A stretch of DNA of 64,000 bases from a virus. The stretch lies in IMG/VR virus record IMGVR_UViG_3300045988_159113. One strand, 5' to 3'. How positions within the stretch are numbered: the first letter of the stretch is position 1; every line of letters begins with the position of its first letter. Both the position numbers and the translations under genes were made by a program. The notes under the pieces are model-generated. The model did not search any database. It was not told the origin of the DNA and saw only the letters and a list, made by a program, of their open reading frames with translations. Of this stretch, positions 1-64,000 are shown piece by piece.

Positions 1-2599
1 GATAGTACTTTTTATCATACGTTACAACGTCTATATACTTCAAACCTGTAGTATTCCAGCCGTCTCCCGTATATTCCCATTCCTTTTTCGCTTCATTCCA
101 CGTTTCGACTCCGTTATACTGTGATTGATAGCAATATCTCTTGGTAGCATTCCATTCACCTAAAAAACGGATCTGTGAACCAGGCAGACCAGGGCTTCCA
201 TTATTGCCGTCTTTTCCAGGTTTACCATCGTCTCCTTTATCACCTTTCTAGCCAGGCAAGATAGCCGTAATTGTTTTAGTAGCAACAAGTGTAGACTTAC
301 CATTTACCAAACAATAAACGGAAAGATTAAAGCCTTTATTTATAAGAGAAACAGCACCATCTGGTCCGGTTGCTATATTCTGGCTACCGAAGACATTATA
401 TTTATTCTTGTAAATATCATAGGTATACGTTAACTTATTTTCAGATATATTAAGAGTACCATTTTCAGAAGTTGTTGAATAGTCCTTGAAATCCGTGCTG
501 CATTTAATTTCTGAACCATACGAATAATAGCCAAAATAAAAATCATAGTCGTGATTGTCAAGATTGGCGTATCCTGTCAGCGTTCTGTTAGGTGATGCTC
601 CTTTTAACTACGTCACTTTTCCTGCGTAGATTTTAGTGAGTGAAATTTGCAGAGGTTCCTAAGTTGACAACATACGGCCTAGACTATCAACAGGGAAAGA
701 GTCATAGTTTAAATTAAGGACATACTGCGAGCCGTCTTTTGGGTTTACATACATTCCAACGTTTCCGTAGTCGTGAATCTGTCCTTCTATCCAAAGGCAA
801 AACTAAAGGCTATAATTAGTAAACTTAGACTCGTCAATATCAAACGTAAGCGTGAGCTCCTTATTGCTATTCCCAAGTGCAAGCTTCATATTCTATATGC
901 CAGAACCTACAATAGCGTTGGATGTGATAGCATCCAAGAACTAAACATGAACGCCAGAACTCAAACCTATCGTCATGCCCTTGCCATAAATTATATCATT
1001 AGTAAAGGCTACCTGTTCAATCTTACCGTTGATATTTTTATTTACGTAGAACTTCACAGAATACGTGCTGGTCTCGTTCTCGTCATTCTTATCAATACCT
1101 AGGGCTGTTGCAGAACAAAGCAAATCATAAGTCTCACCGTTTACACTCTTGACACTTGTGATAGTTTGCTAAACATTCCCGCTATACTCTTTGCCATCCA
1201 TCTAGAAAGATACCGAAACATTAACGACATCATCACTGATGAGTTCCTGAAATCTATATCCGATAATCTTATAGTTGCCATTTTTAGCATCTGCAAAGGG
1301 CATATCATCATGGTCTTCAACAATAGCCAATAGGCTGGAATCATTAGTGCATGCAATATTTGTAATACGTACATCTGTAACATCACCCTTGCCTCGTACG
1401 TCTGGATAGGTTGCAGTACGCATCTTGATGTTGTTTTTAATGACTTCATCTTTTCCTGTTCCAAACCACATCTCCGGCATTGTTATGTATTCATTCGTAA
1501 GGCTTATGTCGTACTGATTGAATCCAGGACCTACAACAGCTGATTCGCGGACAATACGGATTTCCTGAGACTTCACGTCGATATTGTTATCTGATACTAC
1601 AACGCGGATAACTTCGCCAGTCTTGAAATATTTTTCATTGTATGCTACGTCATTATATACTGCCTGCAGTGTATAATTAGCACCACCCAGTGTTATTTCA
1701 CTCTGAGGCCCGAATTTATAGAGTCCTTTATCACTTCCCTATTCTGTAAGCGTTATAGGTGATTTAACGTACTTATCATTTTCTATGTGAGAATAGTAAG
1801 CTCTAACCCTTGCAGTTGCTGGTATGTCATGCTTCTCGTCATTATACGGATCAATAGCATCAACATCTATAAACAACTCAGGTATTACTCCACTCGATGG
1901 AATGTATAGACTCTCGGGTGATATTTGTATCATATAGGCAAGGCTTGACTTACTCGACTATATGCTCATCGGTAATAATCCACTCGTCGATTCGTAGCTG
2001 TACGTTATTGTAAGTGCAGCATCAACGACTGTGTGCATACCCGCGCCTGCGTTGAACTCTAAAAAGGCAATATAGCAACCTCTCGCAACATCGTAGCCAT
2101 ACGTTAACTTGTAAGTGTTGCCGTCTTGTAATAGTTGCAACTGGAAAGCATCGCCTGGGTCTTGTTCTAACTGTTTCCCTTTATAGATAACAGAGATAGA
2201 TGTTCTTGTCGCGCGCTTCAATACATCATTATCACATTCCCCGTTTGCATTTGTCGGAACAGAGAAAAAGTTATTCGAGGCGTAGACCTAAGTGGCTAAC
2301 TATACAGGAACATCTGAACCACCGCCGCTTTCTGTAATCTTCTGAGTCCAACCCATAGAGAAGTCGCCATTCTTGTACCACCAGTACTCCTTAGGACATC
2401 CTGCTTCTTTTTCGACCGCAATAGTCAAACCCGCTGGAATCTATGACTCTGCAATGCCCAACTCCTTTGTGATCTCATTGACAATAGTGCCATTGGTGAA
2501 TGCTTCATAACTCCAAGGGCCATAGAAAGAGTTCACATTTGGACGCAGAACACCGTCTGCCATAGACATAAACCCATAGTCAAATTGTTTTGATTTCAT
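1..2599 (-). CDS. Tail-fibre-like protein with a collagen-like Gly-X-Y tract. It starts at 2599 and runs off the left edge.
   Basis: ATG at 2599. Track ORFs 1958-2221, 1739-1933, 1202-1576 and 941-1123 share one frame and are separated only by TAG (13 counted). GQKGDKGDDGKPGKDGNNGSPGLPG is encoded near 170-250, with a TAG inside the Gly-X-Y register. Confidence 0.75.
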
Positions 2600-2601
2600 A
2601 G

Positions 2602-3753
2602 TTATGATTTTTTGAAAGTGAAAATATAGTGATTGTTCATGTATGGGATTGATGTTTTGAAATAGATATCTCTAATGTGTCCGGCATTTTTATCAACACC
2701 TTCTACGAACAGATTTTTCACAGACTGCCCTAAGATATCAATAACTTCAAACAAGGTATAGCCAGATGGTACTTTTATACCAAATGAGCGCTTTTTTGTA
2801 GTATCTACGATAATCTGGACACTATCACGTGTTGCGGGGATTAGTTCAGCGTTATCGTAATCGTTGTCATTTACCAGCTTCTTCTGCTCTTCTAATATGA
2901 CAAGCTTGAAATTCTTTTCTGCTGGTGCAATAAAGCCAGCCTACTGAACAGCAATCATAGTCGTTTTATCTGAGTTATATTGCCAGAATTTCACATATAC
3001 AGTTTTTGCTGCGTCTGTATTAGATGATACCTTTAATTTAAAAGATGCCTCTGTCTTGTTCATGATTTCCCAACCTTCCGGTAAGGTGCTAGATAAACTA
3101 AAGCCTACAGCTTGCCCGTTCTTATCCAGACTGTCAACGGTAAAACTCAACACCCCACCCTCTGCCGGGATATTCGCAATGTCTGGCGTAATAGTAAAAC
3201 GTGAAAGGTCAGTATCTGACATATATGGATCTGTACCCTCGATAAGGTTTCCGTCCTCATCGTATTTAAACGGATTAGTAGGCATAGATTCCGAACTATT
3301 CACATTGTGTATATAATAGTAAGGGTGACGATACTATGGCCTAGTGTATGCGTTCCTGCTGATAGTAGGGAATATGTCAGCCGTCAACCTTGTAGCGCCA
3401 TATTCAACATAACGCCCGGCTTCGTCACACCTATTGTTCTTGTCTGTTTTGAAAATACAGGTGCAATTCAAAATGTGTAGGTAATCATCAGGAAGATTTA
3501 CCTGATAAGTTCCACGTCTGAATGGGCTATTCCCGTATTTATCGCACTTTTCAGGCTTTAATATAGCCGTACTTTTCAACACTCGCAAGTCGTCCGAGGT
3601 CTGCTGATCCATCTCGTACGGTGTGTAGCGCTTGTTGATGTACTACTATATACCCTTATTGCTTAGATAGTTAAAATCTGACAGCAGCAACGTCCCTGCG
3701 TTAACCTTATTGAGCTCTGTCAGCACATGCTCGTACAATTGCTTCGATGTCAT
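2602..3753 (-). CDS. Virion-module protein of unknown function (383 aa with TAG read as sense)
   Basis: ATG at 3753, TAA at 2602. ORFs 3334-3612 and 2941-3303 are in frame. There are 4 in-frame TAGs, including a tandem TAG-TAG. The length is divisible by 3. Confidence 0.7.
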
Positions 3754-3770
3754 TTTTCTCTCTTTAAACA

Positions 3771-3809
3771 AAAAGCCACATACACTATTCGAAAGTATAT
3801 GTGGCTTTT
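3771..3809 (-). terminator. Intrinsic terminator after gene 3819-4673
   Basis: On the minus strand, AAAAGCCACATA...TATGTGGCTTTTT is followed by a T-run. Confidence 0.55.
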
Positions 3810-3818
3810 CAAAATTGA

Positions 3819-4673
3819 TTACTCGTTTTTGTATATTTCAGGATATGTATCCTTTCGAATTAGCTCCAAAATCGCCTTGTTAGCAGGTACCTTCATCCAG
3901 TTCAGGACAGCATCATCAGTAGCTCCAAGAACAATGTTATCGCCGTAGGTGTACAGCTTGTTCTTATAAATGATGACATTCTTATCCTTTGCCTCAATAA
4001 ACAACAAACGAAGTGAAATGTCGTCTCCTGTGTAGATCTCGATGATCTTCTCGGGATTCTTCCTCGCCTGTTCAAGCAGGAATTCCGTAACGTCTGCGTC
4101 CGGGAAGTTCTGCATGTTCTTACCAAGAAGGCGAGCCTTCAAAACTCGACCATCATAACCGCGCTCATCCTCATAAATAAAGTTAAGAGCATCGCGCAAA
4201 GTGGACATCTTGCGAACCTTGTTTGCGGCTTCAAGACCTGGACGATCAACATAAAGCTCAGCGGTACCATAACGGGGACGCTTGTTCTGCCAACCCATAG
4301 TGCCATCGATGAGATAGTTGCCGTTCTGATCCTTAGCCCAACGCTCGGGTGCAATCATGGGGTTATACTGTATAGCTTCCCACGTCGCCTTGTCCCTGGG
4401 CTTGTTAAGGTCGAAAGTCTGGCCGTCAGTAATGGTAAAGACCGCATTCTCCTTAATATAAATATTGCCACTGTTCTTTTCCTTGTCTGTAAGAATCATA
4501 TCGCCCTTTGAGTCAACAGGCTTGACGCAATCAGGATATTCACCAGTTGCGGGATTCTTACAAGGATTCATAAAGTACTTGCCAACCTTGCCGTATACAC
4601 TTCTCAAAACGACAATGTTTGCCATAATGTCGCCATTTTTAACAGAAGCGACAGCAGATTCTTTTTTAGCCAT
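3819..4673 (-). CDS. Late protein of 284 aa, unknown function, TAG-free
   Basis: Intact track ORF (MAKKESAV...), TAA stop, flanked by hairpins. It lies immediately downstream of the capsid gene. Confidence 0.8.
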   Translation of the reverse strand: MAKKESAVASVKNGDIMANIVVLRSVYGKVGKYFMNPCKNPATGEYPDCVKPVDSKGDMILTDKEKNSGNIYIKENAVFTITDGQTFDLNKPRDKATWEAIQYNPMIAPERWAKDQNGNYLIDGTMGWQNKRPRYGTAELYVDRPGLEAANKVRKMSTLRDALNFIYEDERGYDGRVLKARLLGKNMQNFPDADVTEFLLEQARKNPEKIIEIYTGDDISLRLLFIEAKDKNVIIYKNKLYTYGDNIVLGATDDAVLNWMKVPANKAILELIRKDTYPEIYKNE

Positions 4674-4698
4674 AATTCATTTTTTCATTTTAAAAGTA

Positions 4699-4726
4699 GC
4701 CACGCCGGGGACTACCCCCGGCTGGC
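4699..4726 (-). other. GC-rich hairpin in the leader of 3819-4673, downstream of the capsid gene end
   Basis: Minus-strand sequence GCCAGCCGGGG-gtagt-CCCCGGCGTGGC followed by TTTT. Confidence 0.4.
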
Positions 4727-4812
4727 CTATCTATGTAATGGTATAATAATCTTGAAAATCAAAAACAATAATAGTATTTATTTATTTGTTTTTGCGATAC
4801 ATTAGAGCTCTC

Positions 4813-7800
4813 TCAAGATAAAGCTGCGATCAATTTGTTATATTGCATCTTTTTATATGCACCTCTATAGCTCACACTATAGTTCAGACTATATCATCAC
4901 TTTCGTGTCGGGCACTCGTGTTTGGATTATTGCTCGCGTTGCTCACCAATTAGTCGTTAGCCTTTATCTGTACATTTAACGCTTCCAGATATTAGGACGG
5001 GATTTTCCACTTTCGGACCTTCCCCGTTTCCACCCGATTTTCTCATTATAAAAATGAGCCTCAAATTTTCTTGATTATATAACGTTTTTTATACATATAT
5101 CCATCTTGATAAGCTTTGCGCATTGAGTTTGCATTTATATTTAGGTTTGGATTTTGTTTTGCAAAATCATTTATAGGCATGATATATTTTTTATTTGTCT
5201 CTGTATCTATTATTAAGCGTGCTATTTTTCTTAAATTAGAAATTTTAGATCTTGTTGCATCGCTTACTATTTTATTTTTATGATACAAACCTATTTTGAT
5301 TTTTGTTTCCTCGCTTACATAATGCCCACGTAATTTTTGGCTCAGAATATTCTTCGTTTCTTCCGTGTGATGTTTTCCAAACATTCCGTTTTCAACTCCA
5401 AATCTTTTGCGTTTGGAAATCCATTCTTTATTTTGTTTGGTTCCAGAACAGTCTGGAGTATAACCAAAATATCTGTTTATACAAAAATCATCAAATTCGC
5501 AAATCTTCAAAAGATGAACTTCATAATCATTAGCATCTTTTCTAGTTCTAAATGTTTTAATTATGATCTTTTGTAATTTATATCTATTTGTTTCTATATA
5601 TGATTTTGTCCAAATAGAACTAGAGCCCATATATGAGTCATTGCAAATATCACATTTGCAACTACGTACCCCGATATAATATCTGTTAGTTTCGGTATTA
5701 TATATCATATATGTATAATGATTCATAAATTGCTATATATATATATTTAAGGATTAAACACAGCTACGCCAGAGTATCCCCATGCGATAAGCTTGCTAGC
5801 GGCTACGGGGCTGCTTACTGCGCCGCCCTGGAGACCAGTCTTGCCGCCTACGCCCAGGATTTCGTTCTGGATGTACAAAAATGTTAATCTTACTGTTATC
5901 AGTAAGTTCAGACTATATCTTTGATATTATTCAATATATTTAAACACAAAACCCTTTGCCATATCAACTTTTCCACTTAGGCATCTGCCAACATTTGTGA
6001 ATTCTTTTCGGCATGATTTTACACTTTCAAAAACTTTTACAAGTTCTCCTTCTTTCGTATATTGCCCAACTTTACGTTTTGCTCCTTTCCCAACTCTAGA
6101 TGTTATATCATGCATTTTTAGTGGGTTTTCAAAATTCCATTGAAAATTACGTATGCATAATCCAGAAGATGCAACTTTGTGTAATCTTAAAGGCGTTAAG
6201 GAAAATCTTTCACAAAAGTTTTCAATACAATCACTATCAATAAAATTGCCATTCAAATCATATCGAAACACAATTCGTTGTAAATCAACATGCAAGCTGA
6301 TGCGTTCGTTGTATGAATAGTAGAATTTGTTGATTGCCGTCTGTTTATAGATGGCGTTTTTGATTTGTTCAGAAGAAACGTCGGCATCTAGTGCTGCTTG
6401 ACTTAAACTACTAAATACATTAATCAAATTGCAATATCTATCAAATTTATAAACCGTTTTGCAAAATGTAGTTATTTTAAAGTCTGCCAAATTTATTTCC
6501 GGATCTGTTGACCATAAAAAATTCAAATAGCTTGTCTTTGTTTTATATGCACTTATTAATGCAGAACTAGTATTTGCACCTACAGATTCTGATGCAATTT
6601 TCACTGATTTGTATTTTGCAATAAATTCGCCATTTAAATCAAACTGGTATATTGGTATCTCAAATTTTAAACTATGGATTCCGCCAGTTGTTTGATTATA
6701 CGTGTCATTTCTATTGATAAACTTATTATCAACAAGGAGTTGCTCAACAAGCAATGCCTCTTCTTCTGTATCGTATATTCCAATAGTGTATCTTTTAAAT
6801 TTACCAAATCCGTACTTTTTTATTGCATTACCGAAATTTGTTTTTGGTTTTCTATAAGTTGATGGCATATTGCTATATATGCCATTACCATAATAATAAT
6901 CAAATATATTTGGATTTGTTTTGTGTACTCCAATATATATTTTGTTGTTTTGTGTGTTTACTGTTAAATAAACAATAAATTTTTTAATATCATTTTCCAT
7001 TTTGATTTTCTGATAAAAATCTATGCTTTTAAAAGCTAGTCGTTGAACGTTATTCATAGGCTTCATATCGCTTGCCTTTTTAGAATATTCGCTGCTGATT
7101 GTCTAAAATTGTATATTTTCAAGCATTCGCATTTATCATTTCTGATTATGCTGTAGCTATACAATTATAAAGAGTTCCCAGCAATTAAGAAAATTAGGAG
7201 ACTATCCGTCAATCTCCGCCCTTCAGTGTGAACATCGCAATAGGAGGCTGTGTGCTGCTCTTGTCTGCTGTCAAATCAAGACAGAGAGCATAGCCTTTCT
7301 CATCATTTGTGTTAGCTATATATCACTATATAGATCAGACTATATCTTGACCTTGTCAAAGGTCGTTCCCATTTCGATTTCTCTAAGTTTTTCACTAGTC
7401 GTTAGACATTACCGCATAATTACGCAGTAATAGCTCCAGATTGTCTTTTTAGACTTTCCTGGATTTAAGGAACAGATCAATGCAGCTCACGCTGCAAGGG
7501 GTCTAAGAATTAAACCATATTCACGGCTGAAGGTACGATCAACAGCAAATGTGATGCTGTTGCCACCAAACTCATACGTATCGAAAGTTGCTCCCACCTT
7601 CACGTAGTCATTGGCCTGCTTAGACCAAAGAAAAGTGTTATCAGCGTGGAAGTGAGCCAAGAAGTCAAACAACTCGGCCTGGACTGAATGCCAGAATCTT
7701 TCGTTACCAAATCAAAACTGATTCAGACTATATCATTGACTTATAAAAAGCCAGGCTCCGTTTCCATTTGTACCCTATATTAGGTAGTCGTTGAATATCA

Positions 7801-10800
7801 GCGCATATTTACGCGCTGTTTACTGCTGATTAGTCGAAACTTTCCAGCAATTAGAAGCCTTTAATCGAGGAGCTTTCACTCCAAGTATCCCTAACTTGAG
7901 ATAAATACGTATTTGTTACCTGTAGGTTTCTGCGCCTTCTCTCCCATCATAGACAGAACAGTACGGAATACCTCCATACTGAGCTTGTTGTATGCATACT
8001 TGGAAGCGAAGCGCTCAACCTGAGGAATAATCAAAAATATTATCACATGCCGTTTATGCATGCCTCTCACACTTCTTATTTGTGTAAGTTTAGACTATAT
8101 CTTCATCCTTCGCGGATGGGTGCTGTTCGTGGGTTTCCCTAGTCGTTACACTTATCGCTCGGTATTCTCATCTCAGAGTTCACCGATTTAAGCACCTTTT
8201 CATTAATTTATCACTAAATTACGGGGCATTACTCTACCCTCACCTATATAAATCAAACTGTTATCTCTACGTCTCCATAGAGTTCAGACTATACCTTTAA
8301 CTCATTTTCTTATACTTCAAAATATACGGATCATTTACCATTGGTTTTCTCAATATGCGTATCTGTTCCTCTGTTAATTCTTTCGTGGAACTATACAACT
8401 TGACGAGATTTCCTTTTAGGTCATACTGCTCAACTTTCCGAGCAACCGGCGCGTTTGTTGCGATCCATTTATCCATTTTATCATAAGACCATTTATAGCC
8501 TCTGCATGCGCGGTTCATCTTTATCGCGCGAATGATCTTTCCTGTGCTGATGTTTGGCGTTCCCTTAGCTGCTTCTTTAATAGAATCAAAAGCTGCATCA
8601 AACTCACCTTTCAATGTGTACCGGTAAACAGGCACTGTAGTTGTCAATTCTATCGCTGACTTTTTACCAAGCACCTTTCGTATATCCTCAGATACACGCA
8701 TGAATCGGTATCCGCTACATGTTGAACGCATTGATACAGCACGAGCTATAGCATCTTTTGGTATATCAAGCTGAGCAGCAGCAGATGGGATATCACGGTA
8801 TGTATTGATAAGTATGCCATCCCTGTTGTACTGTGCAATAGCACCACGTGGCATGTTGGAATAAAGATCAACATCTATAGACTCATCAAAAGAGAGATAG
8901 ACATCTTTACAGTTTGTGCGTGTATTGATGCATATGATCACGTGTTCTTTCGATACATGCAAATCATCAGCTGCTTCATCAACGCTATCCCACTTTCCGA
9001 CATGACCACCAGAGAACGTGAACGCGTTGACTCTTTGTCTACTGCAAATGCTGGGAGATGCAATCGAGTTGTAGTTGTCGGTTCTCTTTATAAAATCCTC
9101 GTTGACAATCAACATATAGAAATCAGTTGCATCATTGATATTGTTAAATTCTTTTAACGTTATCCTCTTGAAAGCATTGATTCCATGACGCTGCACCGCA
9201 CTCTGAAGTTGTGTCTTGCTCTTGTTGTATGATTCCGGTAGATGTATATCTACACCATCGCCAAGATAACCATCAAACACTTCTGGATCATTCACCTTGT
9301 GAATACCTACGTAAATCTTGCCATTATCAAGATTAATTGTTTCAAATACTATAAATTTCATGAGTTATTCCCCGTTTCCGCTTTCGCGTATTATAAAATT
9401 ATCAGTCGTTGAACTAATACAAATCTTTACTTGTATTTAGCTGCTGGTTGTCCGTTAGAGTTTCCAGCAATTAAAGGAATCTATTTTTACTAATCTCGCA
9501 ATTAGCCGACCCATTTATATATAGGTCTGTTTGTGTCGGGATCGAAAATGGTAGGCTTACCATTGGCCACAATAAAAGTAGACTATATCATTAGTTTTCA
9601 CTATTTCCCGTTTCCGTCAAACTTATCCTGTACTAGGTAGTCGTTGAACGAATCAAAAGAAAACTTTTGATTTCGCTGCTGATTAGCTTGCCGCTTTCCA
9701 GCAATTAGAGAAATTTTTCGTGGACGTCAATCCATCCACGTTGCACTTGTTAAAGAGAAGCAATAATTCAATATGTTGCCATATTGTTTAGACTATATTT
9801 TGAGATCTTGATATCTCTGCGCTCTTTCACTACTTACTCTAAAAATAGATAGTCGTTGAACGTATCGCGATATATTTCGCGATTTCGCTGCTGATTGTCC
9901 TTTTAGGATTTTCCAGCAATTAAGCGCATTTTATAATGGCATCTCCTTCTTTTTAAAAAAAACTTCACGTCGATTCCATTATTTCTGACATACATGAAAG
10001 ACTCCATAAGGGCCTTCTCCTTCTTGTCTAATCTGTAAATTGTTTCTGACAACTTTCCGTTATCCTTACCCTGTCCGATAGAAATGAAAGTATCCTCATG
10101 TGCAGCATAGAGGCTAGAGAACGAATCATCACAACGGTGTGTGGTGATGTAGTTCCGCATCTTGCTGATATTCAATGTGTTAGCTTATAGTTTCCTATAA
10201 GATCAGACTATATCATTAGGTCATGAACCTAGTTTCCGTTTCTAAAAATACGGCTATTGCCTAGTCGTTGAACCAAATTTCGCACTTGCTAAATTTTGGC
10301 TGCTGATTATCCTTTTGGATTTCCCAGCAATTAGAAAACTTTTTTCTTTAGAAATGTCTAAAGGAGCAATATCTCACTCTGATACTTTACATACAATTTT
10401 GTTAATCAATATGTTTCCATATTGTTCAGATTATATCTTGGTTTTTCAAACCTATTCCGTTTTAAAAATTACGTCATATTGACTAATCGTTGAACATTAC
10501 GCGATAATTATCGCGTATTTGCTGCTGATTACCATTTTAAGGCTTCCAGCAATTAGAAATATTTTAAGAGGGCATATGTTGCATTTTCCCTCTTCATGCA
10601 TTTCGGGCATTGCATTGCTCAAGAACCTGGTAGTCATACCAAGCTGGCAACCTGACTTGTCGAGAACCGAACTGTAGTCGTTATCGACCAAGCGAACGAT
10701 CACCTTCCAGTAGTTATCACTAACGCGAACAGGACGTGCTACAACGAAGCACTGCTGACCTGTAGCGTCAATCTGGAAGATATCATACTTTTCATAGTAG

Positions 10801-12437
10801 CGCTCTTTGAATGCCATGGTGATCTCGCTACCGTTTGCGCCATCCTCAACGGGAACATCAGCGAACTCAATGCGCTTGATGTCATTGGTGCTAACCTCCC
10901 ACTCAAACAATTATGTTATCTTTATGTTGCCATAAAGTTCAGACTATATCATTTGCTATATTTAAATATAAAGTCGCCATGTTCTTTAATGCCTTTTAAA
11001 ATTCTAGAAGCAGATGCAGAATTCAAATTATATTTTTCTTTCATTACTTTTACACTATCTAAGATTTCTATAAGATTGCCACACTTATCATACACTTCTA
11101 TTTTTCTCATATGTGAATGTTTGTTTGGCATTTCCGAAATCTTTTCTAGAGATAAATAATAATCTTTATACCATCCGCAGTTGTCATTTATTGCAGCATT
11201 AATTTTTTTAAATGAATGCAATTTTATAGCATTCATTATTTCCTTACCAACAAATTCTCCTATAAATCCTGATCCAAATTTATATAAAAATATATGTGCA
11301 TTTTTAATTTGTGCTCTATTTTTAGGTATAAATTCATCGTACAAAGAATCAGAAACAAACATGTTTTTAATTTTTGTTTGGTTTCTTATTGCATTACTAA
11401 TAGATTGAGAAGTACATTTCAAATAATTTGCACATTCTTTTCTGGAACAAAAATAAGAAACTAGTTTACCGCTTGAATTATATAAATATGTAATTTTATA
11501 TATTTTTTGTGTAAACTTTTTAATATCTATTGTTTCTTCTCTACTCCATAAAGAATTTAAAAATATGGTTTTGTCTGTTATTGCCCAATTAAATCTGGAA
11601 TATTCAAACCCATAAAAATCACATGCATCTAATGTACTATCCCATTTTTTTAACAATTCACCATTCAAATCAAACTGATATAAAATTTTTGAATGCACTT
11701 TTGGACTTATACATTCTAGAGATCCCCCAATTCCACCAATAGCAATGTTGTATGTATAATCTTGTTTAATAAAATTAAAATCAACTATTTTGCGCTCTTT
11801 ATCAAAAGCTTCATTTTTATTGTCGTATATATATAATACAGAACGAATAAAAGATTTAGTTCCATATTTTTTTACAGCATATTGAAATGGTGTTTTTGGA
11901 TACATATAACTTGATGGCTTGTTTACATAAACACCACAACCGATATATCCATCAAAGATTTCTGGGTTTTCTGTTTTGTGTACTCCAACATAAATTCTAT
12001 TTATACCATTAATTTTGGATTTTATGTTTGTTGTTAAGTAAACTATATATTTCATAGCAATTCAGTTTTTCGACTATTTTTTTTAGTCTACGGCTTTCGC
12101 CTAGTCGTTGAACACTCCAGCCATCGCTGGCATGCTGCTGATTGTCCTTTTAGGATTTTCCAGCAATTTAAAGAATTTATTCATGTCGTATCACTACGAC
12201 CGTGTACTTAATTATTAAATACATTGAGTTGATGCTCTGATACTTATTCCCAGACTTGTTATCCTAGTAGAAAATGTTTCTCAGAGACTCGGTGAGGTAG
12301 GCTGCGGTGCAGTCCTCATACATACGGCTCACTACGCCGAAGAGCTCCGGCTTTGTACCAAGAATCTTGCTAAAAGACTCATAGGTTCTTGTACTGCCCA
12401 TTTCAGGGTTCAGATTTTTAAAAGTTGCAACTTGCAT
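4813..12437 (-). CDS. Putative major capsid protein gene split into about 12 exons by 11 group I introns
   Basis: ATG at 12437 (MQVATFKNLNPEMG...), just downstream of an acidic scaffold-like gene. Exon pieces such as FEWEVSTNDIK, NISKMRNYITTH, IIPQVERFASKY, GNERFWHSVQAELFDFLAHF, NTNDEKGYALCLD and YIQNEILGVGGKTG are separated by blocks carrying group I P/Q/R/S elements. Summed exons give about 480 aa. The capsid identity is by position only. Confidence 0.6.
4831..5755 (-). mobile_element. Group I intron 11 with a GIY-YIG/NUMOD3 homing-endonuclease ORF (different intron subtype); 5' boundary approximate
   Basis: R is CTAACGACTAA and S is GATATAGTCTGA. P9 is CTATAG-tgtgag-CTATAG. The 3' end ..ACAAATTG|ATC GCA GCT TTA TCT TGA gives a 5-codon last exon. 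The ORF sits near the 5' side of the intron. Confidence 0.6.
5061..5726 (-). CDS. GIY-YIG homing endonuclease with NUMOD3-like repeats
   Basis: Intact 221-aa ORF with N-terminus YTYMIYNTETNRYYIGV. Repeated HTEETKxKIS / SEETKIKIG motifs. It ends in TGA and contains no TAG. Confidence 0.8.
   Translation of the reverse strand: MNHYTYMIYNTETNRYYIGVRSCKCDICNDSYMGSSSIWTKSYIETNRYKLQKIIIKTFRTRKDANDYEVHLLKICEFDDFCINRYFGYTPDCSGTKQNKEWISKRKRFGVENGMFGKHHTEETKNILSQKLRGHYVSEETKIKIGLYHKNKIVSDATRSKISNLRKIARLIIDTETNKKYIMPINDFAKQNPNLNINANSMRKAYQDGYMYKKRYIIKKI
5876..7211 (-). mobile_element. Group I intron 10 with a GIY-YIG homing-endonuclease ORF
   Basis: P1 GGAGAU.G/AGTCTCC places the 5' splice site after ..GGC GGA GAT. 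P, Q, R (inside the ORF start) and S are present. P9 is TTACTG-ATAA-CAGTAA. The 3' end reads ..ATTTTTG|TACATC. The junction is ..FTLKGGD|YIQNEIL.. Confidence 0.75.
5927..7066 (-). CDS. GIY-YIG homing endonuclease
   Basis: Intact 379-aa ORF containing KKFIVYLTVNTQNNKIYIGVHKT. It has repeated YQFDLNGEF / VFRYDLNGNF modules, ends in TAA and contains no TAG. Confidence 0.8.
   Translation of the reverse strand: MKPMNNVQRLAFKSIDFYQKIKMENDIKKFIVYLTVNTQNNKIYIGVHKTNPNIFDYYYGNGIYSNMPSTYRKPKTNFGNAIKKYGFGKFKRYTIGIYDTEEEALLVEQLLVDNKFINRNDTYNQTTGGIHSLKFEIPIYQFDLNGEFIAKYKSVKIASESVGANTSSALISAYKTKTSYLNFLWSTDPEINLADFKITTFCKTVYKFDRYCNLINVFSSLSQAALDADVSSEQIKNAIYKQTAINKFYYSYNERISLHVDLQRIVFRYDLNGNFIDSDCIENFCERFSLTPLRLHKVASSGLCIRNFQWNFENPLKMHDITSRVGKGAKRKVGQYTKEGELVKVFESVKSCRKEFTNVGRCLSGKVDMAKGFVFKYIE
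7316..7512 (-). mobile_element. Group I intron 9 (no ORF, covarying P/Q)
   Basis: P1 is GGTU.G TAA-ttc-TTAGACC. P2 is GCAGC-GTGA-GCTGC. P AAATCCAGGAAAG covaries with Q AATCTGGAGC. The junction ..TAT GGT T|CT AAC ACA is in frame. Confidence 0.7.
7713..7900 (-). mobile_element. Group I intron 8 (no ORF)
   Basis: P1 TCTCAAG/CTTGGAG has a U.G pair. P2 is GGAGT-GAAA-GCTCC. P/Q/R/S are present. The junction ..GTA TTT AT|A TTT GGT restores the frame of ORF 7487-7672. Confidence 0.7.
8032..8235 (-). mobile_element. Group I intron 7 (no ORF, variant P/Q)
   Basis: A P1 U.G pair follows ..GAG GGT. P2 is ATTTA-GTGA-TAAAT. P AAATCGGTGAAC covaries with Q ATACCGAGC. R is GTAACGACTAG and S is GATATAGTCTAA. 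The 3' end reads ..ATTTTTG|ATTATT. Confidence 0.65.
8254..9522 (-). mobile_element. Group I intron 6 with a GIY-YIG homing-endonuclease ORF
   Basis: P1 GACC-U.G...GGGTC places the 5' splice site after ..AGA CCT. Elements seen: P TTTAATTGCTGGAAA, Q CAACCAGCAGC, R GTTCAACGACTGA, S GGTATAGTCTGA. The 3' end reads ..CAGTTTG|ATTTAT. Confidence 0.7.
8297..9361 (-). CDS. GIY-YIG homing endonuclease
   Basis: Intact 354-aa ORF with N-terminus KFIVFETINLDNGKIYVGIHKV. It has repeated DNA-binding modules, ends in TAA and contains no TAG. Confidence 0.8.
   Translation of the reverse strand: MKFIVFETINLDNGKIYVGIHKVNDPEVFDGYLGDGVDIHLPESYNKSKTQLQSAVQRHGINAFKRITLKEFNNINDATDFYMLIVNEDFIKRTDNYNSIASPSICSRQRVNAFTFSGGHVGKWDSVDEAADDLHVSKEHVIICINTRTNCKDVYLSFDESIDVDLYSNMPRGAIAQYNRDGILINTYRDIPSAAAQLDIPKDAIARAVSMRSTCSGYRFMRVSEDIRKVLGKKSAIELTTTVPVYRYTLKGEFDAAFDSIKEAAKGTPNISTGKIIRAIKMNRACRGYKWSYDKMDKWIATNAPVARKVEQYDLKGNLVKLYSSTKELTEEQIRILRKPMVNDPYILKYKKMS
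9568..9729 (-). mobile_element. Group I intron 5 (no ORF, about 162 nt); boundaries tentative
   Basis: P/Q/R/S elements are present and P6 is GAAATCAAAAG-tttt-CTTTTGATTC. The P1 candidate CGTGGA..TCCACG has two possible registers. The phase-0 junction gives ..SATWMD|ANGKPTIF.. Confidence 0.55.
9769..9965 (-). mobile_element. Group I intron 4 (no ORF); 5' boundary approximate
   Basis: P/Q/R/S elements are present. P9 AATATG-GCAA-CATATT is followed by G|AATTATTGC. Confidence 0.65.
10173..10376 (-). mobile_element. Group I intron 3 (no ORF); 5' boundary approximate
   Basis: P/Q/R/S elements are present (TCTAATTGCTGGGA, AATCAGCAGC, GTTCAACGACTA, GATATAGTCTGA). P9 is TTATAG-GAAA-CTATAA. The 3' end reads ..CACATTG|AATATC. 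Confidence 0.65.
10407..10595 (-). mobile_element. Group I intron 2 (no ORF); 5' boundary approximate
   Basis: Elements seen: P TCTAATTGCTGGAAG, Q AATCAGCAGC, R GTTCAACGATTA, S GATATAATCTGA. P9 AATATG-GAAA-CATATT is followed by G|ATTAAC. Confidence 0.65.
10908..12218 (-). mobile_element. Group I intron 1 with a GIY-YIG homing-endonuclease ORF
   Basis: P1 hairpin TGTAT|TTAAT-aat-ATTAAGTACA has a U.G pair at the splice site. Elements seen: P TAAATTGCTGGAAA, Q AATCAGCAGC, R GTTCAACGACTA, S GATATAGTCTGA, and P9 TTTATG-GCAA-CATAAA. Omega-G precedes TTTGAG. Both junctions are in phase 0 (..SINSMY|FEWEV..). Confidence 0.8.
10949..12055 (-). CDS. GIY-YIG homing endonuclease with repeated NUMOD/IENR-like DNA-binding modules
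   Basis: Intact 368-aa ORF. N-terminus KYIVYLTTN...RIYVGVHKT. Repeated YxFDLNGELxxxW/F modules. It lies between intron elements R and S, ends in TGA and contains no TAG. Confidence 0.8.
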   Translation of the reverse strand: MKYIVYLTTNIKSKINGINRIYVGVHKTENPEIFDGYIGCGVYVNKPSSYMYPKTPFQYAVKKYGTKSFIRSVLYIYDNKNEAFDKERKIVDFNFIKQDYTYNIAIGGIGGSLECISPKVHSKILYQFDLNGELLKKWDSTLDACDFYGFEYSRFNWAITDKTIFLNSLWSREETIDIKKFTQKIYKITYLYNSSGKLVSYFCSRKECANYLKCTSQSISNAIRNQTKIKNMFVSDSLYDEFIPKNRAQIKNAHIFLYKFGSGFIGEFVGKEIMNAIKLHSFKKINAAINDNCGWYKDYYLSLEKISEMPNKHSHMRKIEVYDKCGNLIEILDSVKVMKEKYNLNSASASRILKGIKEHGDFIFKYSK

Positions 12438-12474
12438 AATTTTACTGATCAAAAAGGTTATCGCACCTTATCGA

Positions 12475-13542
12475 TCATACATCTAAATCGTCGATCGACA
12501 AGGCTTTGTCTGTATTCTTTGCCTTGGGCTTGACCACGACTTTGCTTTCAGTTGACTTTTTAGTTCCCTTTGATATCCCCTGCTCATACCCAGCTCTGTG
12601 GGCCTGTGCAATTTGCGACTTGTAATAATCACTGATGCTATTGATGACATCCTCGCCACGAAGAGCGAACCATGCCATACGAACCAATGTGTCTGGATCA
12701 TTCAATGCTTTTGACATATAATTGACTCCTGCTTGGTCGTGTCCAGTGATAAATGTGTACAACTCGTTCATATCGTCTTCGGACATTGCGACGTCCAAAT
12801 CTCCGATACTTGTAAAATCTTGAATTGAATTGGCGATACCACCAGCGAACTGTCTATACATCTCCTGTTGCTGTTGGGCCTCCAAAGCTGCATCTTGGCG
12901 ATTACGGTCATCTTCAAGTTTCTTGTACTCATCCCTGATTCCTGCGATCTCTTTCGCGAAAAGATCAGGATCGGATGTTGCCCTATCTAAGGCAGTCGCG
13001 AGTTCGTCTTCCGTGATGTCCTTGACACGCGCCTGCATATCCAACACGTAGAGTTCCTCATCAGTCAGATCGTCTACTGTATAGTGCGGCTGCTGTGATT
13101 GCATGATCTTATCAGTAGCAGCACGCGCTCCTTGATTATGCAACATTGCTGCATACTCTGCGGGGCTCATACCAGAAAGGCGTAATCTGTTTATCAAATC
13201 GATCTCATCATCATCAAGATCATCTTCATCGCGTTCTGTCTCACGAGGTCCATCTTTAAGGATTGCGAACTGCTCCTCACGGCTCAGATCGTTCCAGTCT
13301 ACCTCCTCAATCTCACCATCATCATTTGCGATCTTAATCTTGCTGGGATCATCAATTCCCTTGCTCTTCAGGACATCTGTAATAACGTCCCCATCATCTG
13401 AACCTTCGCCATTATCTGGGTCTGGTTCACTTGTCCAACCAGGTGGAGTGGTCTGTTCTCCTCCGTTCTGCTGGTTATCTTCTCCTCCGTTGTCAAGATC
13501 ACTGAGATCGACAACGTCCAAATCGTCAATTGTTGCTGCCAT
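12475..13542 (-). CDS. Scaffolding-like acidic coiled-coil protein
   Basis: Intact 355-aa ORF that is very D/E-rich. The IDDLDV motif occurs at both termini. It lies directly upstream of the putative capsid gene and ends in TGA. Confidence 0.6.
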   Translation of the reverse strand: MAATIDDLDVVDLSDLDNGGEDNQQNGGEQTTPPGWTSEPDPDNGEGSDDGDVITDVLKSKGIDDPSKIKIANDDGEIEEVDWNDLSREEQFAILKDGPRETERDEDDLDDDEIDLINRLRLSGMSPAEYAAMLHNQGARAATDKIMQSQQPHYTVDDLTDEELYVLDMQARVKDITEDELATALDRATSDPDLFAKEIAGIRDEYKKLEDDRNRQDAALEAQQQQEMYRQFAGGIANSIQDFTSIGDLDVAMSEDDMNELYTFITGHDQAGVNYMSKALNDPDTLVRMAWFALRGEDVINSISDYYKSQIAQAHRAGYEQGISKGTKKSTESKVVVKPKAKNTDKALSIDDLDV

Positions 13543-13582
13543 AGTATTTTATCATTTAATCATTAATCCATCAAACAAAAAA

Positions 13583-13612
13583 GGCCCCTCGGAATAGAAT
13601 CCGAAAGGCCCC
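13583..13612. terminator. Bidirectional-looking intrinsic terminator
   Basis: GGCCCCTCGGA-atagaa-TCCGAAAGGCCCC is flanked by an A-run and a T-run. Confidence 0.55.
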
Positions 13613-13785
13613 AAAAAATATATATAAAATGAAAACAAGAATCCTGTCTCACCCGTTCTTTATAATACATTAATCTATTATACCCGCTACGTCGCCGACG
13701 GTACACCTACCTTCTACATTCGAACGAGTTTTACATATTGCCTTTTCATTATTCTGTCGCAATTATACTATTTTTTTTATTTGTT

Positions 13786-14193
13786 TTACATCATCTCCTC
13801 CCAATCAATAGGAACGCCCTTTTTCACGGTGTCTATATAGAATCTGCTGAATGGCATCCCGTCATATGCATCCTCATCATCTATATAGTCCTTGATATAC
13901 CTAGCAAGCTATATGTCATTTTGTATTGATGACCCATAAAAATCTGAATAGGCCATGTTGGCGACGTAGACATAATCATATAACTTGTTGTGTTCAAGGG
14001 TTATATTCGCATTTTGGAGGTAGTTGTCGACGCTTGACTTATCCAGCGGGTTGATGGTAGAGCCTCCCTTCTACATCATCTATACGGCAAACTCGCACAT
14101 CTTGCGCGTGAAATGCCAACCATAGTATGAAAGGTACCTCTTCATTCCCGCCGGACGGTCATCATATTGGTCAAGAGTCATATCTTGAATCAT
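13786..14193 (-). CDS. Hypothetical late protein (about 135 aa)
   Basis: Read by eye: MIQDMTLDQYDDRPAGMKRY...VPIDWEEMM, ending in TAA, with 3 in-frame TAGs. The frame stays open upstream of the ATG and overlaps the preceding ORF. Confidence 0.5.
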
Positions 14194-14335
14194 AACGGGA
14201 GCGTCTTCTTGTTGGCTGATATTCCTCTCTCTCATCTTCGAGCATCTCTTTCACAGCCTTTGCCTTCTTCTCTATGCACGATACGAACTCCATGAGTCTC
14301 TCGTAGTTGTCGCTTGTGTACTCCATGATTATCAT
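14171..14335 (-). CDS. Small hypothetical protein (54 aa)
   Basis: MIIMEYTSDNYERLMEFVSCIEKKAKAVKEMLEDEREEYQ..., ending in TGA. It may be the N-terminal part of 13786-14193 if a frameshift or an assembly indel is present. Confidence 0.35.
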   Translation of the reverse strand: MIIMEYTSDNYERLMEFVSCIEKKAKAVKEMLEDEREEYQPTRRRSRYDSRYDS

Positions 14336-14812
14336 TTTATTTTGTAGTTATCAAAGTCAGTATTTTATCAATCTTTCCAGCTACACCATCGAACCGTTCT
14401 TCGAGACTCGTGAGCCTTTCATCTCTCTCTTTATCTCTCGCGAACTATGGGTTCAGAGTTTTCAGTATCTCCTCACACTATCCGATGTTGTTTTTATATC
14501 TATCAATATTTTCCAATGCTTGTTTTGAGTTATGAAGTATAGCTTCCACGTCTTGCTACAGTCCCTGCTTTGTTTCGCTTATGACAATATTGCCGTTGCC
14601 ATATGAGACAATAGTATTTGAGAACGGGATGCTATTGTAGTCGATAGTGTTTCCGTCTACATTAACCCTAAGATCCAAGCATTGCTAATTTGGCATACCT
14701 CCTATCATGGGCTTTGGCGCGCTTGTATAGATTACCTCTCCTGTTTTCAGGCGTACGCCGTCGGTCTTGTCTAATATATACACAACCCCGCCCTGTCTTA
14801 AAGATCCAAACA
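14336..14812 (-). CDS. Hypothetical late protein (about 158 aa)
   Basis: Its ATG overlaps the upstream TAA (TAATG). The sequence runs MFGSLRQGGVVYILDKTDG...KIDKILTLITTK with 4 in-frame TAGs. Coordinates are accurate to +/-1 nt. Confidence 0.55.
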
Positions 14813-15130
14813 TTACACAAACAAGATTATCCGGTTCGTTGTTTTATTAAAAGACAACAGATGAGTACCAGCTGCAAGAGTGGTAAGTGCTGCGTCTGCA
14901 TTATTAGTAAGATGCAGGGTTTGGTTGTTAACCTATAACTCAACACCTGTAACAGTTGTTGCTGAAGATGTCGGGATATTCACAACTATAAGCCCAGCCT
15001 AGCCAAGGAATCTGAACACATGATTTGGCAATGTGTAGATAGCATTGGTGCTAACCGATCCTGCATCCGATAGGGTCGCTGCAACATAAGGAATCCCTCC
15101 CCTGTTACCAATATATCCAGTTACTGCCAT
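14812..15130 (-). CDS. Hypothetical late protein (about 105 aa)
   Basis: The ATG lies 2 nt after the upstream TGA. The sequence starts MAVTGYIGNRGGIPYVAATLSD... and extends track ORF 14999-15244 through 2 TAGs to a TAA. Confidence 0.5.
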
Positions 15131-15131
15131 A

Positions 15132-16055
15132 TCAAGTCCAGAATGTAGTGGTTCCGTTGTTGTAATACTGAGAAGCTGGAACAGCCACCAGATTTGGATA
15201 TTGCACAGTAGTTGTGCTTGGCTGGTTCTGCTTGATTTCTGCAAGTTCTTTCTACAACGGTGCTATCATAGCTGCCATTGCCTGGTTCTGCTGCTCTTGG
15301 CTTATCTAGCTCTGGAGCCGTGTCTTTGTCTCCTGTAACTCATTGATGCGATCCTGTAAAGCTGAGTTCTGCATCTGGTCAAGCTTTGCAAGAATAGCGT
15401 TTGTGTTTACAGTTGCTGTATCTTTGATACTCTGAACAGAACTTGAGATATTGTTGTTTATTGCGCAAGTCTGAGCTTGTGTCTCGTAAGCATTAGCGCT
15501 GAATCCCTGATCCATTCCTGTCCTTAATGTTCCAATCTGGTTGCTGAGAGCATTGACAGAGTTAATGGTTGCTATCTGATTCTGATAGTTGCCGTTTGTG
15601 ATAGCCTCGCGTACATTGCAGCAGCATTGGCTCATCTGCTAAGCGATAGACATATTGCCCTACTGTACACTGTTGATAACTTGCTGACCAGTCATTCCAA
15701 CCTGGCTACCTACCTGTGTTATAGCATTCTATACCTGGTTAACTGCTGTCTGGATACTGTTGACGTCACAGTTCAGAGTAGTTGCCAGCTAACCTATGGA
15801 GTTTGCGTTTCCGTGAATGGCGCTCATCAAGAGATCACGCTCTGCTGTGCTTGCTATTGTCTCGGTTATATTGCCACGATTGTTTCCAAACCATCCATTC
15901 CCACCTATACCATAAAGGAAGAAAAGGAAGATAACCCAAATCCAATTTCCGCCACCGAAACCATTTCCGTTGCCCATCATCGACAATAAGAGATTGGGAT
16001 CTACCTGGCTGCCACTCCCGGCATCAGGTAACATATAAACTTTGCTGTCTGACAT
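15132..16055 (-). CDS. Gly-rich transmembrane plus Gln-rich coiled-coil protein (307 aa)
   Basis: ORFs 15789-16055 and 15306-15635 are in frame and joined by TAGs (6 in total) sitting in Q-rich context. The sequence contains GNGNGFGGGNWIWVIFLFFLYGIGGNGWFGNN and ends in TGA at 15132. Confidence 0.7.
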
Positions 16056-16149
16056 AATTGTTAAATTTTAAAAAGTTATACCTCGTCGCGACTATACAAT
16101 GATAAGACCGGAAACTTCCAAAAGCACAACGATGCCAGAAAAAACAAAT

Positions 16150-16174
16150 GGGACCGCATGAATAATGCGATCCC
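16150..16174 (-). terminator. Intrinsic terminator after the glycosyltransferase operon
   Basis: On the minus strand, GGGATCGCAT-tattc-ATGCGGTCCC is followed by ATTTGTTTTTT. Confidence 0.55.
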
Positions 16175-16179
16175 ATCGT

Positions 16180-17187
16180 TTAATTCGTTGCCAAAATATC
16201 TTTTGACTTTTCCAGGACTACGATATCCTGGAATTTATCTATATCCTATATGTCTGATGTGTAGGCTTTCTTTGGTATAAATACATCATTTTTTGATATA
16301 TCATACGGTCCAATTGATACGATCTTTTGACCATCGCCAAAAAAATTGTTCAATTTGTATGTATTCCAAGGGTGCAAAATCAAAACACCGATCCGAGCAT
16401 AAGATATAGACAGTGCAGTTTTCAGGAAATCCTGACAATTATAAAAAACAGGAATATCGTATTCTTTTAGTATCTCCTGTGTTCCGTCTGTGCTATTATC
16501 ACATACTATAACATGCTGATCTTTTAGGGAATCCAAACACTACCTGATAGTGCCTTTGTTGTTCTGTGTATAAAGCAAAACCTCGGTGTTATGTCCCCAT
16601 GTAAAATCCGCGTGATGTTCTGTGTACCCGTTGGGGTTTCTTTCATGATTATATAATAAGAACTGACCATAAGGTAGAATATCTAGACCTGTTGCGCAAT
16701 ACTTCTTGAGGTTTGTGATTATGAACTAATTTGTCATGTCTCTTGGAATCTTTCCGTCTCGAATGATTGGATGATGATTGTAATAATCCAAAACAAGCAA
16801 TGGAAAAAGATGTCCTTTTTTAAATCCCATGATAGCAGTTCCTATACATTCTGCGTTTCCAGCTATAAACTCACGCTCCAAAAGTTCTGATCTATCAAGT
16901 AAGTCATCGAGTGGCCTAAAACATTCAACATCAGTGTCGCAATAAATGCCACCATAATCTCGAAGAATTACAAAACGATAGTAGTCACTAAGATATGCGT
17001 AGTTTTTCATCAGCAAAGCATCCTATACGAATTGAGGCCCTGCTGAAAAATCAAAATCTTTGTCTGTCCATATTTTAATTTTAAAGGAAGGATTGAACCT
17101 TTTAAAAGACTCAATCCTCTCTTTTTGTATATCATCAAGTGGTTTTGTACCAAAATGAATGAAATGAATTTTTTTCTCAATTCCCAT
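16180..17187 (-). CDS. Two-domain glycosyltransferase (GT32-like DXD domain plus GT2-like segment)
   Basis: The ATG at 17187 overlaps the upstream gene. The N-terminus reads IHFIHFGTKPL. YLSDYYRFVILRDYGGIYCDTDVE is a Gly_transf_sug-type DXD motif. CLDSLKDQHVIVCDNSTDGTQEILKEY is GT2-like. ORFs 16726-17016 and 16246-16536 are in frame, 3 TAGs in total, TAA at 16180. Confidence 0.7.
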
Positions 17188-18100
17188 ATGCGTGGTCGCC
17201 GTTTCCTGACATGTCGTTTAGTCCAACGATGTCATCAATATCTCTATCATACAAGAATAAACGCCAGCCATTAAAGTTTATTAAAAAGTTCGTCTCTGTA
17301 AGAAGGAATGAATCCTTATGAATATAAAGATCGCCACGTGGTGCAAGACTTGTCATTTTTCCTTTAAATGGTATATACATACCTTTTGGAATAAATAACA
17401 TAGTCAGCTTTGAACCTCCAAACAAATCATCTGGGAAATGATTCAAAGGGAACAATAGCAGAAAGCGATGATCTCCTTTCCATGATTGGATGTCCTTATG
17501 TATAGAACTGTAAAACATCGAGTTTTTGTTTGGCGTCATCTGACTACCATCTTGTGTTTTATATCTGATGACATCATAGTTTGCACTGCTCATAAGAATA
17601 GGATTTCCTACGCTATCTTTATAAAACAGAGAAATACCCCAATTGTCGCTAACGCTATCAGGATGGTGTATTTCCTTTATCTTTTGAATAAATGGAACAT
17701 ATGCCTTTCGTGATGTACTAAGCATTACGCGCACAGATGTCTTTTTTGTTGGGTTGATCGTCACCATTATATATTTCATGTCAGCAGTTTTCTTGAAATC
17801 TGTCCATGATGCCAACGTTGCGCTTAATGACTTAACAAGCTAAGATGAGGAATTTAAAATAGAGCACGACTGCGGCTTGTCTCCATAATCCTTAAAACAT
17901 GCGAAAGAATACGTCTTGCCATTTTCAAGGTCAGAAATATCAGCTGTAAATGTTGCAGTGCTATACGTTCCTTTGTAGCAGTGAATCTCGCTTCCTCCTA
18001 CGACACTTGAATTTCCTGTTTTTGTTTTAAAGAAAATGAGATTGTCAGTGTTCTATCTTATCCAAATCTTGCTAAAAATTTGTTTTTCTTCTACTGCCAT
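17177..18100 (-). CDS. Hypothetical protein within the glycosyltransferase cluster (307 aa)
   Basis: The ATG at 18100 (MAVEEKQIFSKIW) is in frame with ORF 17177-17815 through 2 TAGs. Confidence 0.65.
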
Positions 18101-18102
18101 AA

Positions 18103-19590
18103 TTATAAAATATGCGCACCAGCCATGATGTCATATTTATCAAGTATGCCTTGGATACGTTTAATCTTCTTGTTCATATCACAAGATAGCTGTTTACCTC
18201 CGACATATATATCGTGTTTTTCAACATTGATAAATAAAACGTTTGCATAGTGCTTGTTAAAAATTAATTTAAGATACAAATCATCGTCAAGTGCGAAATC
18301 TTTAATCATATCGTAGTCGATAGCGTCCTCTAGAATATACGGAGGGATAAATGTCCCACCGCATCCAGTAGGAAGTAAAGAGCGAGTAGCTACACCTTGC
18401 GCACCACGAAATACTGGCCACTCTCCGTATGGCTTGATACTTCCGTCAATATCCATAGAAATCAAACGGCAACGGCCAGAGATAACACATCCCGGATTTC
18501 TTTGCCACCAGGTAAACATTCGCTGTATCATCGTGTTTTCGTATTCAACATCATCGTCTACTAACAAGATACAGCGATCGTAGTATTCAGTGGCTGCATA
18601 GATCCATTTGTTATGTGGTCCCATATCATCAATAACTGGGTGGACTTCTATATCTCCAGCTTTAACAAGATCAAGCAACTCCTGAGACATGTTTTTTACA
18701 TCATCAACTGGAATATTCAGAATGAATTTTTCCGGTCTCATCGTCTGCCTTAGAATGCTTAAAATCGCCGTCATGGAGTTATTCATCCTTTCGCCATATG
18801 TTGCCATAGATACAACAACACCCGGCAGTCTCTCCTGCAGCTTCTCCTTATATTGTGGAAAATGTGCAGCGAGTATGTTATGAATCTCTGTGTATTTCTC
18901 CTTGTTGACATCTGCCAGGCAATCCTCTTGGTTTGTCTGTATGTCATACCTACATATACCGTTTTCATAAAGTGATCGGTAACGTCTACCAGATAACACA
19001 CAAAACAAAAACTGCCACGTCTCATCCGATGTAGGAGAAAGTGCCATGAATTTTTCCCTATCAAAGAATAAAGGAGAGGTGAAAGTGTGAGCTGGGTATA
19101 AAGTGCCAGCTGCACCATTTGCCGGTTTCTGGTTTATTGTTGGAACGCCTCTGAGGTATATATTGTCAAAATTTCTGATTTCTCGCAGGCTTCCGTCGCG
19201 TTCGGTTATTACTACACTCGAAGTTTGCCCGTAAATAATATCCTCTGGGTACTTCTTATGCATCTCTATAAATTCATGTAGCCATCCTGGCCTCATTGTC
19301 ATATCATCATCAACTACAAGTATGGCGTTATCTGGGTATCGTTCGAGAGTTGGGATGAGTTTCTTATGGCTTCTTATATTGCCTTTGTCCCATATTATCT
19401 CAACGCCGAAATCCTCGCGCAAATCCTTTGGCAAATCAAGTTCCAGATTCGGGAACTCATCCTCGGACAATACGAGGACGAAATGCACATCGTCTTCTTT
19501 CTGTCCGAGGATTATATTGTAAATGTCCCGAGTAGTACCTATTCGCTTTGGGTATGATGTCATACTTACGATTAGTGTATCATTATTCAT
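18103..19590 (-). CDS. Tandem-duplicated GT-A-type glycosyltransferase (495 aa)
   Basis: Intact ORF with two internal repeats. Each starts VSMTSYPKR / VSMATYGER and carries VVDDDM / LVDDDV (DXD). No TAG. Confidence 0.65.
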   Translation of the reverse strand: MNNDTLIVSMTSYPKRIGTTRDIYNIILGQKEDDVHFVLVLSEDEFPNLELDLPKDLREDFGVEIIWDKGNIRSHKKLIPTLERYPDNAILVVDDDMTMRPGWLHEFIEMHKKYPEDIIYGQTSSVVITERDGSLREIRNFDNIYLRGVPTINQKPANGAAGTLYPAHTFTSPLFFDREKFMALSPTSDETWQFLFCVLSGRRYRSLYENGICRYDIQTNQEDCLADVNKEKYTEIHNILAAHFPQYKEKLQERLPGVVVSMATYGERMNNSMTAILSILRQTMRPEKFILNIPVDDVKNMSQELLDLVKAGDIEVHPVIDDMGPHNKWIYAATEYYDRCILLVDDDVEYENTMIQRMFTWWQRNPGCVISGRCRLISMDIDGSIKPYGEWPVFRGAQGVATRSLLPTGCGGTFIPPYILEDAIDYDMIKDFALDDDLYLKLIFNKHYANVLFINVEKHDIYVGGKQLSCDMNKKIKRIQGILDKYDIMAGAHIL

Positions 19591-22253
19591 TCTTCTAAAA
19601 CAAAATAGAAAACACCAGCTCTTGGTGTCGTTGAATTAAATTGTGATTCTGTAACTGCTTTAAGCTTATCGCCCCAAGGTATGTCAGAAGTGGTAAGCTT
19701 TCTAAATGTTGCCGTTCCGGTTCCTGTCGTAGGTGCTGCAAGAACTGTATTTTGTGCTCTGTTGATATTCTTTTCATAAGCTGGAACGTTTACGAAAAGA
19801 CAACCTGATCCATCACTCTCTACACCTCTGTAATCGGAAGCTCCGCTAGTTATAGGCTAAAGAGTAGGAGGTGTTGTTCCGTGCCCATACCCAGAGATTT
19901 TTGTTGGATCTATAGATCCTGTGTAATCTTTACAAGTTCGAACCATACCAGACGTTCCACCTCCTGCAGTTGGGAGGGCACGCCACTCACCTGTACCGTT
20001 ATTTCCACCATTAAGCCATCGAGATGCGCTAAGACTATCATTTATTGTTCCTGGAACAATACCAGCAACACCTTTAGCCAATTTAGGAATATCAGCAGCA
20101 TCTCCCTTTGCGCCCTTTATATTGCAAACAAGTACCCAGTTAAAAGATGACTGCTCTGCATTTGCAGCTTTAAATACATCACATGTATGAGTGTTGAGAT
20201 ACATGTCGCCAACCTTTGCATTTGTAACTGCATGCACTCCAGCATTTGGAACAGCAGTCCCAGAGTGCCATGTGATAGTTGCTCCAGTGTCTCCCTTCTG
20301 ACCTTTCAGATTATTGAACGTAAAGGTTGTAGTTGCGTCACTTGTTGTTGCCGAAACTGTAGGAGTCCCGACGCTATTAATATTACCGCCTGCAGCTGCT
20401 TTAATAGTTGGAGTTGTTCCATTCGCTCCCTTGATATTACAAACACCGGCCCACTTATTGGTTCCTGTTGATTTATACACGTTGTAGGTTTTCGTGTTCA
20501 GGTACATATCACCTGTTTTTGCACCAGAAACAGTTGCTGCCGTACCAGTCACGGCTGTGCCGGTATGCCATGTTACAGTAGCGCCAGTGTCTCCTTTCTA
20601 TCCCTTTAAATTATTAAACGTGAAAGTTGTGGTCGTCCCGCTTGTGTTTGCTGTAACACTTGGAGTTCCGACAGCTCCGATATTACCACCAGCTGCTGCC
20701 TTTATGGTCGGGGTTGTTCCATTGTTTCCTGGCGTTCCTTGTGGCCCCTTGATATTGCAAAGATAAACCCACTAGTTAGGAGCGGTTGCCTTATATACAT
20801 TACTTGTTCCAGTGTTGAGGTACATATCCCCAGCCTTAGAACCAGAAACGGTAAATGTTTTAGCAGTGGTAGAGGTGCCGGTAACAGCACCGCCAGAGAA
20901 CCATGTAGCAGCAGCTCCAGTTGAACCTTTCGATCCATTCTTTACTGTTATCGTTGAGCCGTCTGTGAAAGTGTAGACATTACTACCGCCATCTGCTGTT
21001 GAAGTTGTGGTTTGCTTTCCGCCTTTTTGAAGATAGTTTGAAAGGTCAACGGTTCCGCTGAGATTGTCCCATTTACTACCATCCCACACAACGTTGTCGC
21101 CAGCTTTGATATTATTAGTTTTGTCTGCCTTTGTTATGTTCCAGACATCACCAATATTATTCCCTGAAGTTGGAAGTTCGGAATAATTGGTTTTTGTGCC
21201 TTTGTATTTATAAATTGTGGAGATGTCGGACTTCTTGGCGTAGTTTTTGAGGTAATCAAGTACTGCGTTTGTTGTTGGTATGCCATAAAAGTTATCAGTA
21301 TCGTACCCTCCTATTCTATCAACGTGCCCGAATTCCAAATATCTATTATTTTGTACATCATACTAACCTCCCATCATTAACGACGTATTTGTTCCGTCAT
21401 CAAAAATACAATTTGATATTTCAATAATCGAATTTGGGTCTAATTGATAAAATCCAAGCTCAGGTACATTGCCAACCATATTTATATTTGAGCATGAATC
21501 AATATGAGTACAAATTACACCAGATAGAAATATAGTATTTGAAGTTTTAATATTAATTGCTATATTCTAAATAATAATATACGCACTATTTACAATAGAT
21601 GACACACCAAAATCGTTAACGCTTGTTAACTATCCTTTTATACGTATACAAGAAGAATTGGAAATCCATGCAACCGTTCCATTATTAAGAGAAAGCGTTG
21701 GCATAGTAATGAAAATACTTTCATCTAATGCATGGCTATAATATAAGTTATCTGCCACAAACATTATACACGAAATACTTATTTTTGCAGAATCAGATAA
21801 CTAACAATCGTATATATATAAAACAGCATCTTCACTGCTAATTATTCCTTCTCCTCCAATCGTTCCATTCTTAATCGTCAATGTACCTGTCAACTATGTC
21901 GTCCCGCTCAACGTCAGCGTGTACCCATTCAAATCCAAAACACCTGTAGTAATAGGCAAAGCTGTCAAATCGCTTGATGCTATAAAGTCAGCCTTTGCTT
22001 TTGGATTCTTTCCTTTAAGCGCAGCATTGATTACTTTATTCTATACAGCATTTACTGATGTGTCATTAAGCACAGAGTCAATAGTCATGCCTGTCGGTAT
22101 CTCTCTGGAACAAGCCTTGACCTATCCGCTACTATCTACATATACAGGTTTCGTAGGCGAACCGATCTGAGCACTTACCGCCAACTTATCCGACACCCTA
22201 GCATGTAATGTATACTGGTTATTTCCAGTTTGTATTTTTCTAATATCAGACAT
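19587..22253 (-). CDS. Large tail fibre / receptor-binding protein with three ~100-aa tandem repeats (888 aa)
   Basis: ATG at 22253. ORFs 20772-21338 and 19857-20552 are in frame, with 10 TAGs. The repeat unit is TW(H/F)xGxAV...GDMYLNT...VCNIKG...TIKAAAGGNI...TFTFNNLKG-Q-KGDTGA. The TGA overlaps the next ATG (ATGA). Confidence 0.8.
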
Positions 22254-22317
22254 ATTTTTTATTTAAAATAAAAAGAGGAGGTATTACGCCGCCTCTCGTA
22301 TGTTAATCTAATGTGAA

Positions 22318-23508
22318 TTACTGAACAGTAACAGTGTGGTTGTGATTTCCAGCATCGGTAGTCTGAATTGTGCTGGGTGTGCCAGCGCCCAACTTGGGAG
22401 TACCAGATACGGAAACCGTACCCTCGGTGCCAGTGAATACAGCCTTGAGGCCAGTGGTAGCAGTGAATGTAGGAACACTTGCAGTTGCGCCAGAACGAAG
22501 AGCTGTTGCAACAGTTGCGCCAGTGCCATCTGCGGCAACCTGACCAGTTGCGTATGTAAAGTCTGCTGCACCCTGAGCAAATACTGCTGTACCAACCTCT
22601 ACACTTCCAGCAGTAAATTCTGCGCCAGTCAGAGCATCAGCAGTAGTCAGGCTATGAGTTACACCAGTAACAAACTTATTAGCACACGATGCGCCAGTCA
22701 AGAATGTTTTAGTAGGTGCAGATGTATTAATCGAAGACTTACCCATAGCAAGCACTAAACATTCACCATCAGCCTGATATGTTGCACTTTTCACAACATC
22801 TTCAGCCATAGAAGCTGATACACTCGTAACTGCAGCACTAGTAGTCTTGTCGATAGTAATACCGTCAGTAGGAGCGGAAACAGTTCCGCCTGTTACGAAT
22901 TTACCTTTGGTTACCGTATGTGTTGGTGCTGTATATTCAACACTTGTTATAGCCTTTCCTGTACCAGTTACACCCTTTGCTGTTGCAGTCTTCAACTTTG
23001 AAGTAGAACCACCAGAAAGCGTGATAGTAGGAGCACTTACAGTTCCTGAAGTCTTAACTCCATCAGCAGCAGCTGTAAGAGTAACAGTGCCAGCGGGTGT
23101 ATACTTACCAGAGAAAGTTGAAGCTGCGCCAGTATAAGTTGGAACAGTTACGCTATGCTTATGTGTACCATTGCTTGAAGTTGTACCAGCTGCGCTGTTC
23201 TTACTTGCCAACTTGCCGTATGCATTAAGAGCATCGAGCAGGCACCACTGCTTGGTTGATGTCTCGCCTGACTTCTTCTCAATCCACACATACTCGGCCT
23301 TGTCATGTACAACCAAATCACCAACACGAATGTCAGCAGCTGTTGCCTTAGCACCGTAGATGTCGGTTGGTACCTGTGTGCCCTCATTTGTAATGGCTAC
23401 AGTTGTTATACCTTTAAATTTAAGAGTGTTAACAATCGCGTCACGAGCGACTGAGTCCTTGATGTTATAGACGGTTCCACCAAGGTTAATTTTACTAATA
23501 TCTGCCAT
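22318..23508 (-). CDS. Fibre protein, Thr/Ala/Gly-rich (396 aa), TAG-free
   Basis: Intact ORF starting MADISKINLGGTVYNIKDSVARDAIVN... and ending ...HNHTVTVQ, with a TAA stop. Confidence 0.8.
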   Translation of the reverse strand: MADISKINLGGTVYNIKDSVARDAIVNTLKFKGITTVAITNEGTQVPTDIYGAKATAADIRVGDLVVHDKAEYVWIEKKSGETSTKQWCLLDALNAYGKLASKNSAAGTTSSNGTHKHSVTVPTYTGAASTFSGKYTPAGTVTLTAAADGVKTSGTVSAPTITLSGGSTSKLKTATAKGVTGTGKAITSVEYTAPTHTVTKGKFVTGGTVSAPTDGITIDKTTSAAVTSVSASMAEDVVKSATYQADGECLVLAMGKSSINTSAPTKTFLTGASCANKFVTGVTHSLTTADALTGAEFTAGSVEVGTAVFAQGAADFTYATGQVAADGTGATVATALRSGATASVPTFTATTGLKAVFTGTEGTVSVSGTPKLGAGTPSTIQTTDAGNHNHTVTVQ

Positions 23509-23526
23509 AGTAAATTTTAATTTTTA

Positions 23527-23947
23527 TTATTTTGAATCAGAAATGATTGTGAATACGTTATCATCCAGTAGTGTTTGTAATCTTCTATATTTTCCTTTAA
23601 ATAAAATATAGATATCTCCATTGTCCATAATCTCAAACAGATTTTTCCTGTCTGTATCAGAATAACTGCTTACCAAGCATGCACCACTGCTTGGTTGATG
23701 TCTCGCCTGACTTCTTTTCAATCCATATATACTCAGCTTTGCCATATACAACCAAATCGCCAACACGAATATCAGCAGTTGTTGCTTTATCACCGTAGAT
23801 ATCAGTGGGTACCTATGTGCCCTAATCTTTAAGGGCTACAGTTGTTACACCTATAAATTTAAGAGTGTTAACAATCGCGTCACGAGCGACTGGGTCCTTG
23901 ATGTTATAGACGGTTCCATCAAGGTTAATTTTACTAATATCTGCCAT
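23527..23947 (-). pseudogene. Mosaic fibre gene remnant: the 5' part copies 22318-23508 and the 3' part copies 23954-24652, joined out of frame
   Basis: ATG at 23947 gives MADISKINLDGTVYNIKDPVARDAIVNTLKF...KQWCMLGKQLF, then TGA (about 23657). In another frame, 23527-23660 encodes SDTDRKNLFEIMDNGDIYILFKGKYRRLQTLLDD..IISDSK, which matches the C-terminus of the upstream gene. Confidence 0.6.
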
Positions 23948-23953
23948 ATCAAA

Positions 23954-24652
23954 TTATTTTGAATCAGAAATAATTGTGAATACATTATCATCACTTACTG
24001 TGAATGTATCATCCAGTAGTGTTTGTAATCTTCTATATTTTCCTTTAAACCAAATATATATATCTCCGTTGTCCATAACCTCAAACAGATTTTTTCTGTC
24101 GGTATCAGAAGTGCCACCTCCTATTGAGTACACGGTATGTGCTGTGCCTATTGTGCCATCAGCGTGGTCATCTGTGAACTTATCGGCGTTGTTATGCGAT
24201 ACGTTAAACTTTCCGCTTGCATGTTCTGCGTCATGCAGTGTTTGTGTTCCGATACCTTCTGCGAAAGACGAGGCGCCTTTTGCAGAGTTGCCAGAGTTAG
24301 CTTTTAAACTTGCAACACCTGTCCCTTTTTCAATAGGAAGATCACAAGATATTTTGACGCCTTTTTCATCAGCCGACAAAGCCACGCCATTACCAGAGAT
24401 GAAATTTAAATTCGCAGCACCAGATACTGAGACGTACGGGACCTTGCCATCAACGGAATATGACGAGATTCTAGGAACGCCTCCTATCATGCTTATGCCA
24501 TGCGTGAGAATATCACGCTGTGATGCGTCGGGATCTGTTATGAATACTATGGACTAATCGGAAATAGCATTTCCTGCGCCAGCTTTAAAAGTGTTATATG
24601 CGGCTCTTGTGTGGAAATTTATAAACCGACTTGTCAAAGTTGTGTTTCCCAT
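23954..24652 (-). CDS. Fibre/adhesin-like protein (232 aa)
   Basis: The ATG at 24652 (MGNTTLTSRF) is in frame with ORF 23954-24490 through 1 TAG. It contains YadA-head-like SAKGASSFAEGIGTQT motifs. Confidence 0.7.
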
Positions 24653-24678
24653 AGTATTGAGTGGTTAAATTATGCCTG

Positions 24679-26481
24679 TTATACTTCGGTCCACTGGAGA
24701 GTATCCGTGAGAGTCTTGAGCTGAGCAGCAACAGATACACCTGTTGTGTACTCAATCTTTGTAGCGTCAAGTGTTACGGTTGCAATCTAGAGATCTTTTT
24801 CAGCACCTTCTGTTCCAAGTGCCTTTGTGCAAGATACACCGTTAACTTTAACGATGTCGATTTTGCTACTAAGATTTGTTGCAATTTCATAAACACCATC
24901 ATGCAACTCATTCAAGCCTTTGACAACCTGCTCGTTCGTGTTATTTACAGCAGATGCCAAAGTTGCACTGTCAACATACTTGTCAGCTTCACCAACAAGC
25001 GGGTTGTTATATACTGCATACTTGCCCTGACTTGTTAGATGTGAGTCAACGCTCAAAGTAGGCACATTAGTAACTGCAAGCTTGTCGACTGCAATATTAT
25101 TATTTTCTATTGAAATACCAGCACCAGCTGTAAGCTTAGCATTCTCAAGTGCTGTAATCTTACCCTCGAGGTCGGCCTTAGTAGTATTAATAGTGCCGTT
25201 GATCTCTTCGGCCTTTGCATTAATTGCCTCATTGGTTGCTTCCTTTGTGAGGTAATCGTCAGCTGCTGCTTCGGCCATTGAGCCATGGGGAACAGTTACC
25301 GGGGTGCCTTTAACATTCAAGGTAAGCATTCCGGTGCCAGCTGTGACATCTCCAGCCTGAAGTGCAGAGGTTGCAGCTGTTACAGCAGTTGCGAGTTCAG
25401 GAGTAGATGTAACAGTGATAGTAGCAACACCAGCATCATTTGTTACAGCGCTAGCTGTCACGTATCCAGTACCTGAAGCTGTGACACTCTTAACACCATG
25501 AGCTGCTACGTCTGCCTTAATAGTTTCGATTTCCTCTTTTGCAGCATCGAGTTCAGATTTAGGAGCTGCAGCGTCGGCCTTATCCAAACTTCCCTGAACA
25601 GCAGTTGCGAGGTCTGCCTTGGCGATAGAACCGGGCTTGATAGTTGCTGATATCTCATTTGTACCGCTGATTGCAAGCTGAACCTGTGCAGCGTTAGCCT
25701 GTGCTGTGTAAACATCAACGAGATCCTTGACGGCTATATAAATTGGTGATTCGTCCTGGTTTGCAATTGTGAGCTTGATATACTTATCACCTTTAACGAG
25801 GCCGGTTTCAGTTGTTGCTGTGATAACCTAACCAGACTTTACCACAAGATCCTTGGGTATATCAATGTCAACAGGTGTACCATCGGGACCAGTGAAAGTG
25901 TAAGATTTCAGATAACCAGCGTTTGCGGTTTCCTTGGCAGCTACGCCGATATTGTTAACCTTTGTCTCTAAGTCACTAAGACCGGGAACTTCTGCAGAAG
26001 TCAACACTTTGCCCTCTGTTACGAGACCCTTGGCGTCATACTTTACAACACTAAAATCAGTAGCAGCTGTGATAGCTGTATTTGCAACAACTGCCTTGTC
26101 TGCGGTTGCTTTAACGGCTGCAATAGCTGCTTTGTTTTCGGTGTTTGCAGTCTCAAGTTTTGTAACCTTATCGGCCAGATTACCAACCTCGGCCTGAGTG
26201 TCACCACCCTAGACTTTCCAGTTCTCGGCGGGAATCTTACCTTCTACAAGTGAATCAGCAAAACCAGCATCACCAGCAGGGCCAATATAAGTATAAAGGG
26301 TACCGCCAGAAGTTGCAACAGTCAAGCCAGTATAAAGTGTACATTTATCAGCACCGCCCCAAGTCGCGGGATCGTAGATGTCTGTAGCCTGATCAACAAC
26401 CAAACGGTCATCAAGAGGACGCGCGGTTGTAAATTTAAAAGAAACGCCAAATTCGGCCTTACTTGCATATAATTTTGCCAT
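24679..26481 (-). CDS. Ala/Thr-rich fibrous protein (600 aa)
   Basis: ORFs 26209-26481 and 24787-25587 are in frame. 3 TAGs. Total length 1803 nt. TAA at 24679. Confidence 0.75.
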
Positions 26482-26497
26482 ATTATGTCCTCCTTAA

Positions 26498-27565
26498 TTA
26501 CTTATTATAAATTACACGGAATAAGCTATCTGCAGTTGGGGTTGCATTTATCTTGAACTGCTTGTATGCTATTTTGGTTGTACCATCTCCAATTGCAAGC
26601 TATACCTCACTCTCTGTTGCAGCTTCTGCAAACCACTAACCCAAACCGTACTTTTCAATTGTCACACTACCAAACACGGCGGGTACTGCGATGAGAGCAA
26701 CGCCAGCCTTCAATGTCAGCTCGCGAGTCTGCGCATCTACTATAGGTTGCTTTGTCAGCTTACCAGCTTCAGCTGTACTTGCATAGATTGAATACACAAA
26801 CTTGATATTCTTGGACTGCGTCTTTGTGATAGGCTTAATATGAAAAGTGTCATCAACCTGAGAGTGAGGTGTAGCATTAACTAAAAGAGTCGTAGAGCTA
26901 CCAGTTACTGCCTTATTCGTTGCTGTTCCCTTATTAGTCTTCACTGTGTCAGTACTTCCAGCATATGCACGCGTAGCGGTAACAGTCACAGTTGTGGGCT
27001 CGAGAATCTGACCGCCCCAGCTATTGCTACCATTGAGCGAGAACGTATTAGTTGCCTCTCCGCCAGTTGTGGTATATTTGCCGCTTACAGTCTTTGCAGG
27101 GCTACCAGTAGCAGCAGAAGCTGCGGGCTATGCAGGGCAAGTCTTACCAACCTCAACAAGGGATTCAAAAGTAGAGTTGAAGCTGATAGTTGCATCTGTA
27201 AAATTGGGTGCATACTCAGGATAGAGCAGCATATCCAAAACTTCGTTGATGCTCTTGCCATTCAAAGATTCGGCAGTAGTGCCGGCTGCGATGCCACCAA
27301 TAGCAGCGGTTGAAGCTGTAGTGTCTGCGGGTGCATACTTGCCAGTTCCGAGCTCTATTTCCTTTTTCTAAATAGCACCATTTGTGTCAACATAGGAAGC
27401 CATAAGCTTTCCATCATTAAACTCCACATCAGTGATGCCGCTATAGCTCTTGCCATTCATCAACAGACATCCTGCATCCGATGCAAAATAGATGCCATCA
27501 GCGTGAGTAATCTGATTGTATGCTTCCAGATTACCACGATAAAATTTGACTGATTTATTAGCCAT
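26498..27565 (-). CDS. Structural protein (355 aa)
   Basis: ORFs 27368-27565 and 26636-26989 are in frame. 4 TAGs. Length 1068 nt. The N-terminus MANKSVKFYRGN resembles that of 29825-30649. Confidence 0.7.
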
Positions 27566-27580
27566 ATAGGTTTATTTTTT

Positions 27581-27868
27581 TTAAAGTGTTACTTCATTCC
27601 AAATCTAATCCCCAGGTGTTGTTTCCTTGAGGACCTTGATATCTGCTTTATTTTCTTTGACGGTCTTGACAAGCTTGCCCATGTTGACAACCTCCTTATT
27701 CCCGTCTATGGTCACGATCACATCGTTTAGCTCGCCCGAGATCTGACCACTACCATTTCCTTTTTGAATCTTCAGCTTGTTGACTTCACGCTGGAGATCA
27801 GAAACGATAGGATTCCTGTCATATCTCTCGATGCCTAGATTGATTGATCCAATATTTACTTTTTCCAT
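27581..27868 (-). CDS. Small late protein (95 aa)
   Basis: Track ORF 27605-27868 ends in TAG, and a TAA follows 7 codons later. Confidence 0.65.
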
Positions 27869-27934
27869 ATCTACTCGATTTTGTATGTGAAATTTTCCAG
27901 GTCAATCTTTTCCTTTATGCTCACATGCTTAACA

Positions 27935-28180
27935 TCACAGGTAGCCATAAGAGAAAGGCTTTGAAGATGACAGCATGACGTGCATGCCTGGATACAGGTT
28001 TAACTCAGTCAAAACATCGCCAGCCTTGATATTGTCAGCCTTTACCCAGTCTGCATCCTCGTCTACTCGTACGAAAACAGAAATGGTAGAGGTGGCATCA
28101 GTCTGCAAGATGTTCGTGCCTGTGCTCTTGAAAGTAGGCGAATCGTATACGCCACTTGCATTTTTCTCTACGTTAGTCAT
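27935..28180 (-). CDS. Small late protein (81 aa)
   Basis: Intact track ORF with a TGA stop. Confidence 0.6.
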   Translation of the reverse strand: MTNVEKNASGVYDSPTFKSTGTNILQTDATSTISVFVRVDEDADWVKADNIKAGDVLTELNLYPGMHVMLSSSKPFSYGYL

Positions 28181-28306
28181 ATTTTATATGTTTATTTTGG
28201 TGAATTTATGCTATACTTATTTTGTAGGTACGAGTTGATCACCAAGTACTAAATCGCGAATCTATAAACAAAACCGCATGAGCTAATCTTTAACGTGTTA
28301 AAGATA

Positions 28307-28609
28307 TTATCCTATGCAGGAGTTTTGTTTGTTTTTATAATTATCCAAATCTCCCTTGTACCACACGAGTTCTTTAAATCCTAACCTCTTCTATCCTTTC
28401 GGAATCAATCCATCCCTTACCAACTTATCAAACGAGCTCCTGCTTATCTCTAGGTACATGTAAGCCTAGGCCTTACTATATGGCTAGTGTGAAATAGCTG
28501 ATAGTAGGTCGTCGGCTTGTTGCGCGGTCATTTCACATGATCCGTTGTCGATTCTGTCGGCTATTTTCCGCAACTCGCGTGAGATAAGTTTTCGTAGAGT
28601 TTCTACCAT
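28307..28609 (-). CDS. Excisionase/MerR-like helix-turn-helix DNA-binding protein (100 aa)
   Basis: Read by eye: MVETLRKLISRELRK...AYMYLEISRSSFDKLVRDGLIPKG-Q-KRLGFKELVWYKGDL. 3 in-frame TAGs, TAA stop, length 303 nt. Confidence 0.55.
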
Positions 28610-28956
28610 GGGTCTTTAATTATTATGTTTGACAATAAAGCCAAACCCGAAACAGGTAAAATTATACGCACCAATGTCAACATAACACCAAGACCAAACA
28701 TTCTGTTGTACATTATGAAGCACTGGATAATAAAAGAATGAAAAATCAACCATCTGAAGTTGTTACAAAATCCCAATAGATAGGTTGATAAGATTAAGAC
28801 AATAAAAGCGCACAAGCTCTAGCCAAAGATAAACTCAAACACACAAAGATGTAAACCGCACAGCGCAGCTATACAGTGAATAGACATAAAAAGATCGACG
28901 GATACGACGAAGATTTTAATAAGTTCTCTTATACTTTTTAAGCTTAAAGCTTTCAT
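28603..28956 (-). CDS. Multi-pass membrane protein (holin-like by shape only)
   Basis: The ATG at 28956 is in frame with ORF 28603-28815 through 1 TAG. If the TAG at 28603 is also read as sense, the ORF runs to a TGA near 28540 and overlaps the next gene. Confidence 0.5.
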
Positions 28957-28994
28957 TTTTCCTCGCGTTTTTACAATAATAATATTTAACAATG

Positions 28995-29024
28995 AAAAAA
29001 GCCAGAGATTACCCTGGCTTTTTT
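28995..29024. terminator. Bidirectional-looking terminator
   Basis: AAAAAAGCCAGAG-attac-CCTGGCTTTTTT. Confidence 0.5.
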
Positions 29025-29030
29025 ATTAAA

Positions 29031-29822
29031 TTATTCCTCCCACAATGTGAGACTCTGAGATTCACCAAGAGCATCCCACATTTCAGCCTCAGAATCTATT
29101 TTGTAATATCTAACCGTTTCGGTTGTTTCTACGTAGTTGTTGTCATTCAATATGTGATCCAAAACAACATAAGTCTTTTTGCCGCTTTGGTCACTAAAGT
29201 AAGCATACAGCAGATAATGGCCAGTGCTGTCAGTTGTTGCAGCAAAAGTACACTGCCTATTTGTCGGCGTAAGGCCAACATACAATATTTTCTACTGCGG
29301 CGTTTCATTACATGTTTTTGCAAATTCAAAAATATCATATCCGTCAGTTCTATTATGTCCAGAGTCGATTATATACTGAGCAGGACCGACGAATGCATAG
29401 TTCATACCTGTAGTTTTCAAATTATAAACATCACCGACACGGCTTCCCTTACTCTTACCGGATAATTCTGTAAGAGAATTAACCGAACCCTTATAACGGT
29501 AAACATTCACAATTCCAGACTCGAGGCTAGAAATCTTACCACTGAGAGTGTTAACAGTCTAGTTTAATTTTGTAATGTTTGAATTAGAAGCACCTATTGT
29601 ACTTGCCAGCGTCTCATTAATCTCACGCTGTGTAAACTGCGCACCAGTTGCTGAGGTATTGCTTCCACTATGTGTATTATCGTATAACTGGCAGATCTTA
29701 TCGTTTTGGGCCGCTGTGTGCCACTGATCCTCTGCATAGATTACGGGGTACTCGTTAGGGTTAGCGCTGGTGAATGTTATAGCAAAAGCCGACGCTGCCG
29801 ACTGTGTAGTATTATTTTTCAT
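29031..29822 (-). CDS. Fibre/receptor-binding-like protein (263 aa)
   Basis: ORFs 29559-29822, 29292-29510 and 29031-29285 are in frame. 2 TAGs. The motif VYRYKGSVNSLTEL...GDVYNL is shared with other fibre genes in this window. Confidence 0.7.
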
Positions 29823-29824
29823 AA

Positions 29825-30649
29825 TCAGATATTAATTTTAAGTTCAACCTTTTCTGCGCTACCATTCGATGCGATAGTCTTATTTGTTGCGTACATTGTA
29901 TACCCTGGCATAGTCTAATTATTAGAAACAACAGAAATGCCAGTGGCTACTGTGTCAAGAATAGAAATGCCTGACTGCTTTGCTGTGGCGTTGCCGTGTG
30001 TCAAGATGATACCATAGGCAGAGTTTGGCAAACTGTTTGTCCATGTGAAATCCGACTCATTGACGGACGTCTCCTTTCTTGTTGCAGTCTTGATAAACTC
30101 AGAGATAATGCTCTTGTCCTTAGATACACTCATACCATACCAAGCAGGATATGATACGTGCATCTGGACAGCAGCAGCTGTAGTTGTTAACTTCAAACCC
30201 TTATAGTCACCATCGGGTACAGTATAGGTGATAGTAGCAGAACCTGTTGAATCTTTAACATTCTCCAATATCTTCGTGTACTTACCAGTTGTAGACTGCG
30301 ACCAAGTAGCAGGTACAGTGTCAGCATTCACAGCCTTACCGTCAAAGGTAATACTAAGGGTAGCAGTCTGAGAAGCGGGCAGCTTGTCAGCTACACAGCT
30401 TGAATTGGAAAGGCTAATGGTAGCCTTCAACTTGTTCTTGGCTGTACTCAGCAGCTAATCGTCCAGGTAATGCTTATAAGCCTCGGGCAGATTATCAGCA
30501 CCGTAAACAGTAACGCCTGCGGTATCTTTAAGGTAGATCTTGCCATCCTTGGCAAAGATAATAGAACCATCAGCAACAACAACGCCATTAGAGTTCTTGC
30601 CCTGTGCTGCGTTCTCCTTAGAAACGTTTTTGTAAAATTTAACTTGCAT
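29825..30649 (-). CDS. Structural protein (274 aa)
   Basis: The ATG at 30649 overlaps the upstream TAA (TAATG). ORFs 30455-30685 and 29915-30430 are in frame. 2 TAGs, TGA at 29825. Confidence 0.7.
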
Positions 30650-31002
30650 TATGACCAATTTAAATTGTTGTCTAATTCGTGCCAACGCACAAAATGTGTT
30701 TCAGTATATACTGCGACGTGCATTTTATTATTGCACAAATACACGTCGCCAATTTCTACATTATCAATAGGTAAAATATCTATCTCTCCCTTGAAGCGCA
30801 TGGCACCAGAGAGGCCTAGGTTTTCAATAGCAATAGCTCGCTTTTGGTCTGTGTCAAATTCAGAAAGGAGATTGTCCTTTTTAAGATATTCCCCTTTTTC
30901 ATTTATTACACAATGCGGGTTGCCACTATGAATGTATGGAACATACACACAATCATGCGTGTGATGAAGTTGGTTTTTATTTTGTATCATGGCTTCAAAC
31001 AT
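30649..31002 (-). CDS. Small fibre-associated protein (start at 31002 or 30990)
   Basis: Track ORF. It contains MRFKGEIDILPIDNVEIGDVY. An alternative ATG at 30990 overlaps the upstream TGA (ATGA). Confidence 0.6.
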   Translation of the reverse strand: MFEAMIQNKNQLHHTHDCVYVPYIHSGNPHCVINEKGEYLKKDNLLSEFDTDQKRAIAIENLGLSGAMRFKGEIDILPIDNVEIGDVYLCNNKMHVAVYTETHFVRWHELDNNLNWS

Positions 31003-31181
31003 TCATAAAAAACATTGATGGAATTGAACATGTCGACATTCTGAATGAACGCGATCCTGTTCAGTATGCATTGATAGTTCTCCGGCTGGTGCCCATTGTG
31101 TAACTGTTCGATGAGATCCTGGAAATCATCGATGACTGCATGCTTCAAATCAAGCACGGCATCCGCAACCGTCACTACCAT
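30987..31181 (-). CDS. Small protein (64 aa)
   Basis: This is the internal ATG of track ORF 30987-31226 (MVVTVADAVLDLKHAV...). It overlaps the end of 31150-31866. Confidence 0.4.
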   Translation of the reverse strand: MVVTVADAVLDLKHAVIDDFQDLIEQLHNGHQPENYQCILNRIAFIQNVDMFNSINVFYECLKP

Positions 31182-31866
31182 ATTTGCTGTTGTCTTTACA
31201 GAATCCAGTGCAACCGACCAACTCACGCATGATGTTCAACGCTTCAAAGTACCGATCCTCATCAAGTAAGTAATCGATGACATTGATTGCCATCCACAAG
31301 AGGTCGCGTTTGTACACTAGATCTTTATGTTTCTATGTGTTACACTTGTCAGCTCCGCAGAACTTGCCAAGTATCTCACGGTTGATATTAAAGAAGCACT
31401 CTTTGAGCCCGCACATGCTGAACATATAATCTTGAGAGAGTGCAACCGTGAAGTTATTGTTTATATTCAGAGAAATGAAATCATTAATCTGTACGATATC
31501 CCACTATCCGTTCCAGTACTTGACAATATGCTCGCCATCATAAGCAAAAACGAATTTCTTTTTTGCTAACTCATCGATATATTCCAGACTGTCCTTTTTA
31601 GGCAGGATGTAATGCGACACCATGTAAAGGCCATCTTCTTCGATATGAAAATCGCTCACGTCATCCGAACTGTGGTCATTGATATCGTACGTGTACAGGT
31701 CGTATTTTTCCTCTTTCTCTTCTGTTATGTCAACGCTATGGATAACGTTGACGGAAACCGTCCCGTCATATGTAAAGATCCCATCGTAAGTATTACAGGG
31801 ACGTTCCATTCCGGCTATCGTAATATGACAGCCAGATGTATGCTGTAATTGAAATATTGCCTACAT
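31150..31866 (-). CDS. Acidic protein with a Cys-rich C-terminus (238 aa)
   Basis: The ATG overlaps the portal TAA (TAATG) and is followed directly by TAG as codon 2. It is in frame with ORF 31504-31809. 3 TAGs, TGA at 31150. Confidence 0.6.
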
Positions 31867-34058
31867 TATCCAAAATTAACGTTGTCATTATATGGATTGC
31901 CGTCATGTAGTTGCTTGAGCTCTATGTCAACCTTCTTATTATCAACGGCGATATTATCTTCTTTGTATTTCTTGTCTGCCCTCGCGTTGTACCACCTAAT
32001 ATCGCTATCAATACGGAGACGCTCTTTTTCAAGCTGCATCTTTTCTTGGTCGTACTTCTCGATTTGCTTCTGGGCTTGCTACAACTGCTTTTGCATCTGC
32101 TGTAGCTGCTGCTGTGATTCTTGCAGCTTCTGTTGTAATTGTTGGATTTGGTTATTTTCCGCCTTCTACTTCTCCATAGCCTACTTTACTTTAATCTTCA
32201 AATCCGTCAAACTCTTACTAGTCAACGCTTCAAAAATGATATCCGGCGCTAGGGTCTATGATTGGATAAAGTTCGGAATTACTTGCATCAGCTTCGCCAT
32301 ATCTTGCATGACATCTGTGCTGCTGCTTATATGTATATCGTAATCGCTAAGTGTGAAATGTTCAGGGAGAGCAGTGAATACTTTCTGGAATTTATCACCT
32401 AGGATAATTGTCCCAGTTAGTCCGTTCTTGTATACTATCTTTGCCTCATTCAGAGCATCTAACAACATCTCGCAAGTCACGAGGTCCATTTGCTGATAGT
32501 ACTGTTTGGTTATAGTGAATGAATTGTTTGCACTCAATTTTACATTACTCACTGCGTCCTTCTATTCGATACCGTTCAGTCGCTCCTGGAATACTCCGGT
32601 GATACTGGACGCTGTCTCTTCTATGGACTACAAAGCAACCTAGATAGCTTGAATAGCCCCAACTTTTACGGTATCATCAAATCCATTGAAAATTGTATTG
32701 ATAGGTGCCTGACCAGCAGCTGCTCGTCCTTCCTGTGAGGTGTCGATCAAGCCAAGGCCTCCCTTCTTATATGCTAGCCATTTCTGTATTCTCTCCGGCC
32801 AGTTAACGCCAAGGTTGGTAGGGATAAGGCTTTCATCTATCCAATCACCAACTGTTCCACTGTTGGCAATGATGTTGTCTCTGTAATAATGTAAAAGATT
32901 ATATCGATCTTGTAAAGGAACACAAGCCAGAACCAGAGAGTACGGCTGACTCCCTCGGTTTGTGAAATAGACCCCGTTGACTGTCAAGCCACAATAGCTT
33001 GGGTTGTCAATAGAACGCACAGCAGAATCATCTTTGCCTGTTAGGATATAGATGTCATCATTGATTCTAACTGTGCGATATCTGTTCATCACGAAATTCT
33101 TATCGGTTTCTATCCATTCAACCTCATATACAGGGAGCAACTTGTTGTATCTGTTGTTTTGCTCATCTGTTGGATAGCCTGGGATGATAGCCTCCTCTCC
33201 TGCTCTCAATCCTTGAGTAGCTGGAACTCCGTTATGCTCAAAGGTCCTAATGTAAGAGTACGAATAATCAGACGCTGCATCTTCCCATTCCTTTTCTATC
33301 TTCTCAACATCTTCACGCGATAAATCCTGACCGTATTGCATCAAGATCTGTGATTTGGAAAGCCATTTCCTGACAACTACACGGTACGAATCCTTGACAT
33401 ATGGAGATTCCGGATTTCGATCTATAAAGGTGTTTAGAGGATTCAATACTTCTATCTATACATTATTCCTGTTTACGCTCGGCTTTACCCTGTAAAAGCA
33501 ATAGCCAGTGATCAATATATCTAGCAATAACTCGCGGAGCTTTCTCATGATGTCGGTACTTCTCGACTGCATTAAATACTCGATGACATTCTGCGCTGCT
33601 ATCTCGTACTGGCTGGTGAAGTTTGTCTTCACGTCCTATATGATCTTCTGAAGCGCAGTCTCTATATTATGGTCGACAGTATCCTTGCCGTCTATAAATG
33701 AGAGGATATCATTCTTGAGTTTTTTCTGCATGAACTTGTAGACCTACTCGTGAATCTGAATCTATTTCTCCCTTTCCATCGCGCTGATAGTCTTGGAATC
33801 CTTGCAGGAAACCTTCGGCAATACCGGAGTACCAAGATACTCTCCGATCAATACGTCCACGTGTTTCTTAATAAGCGGTATGAATTCAACGGAAGTAGGG
33901 CTTCCTATTCCGAAGTTCTCCTCAAGGTATCTGTACTATTCGGAGTTCATCTTTCCGTTATAGTAGTTATACGCCTTTTGCAAGTCTGTCTTCTCGTACA
34001 CTAGCTCCGTGATGGCGTTGTCTGTACATTCCTGCAAGCGTTCCTGCTCTTTTGTCAT
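31866..34058 (-). CDS. Portal protein (730 aa)
   Basis: ATG at 34058. ORFs 32640-33446 and 32256-32552 are in frame, with about 12 TAGs. Length 2193 nt. Motifs: AYNYYNGKMNSEQYRYLEENFG, ERLNGIEQKDAVSNV, and a Q/K-rich coiled-coil tail. It lies downstream of TerL. Confidence 0.8.
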
Positions 34059-34060
34059 TA

Positions 34061-34831
34061 TTATAAACTTTTAATATTTATGTCCTACTCTCCAACCATC
34101 CGTATTTTAGAATGGTAAGCATTAGGAAATTTCTTTCGTCTCACAAGATCCCACAAGTATTCACTGATAAAACCTTCCAGACGACGCTGCCATTTGATGT
34201 TTCCCTTGAACCAGTTGCCTTTTTTGAATTGTTCATTCATGAAATCCTCAACCTGTTTGTTTCCATCTATTCCAAAATAAGAATCAAACCGTTTGAGAAC
34301 ATCAAAAACAAAATGTGCACCTTCCATGAAATCATCGTGTTTCATAATGAACATGTTGCAATATGAGCATTGCGCATCTTCCAGAAAATCATCATAAACC
34401 GGCAAGTATGACCTGTCCGCTTCTCTTATTGCCAACCTTAAAGGATTAATGAAAATCGAGCTATGATAAACAGATATATTGACCTTGTTCATAAGCCCGG
34501 AGGACCAGGTTTTCGTATACACTGCGCCGTGCTTGTCAACTATATCACGCGCTTTTCCTAGATCTTCCATAAAGTCATCAAAAAACCTTCTGTAATGGCA
34601 GAAGCCGATATATTCAGGTATTAACTCCTCGTGCTCCATGACGTGTTTGATCTGGCAAGCTTCACCATAGCATATATTGTGCTTTTCCGTGAACTCATCA
34701 TTCATATATATAACAGGAGACAAATCATCAAAAACATTCTCATTTTGCGCAGCGATAAAATAGCCATCACTGTGTGGGTGATCTCCTGTTATTGTATTAT
34801 GCGCGCATATGTACATCCTCAAATCATCCAT
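34061..34831 (-). CDS. DUF4422-like putative glycosyltransferase
   Basis: Track ORF 34085-34831 (ICAHN...YGEACQIKHV...IGFCHYRRFF). It ends in TAG, and a TAA follows 7 codons later, just before the portal ATG. Confidence 0.55.
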
Positions 34832-35165
34832 TACTTACTAGATCTTTCTGTCCTATATGGTGTGTGCTGTGGTCTATCGGGCATGGCATATGACGCTCGA
34901 ACATATCGGTCTTGTATCCTGTGTAGAATTTCGTATCAGTCAACCGGCGACCATGAAGCTCTTTTTCTAGATATTCGAGAAACTTATCATCGTCTAGCTG
35001 CGCGCATATATGGAGAGGGTGCTCTGGATCATTCAATCCAAGCACAAGATCAATAGCTCCACCTGGTAATCTGTGAATATTCAAAAGGCCAACATAACAC
35101 TTGCCGTATACTTTAAAAATAGTTTCTAGGATCGCTTGAGCGAACTTGTCCGTAGCTGTAGTCAT
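34824..35165 (-). CDS. Hypothetical protein (113 aa)
   Basis: Intact track ORF. Its TGA overlaps the next ATG. Confidence 0.6.
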   Translation of the reverse strand: MTTATDKFAQAILETIFKVYGKCYVGLLNIHRLPGGAIDLVLGLNDPEHPLHICAQLDDDKFLEYLEKELHGRRLTDTKFYTGYKTDMFERHMPCPIDHSTHHIGQKDLVSNG

Positions 35166-37592
35166 TGGTTTGCAAATACATGTTAAAATTAGCCGTCATC
35201 TAGTTATTCTTTTTGATAGGTCCGAAATGTTTGATCCCTCGTTCGTCATAATAATATCCAAAATCAACAAACTCATCGTCTGCTTTTTTCTATGCCTACG
35301 GCGTGATTCCGGACAGCTCTTCATCTGCAAGCTCACATTCTCCCATAGCAGCCACGATATCAAACTTACGTTTGTTTTCGTCAGAGTATCTTGATAACTC
35401 ATCAAGCATTTCCTCAAACCATATATCGTAGCCATAATCAAGGACGAAATCCTTAATCAGGTCTGTCTAATGATCGATAACAGCAGGAGATGCTGGGGAT
35501 CCGTATTGCTACGTTTTACGTCTTGCTATATCTGGATATGTTGCAGATGGGCGTTTCATGAAGTAATTCAAGAGATGCCTATCACGTGCCCATGTCACCA
35601 TGGACATCCTCGTTGCCTCGATGTTAATCTGGCAGTTGTAATACATAGCAAGACCAATAGCTACCTCATAAGCTTCTCGTATATCATCCGGTCTATCTTT
35701 ATATATGGCAACGTATCTAGGCGTGCGATTGCCAAACGTGCGACGCTTGACAACCATACAGAAATCAGACGGATCTTTGTATGTTGATGATGTCTGCAAC
35801 ATACCGATATCAATTCCGTCAATACCGGCGACATATAGGTTGTTTGTTTTCTCTATCAGACCTTGAGACTCACCGTCTCGCTCTTTATCTTCTACCCATA
35901 GTGGATGCTCTAAAATCTTGATCTTGCCATCTTTGCAAGCATTCCATATAACGCTCTAAACATGGGCTCTATCAACCTTGCGCTCTGTATTCTTATACTG
36001 GAAACGTATGGTGCCAATATCAATAGGCGGACATTCATGCATTGCGCGGATGCGTGTGAGCTATTCGGCAATAGTTGCCCTGTTGAATTTATTCTGAACT
36101 CCAGAAGAAAAAGCCTCTGTATCATTGAACGGATACTCTGCACAGTGATCAATGAGTGCAGCAGGATCAGAAGCCATAGCTGCACGAATCTCATTTTGCC
36201 ATTCTACAACAGCGTCAGGATCAACAAATCCTCTATGCGAAAGAAACCGCTTTCTATCTTTTGGTATCTTGGTGCAAGGTATGAAAAAAGAAGTCAACAC
36301 CTCTGCACCGTTTTGCGTGTATCTGTGCCGATGTGGGAGAATACCGTAAACCTCAGGATGGTAAAACATACGCTGTAATCCATCGAGTGATTCCTTGGTG
36401 TCTCCAGATGTCATAATATTTTCGTCAATGCTTTTTATCATTGCTCCTTACGCTTTCACGTAAGATTGGCGTACATTTTCCAGTATTAACTGGTCGGGCA
36501 CTCTTGGAGATATTATTTCAATCTCTACGCTCTACATTTAACAACTCGGTGTCGGCAGTTAAGCGTTCACCGATTTTGCCCGATTTTATACGGGGGCCAT
36601 CTTGGTTAACCTCCGCACACACGTATTCCCCATGACGCATTCATGGGACCAACAAGCGCCGTTGCCTGGATGTATGCCTTAGCAAAATTCTTCCATGAAC
36701 CTACCTCGTCCATGGCAAGAATATCCAAACGGAATCCACGCAACTTGCTTGGGTTATCTGCGACAATGCCGATAATCTAAGACATCCATCCTACCTCGAT
36801 TTTTTGTCCGTTGATTATCTTATAATGAGAGGATCTTTTCCAATCAGTGGAATCTTTCACCTATCGTAATTTAAAAAATCCGCCATCAGTGTTGTCGTTT
36901 AAAAAAGCCAAACAGTTCCAGATCTTACCGATAGTGTTGTCTAAATAGTCAGATCTATGAGTGGCTAACATGTTTATGGAATTTTTGATGCAATTATAGC
37001 TGTTGGCTAGAATTGCTGAAAGCATCTCAGAATAACCTACCTCTCGTGCTTTCATTATCACGGCATTCCTTCTGAGTCTTTTACACATCTCATAATAATG
37101 AAAAAACTCATATTGCCCAGCATAAAAAGCCGGGAAAATAAAAAGACGACCACCACCTGACTTTTCAGTGTTGTCAAGGTCCATAAGCTGGAAATAATTC
37201 AAGAAAAAATAATTGTCACCAGTTATGGTGTAGCCGTTCACGGTCATCCCGTGCTTGCATCGCTTATATTCCTCAAGCCAAAAATCCTGGAATGCTTTCG
37301 TCCCTTTATGGAACTACGTATAGTGTCCAGTTCGCAAGAAAGAATCCCTCGCCTCAGTGAACCAGTCAGGATCGAAATCTAGCCCAGATGTTTTGTTTAT
37401 CGGAATGTATCCAGTAAGCTCATAAGATAGATCAGTATCAAAAAATACGATCTCTTGATCAATAGGTATATCCCACTAGCCTTTGTGCTCGCTTTTTACC
37501 TATTCAACAATTGCATCTTCATCATGAATATCCTTGAGCATTACCTCGTCAACAATTTTCTGTATCTCCTCAGGATATTGTACATTTTTCAT
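35113..37592 (-). CDS. terL: Terminase large subunit, interrupted by one intervening sequence (exons 37592-36609 and 36411-35113)
   Basis: ATG at 37592. Motifs: Walker-A-like KAREVGYSE, Walker B LDILAMDEVGS, VCGG|TSGD across the junction, and nuclease-domain YVAGIDGIDIG..NIEA. About 12 TAGs. The last TAG (35200) is followed by 28 more sense codons to a TAA, overlapping the next gene. Confidence 0.8.
36412..36608 (-). mobile_element. 197-nt intervening sequence in TerL, probably a group I-type intron
   Basis: All three frames are closed. The 5' junction GGAGGU| can pair with a downstream GCCCCC (U.G at the splice site). The last nt is G. Both junctions are in phase 0 and restore ..GIRVCGG|TSGDTKESLDGLQRMFYHP. 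Confidence 0.55.
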
Positions 37593-37595
37593 AAA

Positions 37596-38186
37596 TCAAA
37601 AATCACCTTCGGGCATAAACCCGTCTTCTGCTCCTCCTCGTATGGACGAACGTTCCGCCAGCTCCTTCTTTACCTGACTCTCTAATGTTGTCAGAGAATC
37701 ATGAAGCTTGTTCAATGAGTTGATCTCCTGAATCAAATTCTTCACCTAAAACATCGGCTTTCCTGTCAGTTCATCACGCTCCTCAGGATCTATATTGACA
37801 AAATAGTTTGCTATCTTATCAATCGCAAAACGCGCTGACTCTAAGAGTCTAATGCTCCGGTCCTAGTTCTACATCTCCTAAAACTTACGACATGCTTCCC
37901 TAAACACCGGGTCATTAAACTCTTCATCCGTCAGTTGCGAATCTTTGAGCGCCGCCTCATGGCGTTCTCCCTGAGATATGTCGCTATACAAAGAATGCCA
38001 ATGTAAAGCAAGGTAAATATAAGTAAGCTCGCGAAACATACGTAGTCCATATTCACCAGTTGGATCTTCCTTGCACTTATTCCGCTCTGGATCAGCAAGA
38101 TCAGCAAACTCCTTGATCAATAAGATCTCAGGACGGTTGATCTCAATACGATTGTGAGCAGAATCATATACAAAGAAATTGTTCAT
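37596..38186 (-). CDS. Hypothetical protein upstream of TerL (candidate small terminase by position only)
   Basis: ORF 37878-38186 extends through 4 TAGs to a TGA at 37596, 3 nt before the TerL ATG. Confidence 0.55.
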
Positions 38187-38275
38187 AAATTATTTATATT
38201 TTAGTAGCCTTGTGCTTTTAATCTTCACTGTGCTAAACGAGCTGCAATTTCCTAATTGTACAAGTCATTCAATCT

Positions 38276-38520
38276 TTAATAGTTGCCGTTTCCGAAAGAC
38301 TTAATTCCGGAGTTAACCTCATATGTATTTTTATCAATAGGTATAGATTTATTGGTTCCGGTCTATTCAAGAGAGTATATTGTATCAGGTACAGTCTCTG
38401 GCACTATTTTCAAATATTCTTTTGATGGATACTTTATTTCTCTCACAAGATTAACTCCTTCATAATAATCTGGGAATAAATCATCTGCATTTTTATTCAA
38501 CGCATTTGCAACATCGTTTC
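38276..38520 (-). CDS. ORF without an obvious start codon (..VIKDVHRNDVANALNKNADDLFPDYYEGVNL..)
   Basis: An open frame of about 80 codons (1 TAG) ends in TAA at 38276. It is offset by one nt from 38536-39099. It has no in-frame ATG near its 5' end. Confidence 0.3.
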
Positions 38521-38535
38521 TATGTACATCTTTAA

Positions 38536-39099
38536 TTACTTGCTTCTTAGAAACTGCCTCCTTGTCTGATATATCTCAGCACGGATTCCGTTCATTGCGC
38601 GGGTAACAGCACCCTTCCTCATCTTCTTGCCGCATTTTGCCTTCTGAACTGCCTTCTGCTCTTTCTGCTTACATACGGGACACATAGAACCACCGGCTGC
38701 ATAATATGTCTTGTAATATCCTTCGGGGCATTCACCTTTGAGACTGCGAATAAAATTCAACTTTGCCCCACGACGTGCAGACTGTACTGATGCCTAATCA
38801 ACAACTGCCTGAATCAACTGAGTAGCTGCGCCAGGCTGAGATAACTGAGCAAATGCTTCGGGATTATCATTCTCCAACTCCTCAGCTCCTGCCTCAACGA
38901 GCTCATCACTTGCAGCTATCTACTCCAGAGTCTCTGGTTGTTTGGATATAAGCTGAGCAACCTAACTGACAACGTCCTATATGCTGGTGTCGTTGCCCTA
39001 CTGCTTCTGATATCCATAGAAACCAATGATAGCCTTCTGAAGCATGGCGTCCTGCTGATCTTCCTAAGCAGCGCCGCCTTGTTCGTAATAGTTAATCAT
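38536..39099 (-). CDS. Gln-rich protein with a CxxC-type Cys cluster (187 aa)
   Basis: The ATG at 39099 is in frame with ORF 38536-38760. 7 TAGs. It contains CPEGYYKTYYAAGGSMCPVC. Confidence 0.6.
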
Positions 39100-39118
39100 A
39101 TATTAGTGTTTTATTTTA

Positions 39119-40435
39119 TTAGTTAAAAATTGCATCTCTCCCACTATTTGTTATATTGTAATTTTTGTAGAATTGATTATAGTTTCGTTGTAGTGCATTA
39201 TTATACTCTTCAGTGTCAAGCTTATCTTTACCGAATTGTTTGATAAATGCATCACGGAACTTTGCTGAGTATAATCTGTGCAATTTCATTGAACTTATGC
39301 TTCCTTTAGCATGATATCTCTATCCTTCATCTATTATTGGCTATGCTACCTATTTGCCTACATTAGCCCAGAAATTACTAATGGTTATTTGTGGCTATGG
39401 TTTAGCGTCAGCTTGCATAGACCCATCAGTTCTCCACCATCCCATGTTTCCGTTTTTGTCAAGGTATCTTCCGGTATTATAATATTTTGTGCCATCTTTA
39501 GCAGTTATTTCAGAAGTACCGTCTCCTAGAATTCTTTGACTCCATCCTTGGCCAAATATTCCGTTAAATTTTCGCATAGTCTCATTGCCAAATTTACCAT
39601 CAGCACCAGTTCCTACTAGACCTTGCCATGTAGTCAAATCATTGCCTTGCCAGTTGTATGATGGAGTCCATGCGGATCTCCGACGTGACGCATTACTCTA
39701 TGGCGCTGGCTATGCATTTACCTATGTGTTAGCCGTTTGCTGTTTCCAAGTCGGCTGCAACTTCTGAGCATATGCTGTCATAGCGCCAGGCGTATATCCT
39801 CCCTGATACTATTGAAGCATATTCTAAAAACTCTAAGAGATAGGTGTTTCTGTAGGTTTCTGCCAATTTCCATGGTCCCAATTTGCGCGAGATGCATTTT
39901 GATGTTCTGAAAAATATTCATGAACACGTCTGTTTGCATCGGCTTCAATAGTTCCAGCTTTAAAATTGTTATCACTATACATCCCAGCATTTTGTCGGCC
40001 ATTACGAATCATATCCATAGCATTGCGTCTATTAAACTGCTAGCCGCCAGAGAAATTGCTGGCCATCTGCATATTCGCGCCATTCCAAACAACAGCATCC
40101 TATCCAAGAGCACGTAAATCATTTTTAAGTCTACGCCTCTTACCAAGACCTCTATAACGGCTGCTGTTCAGATTTATAATTTTCTGATTGTTATAGAAAT
40201 CAGGATTCCTATTCTATGACTACTGATCAGCTTGCTGCTCATGGTCGTTTACTGTCCCTTGCTGCTATCCAATAGGCTTGTATGTTTCTGAACCTGTATG
40301 TTCTGGTTTCTATACTGCAGCAGGCTGCCTAGTAAACGACAAAGAAGATGGGTCAACTGTAGACCAATCAGGCATAGTATAGTTTAATGTAGTTCCGTCA
40401 TCACGATACGGTACACCCTTAAAATCTTCAGCCAT
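39119..40435 (-). CDS. Gln-rich protein with a peptidoglycan-binding-like motif (438 aa)
   Basis: ATG at 40435. ORFs 39833-40018 and 39395-39637 are in frame, with about 16 TAGs. Length 1317 nt. TWQGLVGTGADGKFGNETMRKF resembles a PG_binding_1 domain. Confidence 0.7.
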
Positions 40436-40436
40436 A

Positions 40437-40667
40437 TCACTTTACAAGTTCAAGGTCCTTTGTACTAAACACGCCTTCCTGCAGCTCCTGCTATGTATTG
40501 AACCATATGCACTTGATGCCCTTCAGGCTGTTTCCCTTATCTACGTTTCTTTTGAAAACATTTGTAACCTTTCCGATCACGATCATATCAGGACGATTTT
40601 GAATGTCCTATTTGACCCTTACAACCTGACCAGGAAGGAAATAAATCTTATCTTCCTCATTTAACAT
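40437..40667 (-). CDS. Small YodC/DUF2158-like protein (76 aa)
   Basis: Read by eye: MLNEEDKIYFLPGQVVRVK-Q-D...IKCIWFNT-Q-QELQEGVFSTKDLELVK. 2 TAGs, TGA stop. Confidence 0.5.
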
Positions 40668-40673
40668 AATTTT

Positions 40674-41267
40674 TCACTTCTTTTTATTGGACCCATTAAA
40701 ACGTTCAGTGAGTCCTGAGTTTATAACTACCAAAGCGCGTGTCTCATTTACAAGTACGAGTCCCTGCTTGAAGAATGGAACGGGCACCTCGCTGACAACC
40801 GTCCAATAGATAACGTCCCCATCCTTCACATACTTACACTCCGGACCTGCATCGACAACCTCTCCAACATGAATCATAGACTTCTCTTCCTCATATTCTC
40901 CGGTCTCATTCGATTTGTAAGTTGGAGCATATCCGCCAGTGTCAAGAATGATGCCACTGTCGGTCTTCGTGATCCTCTGGAAAGGATTCTGCGAATAAGG
41001 CTTCACCAAAACATAGTTGTAGATTGCCTTGATCTCCATCTTATCAAATTCCTCATTGAACTTTTCCGCGTATTTGCCGACTGCCTTCTCATGGTCCTCG
41101 AGCTTCTTCTGCATGTCGTCAATCTTCTGATTGATCCTTGTAGCAGCTTCTCTTTCCATAATACGATCAGCGTTCTTTCCATTTAACACAAAATGCTTGG
41201 CTGTCTCAATATTTGTAGCCACGCGTGCAAGCTTCTCATTACTATTCATTCCAATTCTCTCGTCCAT
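40674..41267 (-). CDS. GroES/gp31-like co-chaperonin with an N-terminal coiled-coil extension
   Basis: Intact ORF. The C-terminal ~110 aa follow the GroES pattern (YVLVKP...TDSGIILD...VGEVVDAGP...VKDGDVIYW...LVVIN). Confidence 0.55.
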   Translation of the reverse strand: MDERIGMNSNEKLARVATNIETAKHFVLNGKNADRIMEREAATRINQKIDDMQKKLEDHEKAVGKYAEKFNEEFDKMEIKAIYNYVLVKPYSQNPFQRITKTDSGIILDTGGYAPTYKSNETGEYEEEKSMIHVGEVVDAGPECKYVKDGDVIYWTVVSEVPVPFFKQGLVLVNETRALVVINSGLTERFNGSNKKK

Positions 41268-41287
41268 AATTCAAAAATTTTAAAACA

Positions 41288-41521
41288 TTACCATTTATTT
41301 AATTTACATTTCTCATCTTTTACTGTTATCTTACTCTCTATTATACAGCCACACTTTTTGCAAATAAATCCAAAAAGTGGTATATATAGTTTTTGATCGC
41401 ACGAACGGCAAGCCGCGTATCTCTTCCTGGAAAACTCAGGATAAATATGGAATAAGTTCTTGAAATTCCCTTCGAGAATATTCCACATTTTATGAGCGAT
41501 CATCAAAATCATATTCACCAT
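41288..41521 (-). CDS. Small Cys-rich protein, paralog of 41515-41778
   Basis: The ATG overlaps the upstream TGA (ATGGTGA). It contains CRSCDQK...CKKCGC...KCKLNKW and ends in -KW. Confidence 0.55.
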   Translation of the reverse strand: MVNMILMIAHKMWNILEGNFKNLFHIYPEFSRKRYAACRSCDQKLYIPLFGFICKKCGCIIESKITVKDEKCKLNKW

Positions 41522-41778
41522 TTTCCTGCAACACATTCCGCTGTCGAATTACTCCATTTAAATTTTAACATACAACCGCAACCTCTAACAAATCCTTTGC
41601 GTGCTTCAAAAGCAATATCATCATTTTCTGGATTTATCCATAGATTGCTATTACATATTCCTCCATGACTTGAGGAAAATATTGGGCACTTCTCACATAT
41701 CTGTTGCCTAATTTCGATGTAATCTTTGTCTAGTCCAAGCTTCTTACTTACATCTTCATCAAGAAATTTCTCTATCAT
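41515..41778 (-). CDS. Small Cys-rich protein
   Basis: Intact ORF containing CEKCP...GGICNS...GCGCMLKFK...CVAGKW. It ends in -KW like its neighbour. Confidence 0.6.
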   Translation of the reverse strand: MIEKFLDEDVSKKLGLDKDYIEIRQQICEKCPIFSSSHGGICNSNLWINPENDDIAFEARKGFVRGCGCMLKFKWSNSTAECVAGKW

Positions 41779-41781
41779 AAA

Positions 41782-42609
41782 TCAAAAAATTAAAGGTTTC
41801 ATTTTCTGCATAGTGTCTTCATGTTTTAGCTTCTTCTGATAATATGAAATCATATTCTCCACTTCATCCTTCAGATAGTCACACTTGTACATAGTACCAG
41901 CACCTGTTGTTGGATCAATGTGATAGATTATGAGTTCCTTGACTTTTAGCTCTGGTTTTATTTTTGTCAACATCCAGGCATAAGTAGACACTTGTAGTTG
42001 GTACTCGTTAAAATTACAATTGTCAAATTTGTTTAATGGATACAGCATCCGTTGTGTTGTCCTTGTCTGCTGATTATAGGACGCAGCTTTTTTGTTAATC
42101 TTACTGTTAGTTTTGAAGTCAATGACAATGATATCATTGAGATCTTTAACTAGAAGGTCAACTTTACCATTTAGTCGAAAATCACCGTCCTCGTACCTGA
42201 TAGAAAATTCAGAATACGCGCCGCGAGGTAAGTCCAAATCTGAGTAGTCATTCATAAATTCAAACTTACCTCCCAGCCCGAATCGTTCCAGGGTCTGTTT
42301 GCCGCCCTTGAAGGAATCCTCCAGCTGTTTGTGGATGATAGTTCCACGGTCACAGGCGTCTTGTTTGCTTTTCTGCCACTGATCAAGTATATTCTGCTTT
42401 TCCCGATTGAAGTCTGTTTCATTTATATCATACAACATCAACAGGTCCGTGTCTATCTTATGTTTAGAAAGTACCGATTTTTTTTCAACCTACCATCTGT
42501 CTTTTGGTATCAATCTCTCGAGTGCTTTTACTCCACTCCAAAACTCCTTATCGAAGGGCGCTACAAATGAGTGAATTAAATCGGTTACATTTATATTATG
42601 TGTAGACAT
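41782..42609 (-). CDS. PD-(D/E)XK family nuclease (exonuclease-like)
   Basis: The ATG at 42609 is in frame with ORF 41782-42441 through 1 TAG. Motifs: GTIIHKQLE, GKVDLLV...IIVIDFKT, YQLQVSTYAWML. Confidence 0.6.
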
Positions 42610-42645
42610 TTTTCCGTTCTCCATTTAAACATTCAACATTATAAT

Positions 42646-42879
42646 TTAATCTTTGGATGACTTACTCTGAAACTCTAACAGTTTAGATTTGTATGAGTAA
42701 TCCATACCAATTAAGGAACCAGCGAAAGTACACGTTTCACCAAATGCTATAAGTACCGAAGAGTGAATCACGCCCATTGGTGGAACTGTAAATCCAGCGA
42801 CAAGAAGCAACAGTCCAGCGGTCAATATTACAGAAGCCATGCGGAGCTGAAATCTTAGCTTCCTTTCTTTCTGATTCAT
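42646..42879 (-). CDS. Small membrane protein with two TM segments (77 aa)
   Basis: Intact track ORF with two hydrophobic segments. Confidence 0.55.
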   Translation of the reverse strand: MNQKERKLRFQLRMASVILTAGLLLLVAGFTVPPMGVIHSSVLIAFGETCTFAGSLIGMDYSYKSKLLEFQSKSSKD

Positions 42880-42971
42880 ATGAAACTTAATTTTTAAAAA
42901 TTGACATATATCTTGATTGGTTTATATTCTACGCAATAATACTATTATTGTTACATAAAATAGCAGCAATT

Positions 42972-43610
42972 ATGGTACATCTCTTAAAAAAGGGATCCGG
43001 CATTCATATAAAAAAATCACATGAGGGAAGATTTACGGAATATTGCGGAGGCAATGTGACAGAAGAATGCATACGGAGAGGGAAAAACTCCCCGGATCCA
43101 AAAATACGAAAACAGGCAGTCTTTGCATAGAATGCCAGAAAATTCAAACACCAAGACGGCGGCTCCATTTATGGAGCACCTTAGATATAGACAAATGGAA
43201 ATCTCTCGCAGCAATGGAAATAGCAGCAAGAGATGGCTGCGCAAAATTTCAACCAAAGCATGGAGTGGGAAAAACAGCTTGATGAAATGAAGCGCATGCA
43301 AGAATCACAGGCTCTTGGTAAAAGCATAGGAAATACTGTTGGCTCTTTAGTTGGTACCGGTATGCAAGCAATTGCACAAAATATCAGAGAAAGAAGAGCT
43401 GGTAGCGAAGAAGGAGAAGTGAAAGGAAATTCTCAACAGCCAACAGTACCATAGGCTACGACATCATATCAAATGCCATAGCTTCCAACATCATTGCAAG
43501 GAATTAACAACATGATGAGAAATCCTTTCGCAATTCCACAACAAATGCCTACTATGATGAACGGTGGCAATATAGAACGCTTAATCAGAAAAATAGACAG
43601 ACATGGATGA
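42972..43610 (+). CDS. Gln-rich late protein (212 aa)
   Basis: ATG at 42972. ORFs 42948-43130 and 43233-43454 are in frame. 6 TAGs, TGA at 43608. Confidence 0.65.
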
Positions 43611-44868
43611 ATTGTTCTCTACATATAAGGCCGTTGAGCCGATGCTAGTATAGGAAGAAATAGAAATCCCAGATTTAAATACAACATCAAGATATGATAC
43701 TTTTCTTGAAACATTAAATAGGTACAGAGAAGCATAGGGTCAAAAATAGCCAGAAGCATAGAAACAAGATGATAACCAAAACTGGTTCACTAATACAAAA
43801 ATAAGACAGACGACACCTTCTGTCTCAAACCTCGCAACAGCTATTGACTATACAACAAAAGACCTATAGACGATGTTGAATGAATAGGGGCTTGATAAAT
43901 ATATAAGAATAACAAGTGGATTCCGAGATCATAATGTAGGAAAAGCTGGCAACAGATCAAATCATAGAAAGAAAAACAAACACGGACATTCTATGGCTTA
44001 TGATATAGCTCCAGCATAGGGAGAAACTTTTGATTCTATATATTAGAAAATGAAGGAGAACCCTGCAATGTAGCAATGGTTATCTCAAAATGGTTTTAAT
44101 ATAAACGACGAAACAGATGCTGCAACATTAAGACGGACAGGAGGAACTGGTGCTCATTTTCATATTGGACCTGATAAGTTTAATATTAGAAAAGGATAGT
44201 CTGGTTTTGATACGTCAAATTTGTTTTCGGCATATAAAGCTGTAGAGTTACCTATTAAGCCAATCATTAAACCGGTAATTCCAAACATTGAATATAATAG
44301 TACAGGTATGCCAGATATATATATTGGTAGCAACACGCCAACTTAGCAAAGCGAATAGAAAGCTGATGATGACCAGTCGTGGTTCTCAAATACAAAACTA
44401 AGAAAAACGCCAACTGCTCCTGTAGTATTACCAAAGTAGAAAGAGAATGAGGCTGCAATAAATAGTCCAACTTTTGATTCTGATTTTCAAAAATTCGGAA
44501 CGTCAAAAATATTCTCTGATCACAAGAATTTCTGGAAACGTCTTGCATTTTCCGAATCAAGCCTAAATTCATAGGCTTCAAATAAAAGCGGAGCTTTCGG
44601 ATATTTTCAGATAATGCCACAGTCTAGAACTGGGGTTGACGTAGCATCTCAATTTAAAGATGCGGAAAAATTAATGACATCACACATGTCATTAATAAAC
44701 GACGAAGATCGCAAACTAGCACAACAAAAAGGAATAACAGAAGAAGGACTGATGGCTGGCGTTTGGCTAGGAGGTCCTGGAGGAGTAAAAAAAGCACTGA
44801 GAAGTCAGGGAAACGCAAAAGACTCGAATGGTACATCAGTGATGAGTTACATGAAAAAGTTTTCGTAA
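43603..44868 (+). CDS. Two-domain peptidoglycan hydrolase (M15-type metallopeptidase plus lytic transglycosylase)
   Basis: The ATG overlaps the upstream stop. It is in frame with ORF 44614-44868, with about 14 TAGs. Motifs: ITSGFRD..NRSNH..GHSMAYDI...GAHFHIG (M15-like) and FSESSLNS-Q-ASNKSGAFGYFQIM (SLT E-S motif). Confidence 0.7.
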
Positions 44869-44931
44869 TAATAGATAAAACGTTTTATGAAATTTCTGAG
44901 ACAAACCCAGGAAGAAGCTTATAAATAAAAT

Positions 44932-44972
44932 AAAAAAAAGTCCGAGAAATAAAACTCTCGGACTTTTTTTTT
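44932..44972. terminator. Bidirectional intrinsic terminator between convergent genes
   Basis: A8-GTCCGAGA-aataaaac-TCTCGGAC-T9. Confidence 0.7.
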
Positions 44973-44992
44973 ATGTGGCAAATCTACAATCA

Positions 44993-46045
44993 TTATTTTA
45001 CATACTATCTTTCCAACGTTTTACCAGCATCAATTCTTGGTTTCTATAATACCGGAATACTGATCTCATTTCCTTTTGTATCATGAACGACTTTCTCACC
45101 AACTTGCTTCCATCCATATTCTGTTTTGAATCTATTAAGTCCATGAACTCCTCCGGGGCTTAGATTTCCATATGTAGATAAAAATTCACCTTCCGGAAAA
45201 TCTGCAGCATAGGTATCAAAAAGAAACTTCTTCTCATTTGGGCTTAACATCTGTCTCCCATCTACTCCGTGGAATGTATCAGCTGTCTTAAAATGAACGC
45301 TATGATATCCTGGCTCAAGATCATCAACCCTTTCGAAGAATGAAGGTTTTCCTTCTAGCCTGTAACGAGTCGCAGGATTCCATCCTTGATAATTACGCCA
45401 TACCTTAACCTCTGGTCCCTCTTTTATTACTCTCGTTGCTTCATATGGATACAAGGCTTGACTTACGCTTTCTGTAGTCTGTGCTCCATGCTATATTCCA
45501 GTCTCTGCTGCTTTAGCTTCTGCTTCTAAAACTTTAGAATTTATTTTTATTGCCCCATCAGCAGCTCTAACAACAGGAGCAGCTACCATAGCAACATCAA
45601 CTGCAGACTTTAATATTAGAGGATATGTGACTTTTGCAAGATCACTAGCTGATGAGTTCGGATCGTCCCATACCGCGTTTGCATGATCAACTAAACCATC
45701 AGCTCCTGAAAAAGTGTTGTATAATCCAGTCGCACCACTAGCAAATGCCATAGGACCAGGTGCAAAAGTCCAACCAAGCATATTGGCAATACCGACAAAT
45801 GGCTTGCTTCCTCTCTCCATAGCAGCGTTGAAATAACGAGCACCACGCGCCGCTTCAATCTTACGCCTCTCAGCATCAGATAACTCAGCACCCTACGGTA
45901 TCATATCACTCGATGTAGCTGGTGCTCCTATACCTGCACCTTCAGGTGTCACGGTTATCCATTCGAAATTCCCAACTCTTCCAAGTGGATTATCTGGCGT
46001 ACGTTCAACCTACTCGTATTTTATAGATTCCTTTTTCTTACTCAT
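44993..46045 (-). CDS. Hypothetical late protein (350 aa)
   Basis: ATG at 46045. ORFs 45491-45820 and 45044-45454 are in frame. 5 TAGs. Length 1053 nt. Confidence 0.7.
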
Positions 46046-46081
46046 TGCAAAAATATTTATTTTGCAATTATAATATAAAAA

Positions 46082-46184
46082 CCCGATGCTCTTTTCTAAG
46101 AAAGAACACCGGGCCGAATTAATTATTTAATCGTGAATGAGTTTCTGTTTTAAAGCCCGATGCTTTTTTCTAAAAACACCAGGC
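46082..46184 (-). terminator. Two tandem related hairpins (46082-46113 and 46155-46184) after the small-gene operon
   Basis: On the minus strand, CCCGGTGTTCTTTCTTAGAAAAGAGCATCGGG is followed by TTTTT. A second, similar copy follows. Confidence 0.45.
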
Positions 46185-46208
46185 CGAAAGTTTTCATTAT
46201 CAATTTTT

Positions 46209-46400
46209 TCACTTATAGTATAAAACCTCATGTCCTGTAAGGCTCAGGGTTTCATATATCAACTTGATCGTTTCGGCATTATCATCCTTGGAGATCAATA
46301 TATCCTTTGGAATCATTATCCTATCGTAATGATTCAGAAACTCAACATCTGGCTACTTAGCCTGTTCAATGTCAAGTGTTACAGTTCTGATGTTTCCCAT
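46209..46400 (-). CDS. Small protein (63 aa)
   Basis: Start is a TAATG overlap. Sequence MGNIRTVTLDIEQAK-Q-PDVEF... 1 TAG, TGA stop. Confidence 0.45.
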
Positions 46401-46567
46401 TATCGTACACTTAAAGCGTTCAGATCATCTTGATAGTCAAGCCACCACTGTCTGTTTGTCCAGCCATTAGCGCGAGCCATCTCGTCAATCTCGGTTGCAC
46501 GATCAATAACACGACGCGCCTATCTCTTCAGCAACCACTCAATAAACATATAGATTTTACCTTTCAT
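46400..46567 (-). CDS. Small protein (55 aa)
   Basis: Start is an ATGA overlap. Sequence MKGKIYMFIEWLLKR-Q-ARRVIDR... 1 TAG, TAA stop. Confidence 0.45.
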
Positions 46568-46713
46568 GATACAATCATTGTGTTCGATTCGTACTTTCCA
46601 CTATTTACAAACTTCGTGGCCTCATCTTCCGTGTCAAATATTCTGACTTGTGTTACAAAATTCTCACCATCGAAAATCTTGCGATACACCTTGTTCTTGT
46701 CCTGGGTATACAT
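46564..46713 (-). CDS. Small protein (49 aa)
   Basis: Start is a TAATG overlap. Sequence MYTQDKNKVYRKIFDGENF... TGA stop. Confidence 0.45.
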   Translation of the reverse strand: MYTQDKNKVYRKIFDGENFVTQVRIFDTEDEATKFVNSGKYESNTMIVS

Positions 46714-47027
46714 TAACATTCACATTTTATACATTTAACAAACTTGAAATCATCATGAGAACCAGGAAGATGGCTCAGATCAGGGCGAGTAGATACAATC
46801 GTATATACCCCATTAAAAAAATAGTATAACTCAACCGTCCTCCCTACAACGTCCTCCTTACGTTGCCCGTTTGAGTTAAGCTCACAAAAAGCCTTCTCTA
46901 AGTCATCTTCCTTTATGTTGTCTCTTATGATTTCTATATCATTCTCATCAAGCTTTAATTTCTTCAGCTTCTTTTTCAAATCGCGACACTGAAACAATTT
47001 CTCGCGATATTTGAATATAGTTCCCAT
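46713..47027 (-). CDS. Hypothetical protein (104 aa), TAG-free
   Basis: Intact track ORF. Its ATG lies 18 nt downstream of the tRNA 3' end. Confidence 0.6.
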   Translation of the reverse strand: MGTIFKYREKLFQCRDLKKKLKKLKLDENDIEIIRDNIKEDDLEKAFCELNSNGQRKEDVVGRTVELYYFFNGVYTIVSTRPDLSHLPGSHDDFKFVKCIKCEC

Positions 47028-47045
47028 TCATTCGCTCATTACTAG

Positions 47046-47121
47046 TAGGGACGCCAGGATTCGAACCCGGTCCAAGAGGGTTAGAGCCTCCTGTGCAATG
47101 AACCACATACACCACATCCCT
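47046..47121 (-). tRNA. Amber-suppressor tRNA, anticodon CUA (reads UAG)
   Basis: Minus-strand sequence AGGGATG TG GTGT-atgtggttcatt-GCAC A GGAGG-CTCTAAC-CCTCT TGGA CCGGG-TTCGAAT-CCTGG CGTCCCT A. The fold has a 7-bp acceptor stem, a 4-bp D stem with GG in the loop, and a 5-bp anticodon stem. The anticodon loop has U33-CUA-A37, and the T-loop is canonical. CCA is not encoded. Confidence 0.85.
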
Positions 47122-47130
47122 ATTTAGTAA

Positions 47131-47502
47131 TCACATTCTCATATTTTCAAGATTATGAATTTTCTTTCCTATCACCGCATTCACACACTGCTTGAACTCA
47201 TTGATGCCATGACGAACGGCACCATAGTCTTCAGTAGAATCACAAAGCTCTGCAAGCTTTCTAACACCTCCATCAGTCGTCTTGTTCATAAGATCACAAG
47301 CCTCAACAAAAACATCATCATCAAGTCTTGCTATCTGCTCACGAAATTCACTGATGAACTCAGGAACACTTGGCTCCTCGGTGATCTTTACCATGTAGCT
47401 GTTGTCATCAAAATCATACTCAACAACACGATCACCACTTCTAAACTTTCCCTTCGGGTTCTTCTACGCCGCACTAAGCAGCTAACTTATCATATCCTGC
47501 AT
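47131..47502 (-). CDS. Hypothetical protein (123 aa) immediately upstream of the suppressor tRNA
   Basis: The ATG at 47502 (MQDMIS-Q-LLSAA-Q-KNPKG) is in frame with ORF 47131-47394. TAGs occur at codons 7 and 13. The TGA lies 9 nt before the tRNA. Confidence 0.6.
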
Positions 47503-47535
47503 ATTGTCATTGTTTATTGGTTACATTGCAATCAT

Positions 47536-47590
47536 AATATAAAAAATGCCAAAACCCAAATTTTTTGTGTTAATTTAGGTTAAGGCATAT
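47536..47590 (-). terminator. Imperfect long hairpin plus T-run
   Basis: On the minus strand, ATGCCTTAACCTAAAT...ATTTGGGTTTTGGCAT is followed by TTTTT. Confidence 0.4.
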
Positions 47591-47601
47591 GTTAAAAAGT
47601 G

Positions 47602-47904
47602 TCACAGCGAATAAAGTATCGCTCCGATCATCATAACTACGGAATTCAAAACTCCACCTAGCGTTGTAAACAATACGTCGATCTTATCTGCTCGATAGTC
47701 TACCGCTTCTTTCACAATACCAGCAACAGCAGCAACAACAACTCCACCAAGGGAGACAGCAACGACAAGCCAACCAGTCAACCCTTCCTACATGGATAGG
47801 ATGTTTGTTATAATCGATGCTATCACGTAACCAAGAGATACATGTTCCAAAAGGTTTGTGTGCTCTTCAAAGAAAGAGCGCAACCTTTTCTTTAACTTAC
47901 TCAT
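47602..47904 (-). CDS. Membrane protein (100 aa, 2-3 TM segments; holin-like by shape only)
   Basis: Read by eye: MSKLKKRLRSFFEEH...WLVVAVSLGGVVVAAVAGIV...VVMMIGAILYSL. 1 TAG. Length 303 nt. Confidence 0.55.
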
Positions 47905-47910
47905 TATTTA

Positions 47911-49710
47911 TTAAATTATAGTCCAACCTTTCGCGAGAGCTGCGGCTTTCTATTCGTCGCTAATCGCCCACATCGCGTTTTTCTTTAATGTTGCAGATCT
48001 TACAAGGCTTGTGCTCGCATCATCATCGCCTTTTTCTATGGTCAGATCTGTCAAGTTATCAATCAAATATGCTATACTGTCAGCATCCAAAGCTGGAAGC
48101 CAAGACGAGAAATCCCAATTGCCATGATTCAATCGCTAGATTCTTACATCTGTCAGCTTATCGCAACCATTGAATGCATTTTTTATGTTAATCCCCTCGG
48201 GCTTGACATATCGCATATCAAGCACAGGACCTATCTTGACAAGGTTATTGCAAGACTCAAAAGCCTATGGCATAAATTCTACAATAAGCAAATTATCATC
48301 AGCAAATCTATCCGTGCCATATTGCGGTATCTCTGTGATCTTGAAGCAATAATCACAGAACCACCCGATGTTCGTACTCCTGTATGCTCGCGTTTCATCA
48401 TTCACATACGCAGCGCTCCAATGAATACTCGGAAGCTCCAAGAGATTATTGCACTGTTCAAAAGCTGCTGATAGATCTCTTGCCCATGCTACCTTGTTCA
48501 TATGGATATGGCGCACCTCATGCATCCCTCCAAACATTCTATGCATAGATGATACTGCAGAAGTGTTGTTGAATGTTAATTCGTCAATATTGGTGCCACT
48601 CCAAGCATAACCGCCAGCCATGAATTCGATATCAAAATTGAAGGTCCAGTGGCCTTTCATGTCTGTATTATCCTTAAACCACGCATCGTCTGGATTCGCA
48701 TCTCCGGTAGTAAAAACTGCATAATTACTGAATACCTTAGTCTTACAATACTCTTTGAGCTACTACACAAATGCATCATTCCACATTCTGCCGGTAAACT
48801 GGACATATTCGACAGTCTCTACCTTACTCTCCGTATTATAGGAATACTTAACCAATCCATCCATGTTATCCAAAACGGGCATATAGGATCCGTTGCATTT
48901 GTGGATGATACTCTTGACGCCAGTGGACCAATCTCTAACTACAGTATCAACGATACCGTGATAGATAAGATTATCAAGATCCTTGACTCTATGATATACA
49001 AGATTCTCACCGATGTATGCATTATAGCACTCGCTCTTCGTTTTGTCAATAGGCGGTGTGAATTGCTTAGTGTGATAATCTAACCCGTCAACACTAACGA
49101 GCACATTTTGCATTTCAAGTCTCACCTAGTCTATGGTTCTTATCTTTGGCTTTATAACAACTGCTATATGATTACTGCCTACTCTATGTATAGTGACCGT
49201 GCGCTTGTCCTGGCTTATATCTGCAATACTTCCATGGCTCGTATCAACAATAAACTCAGAATCATCAAAGCGGCCATCTAAGAAATTTATAATGATGGGA
49301 TGATCACCGAAATCAAGGCATGCGTTGTCTTTATCGTCCTTAAAGTTGCTATCATTACCCCATAAGGTGATAGCTTCACACCATGGCTCATTTTTCCAGC
49401 CATTAGCCGCGAAGTTCTTGGTCATCCCTTTTGTTATATTCTTATTGCGACCGTCTTGAATATAACCCCAATAATGTGCTCCATTATTGAGATCTTTAAG
49501 AGCACCACCAGGAACACCTAAATCCCAAGGCCACCAGTAAATCCAATCGTTATTATAACAAGGAGCAAACCATAAACCGCGAACGTAATATCCGCCAGCA
49601 TCAGATGCGTATTTATACCAACTCCATAACGCATCACCCTTAGGTTTAGGTTCTGGATAAGAGAATCTCAAATGAACGACATCCTGGTTTCCTATTTTTA
49701 ACCCACTCAT
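47911..49710 (-). CDS. Large protein with a C-terminal BspA-type leucine-rich repeat region (599 aa)
   Basis: ORFs 49126-49710, 48763-49125, 48265-48660 and 47950-48132 share one frame and are joined only by TAGs (6, one pair tandem). LRR-like motifs: AFEQCNNLLELPSI, AFESCNNLVKIGPV, NAFNGCDKLTDVRI. Length 1800 nt. Confidence 0.65.
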
Positions 49711-49850
49711 TTGATAGCATATAAAACATTATCACTTTTTGGATCTAGTGCATCATACTCATCCTAAGAAAGTATTTGCACCTTGTCGCGGGCTGTCTAA
49801 TCACAAAGATCGTATACCTAGCCCTTTATGGTTATTTTGCTTATTTCCAT
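49707..49850 (-). CDS. Small protein (47 aa) carrying the fibre N-terminal motif
   Basis: MEISKITIKG-Q-VYDLCD-Q-TARDKVQILS-Q-DEYD.. resembles MADISKINLGGTVYNIKDSVARD of the fibre genes. 3 TAGs. The stop is an ATGA overlap. Confidence 0.5.
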
Positions 49851-49918
49851 AATGTAAAAAATTAATTCAGCAACAATTATAGTATTATTGTGTATAATTT
49901 TATAAATTTATATTAAAT

Positions 49919-51601
49919 ATGGCAAACGAATATAGAGCGAAATCATTCGCAGATGCTTTCAGACAAGCACGGAGAGATATCGGTAGTGGGGGGCAAGCGG
50001 TTTGGATCCGACCAAACGGCACACGCATGGTATTCAACACAAACCTCAAAGAAGAGATACCTGTAAATCAAACCGTTTATTCTCCTCTTCTTTCTAGCGA
50101 AGATGAAAGATTGGCGGAAAGAAGGTACAAAGAAGCTTTGGAATCATCAAGAAGAGCTTTGGCTTCAGAAATCGGTATTAATTTAGTACAAGGCAAAAAA
50201 GTGCCAACAAAAATGATACCATAGCTTGATGTACAAAACAAAGAGGTTGGAATATACCAAATTAATCCAAACGCAAGCTCCGAGGAAACAAGATGGATCA
50301 AAACACTTCCATAGATAGATGTGATTGCACAACGTACACATCACAAAATGAGAAAAAATTCCCAAACAGGAGAGCTTGAGTCTGCATAGGAGAATTTTTA
50401 CCCAGTTAAACCTGATTATGAAATTGGAAAAGGAAATAGTGTTCATTATAATTTCAACACAGGTGAATATGAGATGATAGATAAAAACGGAGAAATTCTC
50501 GCAACATCACCAGATGGTTCTGTTCTATCTGATCCTTCACTCTGGACTCAATCTCATAATGGAAGAAATGGAGACATCGAATAGTCAAAATAGACATTCG
50601 AATAGCAGAAAGCAGCAGAATAGATGGCCAACATGAGAAGAGACGAAGAAAATCACACAATCAATAGCCCATTACATATTCTTACAGATGAAAACGGGAA
50701 TATAGTTGTAGATAAAAATGGCAAACCTATATATAACGGATAGCTTACTACAGATCAAGTAGTAGATGGAATGAATTATGGCAAACAAATTTTCGTAGAT
50801 GCTGTTTAGAATTTTGGGCTCGATGGAGTCAATCACGCCATATTAGGCGGACTCAAAATGGCAACAGATGGAGATTATACATCAGACGATTATCTGAACG
50901 GATTCTTAGCATCCAAAGATCATGTAGGAGGAGCAGGAGACTTTTTCGAGGTAGAAGGACCAAAATCAAGATTCGCTTTGAATCTTATAAACCCAACATC
51001 ATTATTCACACTCGGGGCTACAACAAAGTTCAAATTGCCAGAGATGACTGTCGTAACAACTAAAGGATAGCCAATTCGCCTCAGTGTTCCAAATGCGCCG
51101 GCATCAATGTATAGAAGAGGAATGCAAGCGAATGAAGGAATGGGAACAATAACAAGAAATGTTGGACGAGGAGGACAAAAGTCTTGGGTCTAGCATGGAG
51201 GCAAACATGTTGCTGGTACAGGTTCACATATCGAGGTAATACCAACATAGAGTACAGGATTAATGTACACTCCTGGCGAAATTAGTATGCGACCACTCAC
51301 AACAATGACATATGATCTCTATCCAAAGAGGATATGGGAAACAAAACCAATCATACCAGCACTTAACGTGGAATATGAAGGTGGGCCAGAATCAACAGGC
51401 TATCAGTATGAAAGAATGTTAGGCAATCCTGATGAAGTAAACTCTTCGGCAGCACCAGATGTAGCAATGCCAGGAAATGTTACTGTAAACGGATCAAATG
51501 ACAAGATAAACAGAGGAAGATCAAACGGAAGAAGACTCCTCAAGAGAACAAAAGCAAGAAAATCAAGATAGGAAACAGGAAATATCGACATAAGTAATTA
51601 A
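49919..51601 (+). CDS. Large late protein of unknown function (560 aa)
   Basis: ORFs 49919-50224, 50858-51070 and 51263-51571 are in frame, with about 13 TAGs. Length 1683 nt. TAA at 51599. Confidence 0.7.
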
Positions 51602-51603
51602 TT

Positions 51604-52131
51604 ATGTTATCAGTAGAAGAAAGATTGAGACGAAAAGACGAGCTCATCAAAAATGGCTATAAAGTAGAACGAAACGCTAGCTGGGGACCAAACCTCAATA
51701 AGATGTATATGTCTATGAAAGCCAAAACTCCAAAAAAGAAATCCTGGGCACAAAGCGTAAAAGATGAAGGTCTAATCTCTGGAACGATGGATAAAATGGG
51801 AATAACAAATCCATACGCAAAGGTAGCAGCAGAATTTACTCCGTTAATACCAGGAATCGGAAACTATATCTCAGCAGCAAATGCAATTACTGATTTAGGA
51901 CGCGGACATTTCAAAGATGCTGCGTGGAATGCATTGTATGCACTACCTGTAGCAGGAAATGTAATGAAAGGATTAGGAATGGGAGCAAAAGCTCTGAAAG
52001 GCTTGAACGCAGTTGGAAGAGTAGGCGGCATAGCACAATGGGGAGATGTAATCGGACAGACAGCAGCACCAACAATCAAAACAATAAGGGACGCATGGAA
52101 CGACCCACAAACGGAAGAATATTATGGCTAA
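51604..52131 (+). CDS. Gly-rich protein (175 aa), TAG-free
   Basis: Intact track ORF with a TAA stop. Confidence 0.65.
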   Translation: MLSVEERLRRKDELIKNGYKVERNASWGPNLNKMYMSMKAKTPKKKSWAQSVKDEGLISGTMDKMGITNPYAKVAAEFTPLIPGIGNYISAANAITDLGRGHFKDAAWNALYALPVAGNVMKGLGMGAKALKGLNAVGRVGGIAQWGDVIGQTAAPTIKTIRDAWNDPQTEEYYG

Positions 52132-53026
52132 TAAAGCACAGACAACAAAAAAACTGCTTACATCAAAAGCAGGAAAGAAAGGAATCCAATGGACAGTTGG
52201 ATAGGTGAAGAAAGGAATCACCTGGCTTGGAGGAGGACAAGGTAAAGTAAATCGGAAAGCAGAATAGTATGTCGAAAAACAAGCTGAATCACTAAAGAAA
52301 GCAAAATCAGCATAGAGTAAGGCAACACGCAATCTGAATAAATCAATAGAAAGCGTGACTGGAACAAAATGGTCAAGCCGAAATGGATATCCTCAAATGA
52401 CAGGAGAATTGGCAGAAATGAAAGCTGCAAGAGATTTGCTTGCTAGAAATACAGCAAGAGAAGCAAAAGCATTCAAGAAAATGTCCGGTCTTGCAAGACA
52501 AAAAGCAGAAGACGAAGTACTTAGATCTGGACTCACACGTGCAGGGATCGGAGGCGCAGCACTACTTGCCGGTATACCTGTATATAACGCTCTGACAGAT
52601 GAACCAGAAATGTATGATGCTAGTAATCTGCAAGCAATTGAACCAGAAGTGATTGAACCCGAAACATTACCTGGATCAGGAGTAGAAAGCCTCAGATATT
52701 ACGCAAGAGATACAGACCCATACTGGAATAATGGGAACCCTATCATACAAAATTCAGATGGCACACTCTTCATAAATGGACAACAGTTCGACGATAGAGA
52801 TAAAGCCGCAGCAGCTGCAGCAGGATTCGATAATGTGTTCGATTATAAAGCGGCAAGAGCAGGACTGAGCAGCAGAGAAGAAGTTGCGGAATTACAACGG
52901 CAACTAGGATTGAAACCCGATGGACTGTTTGGAATAAATACAGAAAAAGCATACTACGATTATATGAGATCAAATCCACAAGAAGTGGCAGATCGATATA
53001 TATCTGACGGATGGATACAAGTGTAA
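52124..53026 (+). CDS. Protein with a C-terminal peptidoglycan-binding-like motif (300 aa)
   Basis: The ATG at 52124 is in frame with ORF 52355-53026. 3 TAGs. It contains VAELQRQLGLKPDGLFGINTEKAY. Confidence 0.65.
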
Positions 53027-53032
53027 AAATAA

Positions 53033-53061
53033 AAGGAGACCAGAAATGGCCTCCTTTTTTT
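53033..53061 (+). terminator. Intrinsic terminator
   Basis: AAAGGAGACC-agaaat-GGCCTCCTTTTTTT. Confidence 0.6.
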
Positions 53062-53079
53062 ATGCCCCCCCCCTGGGGT

Positions 53080-54021
53080 TTATTTACGAAAAATATTTCC
53101 TCCCCTCTTCTAATATAAAACAAACGGCTGTAAAAATTCGACTTGACCAGACTATCCAATTCTAGCACTTCCAGGATAAATCCGCTTGTTCCAAACATCT
53201 ACAAACGCAGCCTTCTACTAAGGACTAACAGCAGCCTTCCACATGTCATATAAATCCTTATTATGAACAGCCGTATTGTTTAGCTCAGTGAAAGCATTTC
53301 TCGAAAATCTTAGTGCATTACCATCTCTAGCACCCTGTCTGACAATAGCAGCATAACTGTCAGGGCTTAAACCAGATTTGTGAAGACCCTTGTCCGCCAC
53401 ATCTTCCAATAAGACTTTCACAGCACCACGATGAGAACCCTGGTTCTTCATGAAACTACCCAATGGAGCAGATGCAAAATCTCCGGATAAATAAGTACCA
53501 GGACGTACAATCTCACGAATAGTAGACCAAAAAGTACGCATGTCTTCCTTCGGAATGACATTCCCCAACTCATCTAAAACCTTACCAGTGTCCTGCTTAT
53601 ACTCAACACCAGGAGGAGTCAAAATGACATTCATCGTACCGTTCTCATATGGAGTAGCTGATAAAGTGCCCCAACCAGCCTTTCCACCATTAGATGGAGT
53701 AACACCATAACCAGGTAATACCTTACCACTAGAAGGAAGAAATACTTTCTTCCCATCCGGCATTGTTATCAAACCATCAAGAGTACGCTTCGGGCCAGAT
53801 TGAATCATATGCCTAACACCAGGAATATCACCAGGCTTCGCAATATCACGCCAAACATAACGCTTGCCATCAAATAAAAACTTGTCTGCCTTAGACTAAG
53901 TAGAAACCCATTTCTCATAATCCTGCAAAGCAGCACGCTGAAATTTGTTTAAAGAGCCATAAGCTCCCTTAGATAAACCCAAAATCTCACGAAGAGAGCG
54001 AGAAACTATTTTCGAATTCAT
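53080..54021 (-). CDS. Hypothetical late protein (313 aa)
   Basis: The ATG at 54021 is in frame with ORF 53218-53808 through 1 TAG. The ORF 'end' is a tandem TAG-TAG, followed by 44 more codons (2 more TAGs) to a TAA at 53080. Confidence 0.6.
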
Positions 54022-54094
54022 TTTTTTTCGCAATTTTAGTATTTATTTCGAACACGAGTGGAGACCATATGTGTCCACCCCCGGGGGTGTCCAC

Positions 54095-54108
54095 AAAAAA
54101 AAATAGTC
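54095..54108 (+). promoter_or_regulatory. Degenerate copy of the early-cassette motif (AAAAAAAAATAGTC)
   Basis: It shares the AAATAGTC half and the downstream CGTATGTAAGT with copy 55797-55813. Confidence 0.35.
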
Positions 54109-54289
54109 TTTCAAGTCGTATGTAAGTTTCTGACGAAACGTGAACGTTCATGGTTTCGGTCGGTGCGACTTGAAGTTGGTTCAGCACCTAAAATAAGAAA
54201 CTGACATTTTAACCTTACGGCTCACTTTGCACTGCAAGGAGTGAGACCGATAACTATTGCAGAGGGTGGGTGAAAGACCCACTAAAAAG

Positions 54290-54685
54290 ATGAAAACAGG
54301 ATTTATCAATGCAACAATAAAGATTTTATGGCCTGAGACTGAAGAGGCCACAAAATCTTTCATCTTCGGGGTTTACGACTTCGAAGAGGAAAAGGCAATG
54401 GACTTTATGGCAAGGCAAATAACCTATGCCATGAAGTCCATTGACCACGAGTTCCTTTTGAGGAATGCGGCTGATTGGCTGCTCGGACCCGATGAGATTG
54501 GGTCCGATGACCCTATTTTTTTACGCCCAGAAAAAGGGCATAAGAAGATGGTGGCATCTGGCCCTGGCTGTGTTCAAAACAAGGCTTATTGCCTTGTAAT
54601 TGAATATGGAATGAACGAGAACGAAACTGCGGATGAATTTGACCCACAGATGTTCGCGAAAATGGTTGATGAATTTCTCAAATAA
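54290..54685 (+). CDS. Small early-block protein (131 aa)
   Basis: First ATG of track ORF 54257-54685. TAA stop, no TAG. FIFGVYDFEEEKAMDF resembles LRFGVYDLDSKDLLF of 55905-56210. Confidence 0.6.
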   Translation: MKTGFINATIKILWPETEEATKSFIFGVYDFEEEKAMDFMARQITYAMKSIDHEFLLRNAADWLLGPDEIGSDDPIFLRPEKGHKKMVASGPGCVQNKAYCLVIEYGMNENETADEFDPQMFAKMVDEFLK

Positions 54686-54703
54686 CATCAACCAACGACA
54701 ACC

Positions 54704-54743
54704 AGCACAGCAGGCATCCTACTTTTGGGGTGCTTGCTGTGCT
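54704..54743 (+). terminator. Intrinsic terminator
   Basis: AGCACAGCAGGCA...TGCTTGCTGTGCT followed by TTTTAATTTT. Confidence 0.65.
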
Positions 54744-54752
54744 TTTAATTTT

Positions 54753-54770
54753 AAACGTCTCAAAATAGTC
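54753..54770 (+). promoter_or_regulatory. Early-cassette motif copy (AAACGTCTCAAAATAGTC)
   Basis: It follows a terminator directly and lies about 140 nt upstream of the next ATG. Confidence 0.5.
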
Positions 54771-54911
54771 TTTGTATACGTTAGTATATACCTGACGGTA
54801 TAAGCACGTCATTCGGTTCATTCCCGAATTAAAACAATAGAATGGCGCACTTTGAGTGGTTCAACGCAACAAGGCAACCACACAAGTTTAACCTTGTAAA
54901 AACAAAGAAAC

Positions 54912-55196
54912 ATGAAACAAGGACAGACTTTTGAGGTGGTTGGCGTCATAAAAAATGCCAGCCAACCTTATCTTGTGCTCTCTCTTGCCATAGGCAATGG
55001 AGAAACGCATGAAGTGGCATGCGTGCCATTCAACAAGTTTCTCCAATGTGAGAGACTTGGAGAGATTATTTCTAACGTTGATGGTCAGTGTACCATTGAT
55101 GAAATAGAAAAACTGATTGATAATGTGAGAGGTGAAAAACCTTTCACTCTTGCCGTAGCAATATACGGTGAAGTTGAGCATTACATTGGCTTCTAA
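54912..55196 (+). CDS. Small early-block protein (94 aa)
   Basis: Intact track ORF with an A-rich leader (AAAAACAAAGAAACATG) and a TAA stop. Confidence 0.65.
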   Translation: MKQGQTFEVVGVIKNASQPYLVLSLAIGNGETHEVACVPFNKFLQCERLGEIISNVDGQCTIDEIEKLIDNVRGEKPFTLAVAIYGEVEHYIGF

Positions 55197-55216
55197 ATAA
55201 AGCAGTTAATGCTCAA

Positions 55217-55251
55217 GCCTACCCGCTACACTTCGTGTGTGGCGGGCAGGC
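55217..55251 (+). terminator. Intrinsic terminator
   Basis: GCCTACCCGCTACAC-ttcg-TGTGTGGCGGGCAGGC. Confidence 0.6.
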
Positions 55252-55263
55252 ATTCTTAAAACT

Positions 55264-55280
55264 AAAACGTCAAACTAGTC
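55264..55280 (+). promoter_or_regulatory. Early-cassette motif copy (AAAACGTCAAACTAGTC)
   Basis: Same position relative to terminator and ATG as the other copies. Confidence 0.5.
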
Positions 55281-55420
55281 TGCAAAACGTTTGTATCTCT
55301 AAGACGTGAGAACGTCACGGCTATCATCCTTGCATTTCCGTACTTTTGTTGTGTTTCTGAAAGCAAGGGCAGAAATACATGGGATATTTAAGTTTCACCC
55401 AATAAAGAAAAAGAAGAGAC

Positions 55421-55732
55421 ATGAAAGAAAACAAGAAAGATTGGACTTGGGCAACCAAGTCTAATGAGGTCGAGTCGCTTGTTCCAGACCTCGAGATTGG
55501 GCGTACTTATACAGTGCAGCCCATGGGAGCTGAAAAGCTCCCTAATGGCAGACATGCCGTAATGGTTTACGTCTGCGAACTGGGAGAGTTCAGAACTTTC
55601 CCAATAGGTTGCTTTGGGAAACACATTTTCACACTTGGTGAAGAGTTTTCCAAAGCAAAGTTCCATGTCGTTGTCTCTAAAGCAGAGATAAACGGCAAAA
55701 TGACTAAATCTTGGAAAGTTGAGTTGGCATGA
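55421..55732 (+). CDS. Small early-block protein (103 aa)
   Basis: Intact track ORF with an A-rich leader and a TGA stop. Confidence 0.65.
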   Translation: MKENKKDWTWATKSNEVESLVPDLEIGRTYTVQPMGAEKLPNGRHAVMVYVCELGEFRTFPIGCFGKHIFTLGEEFSKAKFHVVVSKAEINGKMTKSWKVELA

Positions 55733-55755
55733 GCCAACTCTTCTTTTCTTTTATC

Positions 55756-55787
55756 GCATCGCTCCTTGGCATATAGGGAGCGGTGCT
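55756..55787 (+). terminator. Intrinsic terminator
   Basis: GCATCGCTCC-ttggcatata-GGGAGCGGTGC followed by TTTG. Confidence 0.55.
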
Positions 55788-55796
55788 TTGAAACTT

Positions 55797-55813
55797 AAAC
55801 GTCAAAAATAGTC
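55797..55813 (+). promoter_or_regulatory. Early-cassette motif copy (AAACGTCAAAAATAGTC)
   Basis: Same context as the other copies. Confidence 0.5.
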
Positions 55814-55904
55814 TACTATCGTATGTAAGTACGTGAGCGTACAAACGTACAATCCTGCGGTTGCCATTGCGCAGTTTATCAGTGGCGAACTTAATTTCCT
55901 ACAT

Positions 55905-56210
55905 ATGGAAAATTTTAAGGAGACAAACCCCAAGGAATATTTGAGATTTGGGGTTTATGACTTGGACAGCAAGGACTTGTTGTTCATTGCCATCCAAGGT
56001 TTCTTTGCATCAACAGCGTGGTGCAAAGGAGATAAAGAATATAACGCTGTAATGGGCCAAAAGTTTGAGGCTATTACCTCTGACGACGGCAAAAGTTGGA
56101 GTTTAGACCGCGCTAACATTAGGCGCGTGTCCAACAAGGAGCAGTTTGATAGACTCCTCAAGGACTCCTGCAAGGAATTCAAAGACATTGCTGCAAAATA
56201 TATGCAGTGA
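55905..56210 (+). CDS. Small early-block protein (101 aa; the track start at 55833 is a non-ATG codon)
   Basis: First ATG of ORF 55833-56210. TGA stop. Confidence 0.55.
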   Translation: MENFKETNPKEYLRFGVYDLDSKDLLFIAIQGFFASTAWCKGDKEYNAVMGQKFEAITSDDGKSWSLDRANIRRVSNKEQFDRLLKDSCKEFKDIAAKYMQ

Positions 56211-56214
56211 TGAA

Positions 56215-56250
56215 TGCGCGAGTAACCATACAAGGTTGCTCGCGCTTTTT
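56215..56250 (+). terminator. Intrinsic terminator
   Basis: GCGCGAGTAACC...GGTTGCTCGCGC followed by TTTTT. Confidence 0.6.
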
Positions 56251-56257
56251 AATTTCT

Positions 56258-56274
56258 AAAACGTAAAAGTAGTC
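56258..56274 (+). promoter_or_regulatory. Early-cassette motif copy (AAAACGTAAAAGTAGTC)
   Basis: Same context as the other copies. Confidence 0.5.
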
Positions 56275-56410
56275 GTCCGTATACGTCTGTATATGCTTGC
56301 GCATAAACGTCCACCCTTTGGACTGATTGCGTACTATCCCACAAAACTTTGCTGACTGAGTGCAAGGTGGGCAGGGGATAGTTTTTGTTGTTCTTCTAAA
56401 AACAAGAAAC

Positions 56411-56914
56411 ATGGAAGAAAAGACAACAAAGCGCCCAAGGCGCGTAATGGTCAGTGAGGGCAAGCTGCTCATCATGACCGAACTCCCTTTTATAGAGGGA
56501 GAACCAAGACCATGCACTAACTTCTTTAAGGCTTATAATGGCAAGGCAGCAGCACTTGCCATAGAAGCATTAAAGGAGCGTGTAAACGTGTGCATTTCAA
56601 CCTTACAACACAACTTGAATAAAGTTTCACGTGTTGGCGTTCAAGGGGCAGAATGGGGCACAGGGCACTTTTCAATGGCAGCATACGAAGCCATGGAGGA
56701 AAGCATAGAGCGCCTAATAGATGGACAACTCCCAACTCGTTTGGGCGCTATCCAAACGCTTAAAGCCATGAGGGAGGTGACCTATGCTTGTAATACCTAT
56801 AGGGTAATTACAGAGAGAGCGAGCAATCTAAAGATGAATTATCCAGAATTTTCTGACGTTAAAACTTTCATCTTTAACGTTATGTGTGAGGTGGCGATAA
56901 TGGGAGAGGATTAA
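56411..56914 (+). CDS. Early-block protein (167 aa)
   Basis: First ATG (MEEKTTKRPRR) of ORF 56360-56914. A-rich leader and TAA stop. Confidence 0.6.
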   Translation: MEEKTTKRPRRVMVSEGKLLIMTELPFIEGEPRPCTNFFKAYNGKAAALAIEALKERVNVCISTLQHNLNKVSRVGVQGAEWGTGHFSMAAYEAMEESIERLIDGQLPTRLGAIQTLKAMREVTYACNTYRVITERASNLKMNYPEFSDVKTFIFNVMCEVAIMGED

Positions 56915-56989
56915 GCACCATCTCATATCCCCAAGTGGGGAGCGGTACAATGTGCCGTTCCCCACGATATTGGGCTTTTTGTAAAATTC

Positions 56990-57041
56990 AAAACGTCAAA
57001 AGAGTCATCTGTATAGTATATTCTAAAACGTTAAAATAGTC
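56990..57041 (+). promoter_or_regulatory. Two tandem early-cassette motif copies (56990-57006 and 57025-57041)
   Basis: AAAACGTCAAAAGAGTC and AAAACGTTAAAATAGTC, 35 nt apart, downstream of a hairpin at about 56938-56975. Confidence 0.5.
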
Positions 57042-57160
57042 CTAAAATCGTCTGTATTTTATTGACTTCGTCAATAAGCGTCCTGCCCTTTCGGGGTAGC
57101 CCTCAGGATTGCTTAATGTTGTACACCAATTAGGGGCTATTGGTAAAAATTCCTAACAAT

Positions 57161-57775
57161 ATGATACAAGGAGTTTTTGAAGGCGATGCCTTCGCAGCAG
57201 TGCTCAATGCTACGTTTGCGTTGAGCGCAACACGGCTTCCTGTCAACAAGCCGTTTTTCGTGGTTGGTAGTTCTATCGTTTCGCTCAAAAACGACAAGGG
57301 CGAGATGATAATGAACAGGGACGGAAACCCCATGCCGTTCCCCGTTCTCCTTATTCGCTTTGCGAAGAAAGGAGATAGCGCACCAACAAAATGCGCAGCC
57401 AACAAGACCCCAACAAAGGTACAACGCTTCCCCGCTGAGGTAGTTACCGCAACCATTCCCGCAGGGGAGGGAGTGGTCAACGAGACCTTGTTTCTGTCAA
57501 CCATTACGCGTGACGTGAGAGATGCGGTTGACGAGGCAAACCAGTTTGTGCGCATACAGCACACTGGTGTGGCTGCTGATGCGGCACGTGCAGCGCAGGC
57601 TGCTAACGACACGAACGAGAAGGCTCTTGTGCGCGTCTGCAAGGCTATTTATGCCATGCAAGACGAAGGCAAGTGTTGGGTGTTGAAACCCAACGACTGC
57701 GCCAAGTTGACAAGAGATGGCAGACGTTACCCTGCCATCTATGTCAACTTGGAGTCGGCAGCAATACCGACATAA
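57161..57775 (+). CDS. Early-block protein (204 aa) in a GC-richer island
   Basis: First ATG (MIQGVFEGDAF) of ORF 57140-57775. TAA stop. The antisense ORFs 57130-57642 are probably GC-driven shadows. Confidence 0.6.
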   Translation: MIQGVFEGDAFAAVLNATFALSATRLPVNKPFFVVGSSIVSLKNDKGEMIMNRDGNPMPFPVLLIRFAKKGDSAPTKCAANKTPTKVQRFPAEVVTATIPAGEGVVNETLFLSTITRDVRDAVDEANQFVRIQHTGVAADAARAAQAANDTNEKALVRVCKAIYAMQDEGKCWVLKPNDCAKLTRDGRRYPAIYVNLESAAIPT

Positions 57776-57800
57776 GCCGTACCTTTTCCCTATACTCGCA

Positions 57801-57833
57801 CCCCTTTGCTCCTATGTGGGCAAGGGGTGCTTG
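57801..57833 (+). terminator. Intrinsic terminator
   Basis: GCACCCCTTTGC-tcctatgtg-GGCAAGGGGTGC. Confidence 0.55.
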
Positions 57834-57882
57834 CCTATCACACACACACACACCACGCGAAACTAACATGTCTCCGACATGT

Positions 57883-57898
57883 AAACGTCAAAATAGTC
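57883..57898 (+). promoter_or_regulatory. Early-cassette motif copy (AAACGTCAAAATAGTC)
   Basis: Same context as the other copies, 129 nt upstream of ATG 58027. Confidence 0.5.
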
Positions 57899-58026
57899 AA
57901 GTGTATTCGGCTGCCTGTCCTTGACGGTATCTGGTGCTCCGTCGTTAAATGTATTAGCACCACAAAGACGGTATATGGCGTTCCGTCTATAAATGTATTA
58001 ACGCCACAAATTAAAAGATTACGATC

Positions 58027-58584
58027 ATGATCGATCCAGAAGTCGAGCTCACTAGAGCTCTTGAGAACCCTGACAATGTGAAGGGTTCCTCTTTCACCGG
58101 CGCAATGCGCAGCGGTGAGATGTTAAACACCGTAGATGGCGATGTCATCATTATGCCTGCTTCTCTCGAGGAGCTTGATGGCAAGATCATCACGCACAAG
58201 AACTTGCGCAATGCGCAGAGTATCATGTGCCGTGCCATCAACAACGGTGTTGAGAAAGTTGTGGAATTTTGGCCTAACTCTTTGTGCCGTGTTGGCCAGG
58301 AGTATACCAAGGCTGACTTCGAGGGTGCTATTGCTCACCGCACTGGCAACACATTCCCCAACGAGGGCGAAGTAGTGGATACAGTCAAGAACTGTCCCAC
58401 TGTTGCTAAGGCTATGGAGCAGCTGTATGGTAAGGCCATCAAATTCACCAAGCTCAAGGACTACACAACAGTCCGTTTCGGTACAAACGACCTTCGTGAT
58501 ACCAACAGTTGGACCATTGAGTTTGTTCCGGTGCCTGGTGCTGCTCCTACTCGTCCATCAGGTGGTAGTCGTTCACGCCGTTGA
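58027..58584 (+). CDS. Early-block protein (185 aa) with an Arg/Ser-rich tail
   Basis: Intact track ORF with a TGA stop. C-terminus ..GAAPTRPSGGSRSRR. Confidence 0.65.
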   Translation: MIDPEVELTRALENPDNVKGSSFTGAMRSGEMLNTVDGDVIIMPASLEELDGKIITHKNLRNAQSIMCRAINNGVEKVVEFWPNSLCRVGQEYTKADFEGAIAHRTGNTFPNEGEVVDTVKNCPTVAKAMEQLYGKAIKFTKLKDYTTVRFGTNDLRDTNSWTIEFVPVPGAAPTRPSGGSRSRR

Positions 58585-58596
58585 GAACTGTATTCG

Positions 58597-58633
58597 GGAG
58601 GCTATGCAGTGAGAACTGCATAGTCCTCTTTGA
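58597..58633 (+). terminator. Intrinsic terminator
   Basis: GAGGCTATGCAG-tgagaa-CTGCATAGTCCTC followed by TTTG. Confidence 0.6.
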
Positions 58634-58642
58634 TGGTACAAA

Positions 58643-58707
58643 AATCCCTGTCAGGCAGAATAGCTGTCCCGTAAATGTATACGGGTGGTTTCTACTTGAC
58701 AGGGATT
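58643..58707 (+). ncRNA. Y-shaped, tRNA-like structure lacking a T-arm (tentative)
   Basis: An 11-bp closing stem AATCCCTGTCA/TGACAGGGATT encloses a D-arm-like GGCA-gaatagc-TGTC and a hairpin CCCGTA-aatg..-TACGGG. Confidence 0.35.
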
Positions 58708-58908
58708 GTATTCTCAAATTCGTACGTCGCCATGGTTGAGTATCAGCACTTTAGTAACGGTGGAATAATTTATTGCACTGGTTCTGGTCTCGAATGTAAT
58801 GATGCGGAGTTGGTGCGTGTTGCCTTACGTCGTGAATACGACAGTACAGGTTTAGCGTACCAACTTCGTATTTTGGAAATTGCGTCCCAACTTGGGATAC
58901 ACTTATAG
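58675..58908 (+). CDS. Possible small ORF (77 aa) overlapping the structured-RNA region
   Basis: Track ORF only. There is no A-rich leader. It ends in TAG, which would be the only TAG terminator in the window. Confidence 0.25.
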   Translation: MYTGGFYLTGIVFSNSYVAMVEYQHFSNGGIIYCTGSGLECNDAELVRVALRREYDSTGLAYQLRILEIASQLGIHL

Positions 58909-58951
58909 CCTGTGTTATGGAAAACGACATGTTCGAGTCATGTCACAGGCA
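58885..58951 (+). ncRNA. Degenerate copy of the hairpin plus tRNA-like minihelix element
   Basis: The hairpin TCCCA-act-TGGGA is followed by TA. The minihelix is GCCTGTG ..12 nt.. ACATG-TTCGAGT-CATGT CACAGGC A. Confidence 0.5.
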
Positions 58952-58972
58952 CTTTTGTATCATATTGTCATA

Positions 58973-59047
58973 ATCACACGGTCTGTGAAGATAGTGTGGT
59001 TTTAATTCCCTGAGTGGTATAACCAGGTTCGAATCCTGGCAGGGGAA
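58973..59047 (+). ncRNA. Hairpin plus tRNA-like acceptor/T-arm minihelix element, copy E0
   Basis: The hairpin is ATCACAC GG TCT-GTGA-AGA TA GTGTGGT. The minihelix is TTCCCTG ..10 nt.. CCAGG-TTCGAAT-CCTGG CAGGGGA A. Confidence 0.65.
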
Positions 59048-59075
59048 CGAATTTTAAAAAATTCAAAATAAAGTA

Positions 59076-59240
59076 ATGCAATACATCGCTTACCTCTGGA
59101 ACGGTAGGACTCATGACAAGTATGCCATGTTGTCTTACGTTGGAGAGGAAGAGTTGGATGCTTTCAAAAAGAGAGTGAAGTCATGCTATCCCTATACTCA
59201 GGGATGGTATGCTGAATTCTCTGTTTTTGAGAGAATCTAA
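59076..59240 (+). CDS. Small protein (54 aa; too short to appear in the track)
   Basis: ATG at 59076: MQYIAYLWNGRTHDKYAMLSYVGEEELDAFKKRVKSCYPYTQGWYAEFSVFERI, then TAA at 59238. Confidence 0.4.
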   Translation: MQYIAYLWNGRTHDKYAMLSYVGEEELDAFKKRVKSCYPYTQGWYAEFSVFERI

Positions 59241-59318
59241 CTCGACTTGGGTTATGCTTCCCAAGGTGTAGACAAAAAGCAACCTTTCAACAAAAAATAA
59301 ACAAAAAAAACAAAGAAG

Positions 59319-59699
59319 ATGAAAAATTCGAAAATTCATGATTGCAAGATTGTTGATGATGTATCTATACACAACTCTATTCTTAGAGAGTCTCGTATAG
59401 GAGGCATTTCCAACATCGTTAATTCGACAGTCTGCAATTGTATTATTAACGATTGTGTGATTAGAAATTGTACTGTGAAGGCTTCTGTCCTTCGCAATGC
59501 AATAATAAATGGCAAAGAATGCTGTGTTAGCTTGAAATTAGGCCAAATGGCATGTGTGCCAAAAGCATACAAGAGTTATGCAGTAACGATAGACAACGAC
59601 CGTATAAACATGCTCTTTATTTCCGACAAGAACGTGTGGGAATTTGATGTGTGTTCACCAGAAGAGCTGCTAATTGCGCTCAAATTCCATCGTGTATGA
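59319..59699 (+). CDS. Hexapeptide-repeat (left-handed beta-helix-like) protein, paralog of 61688-62116
   Basis: Intact ORF. Six-residue periodicity IHDCKI VDDVSI HNSILR ESRIGG ISNIVN STVCNC IINDCV IRNCTV. The C-terminal ..NVWEFDV..ELLIALKFH matches ..GVWAFSK..FLDFIKDY in the paralog. Confidence 0.65.
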   Translation: MKNSKIHDCKIVDDVSIHNSILRESRIGGISNIVNSTVCNCIINDCVIRNCTVKASVLRNAIINGKECCVSLKLGQMACVPKAYKSYAVTIDNDRINMLFISDKNVWEFDVCSPEELLIALKFHRV

Positions 59700-59923
59700 T
59701 ATGGTCCACTTCCGATGACTCCAAACTCCTCGAGTTGTGGAGTCATCACTACACTGTCAATGCTATCTGCTCAATATTGGGCAGAAGCAAAAGCAGCGTA
59801 TATAAACGCATAGAGAGGTTAAAAACAAACAAAAAAAACAAAGATGAACACAAACGAATTTCTTGGCAAAGTGCTTCCAAGAACTGCTATGTCCAAAGAG
59901 GAGATGGCAAAGACCGTCTCTGA
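59696..59923 (+). CDS. Small Myb/SANT-like HTH protein (75 aa)
   Basis: Start is an ATGA overlap. Sequence MIWSTSDDSKLLELWSHHYTVNAICSILGRSKSSVYKRIERL. The 3' part overlaps the next ORF. Confidence 0.45.
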   Translation: MIWSTSDDSKLLELWSHHYTVNAICSILGRSKSSVYKRIERLKTNKKNKDEHKRISWQSASKNCYVQRGDGKDRL

Positions 59924-60047
59924 TGCGAGTGAAGACTCGCTATTCCGCGATGTCGAGAAGTCAGCCAGAATGATGGGTGACAACTCCGGCATCTGTGGAA
60001 TGTTGAGCTCTGAGGAGGTTTCCGAAACTGCTTCGCGCCTCTTCTAA
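59844..60047 (+). CDS. Small acidic protein (67 aa)
   Basis: Track ORF. The leader AAACAAAAAAAACAAAGATG is nearly identical to the leader of 59319. Confidence 0.55.
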   Translation: MNTNEFLGKVLPRTAMSKEEMAKTVSDASEDSLFRDVEKSARMMGDNSGICGMLSSEEVSETASRLF

Positions 60048-60100
60048 TCCTATAAGCCCTGCCGTGTATTACGGCGGGGCAACCTTTAACATTAAGAAAC

Positions 60101-60319
60101 ATGAATAAGATCAAAAAGGCCATCAGGAGCCTTAATCCTGTTATTCGCACCGCCATAATTTTGGTGGTAGCGTTTATTGCCGCTATGCTTAGTGGCTTCT
60201 TCTTTGGGCACTATCTAGGTAACTCGTCGCCCATCAACTTCTTTGTATTGGTTGTATTTGCAACCTTTGTAATAGTTGGTGTTTATGTTCACCTTATTGA
60301 AGATAGCGATGATGAGTAA
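60101..60319 (+). CDS. Small membrane protein (72 aa)
   Basis: Track ORF with two hydrophobic segments and an acidic tail. Confidence 0.6.
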   Translation: MNKIKKAIRSLNPVIRTAIILVVAFIAAMLSGFFFGHYLGNSSPINFFVLVVFATFVIVGVYVHLIEDSDDE

Positions 60320-60500
60320 AACATACCAAGCCCTGATCAAAATGATCATCGAGGGCAAGACTGGCGAGGAGTATAAAAAGCTACTCGCTGGTTTAGATGA
60401 GAGCGAGAGAAAAGAGATAAAGGAGTATGAGAAGAAGTTCAAGGAGACTAAACTTGCACAAAAGGCTGCCGAGAATTTCTTTAATGTATTCGGAGTATAA
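60309..60500 (+). CDS. Small Lys/Glu-rich protein (63 aa)
   Basis: First ATG of ORF 60276-60500. It overlaps the previous stop. Confidence 0.5.
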   Translation: MMSKTYQALIKMIIEGKTGEEYKKLLAGLDESERKEIKEYEKKFKETKLAQKAAENFFNVFGV

Positions 60501-60513
60501 AAAAGATAGAGAT

Positions 60514-60750
60514 ATGAAAAGTAAGATAATAACCTGGTGGCATCAGTGTGGTGCCTTCATTACCATCCTGCTTGCTTACGCCGTAGCAACAGGGTCTGCG
60601 ATATACGGCGTAGAGATAGCCAGAAAGTACAATGATATCTTCTGGTTGGTGTTCGCCATTATGGTTGGGCTCTTGATTTCCCTGTTTATAGGGATTGTAT
60701 ACCAAGAGTTCACTATTGAGGAACTTTTAAAGGATGATGACAATGACTAA
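60514..60750 (+). CDS. Small membrane protein (78 aa)
   Basis: Internal ATG (MKSKIITWWHQCGAF) of ORF 60427-60750. Two TM segments and an acidic tail. Confidence 0.55.
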   Translation: MKSKIITWWHQCGAFITILLAYAVATGSAIYGVEIARKYNDIFWLVFAIMVGLLISLFIGIVYQEFTIEELLKDDDND

Positions 60751-61096
60751 TAAGGAAATAGCCGACCGTATCAATTCGGCGATGCTCCCAGACGTGGAGT
60801 TGTCTCCGAGTTCTTTTCGGGCTACACTCATTGAGTGTGGCCTGAAATATAGCAACATGACCGCGTACATTATCCGCCAGTGTTCAACTTGTTTTGAGGA
60901 AAGACAGGTCGGAAATAACAACAAGCGGATTCGTCGAGTTCGACCTGTGACAGCTGAGGTCATCAAGAAAACCTACGAGCTGAAATCATGTCACCGTACA
61001 AAAGCGGTGAAACTTGAAGAAAAGGAGCTTCTCGAAGATCAGCGAGCAATCGCTCGTTTGAAAAAGAGAGGCTATCTCGTTTTTAAACAACTTTGA
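60734..61096 (+). CDS. Basic protein (120 aa), possibly DNA-binding
   Basis: Track ORF with a TGA stop. Confidence 0.55.
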   Translation: MMTMTNKEIADRINSAMLPDVELSPSSFRATLIECGLKYSNMTAYIIRQCSTCFEERQVGNNNKRIRRVRPVTAEVIKKTYELKSCHRTKAVKLEEKELLEDQRAIARLKKRGYLVFKQL

Positions 61097-61134
61097 CACT
61101 TTGTCGTTTTTAGTTATATTTTGTTGAAAGGATA

Positions 61135-61210
61135 CCTACACGGTTCGTGAGAATAGTGTGGGTTTATTCTATGCTGTATGGAGTAAGTGGTTCGAATCTA
61201 CACATAGGAA
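61135..61210 (+). ncRNA. Hairpin plus tRNA-like minihelix element, copy E1
   Basis: The hairpin is CCTACAC GG TTC-GTGA-GAA TA GTGTGGG. The minihelix is TTCTATG ..12 nt.. AGTGG-TTCGAAT-CTACA CATAGGA A, followed by CAAG. Confidence 0.65.
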
Positions 61211-61264
61211 CAAGATTTGCAAGCATACGATTATTCATTATTTGATCTTTTTTTATTGGGATGT

Positions 61265-61294
61265 TGTGGCATCACTCGTGAGAGCCATGCCACA
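61265..61294 (+). ncRNA. Solo GUGA-capped hairpin of the same family (no minihelix)
   Basis: TGTGGCAT CA CTC-GTGA-GAG CC ATGCCACA. Confidence 0.5.
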
Positions 61295-61315
61295 TATGTG
61301 TTTTTCATGGTTGTA

Positions 61316-61383
61316 TTGATACCGTCCGTGAGGATAGTATCAATTTTTTTACCTTGCGCAGGGTTCGACTCCCTACGCAAGGA
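61316..61383 (+). ncRNA. Hairpin plus tRNA-like minihelix element, copy E2
   Basis: The hairpin is TTGATAC CG TCC-GTGA-GGA TA GTATCAA, followed by T7. The minihelix is CCTTGCG C AGGG-TTCGACT-CCCT A CGCAAGG A, followed by CAAG. Confidence 0.65.
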
Positions 61384-61426
61384 CAAGATTTTGTTCTTGT
61401 TGATTCATAATTGTGAATGTATTGTC

Positions 61427-61496
61427 TCAACGCAGTCCGTGAGGATAGCGTTGATTTCCATAATGGTTTTTCGAGGTTCGATTCCTCGTAATGGAA
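61427..61496 (+). ncRNA. Hairpin plus tRNA-like minihelix element, copy E3
   Basis: The hairpin is TCAACGC AG TCC-GTGA-GGA TA GCGTTGA. The minihelix is TCCATAA ..8 nt.. CGAGG-TTCGATT-CCTCG TAATGGA A, followed by CACG and T6. Confidence 0.65.
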
Positions 61497-61526
61497 CACG
61501 TTTTTTACTTCTTTTTTAGACAGTTC

Positions 61527-61598
61527 CCAATGTGGTTCGTGAGAATAGCATTGGTTTTCCATAATGGTTTTTGTAGGGTTCGATTCCCTATAATGGAA
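61527..61598 (+). ncRNA. Hairpin plus tRNA-like minihelix element, copy E4
   Basis: The hairpin is CCAATGT GG TTC-GTGA-GAA TA GCATTGG. The minihelix is TCCATAA ..9 nt.. TAGGG-TTCGATT-CCCTA TAATGGA A, followed by CAAG. It lies exactly 100 nt after E3. Confidence 0.65.
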
Positions 61599-61609
61599 CA
61601 AGTGTTTTT

Positions 61610-61648
61610 CATGTTTCTTCCCCTACCTTGTTGCGTAATGCAACAGGT
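61610..61648 (+). terminator. Intrinsic terminator closing the RNA cluster
   Basis: CCCCTACCTTGTTGC-gtaat-GCAACAGGTGGGG followed by TTTTG. Confidence 0.55.
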
Positions 61649-61687
61649 GGGGGTTTTGTATTGATCACTAAACAAAACAAAGATAAA

Positions 61688-62116
61688 ATGGCTAAGATTA
61701 TTAACACAAAAGTCAGCGAAAAGGCTGACTTTAAAATAGAGGATGGCGTGATACGCGACTCTTCTATTAGCGACTGGTCAAAGGTGCATATCCACGACAT
61801 GAGTGAATTGAAAAATGTAAAGATTTATGGAGATGTTGATATAAAGCATTCGACTATTGAGAGTTGCGAACTCATCAACTGCTCCGTGAAAAACTCAACA
61901 ATTCGCAATATCGATATCAATAATGATTATTGTGTTGAGACTATCACGGACAATGAGATCTACATTCCAGCTGGATTTTTCAACTGTGAAGTTATCATAA
62001 ATGAAAAACTTGTAACTGCAAAGTTCCATATATATTCTGGTGTGTGGGCTTTCAGCAAGCACAACTTCCTTGATTTCATCAAGGACTACTACAAACTACA
62101 AGGAGGTGCTCATTGA
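61688..62116 (+). CDS. Hexapeptide-repeat (beta-helix-like) protein, paralog of 59319-59699
   Basis: First ATG (MAKIINTKVSEK) of ORF 61628-62116. It contains STIESCELINCSVKNSTIRNIDINN and ends in TGA. Confidence 0.6.
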   Translation: MAKIINTKVSEKADFKIEDGVIRDSSISDWSKVHIHDMSELKNVKIYGDVDIKHSTIESCELINCSVKNSTIRNIDINNDYCVETITDNEIYIPAGFFNCEVIINEKLVTAKFHIYSGVWAFSKHNFLDFIKDYYKLQGGAH

Positions 62117-62140
62117 GCGCCTCCTAAAAACAAAGAAGAG

Positions 62141-62803
62141 ATGAAAGAGGGATATTTTATTTATAACCCATCCACGATTCTAAAAGGAACAATCGAAGAA
62201 AAGGTGTTCCGGATAGAAGCGGGAAACACCAATGTGTGCTGTGGTCATATACTAGTCAATCCGCGATTTATAAGTAGCATGTATTATAGATATTATTATA
62301 TAATGTCTGTAAAATGCAACTATAAAGGTCTCAGTTTTCGTAGATCATTTTGTAGACCGGTTGAAGAGGTTTATGATAATCTAGATGATTTGATGTCTGA
62401 AAATCTAAACAAGAAGCCTAATCTGAAATGTATAGATGAGTATTGGGTGAAGAAGGCGGTAAAAAAGGCCAATCTTCAGAAAGATGGCTTCACACTGAAC
62501 CAAAACTCTAATATTGTGCCTGTCCACATGGATATGCCTATCATTAAATATGAACCTGTACTTGTAGATATCGCAACTCCAGGAGACATTTGCAAAAATA
62601 TAATAACAGTTTACCGTGGCAACTACAAAGTTGAGGGATTGTATGTAACTGATGATTTCGAAGAGCAGGCTAAATATAGAGCCCAGAGTGTATTTTTCCC
62701 ATCTTATGGTTTTATAGGCCAGGAAAAGGTGTTCTTTACAATTGAAGATGCTATAGAGGCAAAGAAAAAGCGTTTTAAGGTTAAGGATGTTTTAGAACTT
62801 TAA
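62141..62803 (+). CDS. Hypothetical protein (220 aa)
   Basis: Intact track ORF with an A-rich leader and a TAA stop. Confidence 0.65.
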   Translation: MKEGYFIYNPSTILKGTIEEKVFRIEAGNTNVCCGHILVNPRFISSMYYRYYYIMSVKCNYKGLSFRRSFCRPVEEVYDNLDDLMSENLNKKPNLKCIDEYWVKKAVKKANLQKDGFTLNQNSNIVPVHMDMPIIKYEPVLVDIATPGDICKNIITVYRGNYKVEGLYVTDDFEEQAKYRAQSVFFPSYGFIGQEKVFFTIEDAIEAKKKRFKVKDVLEL

Positions 62804-62850
62804 CAAGAGCTCTTGATGAGTTTTTGGAGAAGTACTGGAAGTGAAAAATT

Positions 62851-62926
62851 TGGTAGGGGTGTGTAACATTTTTGGTAGGGGTATGTGAAAAATTTGGTAG
62901 GGGTACCGGCAAAAAGTGGTAGGGGT
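62851..62926. repeat. Four direct TGGTAGGGGT repeats at exactly 22-bp spacing (iteron-like)
   Basis: Copies lie at 62851, 62873, 62895 and 62917. Each is preceded by an A/T tract. The array lies between convergent genes, next to the 3' end of 62951-63730. Confidence 0.7.
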
Positions 62927-62950
62927 TCATCCTGCCACTTTTTGCTTTTA

Positions 62951-63730
62951 TCACAATAACACATTCGCGAAGTCCTGGTTTTGCCGAATACCGTTCTCGT
63001 TATTGAGGTAATCTTTATTGATAGCCTTTCTGAGCAACGCATTCTCGCGAACTAGGGCTTCGTATTGTTCACGCATCTTACGGATAACGTCTTGATTTTG
63101 AGCTTTGATTTCCAAAAGCTGCTTCTTCAAATCTTCGATATCCTCCGTGTTCTTCTCTATCTGCTCTTCATGCTTTTTGAGCAAGAATACGATAGCCTGA
63201 CCGTAAGCTCTAATGTCATATACTTTTAAAGGTCTACGATCTCCTCCGTATTCAACATAATCTGGCACAGATTGATTGACACACGTGAGGTAGCCTTTAT
63301 TACGCAATGATGTGTTGTAAGAAGCAATGCTACGCCTTGACAATCCTATGTGGTCTGCAAGCTCTTTGTCTGTCATAGATATCTTGCCTGTCTGGCCATC
63401 ATCAAGACGCATGTATTGCTGTATCATTGCAAGATAACCCTTTTCCTCTATACTGAGATTTGGGTTATCCAAAAAGTCATCACTAAACCCCTGAAATGTC
63501 TTGTACTCGTTAAAGTGGTAAATGTTGCGATTATTGCGGCCTTTCGAGATTGCAATATATCCCGCCTTTTCCAAACGATCTACAGCTTCCAGTATGTACT
63601 TGCGGCTTAGGTGTAACTTTTCAGCGATAGTAGCAATTGATACAAACGTCTCGTGAGTTTCCCAGTTCTCATATCTCCTAAGTGTCAGATAGACCACCAC
63701 ATCCTTTGGTTTTATGATATTCGTAAGCAT
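62951..63730 (-). CDS. Double winged-helix protein with a C-terminal coiled coil (replication-initiator- or regulator-like)
   Basis: Intact 259-aa ORF with two wHTH-like segments (SIATIAEKLHLSRKYILEAVDRLEKAGYI and DKELADHIGLSRRSIASYNTSLRNKGYL). It is flanked by repeat arrays on both sides. Confidence 0.55.
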   Translation of the reverse strand: MLTNIIKPKDVVVYLTLRRYENWETHETFVSIATIAEKLHLSRKYILEAVDRLEKAGYIAISKGRNNRNIYHFNEYKTFQGFSDDFLDNPNLSIEEKGYLAMIQQYMRLDDGQTGKISMTDKELADHIGLSRRSIASYNTSLRNKGYLTCVNQSVPDYVEYGGDRRPLKVYDIRAYGQAIVFLLKKHEEQIEKNTEDIEDLKKQLLEIKAQNQDVIRKMREQYEALVRENALLRKAINKDYLNNENGIRQNQDFANVLL

Positions 63731-63852
63731 ACTTGTTGGTAACTAAACATGTTTTAAATTCTCGTCCATAATAATACAATTTTTATTAATAATGTTAGAA
63801 TCTTTAACAATATTAGTATTTTTTGTTTTATTAATGAATGCAAGAATTTATA

Positions 63853-63938
63853 GGGGGTGTGCAGAAACAGAAACGCAGGTGTGCAAAAATGTGCAGGGGG
63901 GTGTGCAGAAATAGAAACGCCGGTGTGCAAAAATGTTA
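63853..63938. repeat. Two tandem ~43-bp repeats, each containing GGTGTGCA twice
   Basis: GGGGGTGTGCAGAAACAGAAACGCAGGTGTGCAAAAATGT and GGGGGGTGTGCAGAAATAGAAACGCCGGTGTGCAAAAATGT lie upstream of 62951-63730. Confidence 0.65.
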
Positions 63939-64000
63939 CCCTAACGTATAAGAATTCCATATTAACGTATATTTAATCTCGCGCACCCTCTCTTGCGATC

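What the first reader, a model, noticed from the sequence alone, without database searches (positions are those of the whole stretch)
1..54021. UAG is read as a sense codon (Gln) across the late genes, and the matching tRNA(CUA) is encoded in the window
The supplied ORF track is shredded between 1 and 54 kb. Neighbouring fragments are almost always in the same frame and are separated only by TAG. Reading TAG as sense fuses them into about 60 long, tightly packed genes. These include a portal of 2193 nt with about 12 TAGs, TerL with about 12, a fibre of 2667 nt with 10, and a 1317-nt gene with about 16.

My hand count is roughly 180 in-frame TAGs. Many TAGs fall in Q-rich runs (QQ, LQQ, KQK). 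Every merged gene ends in TAA or TGA, often with ATGA or TAATG start-stop overlaps. A canonical cloverleaf tRNA with anticodon CUA lies at 47046-47121 (-).

Stop-codon reassignment (genetic code 15) with suppressor tRNAs is established for some gut phages, including crAss-like ones. This window therefore fits a known phenomenon. It is the key to annotating the region, and any standard-code pipeline will miscall it.
Basis: partly seen in the sequence, partly recalled or inferred. Interest (0 to 1): 0.8.

Follow-up and report, generated by a model that had tools for sequence, protein, structure and literature searches.

The report
Gut phage reads UAG as glutamine
In this stretch of a large crAss-like gut phage genome the stop codon UAG serves as a glutamine codon about 180 times in virion and lysis-type genes, and the matching suppressor tRNA is encoded alongside; the call is correct, but this behaviour is already documented for this phage group.

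Summary
ARAGORN and Rfam find one tRNA, with anticodon CUA, at 47045-47121 (-). Reading TAG as sense raises coding density in 1-54021 from 56% to 87%; the TGA-sense and TAA-sense controls reach 64% and 72%. It gives about 178-185 in-frame TAGs and no in-frame TAA or TGA.

The quoted genes check out:
- portal, 2193 nt, 12 TAG
- fibre, 2667 nt, 10 TAG
- the 1317-nt gene, 16 TAG
- TerL, 12 TAG

TAG means Gln. In 27 standard-code portal homologs the conserved TAG columns carry CAA or CAG. Gln is the best fit over 693 aligned pairs. In near-identical relatives TAG is exchanged mostly with CAG or CAA (45 of 64 cases; 208 of 208 in the portal).

The lineage matches the published "Zeta" crAss-like group: 145-192 kb genomes, code switching, suppressor tRNAs and many introns. 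The phenomenon is therefore already known.

Two corrections apply. The shredding at 4.8-12.4 kb comes from at least 10 group I introns in the capsid gene, not from TAG. The two TerL halves are separated by a 197-nt compact intron that 98%-identical relatives lack. That intron belongs to a covarying RNA family that matches no Rfam model.

The parts
47045..47121 (-). Suppressor tRNA with anticodon CUA. It is class I, with a 7-bp acceptor stem (AGGGAUG/CGUCCCU), a 12-nt D loop containing GG, a 3-4-nt variable loop and a canonical T loop.
   Evidence: ARAGORN; Rfam tRNA at 47 bits; cloverleaf minimum-free-energy fold. Its D stem, anticodon arm and T arm match tRNA(CUA) of crAss-like phages that RefSeq annotates as tRNA-Gln, and a genuine tRNA-Gln(CUG). 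The exact core occurs in 3 IMG/VR contigs of 143-197 kb.
1..54021 (.). TAG-recoded block: 61 crude ORFs, about 178-185 in-frame TAGs (27% of all putative Gln codons). Only TAA and TGA serve as stops.
31866..34058 (-). Portal protein gene, 730 aa, 12 in-frame TAGs.
   Evidence: PHROG 6547 portal, E 1e-48. 3247 homologs, with full-length coverage. TAG columns carry CAA/CAG in 27 standard-code homologs. TAG is exchanged only with CAG in close relatives.
36609..37592 (-). TerL exon 1 (ATPase half, 328 codons, 5 TAGs).
   Evidence: PHROG 6681, profile positions 49-308 of 758. It aligns to residues 20-342 of uninterrupted homologs.
36412..36608 (-). 197-nt compact intron without an endonuclease gene, group I-like, splitting TerL. 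Boundaries are good to within 1 nt.
   Evidence: Absent from the 98%-identical relatives L004 and L006, where the flanks are contiguous. A U|...G| boundary is possible. Fold z-score -2.99. No Rfam hit. The family shows strong covariation.
35113..36411 (-). TerL exon 2 (nuclease half, 7 TAGs).
   Evidence: PHROG 6681, profile positions 332-726 of 758. It aligns from residue 343 onward of homologs.
19587..22253 (-). Tail-fibre gene, 888 aa, 10 TAGs.
   Evidence: PHROG 3904 tail fiber protein; TAG count.
39119..40435 (-). Gene of unknown function, 438 aa, 16 TAGs (the highest count in the window).
   Evidence: no family hit.
43603..44868 (+). Gene with a C-terminal SLT/transglycosylase-like stretch, 421 aa. 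It has 14 TAGs, so TAG supplies 48% of its Gln codons.
   Evidence: PHROG 3310 transglycosylase. Pfam SLT at 20.9 bits, just under the 21.3-bit cut-off. Counts.
49919..51601 (+). Gene of unknown function, 560 aa, 13 TAGs.
53080..54021 (-). Last recoded gene (313 aa, 5 TAGs). It marks the edge of the recoded block.
4813..12437 (-). Major capsid protein gene: about 470 codons in 11 exons spread over 7.6 kb, with at least 10 group I introns. It has only 1 TAG.
   Evidence: tblastn with the intronless 473-aa homolog from MT835470.1. Six Rfam Intron_gpI hits above the gathering score, four sub-threshold hits and two nhmmer hits. Last exon.
12475..13542 (-). Acidic 355-aa gene just upstream of the capsid gene (scaffold-like, by inference). 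It is TAG-free: 0 of 20 Gln codons.
   Evidence: Binomial P = 0.002 under the pooled TAG fraction. No family hit.
54022..64000 (.). Block compatible with the standard code. No in-frame TAG lies downstream of the likely true starts, and no gene needs TAG as its stop. It includes an HTH/DnaD_N-like gene at 62951-63769 (-).

Best explanation
The window comes from a large crAss-like phage of the published 'Zeta' group. In its virion and lysis-type gene block, UAG is a glutamine codon (genetic code 15).

**Mechanism.**
1. The phage encodes a tRNA with anticodon CUA. This tRNA has a tRNA-Gln-type body.
2. In the infected cell, the host's glutamine-charging machinery is inferred to load it with Gln.
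3. The charged tRNA competes with host release factor 1 at UAG.
4. The roughly 180 in-frame UAGs in 1-54021 are then read through, and full-length portal, terminase, fibre and other proteins are made.
5. UAA and UGA remain the only terminators.

**Timing.** Genes at 54-64 kb, the intron-borne endonucleases and the small genes flanking the tRNA contain no UAG. They can therefore be translated before the suppressor accumulates. This fits the published model in which recoding delays the expression of late genes.

**Shown here:** the TAG positions, their Gln equivalence, and the presence and fold of the tRNA.

**Inferred:** charging with Gln, competition with RF1, and the timing.
For: **Translation runs through TAG.**
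- TAG-sense translation raises coding density from 56% to 87% and triples the number of ORFs of 300 aa or more. The TGA-sense and TAA-sense controls do not.
- There are 178-185 in-frame TAGs and no in-frame TAA or TGA.
- Portal homologs align across all 12 TAGs at full length.

**TAG equals Gln.**
- In 27 distinct standard-code portal genes, the conserved TAG columns (41, 473, 499, 631, 660) carry CAA or CAG in 24-27 of 27. Those loci gain nothing from TAG-sense reading.
- Over 693 aligned pairs in 11 genes, Gln has the best likelihood (-2.45 per site; next best is Glu at -2.73).
- Between portal genes with more than 85% codon identity, all 208 TAG differences are with CAG.
- Over 18,083 codons compared with close relatives, TAG is exchanged with CAG 38 times and CAA 7 times, out of 64 exchanges. 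CAA is two substitutions away from TAG.
- Counting TAG as Gln raises Gln content from 3.1% to 4.2%. TAG clusters with Gln codons exactly as CAA and CAG do.

**The tRNA.**
- It is confirmed by ARAGORN and Rfam.
- By alignment score, its nearest neighbours are crAss tRNA(CUA) annotated as tRNA-Gln and genuine tRNA-Gln genes.
- TAG-recoded relatives carry a tRNA(CUA) upstream of the portal on the same strand. None of the standard-code relatives scanned (L007-L063) does within 10 kb.

**Literature.** The same features are described for Zeta crAss-like phages (PMC7886860, PMC12386605). Code 15 has been verified by metaproteomics in crAss-like phages (PMC9523058). The late-gene timing model is in 10.1101/2021.08.26.457843.
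Against: - There is no peptide evidence for this phage.
- The amino acid carried by the tRNA was not determined. Its acceptor stem (AGGGAUG/CGUCCCU, A73) and 12-nt D loop differ from the other Zeta and crAss suppressors. Ranking by percent identity against other isotypes was noisy.
- About 30% of TAG exchanges with close relatives involve non-Gln codons: GAG 9, TGG 4, AAG 2 and others. These are compatible with ordinary amino-acid replacements but do not prove Gln.
- In two genes (27581-27868 and 34061-34831) the only TAG lies 7 codons before the TAA or TGA. It could act as a leaky stop there.
- The early/late assignment rests on gene content only. Most genes have no family hit.
- The host and its genetic code are unknown.
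Confidence: 0.93

Rival explanations
1. UAG is read through, but as an amino acid other than glutamine. Candidates are Glu, Lys or Trp, or pyrrolysine, which is the label ARAGORN prints for a CUA anticodon.
For: - ARAGORN labels the gene 'tRNA-Pyl'.
- At variable sites TAG columns align to E, D, K or G.
- Some exchanges with close relatives involve GAG, TGG or AAG.
- The acceptor stem differs from that of the other Gln-type suppressors.
Against: - At conserved columns, standard-code homologs carry CAA or CAG almost exclusively.
- Gln is the best fit by likelihood among all 20 amino acids.
- In the portal, 208 of 208 close-pair exchanges are with CAG.
- CAA, which is two substitutions from TAG, is exchanged 7 times.
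- The tRNA lacks pylT hallmarks. It has two bases between the acceptor and D stems, a 12-nt D loop with GG and a canonical T loop. The pylT hallmarks are recalled from established knowledge.
- No Pyl genes appeared among the families searched.
Confidence: 0.03
2. The host itself decodes UAG as sense, or supplies the suppressor. On this reading the phage merely matches its host's code, and the phage tRNA is an accessory rather than the cause.
For: - Nothing in the window identifies the host or its code.
- Some recoded crAss-like genomes have no detectable suppressor tRNA (PMC7886860).
Against: - The TAG-free 54-64 kb block, the endonuclease genes and the genes flanking the tRNA are what a phage entering a standard-code cell would be expected to have.
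- Sister lineages 56-63% identical in the portal use the standard code or possibly TGA recoding. This argues that the code is a property of the phage.
- Among the relatives scanned, tRNA(CUA) occurs only in TAG-recoded ones.
- Published work predicts standard-code Bacteroidota hosts for crAss-like phages (10.1101/2021.08.26.457843).
Confidence: 0.04
3. The in-frame TAGs are damage: a decaying prophage, a defective genome, or sequencing or assembly error. On this reading the genes are not expressed as full-length proteins.
For: - The TerL and capsid genes are also interrupted. At first sight this looks like decay.
Against: - Only one of the three stop codons occurs in frame, about 180 times, against zero TAA or TGA.
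- The same pattern recurs in dozens of independently assembled relatives, with 5-36 TAGs in the portal.
- TAG positions are conserved, or are exchanged with synonymous Gln codons.
- The other interruptions are structured introns with splice-compatible boundaries.
Confidence: 0.01

Closest known systems
Zeta-group crAss-like phages (Yutin et al. 2021, PMC7886860; Zeta family paper 2025, PMC12386605)
   Same: - The portal and TerL are distantly related to those of Crassvirales.
- Relatives have genomes of 100-197 kb.
- TAG recoding to Gln is concentrated in the virion block.
- A suppressor tRNA(CUA) is present.
- Sister branches use the standard code or possibly TGA recoding.
- The capsid gene is split by several group I introns with endonuclease genes and carries almost no recoded stops.
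   Different: - The capsid gene here has at least 10 introns. The published Zeta example has 4 introns in that gene, and up to 14 introns in a whole genome.
- The TerL intron has no endonuclease gene, so the endonuclease-based search used in that paper would have missed it.
- The tRNA's acceptor stem and D loop differ from those of the other Zeta suppressors retrieved here.
- Phylogenetic placement in Zeta was not computed.
Code-15 crAss-like phages validated by metaproteomics (Peters et al. 2022, PMC9523058), and the late-gene and lysis-timing model (Borges et al., 10.1101/2021.08.26.457843)
   Same: - TAG is read as Gln in structural and lysis genes.
- Other regions stay compatible with the standard code.
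- The suppressor tRNA is phage-encoded.
- TAG use is uneven between genes. The highest use is in a transglycosylase-like gene (TAG supplies 48% of its Gln codons).
   Different: - Those genomes are about 100-105 kb crAss-like phages of other groups.
- There are no proteomic data for this lineage here.
- No release factor or aminoacyl-tRNA synthetase gene was seen in the window.
- The intron endonuclease genes here are TAG-free, whereas Borges et al. report a preferentially recoded intron endonuclease in Agate phages.
Classical amber suppressor supE, the E. coli tRNA-Gln with anticodon CUA (from general knowledge)
   Same: A Gln-type tRNA with a CUA anticodon inserts Gln at UAG in competition with RF1.
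   Different: - supE is a point mutant of a host tRNA and suppresses only partly.
- The tRNA here is phage-borne and serves about 180 obligatory sense positions.
- The phage avoids UAG as a terminator altogether in this window.
Pyrrolysine decoding of UAG (pylT/pylS)
   Same: A tRNA with anticodon CUA; ARAGORN prints 'tRNA-Pyl' for it.
   Different: - The tRNA architecture is canonical, not pylT-like.
- TAG columns align to Gln, not Lys.
- No pyl genes were found in the window.

Membership tests
Phage stop-codon recoding, genetic code 15 (TAG read as Gln) | Many in-frame TAGs in conserved essential genes, with homology continuing across them | tested here: met
   Portal with 12 TAGs, TerL with 12 and fibre with 10. 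Portal homologs cover 99-100% of the length.
Phage stop-codon recoding, genetic code 15 (TAG read as Gln) | TAG positions correspond to Gln codons in relatives that use the standard code | tested here: met
   CAA or CAG at conserved columns in 27 standard-code homologs. Gln is the best fit over 693 pairs. TAG is exchanged with CAG or CAA in close relatives.
Phage stop-codon recoding, genetic code 15 (TAG read as Gln) | The other two stop codons stay terminators, and TAG is not needed as a terminator | tested here: met
   No in-frame TAA or TGA in the merged genes. Stops are TAA 38 and TGA 22 in 1-54021, and TAA 10 and TGA 9 beyond. Two ambiguous TAGs lie near gene ends.
Phage stop-codon recoding, genetic code 15 (TAG read as Gln) | A suppressor tRNA with anticodon CUA is encoded by the phage | tested here: met
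   The same tRNA is present in 3 related IMG/VR contigs.
Phage stop-codon recoding, genetic code 15 (TAG read as Gln) | The suppressor tRNA is of Gln identity and is charged with Gln | tested here: inconclusive
   The body resembles tRNA-Gln and crAss suppressors annotated as tRNA-Gln. The acceptor stem and D loop differ. No isotype model or aminoacylation assay was available.
Phage stop-codon recoding, genetic code 15 (TAG read as Gln) | Peptides with Gln at UAG positions | not testable with these tools
   Needs virion proteomics or metaproteomics, as done for other crAss-like phages in PMC9523058.
Phage stop-codon recoding, genetic code 15 (TAG read as Gln) | Part of the genome remains compatible with the standard code (early genes) | tested here: met
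   In 54022-64000 density is the same under both codes, and no TAG lies downstream of likely starts. That these genes are early is inferred.
Zeta-group crAss-like phages | Portal and TerL homologous to those of Crassvirales but deeply divergent | tested here: met
   All classified tblastn hits are Crassvirales portals at 21-27% identity. PHROG portal and TerL families match.
Zeta-group crAss-like phages | Genome of about 145-192 kb | tested here: inconclusive
   The window is only 64 kb. The 97-99%-identical IMG/VR contigs are 174,850 and 197,477 bp.
Zeta-group crAss-like phages | [quoted passage not shown] | tested here: met
   At least 10 introns in the capsid gene, four GIY-YIG/NUMOD endonuclease genes and one TerL intron.
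Zeta-group crAss-like phages | Placement inside the Zeta clade in a TerL or portal tree with reference genomes | not tested
   The reference Zeta genomes (OLRF01000054 and others) were not retrieved.
Pyrrolysine system | pylT-type tRNA (small D loop without GG, one base between the acceptor and D stems, atypical T loop) together with pylS/pylBCD genes | tested here: not met
   The tRNA has a 12-nt D loop with GG, two bases between the stems and a UUCGAAU T loop. No pyl families were hit. TAG columns are Gln, not Lys.
Group I introns (for the 197-nt TerL insertion and its family) | Nested helices with a P3/P7 pseudoknot, supported by covariation | tested here: met
   Nine helices, 92.8% of cells paired, 38 of 56 pairs with compensatory changes. 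The covariation score is 0.493, against 0.161 for shuffles and at most 0.135 for slid controls.
Group I introns (for the 197-nt TerL insertion and its family) | The 5' exon ends in U and the intron ends in G; precise removal restores the reading frame | tested here: met
   GGU|UAACC...UUAUG|ACA gives Cys-Gly-Gly-Thr-Ser, as in the intron-less relatives.
Group I introns (for the 197-nt TerL insertion and its family) | Match to the curated group I model (Rfam RF00028) | tested here: not met
   No hit at E<=1 on the TerL copy. No hit at E<=0.01 in 20 loci carrying the motif, some of which hold clear family members such as L122 and L166. One family member in the window (8028-8189) overlaps a sub-threshold RF00028 hit of 41 bits.
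Group I introns (for the 197-nt TerL insertion and its family) | Self-splicing activity | not testable with these tools
   Needs in vitro transcription with GTP, or RT-PCR across the junction.

The most novel reading that the evidence does not exclude
The recoded block carries a second, less charted layer of gene interruption. The capsid gene is broken by at least 10 group I introns. TerL is split by a compact 183-197-nt intron with no endonuclease gene. That intron belongs to a strongly covarying RNA family for which no Rfam model gave a significant match, and it is present or absent between 98%-identical genomes.

TAG use is also graded between genes. It is nearly absent from the capsid gene, the scaffold-like gene and the intron endonuclease genes. 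It supplies close to half of the Gln codons in a transglycosylase-like gene. UAG decoding may therefore act as a dosage and timing control rather than a simple on/off switch.
Probability: 0.3. Interest if true: 0.55.

Novelty: already known. Interest (0 to 1): 0.25.

Why it matters
**Practical value.** Any standard-code annotation of this region will break about 40 genes into fragments. Even a code-15 pipeline will still miscall the capsid and terminase genes, because introns split them.

**Biological value.** The window adds one more well-documented instance to a published phenomenon. It gives clean codon-level evidence, in the form of TAG exchanged with CAG or CAA between near-identical genomes. 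It also shows that TAG use is uneven inside the late block.

**Most useful by-products.** These are the extreme intron load of the capsid gene and a compact structured intron family that current RNA libraries do not recognise.

Tried and rejected
- **Same-frame continuation test.** I asked whether a stop after a 40-codon open stretch is followed by another open stretch in the same frame. It did not separate TAG (25%) from TAA (17%) or TGA (21%), so I dropped it.
- **Family searches.** PHROGs and Pfam gave no hit for most genes, so the 'late' and 'lysis' labels rest on a few genes only.
- **tRNA ranking.** Ranking the tRNA against other isotypes by percent identity was noisy, because class II tRNAs scored high through gaps. 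Only the alignment score put the Gln types on top.
- **Genome-wide tRNA-Gln D-arm scan.** It returned a mixed bag of 31 hits, including likely contaminants and phage contigs binned as bacteria. It shows only that this D arm goes with Gln anticodons.
- **First viral scan for the TerL insertion family.** The gap range was too narrow and it found nothing. A simpler motif found 113 stretches.
- **Rfam on the insertion.** Permissive searches did not identify the TerL insertion.
- **Split TerL.** I considered that TerL might be expressed as two polypeptides. The insertion carries a TAA right after exon 1 and an AAGGAG-N4-ATG in frame with exon 2. I rank this below splicing because of the structure, the covariation and the U|...G| boundaries. 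It is not excluded.
- **Base after TAG.** It does not differ from the base after CAA or CAG (p = 0.77), so there is no evidence for a read-through context.

Full report

Yes. ARAGORN finds exactly one tRNA in the window, at 47045-47121 on the minus strand, with anticodon CTA. The Rfam tRNA model matches 47046-47121 at 47 bits against a gathering score of 29. The minimum-free-energy fold is a cloverleaf: a 7-bp acceptor stem, a D arm with a 12-nt loop containing GG, a CUCUAAC anticodon loop, a short variable loop and a canonical T arm.

Treating only TAA and TGA as stops gives 80 crude ORFs, 61 of them in 1-54021. Those 61 hold 185 in-frame TAGs, or 178 after removing spurious ORFs that lie over introns. 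So are the individual genes:
- portal 31866-34058, 2193 nt, 12 TAG
- fibre 19587-22253, 2667 nt, 10 TAG
- 39119-40435, 1317 nt, 16 TAG
- TerL, 5 + 7 = 12 TAG

With a greedy non-overlapping ORF call, coding density in 1-54021 is 56.2% under the standard code. The median ORF is 103 aa, and six ORFs reach 300 aa. With TAG as sense, density is 87.0%, the median is 222 aa, and 23 ORFs reach 300 aa. The controls give 63.6% (TGA sense) and 72.3% (TAA sense). In 54022-64000 the code makes no difference.

**2. Which amino acid?**

The portal (PHROG 6547, E 1e-48) has 3247 database homologs that align over its whole length. Database proteins may already have been translated with code 15, so I went to the DNA.

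Eighty IMG/VR loci with a portal gene were fetched. Their portal genes carry between 0 and 36 TAGs and no TGA or TAA. Twenty-eight have no TAG, and their flanks gain nothing from TAG-sense reading, so they use the standard code there.

In the 27 distinct sequences among these, the window's TAG columns behave as follows:
- At the conserved positions 41, 473, 499, 631 and 660, they carry CAA or CAG in 24-27 of 27.
- At variable positions they carry E, D, K or G.

I extended this to 11 genes near the portal, giving 693 aligned pairs. The residues opposite TAG fit the substitution profile of Gln best (-2.45 per site). Glu is next at -2.73, and every other amino acid is worse.

The cleanest evidence comes from near relatives. 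Between portal genes with more than 85% codon identity, all 208 TAG differences are with CAG. Over 18,083 codons compared with the 98%-identical contigs, TAG is exchanged with CAG 38 times and with CAA 7 times, out of 64 exchanges. CAA is two substitutions away from TAG. The remainder are GAG (9), TGG (4), AAG (2) and singletons.

Counting TAG as Gln raises Gln content from 3.1% to 4.2%, and TAG then supplies 27% of Gln codons. TAG also sits next to other Gln codons as often as CAA and CAG do: 13.5% against 13.3%, with a baseline of 7.8%.

**3. The tRNA**

ARAGORN's label 'tRNA-Pyl' is only its name for a CUA anticodon. The molecule has none of the pylT peculiarities.

Its anticodon arm, variable loop and T arm match three kinds of tRNA:
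- tRNA(CUA) genes of the Crassvirales phages cr7_1 and cr53_1, which RefSeq annotates as tRNA-Gln
- the same type of gene in other crAss-like records
- a genuine tRNA-Gln(CUG) of Streptomyces phage Stella

By alignment score, the closest of 30 reference tRNAs are these suppressors and Gln tRNAs.

TAG-recoded relatives (L033-L040, L048, L057, L058) carry a tRNA(CUA) 8-9 kb upstream of the portal on the same strand. None of the standard-code relatives among the 60 loci scanned (L004-L063) carries one within 10 kb.

The window's tRNA shares their D stem, anticodon arm and T arm. It has a different acceptor stem and a D loop that is 4 nt longer. Its exact core occurs in only three IMG/VR contigs, all close relatives. 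Gln identity of the tRNA is therefore likely but not proven.

**4. Where TAG is and is not**

No gene in the window needs TAG as its stop.

The 54-64 kb block has TAG only upstream of likely true start codons. It contains an HTH/DnaD_N-like gene.

Inside the recoded block, TAG use is uneven:

| Gene | TAG among Gln codons | Note |
|---|---|---|
| acidic gene upstream of the capsid gene | 0 of 20 | P = 0.002 |
| capsid exons | 1 of 16 | - |
| glycosyltransferase at 18103-19590 | 0 of 15 | - |
| four intron endonuclease genes | 0 of 33 | P = 3e-5 |
| transglycosylase-like gene at 43603-44868 | 14 of 29 | - |
| gene at 49919-51601 | 13 of 28 | - |

The tRNA itself sits among small TAG-free genes (46230-47583). 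This agrees with the published idea that genes compatible with the standard code are translated first, and recoded ones only once the suppressor is present (10.1101/2021.08.26.457843). Timing was not measured here.

**5.

Part of the shredding has nothing to do with TAG.

Rfam finds six full-length group I introns on the minus strand between 7316 and 10633, and four more sub-threshold ones. An intron-less 473-aa capsid homolog from MT835470.1 aligns to the window in 10 collinear pieces from 12437 down to 5750. Two of the pieces are micro-exons of about 6 and 9 codons. A probable last exon lies at 4830-4813.

The capsid gene is therefore about 470 codons spread over 7.6 kb, with at least 10 introns. 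Four of the introns carry GIY-YIG/NUMOD endonuclease genes.

TerL is also split. Its two halves match PHROG 6681 positions 49-308 and 332-726. They abut at residues 342 and 343 of uninterrupted homologs. In the window they are separated by 197 nt that the 98%-identical relatives L004 and L006 lack.

Boundaries that follow the group I rule are possible, with the exon ending in U and the intron ending in G. They restore Cys-Gly-Gly-Thr-Ser, as in the relatives. L004 carries a related 183-nt insertion at another TerL site.

The element folds better than shuffles (z = -2.99) but matches no Rfam family. A 21-nt motif from it occurs in 113 IMG/VR stretches.

Twenty-three diverse copies align into nine helices, including a P3/P7-type pseudoknot. 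92.8% of cells are paired, and 38 of 56 pairs show compensatory changes. The covariation score is 0.493, against 0.161 for shuffles and at most 0.135 for slid controls.

A sequence profile of this family also hits two of the capsid-gene introns. One of them overlaps a sub-threshold Rfam group I hit. I read the family as a compact, IA-like group I intron class without an endonuclease gene. Splicing is untested.

**6. Comparison with what is known**

All classified relatives of the portal are Crassvirales, at 21-27% identity. Close relatives have genomes of 175-197 kb.

Yutin et al. 2021 (PMC7886860) describe the Zeta group of crAss-like phages with all of the following:
- genomes of 145-192 kb
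- TAG read as Gln, or TGA read as Trp, or the standard code, on different branches
- recoding mostly in late genes
- suppressor tRNAs
- an 'unprecedented' density of introns, including a capsid gene in five pieces with no recoded stops

The 2025 Zeta paper (PMC12386605) adds tRNA(CUA) and tRNA(UCA) suppressors. Peters et al. 2022 (PMC9523058) verified code 15 by metaproteomics in two crAss-like phages.

The finding is therefore correct and useful for annotation, but it is a known phenomenon in a known group.

**7. Verdict**

- Novelty: already known. Interest is low to moderate (0.25).
- The residual novelty lies in the by-products: the intron load of the capsid gene, the compact intron family that Rfam does not cover, and the graded use of TAG between genes.

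Noticed in passing
window 4813-12437 (-): The major capsid protein gene is split into about 11 exons by at least 10 group I introns. Six pass the Rfam gathering score: 7316-7522, 7708-7913, 9559-9743, 9769-9968, 10184-10385 and 10407-10633. Others are sub-threshold. Two exons are only about 6 and 9 codons long. This exceeds the published Zeta example, which has 4 introns in this gene.
   Followed up: yes
window 36412-36608 (-); L004 ~7030-7212: A 197-nt insertion without an endonuclease gene splits TerL. The 98%-identical relatives lack it, and one of them has a related 183-nt insertion at another TerL site. The family is widespread in IMG/VR (113 motif hits) and strongly covarying, with a P3/P7-type pseudoknot. 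It matches no Rfam model.
   Followed up: yes
window 36441-36608 (-): The TerL insertion places a TAA right after exon 1. It also places AAGGAG-N4-ATG in frame with exon 2. Unspliced mRNA would therefore encode two half-terminases. A genes-in-pieces reading is not excluded.
   Followed up: no
window 5061-5726, 5927-7132, 8297-9361, 10949-12055 (-): Four GIY-YIG/NUMOD homing-endonuclease genes lie inside or beside the capsid introns. Together they have 33 CAA/CAG codons and no TAG downstream of likely starts, unlike their recoded neighbours. Borges et al. report a heavily recoded intron endonuclease in Agate phages, so this differs.
   Followed up: partly
window 12475-13542, 18103-19590, 43603-44868: TAG use is graded inside the late block. 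It is 0 of 20 Gln codons in the acidic gene upstream of the capsid gene, and 0 of 15 in a glycosyltransferase. It is 14 of 29 in a transglycosylase-like gene. In close relatives, some genes that are TAG-free here (g37, g46, g48) do carry TAG.
   Followed up: partly
L055:103-192, L056:303-391: Two TAG-recoded relatives carry tRNA(CUA) genes of 89-90 nt. These have a 16-nt insert just 3' of the anticodon loop. It could be a tRNA intron or an unusual arm.
   Followed up: no
L043, L077: Two relatives with TAG-free portal genes gain about 10 points of ORF coverage when TGA is read as sense. This suggests TGA recoding in sister lineages, as published for the Zeta group.
   Followed up: no
window 1-54021, in-frame TAGs: The base before an in-frame TAG is A in 49% of 178 cases, against 24-33% before CAG or CAA. 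The base after TAG shows no bias (p = 0.77).
   Followed up: no
window 16180-17187 and 18103-19590 (-): Two glycosyltransferase-family genes (Gly_transf_sug/TcdA-like and GT2) lie in the middle of the tail and fibre region.
   Followed up: no
L100 (DXLM01000001.1, 186,052 bp, labelled Bacteroides sp. MAG); L119 (Prevotellaceae RUG112 contig): Contigs filed as bacterial genome bins carry phage-like tRNA arrays with the same Gln-type D arm. The 186-kb contig has the size of a Zeta phage genome and may be a phage binned as a bacterium.
   Followed up: no

Follow-up and report, generated by a model that had tools for sequence, protein, structure and literature searches.

A TAG-recoding crAss-like phage, probably from the Zeta group, with eleven group I introns in its major capsid gene

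Intron-bearing genes in phages and organelles

The phage T4 genes td, nrdB and nrdD each carry one intron, and the endonucleases of this system are GIY-YIG enzymes of the I-TevI type. In crAss-like phages of the Zeta group, an example major capsid protein (MCP) gene is split into five fragments and has three insertions of intron type (Yutin et al. 2021, PMC7886860; review PMC10136315), and the study of this group, which located introns via protein domains, reported up to 14 introns per genome (PMC7886860). The gene orf142 of Staphylococcus phage Twort, as relayed in a later account, contains three introns, has an exon of 23 nt and is documented to undergo exon skipping (Landthaler and Shub 1999, via PMC10136302). 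Jumbo gut (Jug) phages carry about 18.5 introns over a 360-400 kb genome and have terL in 2-3 fragments; their genetic code is the standard one, their endonucleases are mostly of HNH type, and metatranscriptome reads support their splicing (PMC12880540). Outside phages, the mitochondrial cox1 gene of Agaricus bisporus spans 29.9 kb and holds 18 group I introns, most of which are large and contain LAGLIDADG-type ORFs (PMC2987802).

Here, we analysed a stretch of 64,000 nucleotides of viral DNA (the window), which is part of a roughly 195-kb genome. With a probability that we put at about 0.88, its minus strand from 12437 to 4802 is one MCP gene, with 11 group I introns to be removed and 12 exons to be spliced, in a large crAss-like phage that recodes TAG and probably belongs to the Zeta group. 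The locus resembles the Zeta-group MCP genes in its gene family, phage assemblage and presence in human gut assemblies, as well as in combining stop-codon recoding with group I introns that bear endonuclease ORFs, but differs from the published example in having 11 introns in one gene (at least 12 in a relative), seven of them without an ORF and thus invisible to the domain method. Contigs of this lineage are absent from the tables of Yutin et al. (PMC7886860). An intron load of this kind is known for crAss-like phages, and its size here is far above any published case in the literature searched, this single gene nearly equalling the published per-genome maximum of 14. The original prediction had called the load extreme, which holds against that literature but not against the phage's own relatives.

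On the account relayed for Twort orf142, that gene and the present one are alike in having a number of small group I introns of phage type that resemble one another, two of them separated by a very short exon, whereas the present gene has eleven introns, predicted to be spliced, and its microexons measure 18, 27, 45 and 18 nt (PMC10136302). With Jug phages the locus shares Bacteroidales gut phages as its setting, many small group I introns (~206 nt) and their presence in essential genes (PMC12880540). Like cox1 of A. bisporus, it is one gene serving as a reservoir of mobile group I introns that are gained and lost between strains, although here the gene is viral and 7.6 kb long, and its introns are mostly ORF-less and about 200 nt in length (PMC2987802). 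As in T4, hairpins follow P7 and endonuclease ORFs are looped out of peripheral helices (reviews PMC2988022, PMC3984707), and the endonucleases are modular proteins that combine a catalytic domain at the N-terminus with NUMOD DNA-binding modules; unlike those of T4, their catalytic domains fall under the Pfam GIY-YIG threshold.

Exons, junctions and the spliced capsid protein

Together the 12 exons measure 1422 nt and specify 473 aa, while the 11 introns sum to 6214 nt, or 81% of the MCP locus, in good agreement with the original estimates of about 80% and 480 aa. The exons have a GC content of 0.46, compared with 0.27-0.40 for the introns. All features of the gene lie on the minus strand. Exon 1 (12219..12437; 219 nt, residues 1-73) begins with an ATG at 12437 and is colinear with homologues. 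It is followed by exon 2 (10587..10907; 321 nt, residues 74-180) and by the 18-nt microexon 3 (10376..10393), whose product YVKYQS agrees with HEEG-YVKYQS-N in every homologue. Exon 4 (9975..10172; 198 nt, residues 187-252) precedes the 27-nt microexon 5 (9734..9760; LLFNKCNVD), exon 6 (9523..9567; 45 nt, ANGKPTIFDPDTNRP) and the 18-nt microexon 7 (8236..8253; IYIGEG), so that four exons measure 18-45 nt. Exons 8 (7899..8031; 133 nt), 9 (7513..7707; 195 nt), 10 (7212..7303; 92 nt) and 11 (5749..5875; 127 nt) lead to exon 12 (4802..4830; 29 nt), which encodes (Y)RSFILREL and fits the C-terminus PYRSFILRE[IL] of the homologues, directly before their stop. This last exon had originally been read in the wrong frame, as IAALS and a stop, with the gene ending at 4813; in the correct frame the stop codon TAA is placed at 4802-4804, and the gene ends at 4802.

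Exon 1 holds an in-frame TAG (12264..12266, minus strand), overlooked in the original prediction, which aligns with the Q of NIFYQD in most homologues and is read as Gln. Translation of the gene thus needs a UAG suppressor tRNA, and a tRNA with anticodon CTA was identified at 47045..47121 on the minus strand (ARAGORN; Rfam tRNA 47 bits). In addition, ORF coverage of the window doubles when TAG is counted as sense. Genomes of 193-197 kb, reassignment of TAG to Gln and a CTA suppressor tRNA are consistent with the zeta_4 subgroup of Yutin et al. (PMC7886860), and from this zeta_4-like size, genetic code and tRNA we conclude that the phage probably belongs to the Zeta group.

Several lines of evidence identify the spliced product as the capsid protein of a crAss-like phage. 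It matches Pfam Crass_capsid (PF23898) at 61.3 bits (cut-off 27; E 7.6e-17), and uninterrupted 473-aa proteins, one of them annotated as a major capsid protein, align to it with 100% coverage and about 74% identity. This alignment to crAss-like capsids, proposed as a check in the original prediction, is colinear over the full length. A Foldseek search with an AF2 model of the homologue P0001 (75% identical; pLDDT 59, low) returned the phicrAss001 capsid first (7QOI, 7QOH and 7QOF; E 2e-14 to 1e-12, with TM-scores of only about 0.3), followed by other HK97-fold phage capsids. The MCP neighbourhood of the relatives is likewise crAss-like, with CrAss_Ring_1 and crAss_MUZ. Pfam, the homologue alignment and Foldseek therefore agree with the original assignment of a single structural gene to the MCP, and the Crass_capsid match and this neighbourhood bear out its guess of a crAss-like phage. 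The spliced protein had no match in PHROGs, sequence and profile searches of the PDB with it did not recover the crAss001 capsid, the protein database holds no entry at least 90% identical to it, and no GenBank phage matched the MCP locus by megablast. There is no second capsid copy in the 64-kb window, although an intact one could lie in the rest of the genome.

The junctions are exact. At 473 aa the spliced product equals its closest uninterrupted homologues in length, with no indels at junctions, it retains every column invariant in alignment A3, and the exons contain no frameshift and no stop apart from the recoded TAG. A terminal G is present in 11 of 11 introns and every junction is frame-exact, in line with the original proposal of 3' sites after a G and restored frames; of the phases 0, 1 and 2 claimed there, phase 0 occurs in eight introns and phase 1 in three, and phase 2 in none of the 11. 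Furthermore, a search with 24-nt probes, allowing up to 2 mismatches, revealed natural intron-less alleles in 96-99% identical contigs for six of the 11 junctions, all equal to those deduced here: intron 1 (I1; exon 1 to exon 2) in L066, L089 and L090, I5 in L066 and L091, I8 in L087 and L088, I9 in L087, I10 in L066 and L089, and I11 in L089.

Homologue alignment and these alleles also showed that two of the four example junctions given originally, those of I8 and I9, had been misplaced. The I8 junction, written YVF-I-FGNERFW, is correctly YVFI-C-NERFW, so that exon 8 now reads YVFICNERFW as in the homologues; that of I9, written REYG-S-NTNDEK, is correctly REYG-Y-EKGY, the true 3' splice site being 12 nt beyond the one proposed, after ..CTAACACAAATG, as confirmed by the intron-less allele of L087. 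The two superseded junctions would give a protein of 478 aa, with insertions of 1 aa and 4 aa precisely at these points relative to the homologues.

At the 5' splice sites, a U.G pair with a guide sequence fitting the intron's own exon is found, in part by eye, in nine introns, rather than the seven originally placed, but in I2 and I4 an A takes the place of the near-universal U. We looked for a register shift that would place a U before these two sites, and none preserves both the terminal G and the protein. In relatives, introns at the I2 site are preceded by GGT, and in L082 a diverged intron at the I4 site likewise follows GGA. The 33-nt junction expected from splicing of exons 2, 3 and 4, as an assembled transcript or a doubly intron-less allele, was absent from the metagenome and viral collections. 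Finally, the intron sites are not significantly concentrated where the protein is best conserved: 1715 of 10000 sets of randomly placed sites performed equally well.

Ribozyme cores and intron endonuclease ORFs

The repeated group I core described originally on the minus strand is real and far beyond chance, as seen in RF00028 scores, the order of the R and S elements and helix covariation. Every one of the 11 insertions contains exactly one R (AACGAYTR) followed by one S (..TATAGTC.). In nine introns, 93% of cells in P3, P4 and P6 are paired, against 68% in shuffles; 18 of the 23 pairs show compensatory changes, and sliding the register by 1-3 columns drops pairing to 33-48%. The P/Q covariation examples from I9 and I7 given originally are correct. 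Extra hairpins after the R element, between P7 and P3', were seen by eye, and the Rfam alignment has an insertion there. The introns are putatively of the small phage type (subgroup IA, for which P7.1/P7.2 hairpins are expected), ten having a core in common and the eleventh diverging from it. Pairwise identities between introns (58-77%) are uninformative on recent duplication.

The Rfam scan with RF00028 suggested in the original prediction recognised ten of the 11 introns, six above the gathering score (54-88.7 bits) and two more with E values of about 1e-7, with partial matches for the three ORF-split introns of canonical core. P1 pairings are given below as exon/guide, the splice site falling at the end of the first element. 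The best score was that of intron 3 (10173..10375; 203 nt; 88.7 bits, E 2.5e-21; P1 GAGU/GCUC), followed by intron 9 (7304..7512; 209 nt; variant P4 UCCAG/CUGGA; 72.4 bits), the two introns with A before the 5' site, intron 4 (9761..9974; 214 nt; 68.5 bits) and intron 2 (10394..10586; 193 nt; 64.1 bits), intron 5 (9568..9733; 166 nt; 59.9 bits; P1 CGUGGAU/GUCCACG) and intron 8 (7708..7898; 191 nt; 54 bits, the 3' end of the match lying at 7708; P1 UAUCU/GGAUA). Intron 7 (8032..8235; 204 nt), with the variant P4 UCGGU/ACCGA, scored 41.3 bits (E 5.7e-8), and 89 bits with R1, an in-house model that we built from introns of the window with I10 and I11 outside the training set.

The remaining introns carry ORFs. 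Intron 1 (10908..12218; 1311 nt; P1 GUAU/GUAC with U.G) gave a partial RF00028 match and R1 matches to both halves; intron 6 (8254..9522; 1269 nt; P1 GACCU/GGGUC) gave 40.3 bits for its 5' half and 19.8 bits for its 3' half with RF00028, and 110 and 51 bits with R1. Intron 10 (5876..7211; 1336 nt; P1 GGAGAU/GUCUCC), which has an extended P5, matched RF00028 partially (28.4 bits) and the untrained R1 in both halves. Intron 11 (4831..5748; 918 nt) is of a divergent group I type, and neither it nor its ORF-less copy in L066 is matched by RF00028, but R1 recovered it at 56.5 bits (E 3e-10). Its fold has the group I helix order, with a consensus holding 20 compensated pairs among 3 sequences, and its guide suits its own exon both here (CCUU/GAGG) and in L066 (CACU/GGUG). 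Across the 64 kb, R1 matches are confined to the MCP gene, and both untrained introns were recovered. Separately, the R and S motifs each have one additional chance match elsewhere in the MCP gene, and a T-box match at 4995-5138 (E 0.08) falls inside I11 and was discarded as chance.

The four ORFs, all on the minus strand, are intron endonucleases, probably of GIY-YIG type. Three lie in P8 loops: those of intron 1 (10949..12055; 368 aa; phrog_314, NUMOD1 and TIGR01453 at E 3e-8), intron 6 (8297..9361; 354 aa; phrog_314, NUMOD1, I-HmuI_NUMOD-like and TIGR01453 at E 2e-6) and intron 10 (5927..7000; 357 aa; phrog_314 at E 5e-22, NUMOD1 at E 6e-11 and Pfam GIY-YIG at E 0.021). The start of the last, the ATG at 7000, was deduced from alignment A1, the open frame reaching an ATG at 7066 across the R element. 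The fourth lies in the P1 loop of intron 11 (5061..5726; 221 aa; phrog_314 at E 6.5e-21, NUMOD3 and TIGR01453 at E 0.007). Of the original claim of four GIY-YIG homing endonucleases, the four intron endonuclease ORFs stand, while the GIY-YIG assignment is likely but lies below curated thresholds. The motifs IVY..x9-13..YIG/YVG are present; PF01541 (E 0.021 and 2.5) and SegE_GIY-YIG (0.06-0.23) are all below cut-off, and TIGR01453 (E 3e-8 to 7e-3) remains under its 56-bit cut-off. Precomputed Pfam domains of the homologues include NUMOD only, and a PDB profile search with the endonucleases found nothing, I-TevI included. For the model of the intron 1 protein (AF2 pLDDT 86.5), Foldseek gave only a weak UvrC match in the PDB; in BFVD it matched intron-associated endonucleases and GIY-YIG-annotated and Seg-type proteins, among them SegD (117 columns, rmsd 2.8, 38% identity). 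These proteins are predicted to be active in cleavage.

Intron turnover, alternative readings and implications

Among relatives, at least 15 insertion sites vary, and one relative has at least 12 introns. Within the lineage, I1 occurs in each of the three homing-cycle states, with the endonuclease gene, without it (a 218-nt ORF-less form) and as an empty site, and L066 has an endonuclease ORF inside I9. Near-identical genomes differing at so many sites constitute a natural experiment in intron turnover.

In the mechanism that we propose, a pre-mRNA of about 7.6 kb would be transcribed from the MCP gene, the guide sequence of each intron would form P1 with the final 4-7 nucleotides of the exon before it, free guanosine would cut after that exon and the intron would be released after its terminal G. 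Joining of the 12 exons would yield a 1422-nt ORF and a 473-aa capsid protein, the single UAG being read as Gln by the phage's suppressor tRNA. The endonucleases would most likely cut intron-less capsid alleles in co-infection, with the introns being copied in. Seven of the 11 introns are ORF-less and lie at most a few hundred exon bases from an ORF-bearing one, so that co-conversion can carry them along.

We infer that all 11 introns are spliced in vivo without helper proteins. It is unlikely, though credible, that these group I-derived insertions are not self-sufficient and are excised only with the aid of proteins from phage or host (RNA chaperones or maturase-like endonucleases, for example) or only in vivo. 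The ORF-less introns measure just 166-214 nt and are rich in A and T, non-canonical pairs occur at the splice sites of two of them, and in Bastillevirinae phages, as outlined in PMC11878797, four of eight spliced genes were spliced solely in infected cells. However, the cores are complete and covary as in active ribozymes, the locus has no maturase-type (LAGLIDADG) ORF, and such dependence would alter mechanistic detail while leaving the annotation unchanged.

A decaying capsid gene in a defective or dead-end genome, in which at least one intron no longer splices, I2 and I4 being the likeliest, appears to us very improbable. Such decay could account for the missing U.G pairs of I2 and I4 and for the absence of the spliced junction of exons 2, 3 and 4 from the collections, but five or more further assemblies from the lineage (L066, L087-L090) carry I2 with an identical exon-intron border, the L082 intron at the I4 site also follows GGA, and the exons are intact except for the recoded TAG, with all family-invariant residues kept. 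That a metagenomic chimera inserted repeated intron-like sequence into a capsid gene is hardly conceivable: conserved core blocks common to the introns might mislead an assembler, but independent assemblies from other samples share introns, positions and flanks, the frame is restored exactly at every junction, and intron pairs are at most about 77% alike by the alignment measure used.

Beyond this, we tentatively raise the possibility, itself rather doubtful, that the capsid gene of this Zeta-like lineage is the most intron-dense protein-coding gene known outside organelles, with at least 15 sites per 1.4 kb gained and lost among 96-99% identical genomes, and that the array is kept because it is beneficial as well as selfish; I2 and I4 would then be natural examples of group I splicing after an A. 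If so, the endonuclease-loaded capsid gene would act against co-infecting relatives, whose capsid genes it would cut and convert; interference competition of this kind has been shown for PhiPA3 gp210 (PMC11620839). The gene also offers a test bed for coordinated splicing, in which eleven similar ribozymes would have to act in order around 18-nt exons without skipping. Standard gene callers will continue to miss such capsid genes. Published intron counts for crAss-like phages rest on endonuclease-domain searches, which miss ORF-less introns, and since seven of the eleven introns here have no ORF, the intron loads of these abundant gut phages are probably much underestimated.

The capsid gene and its exon-intron map

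The major capsid protein (MCP) gene of this crAss-like phage runs from 12437 to 4802 on the minus strand and comprises twelve exons (E1-E12) separated by eleven introns (I1-I11, 5' to 3'). Uninterrupted homologues are encoded by the GenBank gut phages MT835470 and MT835492 and by hundreds of entries in a large protein collection; the best are 473 aa long and cover 100% of the query at about 74% identity, and one of them carries the annotation major capsid protein. The I8 and I9 junctions of the original prediction gave a map of 478 aa, with insertions of one and four residues exactly on those two junctions, and were displaced. As revised, I8 starts after ..TTTATCT and ends in ..GATTTG, while the 3' site of I9 moves by 12 nt to the end of ..CTAACACAAATG. 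These junctions yield YVFICNERFW and REYGYEKGY, the same as in the homologues, and a coding sequence of 1422 nt whose 473-aa product has the homologue length. The last exon encodes (Y)RSFILREL and a stop, in agreement with PYRSFILRE[IL], with which the family proteins end; the stop therefore lies at 4802-4804 and not, as first placed, at 4813.

The exons measure 219, 321, 18, 198, 27, 45, 18, 133, 195, 92, 127 and 29 nt, and introns make up 6214 of the 7636 nt of the locus (81%), close to the predicted share of about 80% and product of about 480 aa. GC content is 0.46 in exons and 0.27-0.40 in introns. All four minus-strand microexons, at 10376-10393 (18 nt), 9734-9760 (27 nt), 9523-9567 (45 nt) and 8236-8253 (18 nt), are multiples of 3 nt with phase-0 introns on both sides, so that skipping them would keep the frame. 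Exon skipping is documented for phage Twort; here, it would mean in-frame deletions rather than frameshifts.

The spliced protein scores 61 bits against Pfam Crass_capsid (PF23898; cut-off 27), which, together with the colinear homologues, bears out the earlier putative assignment. A homologue with 75% identity was modelled with AF2 (pLDDT 59, low confidence), and the model retrieves phicrAss001 capsid chains on top (E 2e-14 to 1e-12), followed by other HK97-type capsids. In relatives, neighbours of the gene carry CrAss_Ring_1 and crAss_MUZ domains; the window encodes a portal (31866-34070), and no second capsid copy was found within its 64 kb. The single in-frame TAG of the gene (12264-12266) aligns to the Q of a conserved NIFYQD, and a tRNA with anticodon CTA (a UAG suppressor) lies at 47045-47121 on the minus strand. 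The window is badly fragmented in standard-code ORF lists, and its ORF coverage doubles once TAG is counted as sense, with 14 in-frame TAGs in ORF 2-2689 and 16 in 39119-40441. The phage is consistent with the zeta_4 subgroup described by Yutin et al. (PMC7886860) in genome size, TAG-to-Q code and suppressor tRNA; contigs of the window's lineage are absent from the tables of that study. Elsewhere in the window, two large, TAG-rich minus-strand ORFs (19587-22262 and 2-2689) contain a module, ..TTPTIKAAAGGNI..TFTFNNLKGQKGDTGAT.., repeated several times, along with collagen-like G-x-x runs (GQKGDKGDDGKPGKDGNNGSPGLPG), and probably encode tail fibre or appendage proteins. The minus-strand ORF 18103-19635, within the phage structural region, matches glycosyltransferase family 2 (E 7e-9).

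Ribozyme cores and endonuclease ORFs

Matches to the Rfam group I model (RF00028) fall on the minus strand of the window, from 7.3 to 10.7 kb, and six are above the gathering score (10184-10385 at 88.7 bits, 7316-7522, 9769-9968, 10407-10633, 9559-9743 and 7708-7913). Relaxed filters added 8073-8245 and 9359-9532 (both E ~1e-7), as well as fragments at 7024-7190, 10920-11019 and 8265-8409 that belong to introns interrupted by long ORFs. Ten introns were thus matched and I11 went unscored; across the whole 64 kb there was no further match outside the MCP gene. Each of the eleven insertions has exactly one R and one S core element, in order, as predicted for an elevenfold repeated core, and either motif has one additional chance match elsewhere in the gene. 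In an alignment of nine introns, helices P3, P4 and P6 are 93% paired versus 68% in shuffles, pairing falls to 33-48% when the register is slid by 1-3 columns, and 18 of 23 pairs show compensatory changes. The P/Q covariation described from the raw sequence is thus real.

I11 (4831-5748) was examined with an in-house covariance model trained on the nine other window introns, leaving out I10 and I11. This model matches I11 at 56.5 bits (E 3e-10), likewise matches I10, and has no match in the 64 kb apart from the window's introns. Three diverged I11-type copies fold with the helices in group I order, P3, P4-P5, P6, P7, hairpin, P3', P8, P7', P9, with 20 compensated pairs. The I11 guide sequence suits its own exon (CCUU/GAGG), the same ribozyme type at a different site in L066, a homologous locus of the lineage, pairs as CACU/GGUG, and the I11 junction is confirmed by an intron-less allele. 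Comparative sequence evidence thus supports I11 as a group I intron of divergent type, with its endonuclease ORF within the P1 loop. Two L066 introns (14908-15161 and 15261-15500), one an ORF-less I11-type ribozyme and the other with canonical P/Q/R/S blocks, were also missed by RF00028, even at E<=1, and are matched by the in-house model at 43 and 91 bits.

The four intron ORFs (5061-5726, 5927-7000, 8297-9361 and 10949-12055, minus strand) all belong by match to the homing endonucleases of PHROG 314, with E values between 4e-15 and 5e-22, and contain NUMOD DNA-binding modules; GIY..YIG motifs are seen. Their predicted GIY-YIG identity is likely, although the family profiles stay below curated cut-offs: TIGR01453 (group I intron endonuclease) matches each of the ORFs, with E values from 3e-8 to 7e-3, and Pfam GIY-YIG reaches E 0.021 at best. 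When the I1 ORF product is modelled confidently with AF2 (pLDDT 86.5) and the model is compared with the PDB, only the DNA-binding module of I-HmuI and a weak match to UvrC emerge, while BFVD returns crAss-like 'intron associated endonucleases', GIY-YIG-annotated proteins and Seg-type endonucleases. The family is frequent on contigs of 160-190 kb. None of the 1304 codons of the four ORFs is TAG, compared with 0.5-3.6% in phage ORFs; the endonuclease ORF inside I9 of L066 (about 13600-14350) has in-frame TAGs, one opposite a conserved Q.

Intron polymorphism among near-identical genomes

A search for exact copies of a 27-mer in exon 2 gave ten stretches of this lineage. They stem from eight or nine contigs, the numbers differing because a 197,477-bp contig occurs once in each collection and L066 is counted among the ten. 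These contigs include ORRO01000007 (197 kb), OLXI01000008 (193 kb), OLWK01000011 (194 kb), OLOM01000131 and five IMG/VR contigs, L066 among them, and share 96-99% identity with the window over the parts that align. Using 24-base probes, we identified intron-less alleles with the exact predicted exon-exon junction for six introns: I1 (L066, L089, L090), I5 (L066, L091), I8 (L087, L088), I9 (L087), I10 (L066, L089) and I11 (L089). Furthermore, I1 exists in three states, as 1311 nt with an ORF, as a 218-nt form whose P8 is a plain hairpin, or absent. An intron array created by faulty assembly would be hard to square with either observation; we therefore regard this origin as ruled out for practical purposes. 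The anatomy of the locus and its population polymorphism are seen directly in the DNA, and comparison of these sequences shows ongoing gain and loss of introns.

Intron load was gauged from S-motif counts per capsid-gene span in the first 85 related loci: 56 had none, 12 had one, 11 had two, two had three, and single loci had four, six (on a truncated contig), eight and twelve (L066). The window's gene also counts twelve for its eleven introns, because one match is due to chance. On inspection, L066 has eleven introns too, in a different set that lacks I1, I5 and I10, includes three others and has an ORF within I9. L088 (OLOM01000131, 6795-12489) carries twelve model-supported introns, one of them after AAGCCT (aa about 317) and not in the window, in a gene that continues past the end of the stored locus. 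A further site lies within exon 2, near window position 10719 (aa about 135); its intron is ~1280 nt long and ORF-bearing in one contig (L087 4571-5853), and ~200 nt long in another (L091 4454-4657). The lineage has at least 15 insertion sites, and the window is thus a typical member of an extreme lineage rather than a lone outlier; in more distant relatives, additional sites occur near aa 15, 79, 177, 376 and 435. In a further homologous locus (L072 2840-3940), the capsid ORF reaches its own stop and is followed by an I11-type endonuclease ORF, a ribozyme and a repeat of the sequence that codes for the C-terminus, (Y)KSYVLREI and a stop. Full-length protein is predicted from spliced and unspliced mRNA alike, and the arrangement resembles an intermediate of intron invasion in which the 3' exon is duplicated.

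Proposed spread and known cases

The introns would be removed by group I splicing, presumably independently of helper proteins, and would spread by homing driven by the putatively active endonucleases. Every ORF-less intron lies at most a few hundred exon bases from an ORF-bearing one, making co-conversion a plausible route for their spread. Before I2 (10587/10586) and I4 (9975/9974), on the minus strand, the last exon base is A, not U, and stands opposite the guide-sequence G that normally makes the wobble pair; no register shift at either site preserved the protein and the terminal G together. This A is common to all lineage contigs examined. Where relatives carry an intron at the I2 site, it follows GGT, and in L082, a homologous locus with a diverged intron at the I4 site, GGA precedes and the A is paired with U.

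Comparable arrangements include a Zeta-group MCP in five fragments with three intron-type insertions, in a group with up to 14 introns per genome as detected via protein domains (PMC7886860), and a 2023 review called three introns in one MCP a 'stark example' (PMC10136315). Three introns and a 23-nt exon are reported in phage Twort orf142 (PMC10136302) and 45 introns in 37 genes of Bastillevirinae phages (PMC11878797); Jug phages average ~18.5 introns per genome of 360-400 kb (PMC12880540). Among the cases compared, only Agaricus bisporus mitochondrial cox1, with 18 group I introns (PMC2987802), and similar organellar genes exceed the MCP gene. The load, originally called extreme, is unmatched by any phage or bacterial gene in the searched literature, an incomplete sample that proves no record, and is shared by relatives carrying from 11 to at least 12 introns. 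The kind of arrangement is thus already known; what is new is its degree, exons as short as 18 nt and the turnover between genomes that are nearly identical.

Follow-up and report, generated by a model that had tools for sequence, protein, structure and literature searches.

A tRNA-like phage RNA family without Rfam match next to a lineage-restricted family of predicted beta-solenoid proteins

The tRNA-like domain of tmRNA (SsrA) consists of an acceptor stem, a T arm and a D-like loop bearing GG, has neither a D stem nor an anticodon arm, and leaves its 3' end free past the acceptor stem. YrlA is a non-decoding tRNA mimic as well, in which T and D elements are conserved, but its tRNA fold is permuted: the acceptor stem-loop is closed, and the anticodon stem opens into a Ro-binding helix. 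In Mycobacterium smegmatis, YrlA undergoes RNase P cleavage and CCA addition (bioRxiv 10.1101/312249). The mascRNA and menRNA of eukaryotes, like other small RNAs that RNase P and RNase Z excise, are tRNA mimics within longer transcripts. Their acceptor/T-arm geometry is a requirement of the processing enzymes, and cutting would also give the upstream RNA its 3' end.

In phage tRNA arrays a single promoter drives tandem units of about 80 nt, each of which folds on its own, and in E. coli one transcript carries four tRNA genes and, downstream of them, tufB (thrU-tyrU-glyT-thrT-tufB). Loci of the ToxIN type, which with CptIN and TenpIN belong to the type III toxin-antitoxin systems, comprise a promoter, tandem RNA units, a terminator and a protein gene without a promoter of its own. 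Among repetitive proteins, the pentapeptide-repeat proteins (MfpA, Qnr, AlbG and the luminal domain of SV2) have a five-residue period with S, C or A at i-2 and I, V or L at i, whereas the left-handed beta-helix (LbH) acyltransferases of the hexapeptide type (PF00132) are I/V/N-rich beta-solenoids with a period of six.

We analysed a stretch of 64,000 nt of viral DNA (the window; IMG/VR record IMGVR_UViG_3300045988_159113), which comes from a gut phage of about 200 kb. The block under study (positions 58,643 to 62,116) is early, lies on the plus strand and adjoins the replication origin. A sequence-only reading had taken this block for a duplicated module, in which each cluster of structured RNA is followed by a hexapeptide-repeat paralog, and had proposed a functional RNA-protein pair. 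Both RNA clusters, a 54-aa ORF and both protein ORFs were recovered by covariance model and ORF calls. As to their meaning, we consider it probable that two separate things lie side by side, namely widespread phage ncRNA genes and a lineage-restricted solenoid family, and that they form no RNA-protein machine.

The RNA unit of about 80 nt joins a GUGA-capped 5' hairpin to a tRNA-like domain without anticodon arm. Its 5' half is a hairpin of 12 bp with an almost invariant apex (G-GUYC-GUGA-GRAU-A-G); the 3' half contains an acceptor stem of 6-7 bp, a GG-bearing D-like loop or small arm, and a T arm of the form GG-UUCGANU-CC. Position 73 is mostly A and position 74 mostly C, and CCA is not encoded. 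All three helices are backed by covariation, with compensatory changes in 18 of the 21 pairs of the model, and 91.1% of cells are paired, compared with 64.9% in shuffled and 37-44% in slid controls. Pairing covers 85.5% of the acceptor cells and 95.1% of the T-arm cells, and both arms covary. In all of 33 diverse units, 5-7 of the 7 acceptor base pairs form (6 or 7 in 32 of them), the stem sequences differing from unit to unit with pairing kept. As in tRNAs, a 7-bp acceptor stem is set on a T stem of 5 bp, whose T loop is of the GGUUCGAAUCC type, and the GGTTCGA.TCC of the T arm is near invariant. The 5' hairpin, which is additional to the tRNA-like part, is itself conserved and covarying, and MFE folds of the units match the covariance model. 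An anticodon arm is absent from all 86 distinct unit sequences. The search of Rfam with this RNA yielded zero matches, even at E<10 and with the tRNA family (RF00005) included, and ARAGORN called no tRNA at the units of the window.

Compared with tmRNA, the phage units have no mRNA-like ORF and no pseudoknots between the halves, the acceptor stems listed lack the G3:U70 alanine identity pair, and the units, multi-copy and phage-borne, carry an unrelated 5' GNRA hairpin. We rejected tmRNA as a candidate, since the ARAGORN tmRNA search of the window was negative and the units measure only 79-87 nt, with neither an internal ORF nor G3:U70. Unlike the phage units, whose processing we infer, mascRNA and menRNA keep a shortened anticodon arm; Rfam family RF01684 did not match the phage RNA. 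In contrast to YrlA, the acceptor stem of the phage units is open, an anticodon stem is missing, and the YrlA model of Rfam found no match. The 14-nt hairpin apex is near-invariant across phages with widely differing G+C, an indication that the apex has a specific ligand and does more than add stability.

In the window we found five full units, which score 56-77 bits with the covariance model (E 1e-11 to 1e-17), are 58-77% identical to each other and span 79-87 nt. Cluster 1 contains one of these (58969..59054, plus strand; model R1, 76.8 bits, E 5e-17), in which the GUGA-tetraloop hairpin is followed by a U-rich linker and the acceptor/T-arm domain, ending in A73-C74; its MFE fold is that of the model (z -3.2). 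Sequence reading and MFE folding revealed an orphan tRNA-like minihelix at 58908..58953 (plus strand; -17.1 kcal/mol, z -3.3). It has an acceptor stem of 7 bp, a ..UGG.. loop and a T arm (GACAUG-UUCGAGU-CAUGUC) followed by A-C, but not the conserved 5' hairpin, and in an alignment of 7 relatives it is almost unchanged, with a single A/G difference. Its first base is the last stop-codon base of a 77-aa ORF (58675-58908). Between the cluster-1 RNA and the first protein gene lies the 54-aa ORF (59076..59240, plus strand), which matches no known family; two relatives, L069 and L070, have an ORF of 53-54 aa at the equivalent position.

Cluster 2 is a self-contained array in which a promoter and a terminator enclose four full units and one hairpin-only element. 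A sigma-70-type promoter-like site (TTGACA-N16-TATATT, 61093..61122, plus strand, 11 of 12 consensus matches) ends about 10 nt upstream of unit 1. In L065 and L071 it reads TTGACA-N18-TATAAT, in L040 and L070 it is near-consensus, and in L068 and L069 the -35 element is degenerate. The units, all on the plus strand, were located at 61131..61217 (63.9 bits with R1, and by fold), 61312..61390 (55.8 bits, fold z -6.1), 61423..61503 (65.2 bits) and 61523..61605 (64.7 bits). In the second of these the T arm is placed directly under the acceptor stem, without a D-like loop; the pairwise identity of 77% between the third and fourth suggests a recent tandem duplication. The hairpin-only element (61266..61296, plus strand; identified by sequence, fold -15.9 kcal/mol) shows an outer stem of 8 bp and the apex CUC-GUGA-GAG, followed by a U run, and has no tRNA-like domain. 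The terminator that had been read at the end of cluster 2 is real: the array is closed by an intrinsic terminator, whose stem (61620..61653, plus strand; -24 kcal/mol, z -5.5) precedes UUUUGUAUU. It is kept in L065, L070 and L071, and differs in its upper-stem sequence in L068.

The two protein genes, both on the plus strand, encode paralog A (59319..59699; 126 aa, pI 8.4, 9 Cys), preceded by the leader AAACAAAGAAGATG, and paralog B (61688..62116; 142 aa from its ATG, pI 5.6). Their suspected relationship held up on proper alignment: BLASTP aligns them with E 2e-7 (29% identity over 112 aa), an HMM of the B subfamily only scores A at 33.4 bits (best of 1000 shuffles, 8.3), and hhalign gives a probability of 95.5% (E 1.4e-8) for a match that includes the non-repeat C-terminal part. 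By these comparisons A and B are true, distant paralogs, and the C-terminal segment they had been said to share contains a W/F motif that is invariant throughout the family.

Regarding the fold, a beta-helix-like region with a six-residue period had been described. Structure prediction, which had been proposed as a check, produced all-beta solenoids for both proteins (AF2, pLDDT 89.3 for A and 78.9 for B), so the solenoid part of the description is supported as a prediction; the period, on the other hand, is about five in A (hydrophobic autocorrelation peaking at lag 5, z +3.6, with z +0.9 at lag 6) and mixed 5/6 in B. The repeat has a small residue (S/C/A) at i-2, I/V/L at i and N/D at i+2. 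We predict that A is a pentapeptide-like beta-solenoid followed by a beta/alpha module at the C terminus, and that B has the same architecture. Best Foldseek matches of the models are pentapeptide-repeat proteins, all of them weak (E above 1e-3, TM-scores 0.2-0.43). None of 28 family members exceeds the gathering score of the Pfam pentapeptide models (PF00805/PF13599), with sub-threshold matches to Pentapeptide_4 in nine (best E 0.0016) and to Pentapeptide_3 in one (E 6.6e-4). Hexapep (PF00132) matches neither A nor B, and hexapeptide-type models match at most 2 of the 28 members, with E 0.17 or worse. In the viral fold search one LbH-type entry, an eIF-2B gamma subunit, ranks high, and acyltransferases are missing from the top PDB fold matches. 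Models and weak Pfam matches thus point to a pentapeptide-type beta-helix rather than a hexapeptide acyltransferase fold. The hexapeptide label has to be given up, and an LbH acyltransferase was rejected on the period of five, the missing Hexapep match and the top PDB matches. The likeness to known pentapeptide-repeat proteins has its limits too, since no sequence or fold match is significant, N/D is found at i+2 and not at i-1, only about 10-14 repeats precede the distinct C-terminal module, and the family (pI 5.6-9.4) is not uniformly acidic. Searches of Pfam, PHROG and PADLOC gave no match for A or B, ToxN/AbiQ-type RNases included.

RNA and protein differ strongly in their distribution. 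The 86 RNA units are spread over 51 IMG/VR contigs, which belong to several phage types, i.e. NAD-ligase phages of 80-100 kb, CI/Ant/Sak4 temperate phages and the present 200-kb lineage. In the other lineages the RNA neighbours unrelated proteins, with single units placed between early-operon ORFs, 25-150 nt from the next ORF. Arrays of the RNA comprise 4-6 units with no ORFs inside. ORF matches of the solenoid family HMM are confined to the 200-kb lineage, and a scan of all IMG/VR contigs with two short peptide patterns, which very divergent relatives could escape, found the protein in 1 contig. An exhaustive search of 1.84e9 representatives returned 23 clusters. The family is lineage-restricted and tandemly diversifying, with A and B in the window and C, D and E types in relatives. 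Genomic co-occurrence had been named as a check of the RNA-protein pair, and the occurrence of one without the other in most related genomes, like unrelatedness of the two proteins, as grounds against it. A and B are related; the RNA mostly occurs without the protein, for 50 of the 51 RNA-bearing contigs lack it (in the other lineages, within loci of about 10 kb median, so that very divergent relatives elsewhere in those genomes could escape), and the functional pair is not borne out.

The postulated duplication as a module fares no better: DNA similarity between the cluster-1 and cluster-2 regions is limited to the RNA-unit core, and no collinear RNA-spacer-gene similarity was found. Within the lineage, conserved RNA-then-protein order is partly confirmed. 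RNA units occur within about 4 kb in 13 of the 14 loci bearing a family gene, and in the window, L065, L070, L071 and L197 80-85 nt separate the last unit from the start of such a gene, with the same terminator in between, so that array, terminator and family gene form a recurrent junction. Against conservation, no A-like gene follows the cluster-1 RNA in 5 of 13 assessable relatives (L040, L065, L068, L195, L197), and L066 has a B identical to that of the window with no array upstream, retaining solely a remnant that resembles the hairpin-only element. In seven relatives (L068, L069, L194-L196, L198, L199) other genes (RepL/rep, ORFs of 485 or 490 aa, small ORFs) intervene between cluster 2 and the first family gene, and the gene downstream of the array differs between relatives. 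None of the C-, D- and E-type paralogs is preceded by RNA of its own, and C and D come after other genes. Taken alone, the comparative data leave room for a lineage-specific functional RNA-protein link, because of the 13 of 14 loci with RNA and the five that share the terminator-gene junction.

How B is expressed bears on this junction. The 34 nt from the terminator stem to the ATG of B are taken up by the U tract and the A-rich leader ACTAAACAAAACAAAGATAAAATG and leave no space for a separate promoter, and there is no space for one at its C-type equivalents either; read-through co-transcription is therefore the likeliest link between array and B. This would resemble the tufB operon, with a protein gene downstream on the same transcript, except that the phage units cannot decode and a terminator separates array and protein gene.

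An unlikely explanation is a role of the array in cis, where it would serve as punctuation or as a leader that is processed, and would control dose or stability of the following gene, here A and B; RNase P and 3' processing at the tRNA-like domains would divide the early transcript, whose new ends would be stabilised by the GNRA hairpins. Transcript processing has precedents in T7 early mRNA, cut by RNase III, and in the 3'-end formation of MALAT1/mascRNA by RNase P. The single units between early-operon ORFs of other phages would fit, as would the minihelix that begins on a stop codon and the missing promoter of B. However, ORF-free arrays of 4-6 units with promoter and strong terminator resemble genes for RNA products, the invariance of the apex argues for a specific ligand, and the following gene is not constant among relatives.

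Still less probable is a lineage system of the type III toxin-antitoxin kind, in which processed array units would bind or neutralise the solenoid protein, the terminator setting the RNA:protein ratio. Promoter, tandem RNA, terminator and promoterless gene recur together in the five genomes with the shared junction, and in the window A and B are each downstream of RNA units. On the other hand, the units are diverged, tRNA-like and of unequal length rather than near-identical short repeats, and the predicted solenoids are not endoribonucleases of the ToxN/AbiQ/CptN type. RNA and protein co-occur in this one lineage only, even there an identical B does without an array, and C and D have no RNA of their own. 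That the units are divergent ordinary tRNA genes or pseudogenes with irrelevant neighbours is barely conceivable: the canonical T arm, the 7-bp acceptor stem and the GG of the D-like region would suit it, and in other contigs ARAGORN takes a few units for tRNA-Ala or tRNA-Lys of 86-94 nt, but these are mislabels in a family without anticodon arm, without Rfam tRNA match and with a covarying extra hairpin, and strong purifying selection on RNA structure rules out pseudogenes.

Since about 50 other phage contigs carry the RNA but not the protein, we regard the adjacency as probably due to gene order inherited within a recombination-prone early region, with at most shared transcription, B and the C-type equivalents probably being expressed by read-through of the array terminator. 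The RNA would probably be matured by host RNase P, cutting where the acceptor stem begins on its 5' side, and by trimming and CCA addition at the 3' end, to work in trans as a non-decoding tRNA mimic independent of the solenoid proteins. These proteins, at a guess from fold and location only, would most likely be early host-takeover or anti-defence binders. The RNA is a class outside Rfam, and it is this class that holds the greater interest.

The RNA clusters described for this region in the sequence-only reading are real, and are made of a repeated two-part unit of about 80 nt. Five full units lie in the window, one upstream of the protein gene A (58969-59054) and four in an array upstream of its paralog B (61131-61217, 61312-61390, 61423-61503 and 61523-61605); a covariance model built for the family gives them 56-77 bits, whereas a genuine tRNA in the window scores only 20 bits with the same model. 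Sequence and folding also revealed two partial elements, a minihelix without hairpin (58908-58953) and a hairpin without minihelix (61266-61296). Each full unit starts with a 5' hairpin consisting of a variable outer stem, a single mismatch, a 4-bp inner stem (GUYC/GRAU) and a GUGA tetraloop. After a short linker follows a tRNA-like domain with an acceptor stem of 6-7 bp, an optional GG-containing loop or small arm, and a T arm of the form GG-UUCGANU-CC, usually with A-C next. Units of this architecture cannot decode.

Support for this structure comes from several approaches. Scanning IMG/VR for an exact pattern gave 64 contigs. An alignment was made of 33 diverse units. RNAalifold recovered hairpin and T arm with compensatory changes, and in a structural parse of the same units the acceptor stem formed 5-7 of 7 pairs in all 33 cases, and at least 6 in 32, although the sequences are unrelated; A-C usually comes next. 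The covariance model, comprising 21 base pairs, found 107 units across the loci collected by that stage. In its alignment 91.1% of cells were paired versus 64.9% after shuffling and 37-44% with slid partners, and double changes occurred at 18 of the 21 pairs; these statistics lean towards the model, to which the alignment was fitted, and the independent MAFFT/alifold result and the structural parse agree with the same pairing. Single-sequence folds likewise yielded the two-domain structure (z -2.6 to -6.1); in G+C-rich relatives the fold becomes a three-way junction that includes a small D-like arm. Among phages of 40-65% G+C the hairpin apex hardly changes while the acceptor sequence varies freely, which argues for a specific ligand of the hairpin. 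A sarcin-ricin-loop mimic was considered for the apex and rejected, as the would-be sheared A-G position covaries as C-G/U-A.

This well-supported tRNA-like class is absent from Rfam: in 58500-62200 no Rfam 15 model matched the units at the gathering threshold or at E<10, leaving noise and a 20-bit FopS-like stretch. The latter is a motif, GUGUUUUUCAUG, present on the plus strand after the hairpin-only element (61298-61311) and after the last unit (61601-61613), which matches the first 14 nt of the FopS model (Bacteroidetes sRNAs) far below its gathering score. ARAGORN called neither a tRNA nor a tmRNA at the clusters, and GenBank phages gave no matches by megablast (57000-63000) or by blastn with one unit. 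We found no description of the class in the literature searched; the thousands of unnamed phage RNA candidates of Fremin et al. 2023 (PMC10690425) may include it. The closest bacterial tRNA mimic is YrlA, which differs in topology, being permuted.

In IMG/VR we counted 86 units in 51 contigs. One group of carriers are phages of 80-100 kb with an NAD-dependent ligase; another comprises temperate phages that have the units between the Ant and Sak4 genes of their early operon, with a CI-like repressor opposite. A pattern scan of genome contigs returned mostly chance matches, with real units only in three contigs of human-gut MAGs: arrays of four and five units in L161 (3333-3916) and L174 (205-1199), and a single unit in L178 (1847-1934). 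The bins of these contigs are assigned to Acutalibacteraceae, [Ruminococcus] lactaris and Azospirillum sp. CAG:239, from which no reliable host could be obtained; the surroundings in L161 resemble a prophage early region, with HTH repressor-like, GNAT-like and SSB-like genes. Units on four other contigs (L011 7252-7337, L047 6236-6329, L018 11980-12072 and L039 8757-8849) were labelled by ARAGORN as tRNA-Lys(UUU) or tRNA-Ala(AGC) of abnormal length (86-94 nt). We rejected these calls because covariance model and folds identify ordinary hairpin-plus-minihelix units; such mislabelling means that automatic annotation may conceal the family as odd tRNAs.

The ORFs reported downstream of the clusters also exist, namely one of 54 aa (59076-59240) and, on the plus strand, A (59319-59699, 126 aa) and B (61688-62116, 142 aa from ATG). 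That A and B are paralogs was borne out by BLASTP (E 2e-7), by HMM cross-matches and by hhalign (95.5% probability, the aligned stretch including the non-repetitive C-terminal part). An HMM of the B subfamily alone matched A with 33.4 bits, where the highest score among 1000 composition-matched shuffles was 8.3; in the reciprocal direction the values were 20.9 and 11.5. The initial description of clusters, ORFs and paralogy thus stands, except that the repeats are pentapeptide-like, not hexapeptide. The hydrophobic period of A is 5 (z +3.6 at lag 5, +0.9 at lag 6), that of B is a mixture of 5 and 6, the register of the family is [S/C/A]-x-[I/V/L]-x-[N/D], and hexapeptide-type models matched at most 2 of 28 members, with E 0.17 or worse. 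The commonest sub-threshold Pfam match was Pentapeptide_4 (9 of 28 members, best E 0.0016); searches of Pfam, PHROGs and PADLOC and a sequence-profile search of PDB gave nothing significant for A or B. AlphaFold predicted for both a beta-solenoid followed by a sheet and a helix at the C-terminus (A: pLDDT 89.3, pTM 0.76; B: pLDDT 78.9). Foldseek against PDB and BFVD returned no match at E<=1e-3 for either model, the best weak ones being pentapeptide-repeat beta-helices (SV2 luminal domain, MfpA, QnrB1, AlbG and alr1298). The pI of family members ranges from 5.6 to 9.4; since they are not uniformly acidic, a role as DNA mimic is only a possibility. In a collection of 5.8 billion proteins the family forms 89 clusters, all unnamed and lacking Pfam domains, and an exhaustive HMM search of 1.84 billion representatives found only 23. 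A separate protein of 192-256 aa, encoded 5-7 kb downstream in relatives (L065 16480-17058), has faint Hexapep/GMPPB_C matches and is a different, possibly genuine LbH protein.

The proposal of a duplicated module, in which each RNA cluster is followed by its protein gene, did not hold up: DNA similarity between the two window modules is limited to the RNA core. The comparison covered 14 distinct loci taken from gut assemblies of pigs and humans. In eight, the cluster-1 unit is followed by an A-like gene (window, L069, L070, L071, L194, L196, L198 and L199), and five retain this RNA and have no A-like gene (L040, L065, L068, L195 and L197). In five loci the terminator of cluster 2 is followed directly by a family gene, which begins 80-85 nt after the last unit and is B in the window, L071 and L197, and another paralog, C (192-219 aa), in L065 and L070. 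Elsewhere cluster 2 and the family genes are separated by a 485-aa ORF (L068, L199), by about 1.7 kb of small ORFs (L198) or by opposite-strand RepL/rep genes (L069, L194-L196), joined by a 490-aa ORF in L194 and L196. In L066 the B protein matches that of L065 exactly, but the 6.4 kb upstream keep no more than a remnant consisting of the hairpin alone. Relatives have up to four family members in a row (C, B, D and E types), most of them without a preceding RNA. This variable gene order, together with the restriction of similarity to the RNA core, identifies a tandemly diversifying gene family adjoining RNA loci in a region next to the origin that is prone to rearrangement, rather than a module duplicated and then conserved. 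The replication origin probably lies next to the array, where a minus-strand gene for a DnaD/HTH_36-type initiator (62951-63730) lies between two sets of iterons with 22-bp spacing (62841-62926 and 63853-63936; ..TTTGGTAGGGGT in four copies, and repeats of the GGTGTGCA type). In this neighbourhood the relatives have RepL together with one or two initiators of this type; in one (L194 10600-11850) an IS605 OrfB/TnpB-like gene lies beside the replication initiator, and three have a tRNA-Lys(UUU) a few kb downstream of the family genes (L065 13282-13356, L066 9662-9736, L067 12548-12622).

The functional pairing of RNA and protein is not supported. The protein occurs in one of the 51 RNA-bearing IMG/VR contigs, the 197-kb IMGVR_UViG_3300045988_155098, and a separate scan of all IMG/VR for the protein found the same contig only. 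With a family HMM, matches among six-frame ORFs of every fetched locus were limited to close relatives of the window, and ORFs adjoining the units in other RNA-bearing contigs show no relation to A and B or to the genes around them. The RNA thus does not need the solenoid protein.

What links the two within the lineage may be transcription. A sigma-70-type promoter ends about 10 nt before cluster 2 (TTGACA-N16-TATATT in the window, TTGACA-N18-TATAAT in L065 and L071, partly degenerate in some other relatives); the Bacteroidota promoter motif TAnnTTTG shows no enrichment across the window (67 matches, 66 expected). Cluster 2 closes with a strong hairpin and a short U tract. Between the terminator stem and the ATG of B are 34 nt, taken up entirely by this tract and an A-rich leader, AAACAAAGA..ATG. 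The leader, an A-rich initiation region devoid of a Shine-Dalgarno sequence, is common to B, A, the next gene and one other gene: AAACAAAGA(N0-8)ATG occurs four times on the plus strand (54900-54914, 59308-59321, 61675-61690 and 62128-62143; 0.24 expected), each time at the start of an early gene. The terminator-leader-ATG junction is conserved whichever paralog comes next. We infer that the first family gene would be expressed by read-through from the array promoter. This would be co-transcription, as in tRNA-tufB operons, where RNA genes are likewise co-transcribed with a downstream protein gene, and a physical RNA-protein interaction would not be required.

What RNase P, 3'-processing enzymes, the CCA-adding enzyme and EF-Tu recognise in a tRNA is its acceptor/T-arm stack with a D-like GG. 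Our best guess is that the RNA would be a processed, trans-acting tRNA mimic or decoy. The main alternative is a role in cis, in which the units would serve mRNA punctuation and end stabilisation. A type III toxin-antitoxin locus formed by array and solenoid protein appears improbable: the order of promoter, array, terminator and protein gene resembles such loci, but the units here have diverged from one another, the solenoid is no ToxN-type RNase, and RNA and protein fail the test of co-occurrence. Equally doubtful, taken as a whole, is the proposal that an undescribed class of phage tRNA mimics, e.g. decoys for host factors or immune effectors reading the tRNA acceptor stem, 3' end or elbow, was recruited in the 200-kb lineage to act with the solenoid proteins, encoded behind the array terminator, in an arrangement of type III TA-like or RNP kind.

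Some further features of the window deserve mention. Just upstream of cluster 1 are two very stable plus-strand hairpins, a terminator-like one just downstream of a 185-aa gene (58596-58632; -22 kcal/mol, z -6.7) and one of 79 nt (58634-58712; -37.5 kcal/mol, z -6.9) overlapping the start of a 77-aa ORF (58675-58908, plus strand). The segment 58585-59060 is nearly identical in seven relatives. The ORF, uncalled in some relatives, shows many synonymous third-position differences among them and is probably a genuine small gene. The tRNA-like minihelix begins on the last base of the stop codon of this ORF. Within 3.3 kb of the minus strand (7316-10633) are six Rfam group I intron matches (54-89 bits) interleaved with ORFs that match the PHROG 314 homing endonuclease family (5061-5726, 5927-7066, 8297-9361 and 10949-12055). 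Introns appear to break up a host gene heavily here. The minus-strand block at about 13-48 kb has only short ORFs under the standard code, the plus-strand early block at 50-64 kb being normal. Together with the sole ARAGORN tRNA of the window, which has a CUA anticodon (47045-47121, minus strand; called tRNA-Pyl, Rfam tRNA 47 bits), this suggests TAG stop-codon reassignment in late genes.

With the duplicated RNA-protein module gone, the locus is not worth following as a new RNA-protein system. The solenoid family is small, fast-diversifying and confined to one jumbo-phage lineage, and families of this sort are typical of host-takeover genes. The object of interest is the RNA class itself, found singly or in arrays within the early regions of gut phages of at least three kinds. 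Should this RNA prove to be a decoy or sponge for host enzymes that target tRNA, it would represent a new kind of RNA-based counter-defence.

Follow-up and report, generated by a model that had tools for sequence, protein, structure and literature searches.

A two-part RNA element joining a GNRA hairpin to a tRNA-like module in a gut phage and its uncultivated relatives

Processing of a tRNA can define the ends of the RNAs next to it, as in E. coli 3'ETS-leuZ, the MHV68 TMERs (tRNA-miRNA), plant tRNA-snoRNA and synthetic tRNA-gRNA arrays. These use full tRNAs or Pol III tRNA-like promoters; the element described here is an anticodon-less minihelix in a bacterial virus, with FopS-like seeds 4-8 nt past the tRNA-like or tRNA 3' end. 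RNase P and RNase Z reportedly make mRNA ends at tRNA or tRNA-like folds in plant mitochondria (t-elements) and in animal mitochondria (tRNA punctuation). These systems share with ours acceptor and T-arm folds inside polycistronic transcripts. However, they are organellar, whereas the present element belongs to bacterial DNA phages, is fused to a GNRA hairpin, has a fixed T-loop and GG, and its cleavage is predicted.

MALAT1 and MEN-beta carry a protective structure directly 5' of a tRNA-like RNA, mascRNA (RF01684), an arrangement that the phage element resembles. RNase P makes the 3' end of the upstream RNA; RNase Z and CCA addition mature the tRNA-like product. In contrast to the phage element, this system is vertebrate and nuclear, its protector is a triple helix rather than a hairpin, and mascRNA is cloverleaf-like. 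One relative (L060) matches the mascRNA model below threshold (31.3 bits; cutoff 42.5), and the Rfam 15 search gave no RF01684 match to the copies in the window, the 64,000-nt stretch of phage DNA analysed here.

In phage T7, early polycistronic RNA is said to be cut between genes at intercistronic RNase III sites, leaving a 3' hairpin that stabilises the upstream mRNA. A host RNase cutting between phage early genes is also what we propose here. The T7 signal is a ~20-bp hairpin with an internal loop, read by RNase III; here it would be a tRNA mimic, and the hairpin has 11 pairs and one mismatch. HK022 put RNA is a ~70-nt two-stem-loop RNA in temperate-phage early operons, with two put sites per genome; it has no tRNA features and no sequence or structural similarity to the element.

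Like the element, the tRNA-like domain of tmRNA (RF00023) combines an acceptor stem and a T arm with a stemless D-loop analogue and lacks an anticodon arm. A relative, L077, gives a weak partial tmRNA match (20.6 bits; cutoff 47). Unlike tmRNA, the elements have no tag reading frame, pseudoknots or G3.U70, and measure 40-60 nt against ~360 nt. FopS sRNAs of Bacteroidota (RF04319) have a single-stranded 5' seed, GUGUUUUUCAUGG, after which come a hairpin whose loop is of GUGA type and a U-run (PMC11697453). Their genes are served by promoters of their own and contain no tRNA-like part. Positions 61298-61353, which include one hairpin of the array below (E2), align to the FopS model at 20 bits against a cutoff of 56; FopS membership of this segment is ruled out.

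Anatomy of the elements in the window

Direct sequence inspection finds five two-module copies, E0-E4. A preliminary description had reported five canonical copies of one architecture, and both coordinates and fold are borne out. The features of 58885-61657 are as follows.

58885..58951, + strand: sixth element; non-GUGA hairpin at ~58885-58903, then a tRNA-like module
58908-58951, + strand: module of the sixth element, from sequence and fold; acceptor GCCTGTG/CACAGGC (perfect 7 bp), linker TTATGGAAAACG, T arm ACATG-TTCGAGT-CATGT (perfect 5-bp stem), then A73
58973..59000, + strand: E0 hairpin, ATCACAC / G.A / G.U / TCT-GUGA-AGA / GTGTGGT
59006..59047, + strand: E0 tRNA-like module; acceptor TTCCCTG/CAGGGGA, linker AGTGGTATAA, T arm CCAGG-TTCGAAT-CCTGG, A73; tail CGAA downstream
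61093..61122, + strand: promoter-like site directly 5' of E1, TTGACA-16-TATATT, also readable as TTTG...TATATTTTG of Bacteroidota type (both by consensus match only)
61135..61210, + strand: E1; hairpin 61135-61162, tRNA-like module 61167-61210 with acceptor TTCTATG/CATAGGA, linker CTGTATGGAGTA, T arm AGTGG-TTCGAAT-CTACA
61265..61294, + strand: solo GUGA-capped hairpin, GTGGCAT / internal loop / CTC-GUGA-GAG / ATGCCAC
61298..61311, + strand: FopS/GibS R1-like seed GTGTTTTTCATGGT, single-stranded, directly 5' of the E2 hairpin
61316..61383, + strand: E2; hairpin 61316-61343, seven U then A, minihelix 61352-61383 with 12 stacked positions and no linker, CCTTGCG-CAGGG-TTCGACT-CCCTA-CGCAAGG-A
61427..61496, + strand: E3; hairpin 61427-61454, tRNA-like module 61457-61496
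61527..61598, + strand: E4; hairpin 61527-61554, tRNA-like module 61558-61598
61602..61657, + strand: sRNA-like unit beginning 4 nt past A73 of E4; seed GTGTTTTTCATG (61602-61613), terminator hairpin 61620-61653, then UUUU

Module 1 is a hairpin with a 7-bp outer stem whose sequence is unlike in each copy. It continues into an N.A mismatch, then a G.U pair and an inner stem of 3 bp (TCT/AGA, TTC/GAA or TCC/GGA) capped by GUGA, a GNRA tetraloop. The 'fixed NG...UA step' reported earlier is really the N.A mismatch plus the G.U wobble. The solo hairpin is also real.

Module 2 is tRNA-like, with a 7-bp acceptor-like stem, a linker of 0-12 nt and a 5-bp T stem. Its T-loop is TTCGA(A/C/T)T, and its 3' end is A followed by C(A/G)(A/C)(G/A). 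The linker is not inert: it invariably carries GG as an analogue of the D-loop, and in relatives a genuine D stem of 4 bp is present. A full 5-bp T stem is found in most copies rather than all: E1 has four pairs and an A.A mismatch, and E2 four pairs and a C.A mismatch.

The minimum-energy RNAfold structure holds both modules in E0, E2 and E4, and the hairpin is recovered in 5/5 copies; in E1 and E3 the T-arm pairing differs from the tRNA-like reading. Folding Z-scores of the copies range from -2.6 to -6.3. The sixth element was at first considered degenerate. Its upstream hairpin is different and lacks GUGA, but its tRNA-like half is intact and its linker contains GG. The combined model gives it no whole-element score; R2 matches its T arm alone, weakly (58926-58944, 7.7 bits, E 2.6).

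The copies are not chance occurrences. The exact motif GTGARRATAG occurs six times in the 64 kb; five of these are element copies, and the sixth (position 1787) has no hairpin. GGTTCGANTC occurs exactly six times, namely in the five copies and in the only true tRNA. This CUA tRNA (47045-47121) is the sole ARAGORN and Rfam tRNA call, in agreement with the earlier view that the elements are not tRNAs. Module 2 keeps the ~12-bp stack (7-bp acceptor plus 5-bp T stem) read by RNase P and RNase Z. A canonical T-loop, the GG and an unpaired -1/73 position are kept as well, in line with the earlier claim that features read by tRNA enzymes are retained.

A widespread, covarying RNA family

The element is a real, widespread RNA family, found in this gut phage and in dozens of uncultivated relatives. 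A leave-out covariance model, built solely from other phages without the window copies, returns those copies as its top five matches (54.7-28.9 bits, E 1.3e-13 to 2.6e-6; E2 scores 54.7 bits); the next match in the window has 13.6 bits (E 0.05). About 70 IMG/VR loci carry the element. By comparison, 185,579 bacterial and archaeal species genomes gave three true matches; the family is essentially phage-restricted. No GenBank phage matched, and no description of the element was found in the literature searched. Rfam 15 likewise yielded no matching family, as had been supposed; the only match in the region was FopS, at E = 8.3 over the E2 hairpin. A Crassvirales assignment was not confirmed: PHROGs matches are to a portal protein and homing endonucleases only.

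Paired cells make up 92.6% of the total across 27 diverse copies, compared with 37-46% once the partners are slid. Double compensatory changes occur in 20/23 base pairs; G53-C61 and G52-C62 are invariant. Substrate features are conserved while sequence varies. For a free-pairing test, a pattern was used which fixes only the 3' half of the hairpin apex (loop onward) and the T-loop with the two T-stem bases directly 5' of it and the one directly 3' of it. Among its 87 unique matches, the inner stem is fully paired in 64 (control 12) and the three unfixed T-stem pairs in 71 (control 4). Together with the leave-out model, these data confirm the covariation that had been noted. One compensatory double change separates near-identical genomes: the inner stem of E3 reads TCC/GGA in the window but TCT/AGA in L061, a relative ~97% identical to it.

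The hairpin apex (N.A, G.U, YYY-GUGA-RRR) is strongly conserved, with a near-invariant G.U pair (26/27 seeds). GG is present in 53/53 linker-bearing variants, an A or C at position -1 faces A73 as a mismatch in 49/55, and the C75-equivalent position is never C among the variants examined. About 55 distinct variants have no anticodon arm. Forms run in a continuum from L005, which is near-complete (D arm, short extra arm, Rfam tRNA 33 bits), to the bare minihelix of E2. The GNRA hairpin is missing upstream in 30/74 tRNA-like candidates, some of which are true tRNAs or false positives; the coupling of hairpin and module is therefore frequent but not obligatory.

Placement, tRNA-gene flanks and sRNA seeds

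Copies are intergenic and co-oriented with the flanking genes, and the E1-E4 array has no ORFs in between. The next ATG lies within 60 nt of the acceptor end in 30/52 cases, mostly at 15-37 nt (median 34); for E0 the distance is 29 nt (ORF 59076-59240). Since phage genomes are compact, this is weak support. Genes downstream of elements are mutually unrelated, encoding small proteins in other phages. The two proteins adjacent to the elements here are paralogues (29% identity, E 2e-7); a cofactor role for the element with them, as once suggested, is not supported: the genes that follow it elsewhere are unrelated. Temperate relatives have the element in their early operon, where a divergent CI-like repressor and Ant lie upstream of it and Sak4, SSB and NinB downstream. 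Some copies are located 6-17 nt 3' of a Bacteroidota-type -7 box (TAnnTTTG).

The flank signature is shared with true tRNA genes. The tail has the form A-C-(not C)-A, as in true tRNA genes of these phages, whose tails are ACTAT, ACAAT and ACAAC, or ACTAG for the CUA tRNA of the window. In the type A/B relatives, and also in L018 and L019, true tRNA genes have a hairpin 3-5 nt upstream; in L060 a tRNA-like element lies 4 nt before tRNA-Met.

Twenty-six hairpins were not parsed as composite; ~10 of these have variant T-loops. The 15 unique hairpins without a downstream tRNA-like module are all followed by a U-run, and such a solo hairpin looks like a terminator. The E2 hairpin is followed by U7; composite hairpins in many lineages have no U-run (e.g. 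linker CACAC). In five cases, which belong to four distinct lineages (E4 of the window, its relative L061, L077, L043 and L005), a FopS/GibS-type seed begins 4-8 nt past the tRNA-like 3' end. The same seed is found after true tRNAs in other gut phages; a terminator or the next GNRA hairpin comes next. In the unit after E4, 14/15 bases of 61605-61619 are complementary to the region around the start of ORF 60101.

Candidate roles

Our tentative reading, which we place slightly short of an even chance, is that the element acts as tRNA-like punctuation and gives upstream RNAs a protective hairpin at their 3' end. Carried within phage transcripts, it would be an RNA processing module in two parts. 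Module 2 would serve as a surrogate tRNA pared down to the features read by RNase P and RNase Z/CCA-adding enzyme, its GG forming an elbow with the T-loop. We infer expression and each processing step: RNase P would cut at the 5' side of module 2, and the tRNA 3'-end machinery just past A73. Module 1, 0-9 nt upstream, would become the 3' end of the upstream mRNA or small RNA and guard it from 3' exonucleases; the same hairpin with a U-run would elsewhere act as an intrinsic terminator. The RNA released downstream would be an mRNA with a short A-rich leader or a FopS-like sRNA with an exposed 5' seed. Of the three roles suggested earlier, punctuation is favoured because of the intercistronic, co-oriented placement, the tail common with true tRNA genes and the sRNA seeds right after the tRNA-like 3' end.

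Several observations count against punctuation. In copies behind a -7 box, the hairpin would stand at the 5' end of the primary transcript and have no RNA ahead of it to protect. RNase P may cleave poorly when a structured leader lies only 0-9 nt from the cut, and the conserved apex is unexplained by a purely protective role. The ORF-free E1-E4 array would equally suit products acting in trans. Matured, CCA-tailed minihelices would then be tRNA mimics tying up host tRNA-handling factors, or decoys and sponges for enzymes of the host or defence toxins whose target is the acceptor end or elbow of tRNA (e.g. MenT/AbiEii nucleotidyltransferases, CapRel-type pyrophosphokinases, HEPN acceptor-end-trimming nucleases). 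This is consistent with a multi-copy array in an early-gene region, the promoter-like site 5' of E1 and the -7 boxes that precede several relatives, the phage restriction of the family, and the full elbow and tRNA-type 3' flank, which imply tRNA-like maturation. We nevertheless consider it unlikely: acceptor stems are highly diverse even within one genome and resemble no one tRNA, and pair 3:70 is CG in 13, GC in 11 and UA in 3, identity elements of the G3.U70 kind being absent. No defence or counter-defence gene turned up in the vicinity, and trans action does not predict dispersal before unrelated genes, the hairpin link or downstream sRNA seeds.

The conserved apex, far beyond what stability requires, could be a contact site for polymerase or a phage factor in cis-acting transcription control, either as a promoter-proximal RNA polymerase modifier (HK022 put-like) or as a read-through-modulated terminator. 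The early-operon position in temperate relatives, the -7 boxes, a size of ~70 nt with two helices and the terminator-like solo hairpins agree with this. It is improbable given that 5-6 copies lie within 2.7 kb here and that loci elsewhere also carry several, not a single copy per operon; a put-like mechanism has no use for the T-loop, GG elbow or tRNA-gene 3' flank, and in many lineages the composite hairpin has no U-run. Decay of phage tRNA genes near terminators into non-functional remnants could give the continuum of forms and the 3' flank identical to that of true tRNA genes. This is most improbable: pairing is kept through double substitutions and GG is always kept in the absence of the anticodon arm, a compensatory change separates ~97%-identical genomes, and a model from unrelated phages recovers the window copies. 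Equally far-fetched is a role at the DNA level, as cassette-boundary marks or recombination/insertion hotspots in a mosaic early region. Flanking genes do differ between phages, and synteny with L061 is lost precisely where the hairpin of E4 gives way to its tRNA-like module, ~215 nt being inserted at this point in L061. However, the G.U pair and N.A mismatch are strand-specific (the other strand has C.A and N.T), the T-loop consensus is an RNA feature, and no integrase or recombinase is consistently nearby.

Most likely, host tRNA-trimming enzymes are used to cut phage transcripts. If the punctuation reading is true, these enzymes would divide long phage transcripts into stable pieces.

The composite element and its family

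The element combines a GUGA-capped hairpin (module 1) with an anticodon-less, tRNA-like acceptor/T-arm module (module 2). The five copies named in the preliminary description are all present, and the solo hairpin listed there is real. A further copy had been called degenerate; its tRNA-like module is intact, and what stands of that claim is that the preceding hairpin is unlike the others.

58908-58951 (+): intact tRNA-like module preceded by an unlike hairpin
58973-59047 (+): composite element, copy E0
61135-61210 (+): composite element, copy E1
61265-61294 (+): solo hairpin
61316-61383 (+): composite element, copy E2
61427-61496 (+): composite element, copy E3
61527-61598 (+): composite element, copy E4

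Further motif matches in the window, at 1787, 3770, 41452 and 46581, were attributed to chance on inspection.

In each window copy, module 1 is a 28-nt hairpin at the start of the element. A GUGA tetraloop (GNRA class) caps a 3-bp inner stem; below this come a G.U wobble, an N.A mismatch and a 7-bp outer stem, the sequence of which differs between all five copies. A spacer of 2-8 nt, in which U predominates, leads to module 2. This module comprises a 7-bp acceptor-like stem, a linker of 0-12 nt and a 5-bp T stem with the loop TTCGANT; the 3' acceptor strand closes the fold, and behind it stand an unpaired A and C-(A/G)-(A/C). The minimum-energy fold (RNAfold) contains the hairpin in all five copies and both modules in E0, E2 and E4; in E1 and E3, the T-arm pairing given by RNAfold departs from the tRNA-like reading. 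Folding z-scores of the five copies range from -2.6 to -6.3.

IMG/VR was searched with a pattern which specified only the hairpin loop, the 3' apex strand and the T-loop. There were 124 matches in 97 loci (designated L001, L005 and so on), and complementary 5' strands are present in about 95 of the 124, as judged by eye. Of 87 unique matches, 64 have a fully paired inner stem (12 in the offset control), and 71 show full pairing at the three T-stem pairs that the pattern does not constrain (4 in the control). Structural parsing gave 68 unique composite elements from roughly 15 lineages. Of ten hits to a stricter pattern among 185,579 species-representative genomes of bacteria and archaea, three are true members, two of them on Prevotella MAG contigs and one on a gut MAG contig. 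None of 50,697 GenBank phage records matched the region or the elements of two relatives by BLASTN. The family is real, widespread and phage-restricted.

Linkers in the family span 0-58 nt; consequently, MAFFT misaligns the 5' acceptor strand of full-length copies. Model seeds consist of the real helices and loops, with the hairpin-acceptor spacer trimmed to 3 nt and the middle linker removed. Across 27 diverse representatives, 92.6% of cells are paired; sliding the 3' partners by 1-3 columns lowers this to 37-46%. The 92.6% is biased upward by the trimming of linkers and by a parser that demands pairing when seeds are picked. Pair-type diversity and the pattern-match test are less exposed to this bias. 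Changes on both sides occur in 20 of 23 pairs among the 27 representatives; G53-C61 and G52-C62, next to the T-loop, are invariant (27/27), and the hairpin G.U is kept in 26.

Since pair counts from the seeds lean towards structure, the pattern-match test, in which one strand of each tested stem is free, and a leave-out covariance model were added. The latter contains no sequence from the window or from L061, a relative about 97% identical to the window on a 197-kb contig. Its five best window hits are the five copies (54.7-28.9 bits, E 1.3e-13 to 2.6e-6); the sixth scores 13.6 bits. The inner stem of E3, TCC/GGA in the window, is TCT/AGA in L061, a double compensatory change in near-identical surroundings.

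The tRNA-like half and known RNA families

The elements had been described as something other than tRNAs that nevertheless carry the acceptor and T-arm features read by tRNA enzymes, and both statements hold. No tRNA hit was obtained in 58500-62000, even at E <= 10, and there is no cloverleaf of D arm, anticodon arm and 7-nt anticodon loop; the sole tRNA call in the 64 kb, by ARAGORN and Rfam, has the anticodon CUA (47045-47121, -). The 7-bp acceptor stem, 5-bp T stem and canonical T-loop are present, with pairs kept by double changes. The two stems stack into about 12 bp, as in t-elements.

The middle part of module 2 varies. It is absent from E2, which is a bare minihelix of 12 stacked positions; elsewhere it takes the form of D-loop-like linkers. 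Some variants have a 4-bp D stem (CACG/CGTG in L003, CCTG/CAGG in L005) and a few, such as L043 and L060, have long extra arms. GG is found in 53/53 variants with a linker of at least 6 nt; E2 has no linker. In tRNA, G18-G19 lock the T-loop into the elbow, and the linker GG is the analogue of these two bases.

In 49 of 55 variants, an A or a C stands 5' of the acceptor stem (-1) and forms a mismatch with A73. The 3' tail reads A-C-(A/U/G)-A; C does not occur as its third base, and therefore CCA is never encoded. Genuine tRNA genes of these phages share this tail: ACTAT and ACAAT in tRNA-Gln, ACAAC in tRNA-Met and ACTAG in the CUA tRNA of the window. Hairpins also lie 3-5 nt upstream of true tRNA genes in relatives of the type A and type B lineages and in L018 and L019, and in L060 a tRNA-Met begins 4 nt after a tRNA-like element. 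The elements thus resemble tRNA genes in all but the decoding half.

ARAGORN miscalls some composites of hairpin and tRNA-like half as 86-95 nt 'tRNA-Lys(ttt)' or 'tRNA-Ala(agc)':

L015 7252-7337: miscalled composite
L026 11980-12072: miscalled composite
L037, L047, L059, L062 and L078: one locus each with a miscalled composite

In many of these viral contigs (e.g. L070, L079, L001, L019, L060), tRNA genes have a common 3'-flank signature of N73-C74, a non-C base and A (ACAAA, ACTAT) instead of CCA; C74 is encoded in 133 of the 138 tRNA genes with a parsed 3' tail in the fetched loci. Two Rfam tRNA hits, L019 4800-4892 (-) and L045 4727-4854 (+), have insertions of 27 nt and more in the anticodon-loop region; these are possibly intron-containing phage tRNAs.

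As the preliminary description supposed, the element matches no named family. The only Rfam match in the region at E <= 10 is FopS (RF04319), which aligns to 61298-61353 with 20 bits (E 8.3) against a gathering cutoff of 56 bits and so does not make the region a member; L077 gives a partial FopS hit of 34.8 bits against the same cutoff. ARAGORN finds no tmRNA in the window, and the element, whose pair 3:70 is not G.U in any of the 27 representatives, does not qualify for tmRNA (RF00023), a family defined by a tag reading frame, pseudoknots and G3.U70 beside the tRNA-like domain. For mascRNA-menRNA (RF01684), there is no window hit and the best relative scores 31.3 bits against a cutoff of 42.5. 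The sub-threshold hits of relatives to mascRNA and to the tRNA-like domain of tmRNA fit the picture of a tRNA without its decoding half. At L005 8549-8598 (-), about 34 nt downstream of a composite element, there is a sub-threshold match to DUF2693-FD (29.2 bits; cutoff 44.5).

Several other identities were considered and rejected. An attP copy of a tRNA 3' end would lack the complementary 5' acceptor strand; here that strand is present and covaries with its 3' partner. Type III toxin-antitoxin RNA repeats are ruled out as the copies are diverged, not identical, and there is no toxin gene; a CRISPR-repeat mimic is ruled out by outer stems that are unlike in every copy. Alanine identity is rejected due to the absence of G3.U70. 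An attenuator-like switch, formed by the hairpin 3' strand and the acceptor 5' strand, is found only in the type A lineage and is not a general feature.

No description of the element was found in the literature searched. A 2023 catalogue of 10,006 viral candidate RNAs mentions tRNA-like candidates, and the element may be among its unnamed entries (PMC10690425).

Separable modules and a small-RNA seed

The two modules also occur apart. GUGA-type hairpins with no tRNA-like module downstream were found in 15 unique cases; a U-run follows in all 15, and to judge by sequence such a lone hairpin resembles an intrinsic terminator. In the composite copies, U7 follows the hairpin in E2 and U3-U4 in E0, E1 and E4; many relatives have CACAC or CGCA at this position, and a simple terminator scan flagged none of the five copies. 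Conversely, the GNRA hairpin is missing upstream of about 30 of 74 tRNA-like candidates, some of which are true tRNAs or false positives; several of the hairpin-less candidates carry another hairpin instead. L061 has about 215 nt between the E4 hairpin, with its trailing U5, and the corresponding tRNA-like half.

A second hairpin type has a 6-bp covarying stem with an AGCG or CGCT loop and lies 2-4 nt upstream of tRNA-Gln genes or of the tRNA-like module. Its occurrence makes the layout of a hairpin followed by a tRNA or tRNA-like module broader than the GUGA hairpin.

L001 about 5945-5968: second hairpin type, found also in L032, L034, L090 and L094
L067 about 970-995: second hairpin type

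The sequence GUGUUUUUCAUGG is the 5' seed of the Bacteroides FopS/GibS sRNAs, which pair with the start-codon regions of susC-type mRNAs and of which a phage-borne homologue has been reported (PMC11697453). This seed begins 4-8 nt past the 3' end of a tRNA-like module in five cases from four distinct lineages:

61602 (+): seed after E4
L061, the close relative of the window: seed after tRNA-like element
L077, L043 and L005: seed after tRNA-like element, one case each

In 627 kb, the seed occurs 31 times on the element strand and 5 times on the other, overlapping motif variants at a site being counted separately. A strong terminator at 61620-61653 comes after the E4 seed, and the E2 hairpin with U7 comes after the seed at 61298. 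In other viral contigs, a separate scan placed this seed immediately 3' of true tRNAs, where a terminator or, in L120, a GNRA hairpin comes next. A recurring unit thus consists of a tRNA or tRNA-like module, the seed, a hairpin and the next tRNA-like module. Positions 61605-61619 are complementary at 14 of 15 nt to the start region of the phage's own ORF 60101-60319.

Phage-borne FopS/GibS-like seed RNAs (GUGUUUUUCAUGG and a terminator), directly downstream of tRNA-like elements or true tRNAs, are:

61298-61311 (+): seed RNA
61602-61657 (+): seed RNA after E4
L077 4116-4154: seed RNA
L113, L115, L116 and L119: one locus each with a seed RNA

Genomic setting and possible role

When TAG is translated as sense, the window has 39 ORFs of 200 codons or more instead of 21; this gain, together with the CUA suppressor tRNA, indicates that the window phage reads TAG as sense. 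The elements are part of a block of small plus-strand ORFs adjoining a DnaD-like replication initiator. PHROGs and Pfam searches of ten flanking ORFs gave nothing besides this DnaD/replication-initiator-like protein (62951-63730, -). Neighbours conserved across lineages are on the same strand as the elements, as in a co-oriented unit. In temperate relatives the order is a divergent CI-like repressor, Ant, small ORFs, two tandem elements, a 74-aa gene, Sak4, SSB and NinB. Of 52 distinct cases, 30 have the next ATG no more than 60 nt past the acceptor end (median 34 nt, mostly 15-37). The genes downstream of the elements are unrelated among themselves, and no conserved protein partner was found among the neighbours across lineages. 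Some copies lie 6-17 nt downstream of a -7 box of the Bacteroidota type (TAnnTTTG), and a promoter-like site precedes E1.

The 33 nt just upstream of the E1 hairpin (61099-61131) are 85% complementary to 59283-59315, the 5' leader of ORF 59319-59699, and include a perfect 9-mer, CCTTTCAAC/GTTGAAAGG; this complementarity could be an antisense seed or an inverted promoter duplication. Two paralogous small proteins (59319-59699 and 61688-62116, +) share 29% identity (E 2e-7) and have a repetitive I/N/S-rich pattern resembling a beta-helix, with no Pfam or PHROG match. Elsewhere, 7316-10633 (-) contains six group I introns in 3.3 kb (Rfam, 54-89 bits), an unusually dense cluster which presumably splits one or two genes; homing-endonuclease PHROG matches (ORFs 5927-7066, 8297-9361 and 10949-12055) are interleaved with it.

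RNase P, RNase Z and the CCA-adding enzyme all accept minihelices as substrates, and CCA inhibits RNase Z. The tRNA-like half may punctuate a polycistronic early RNA; this is quite possible, if somewhat short of probable. It would be a surrogate tRNA cut down to what RNase P and RNase Z or the CCA-adding enzyme read. RNase P would cleave on its 5' side, and the GNRA hairpin would then protect the new 3' end of the upstream mRNA or sRNA. Cleavage after A73 by the 3' machinery would free either the next mRNA, whose A-rich leader would be short, or an sRNA whose seed lies close to its 5' end. Three points stand against punctuation: the hairpin of promoter-proximal copies has no upstream RNA to protect, the hairpin-acceptor spacer is short (0-9 nt), and the very strong conservation of the hairpin apex points to some binding partner. 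In its proposed function, the element is closest to plant mitochondrial t-elements and mitochondrial tRNA punctuation. MALAT1-mascRNA likewise joins a protective structure to a tRNA-like RNase P site; the element also resembles T7 RNase III intercistronic sites and tRNA-linked small RNAs (3'ETS-leuZ, TMERs) in function.

Other readings were weighed. The elements could act in trans as tRNA decoys or sponges; this is unlikely. Neither G3.U70 nor another obvious identity element is present. Control of transcription, put-like or by modulation of termination, is less likely still. That the elements are decaying tRNA genes is highly improbable: the tail shared with tRNA genes speaks for it, and the absence of the anticodon arm from all variants, with acceptor and T stems kept paired through double changes, speaks against it. 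An equally slim chance is given to DNA-level cassette boundaries.

A wider form of the punctuation reading is more doubtful than punctuation itself. Gut and oral Bacteroidota phages may have their own tRNA-punctuation system, in which surrogates with a GNRA 3' hairpin would lead host RNase P and RNase Z to dice early RNA into stable mRNAs and arrays of anti-start-codon sRNAs. These FopS/GibS-like mimics could reprogramme the translation of host glycan-uptake genes or the timing of phage genes. CCA-tailed minihelices could be a second product, e.g. decoys against defences which target the acceptor end.

The family is an unannotated feature of many gut viromes, and gene callers overlook or miscall its copies. 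To our knowledge, the principle of punctuation by tRNA mimics has so far been recorded in organelles, MALAT1 and engineered tRNA-gRNA arrays; if the processing model is true, this would be the first described bacterial virus with dedicated anticodon-less tRNA mimics as transcript punctuation. As a compact cassette of natural origin, the element would also lend itself to RNA processing in multiplexed expression in Bacteroides. Bacteroidota hosts do not use Shine-Dalgarno-driven initiation and rely on short, unstructured, A-rich leaders. Processing of this kind would account for the way in which Bacteroidota phages obtain discrete, stable mRNAs and sRNAs from compact early operons without a promoter and terminator for each gene, and would tie these phages to the FopS/GibS sRNA network which governs polysaccharide utilisation in gut Bacteroides.
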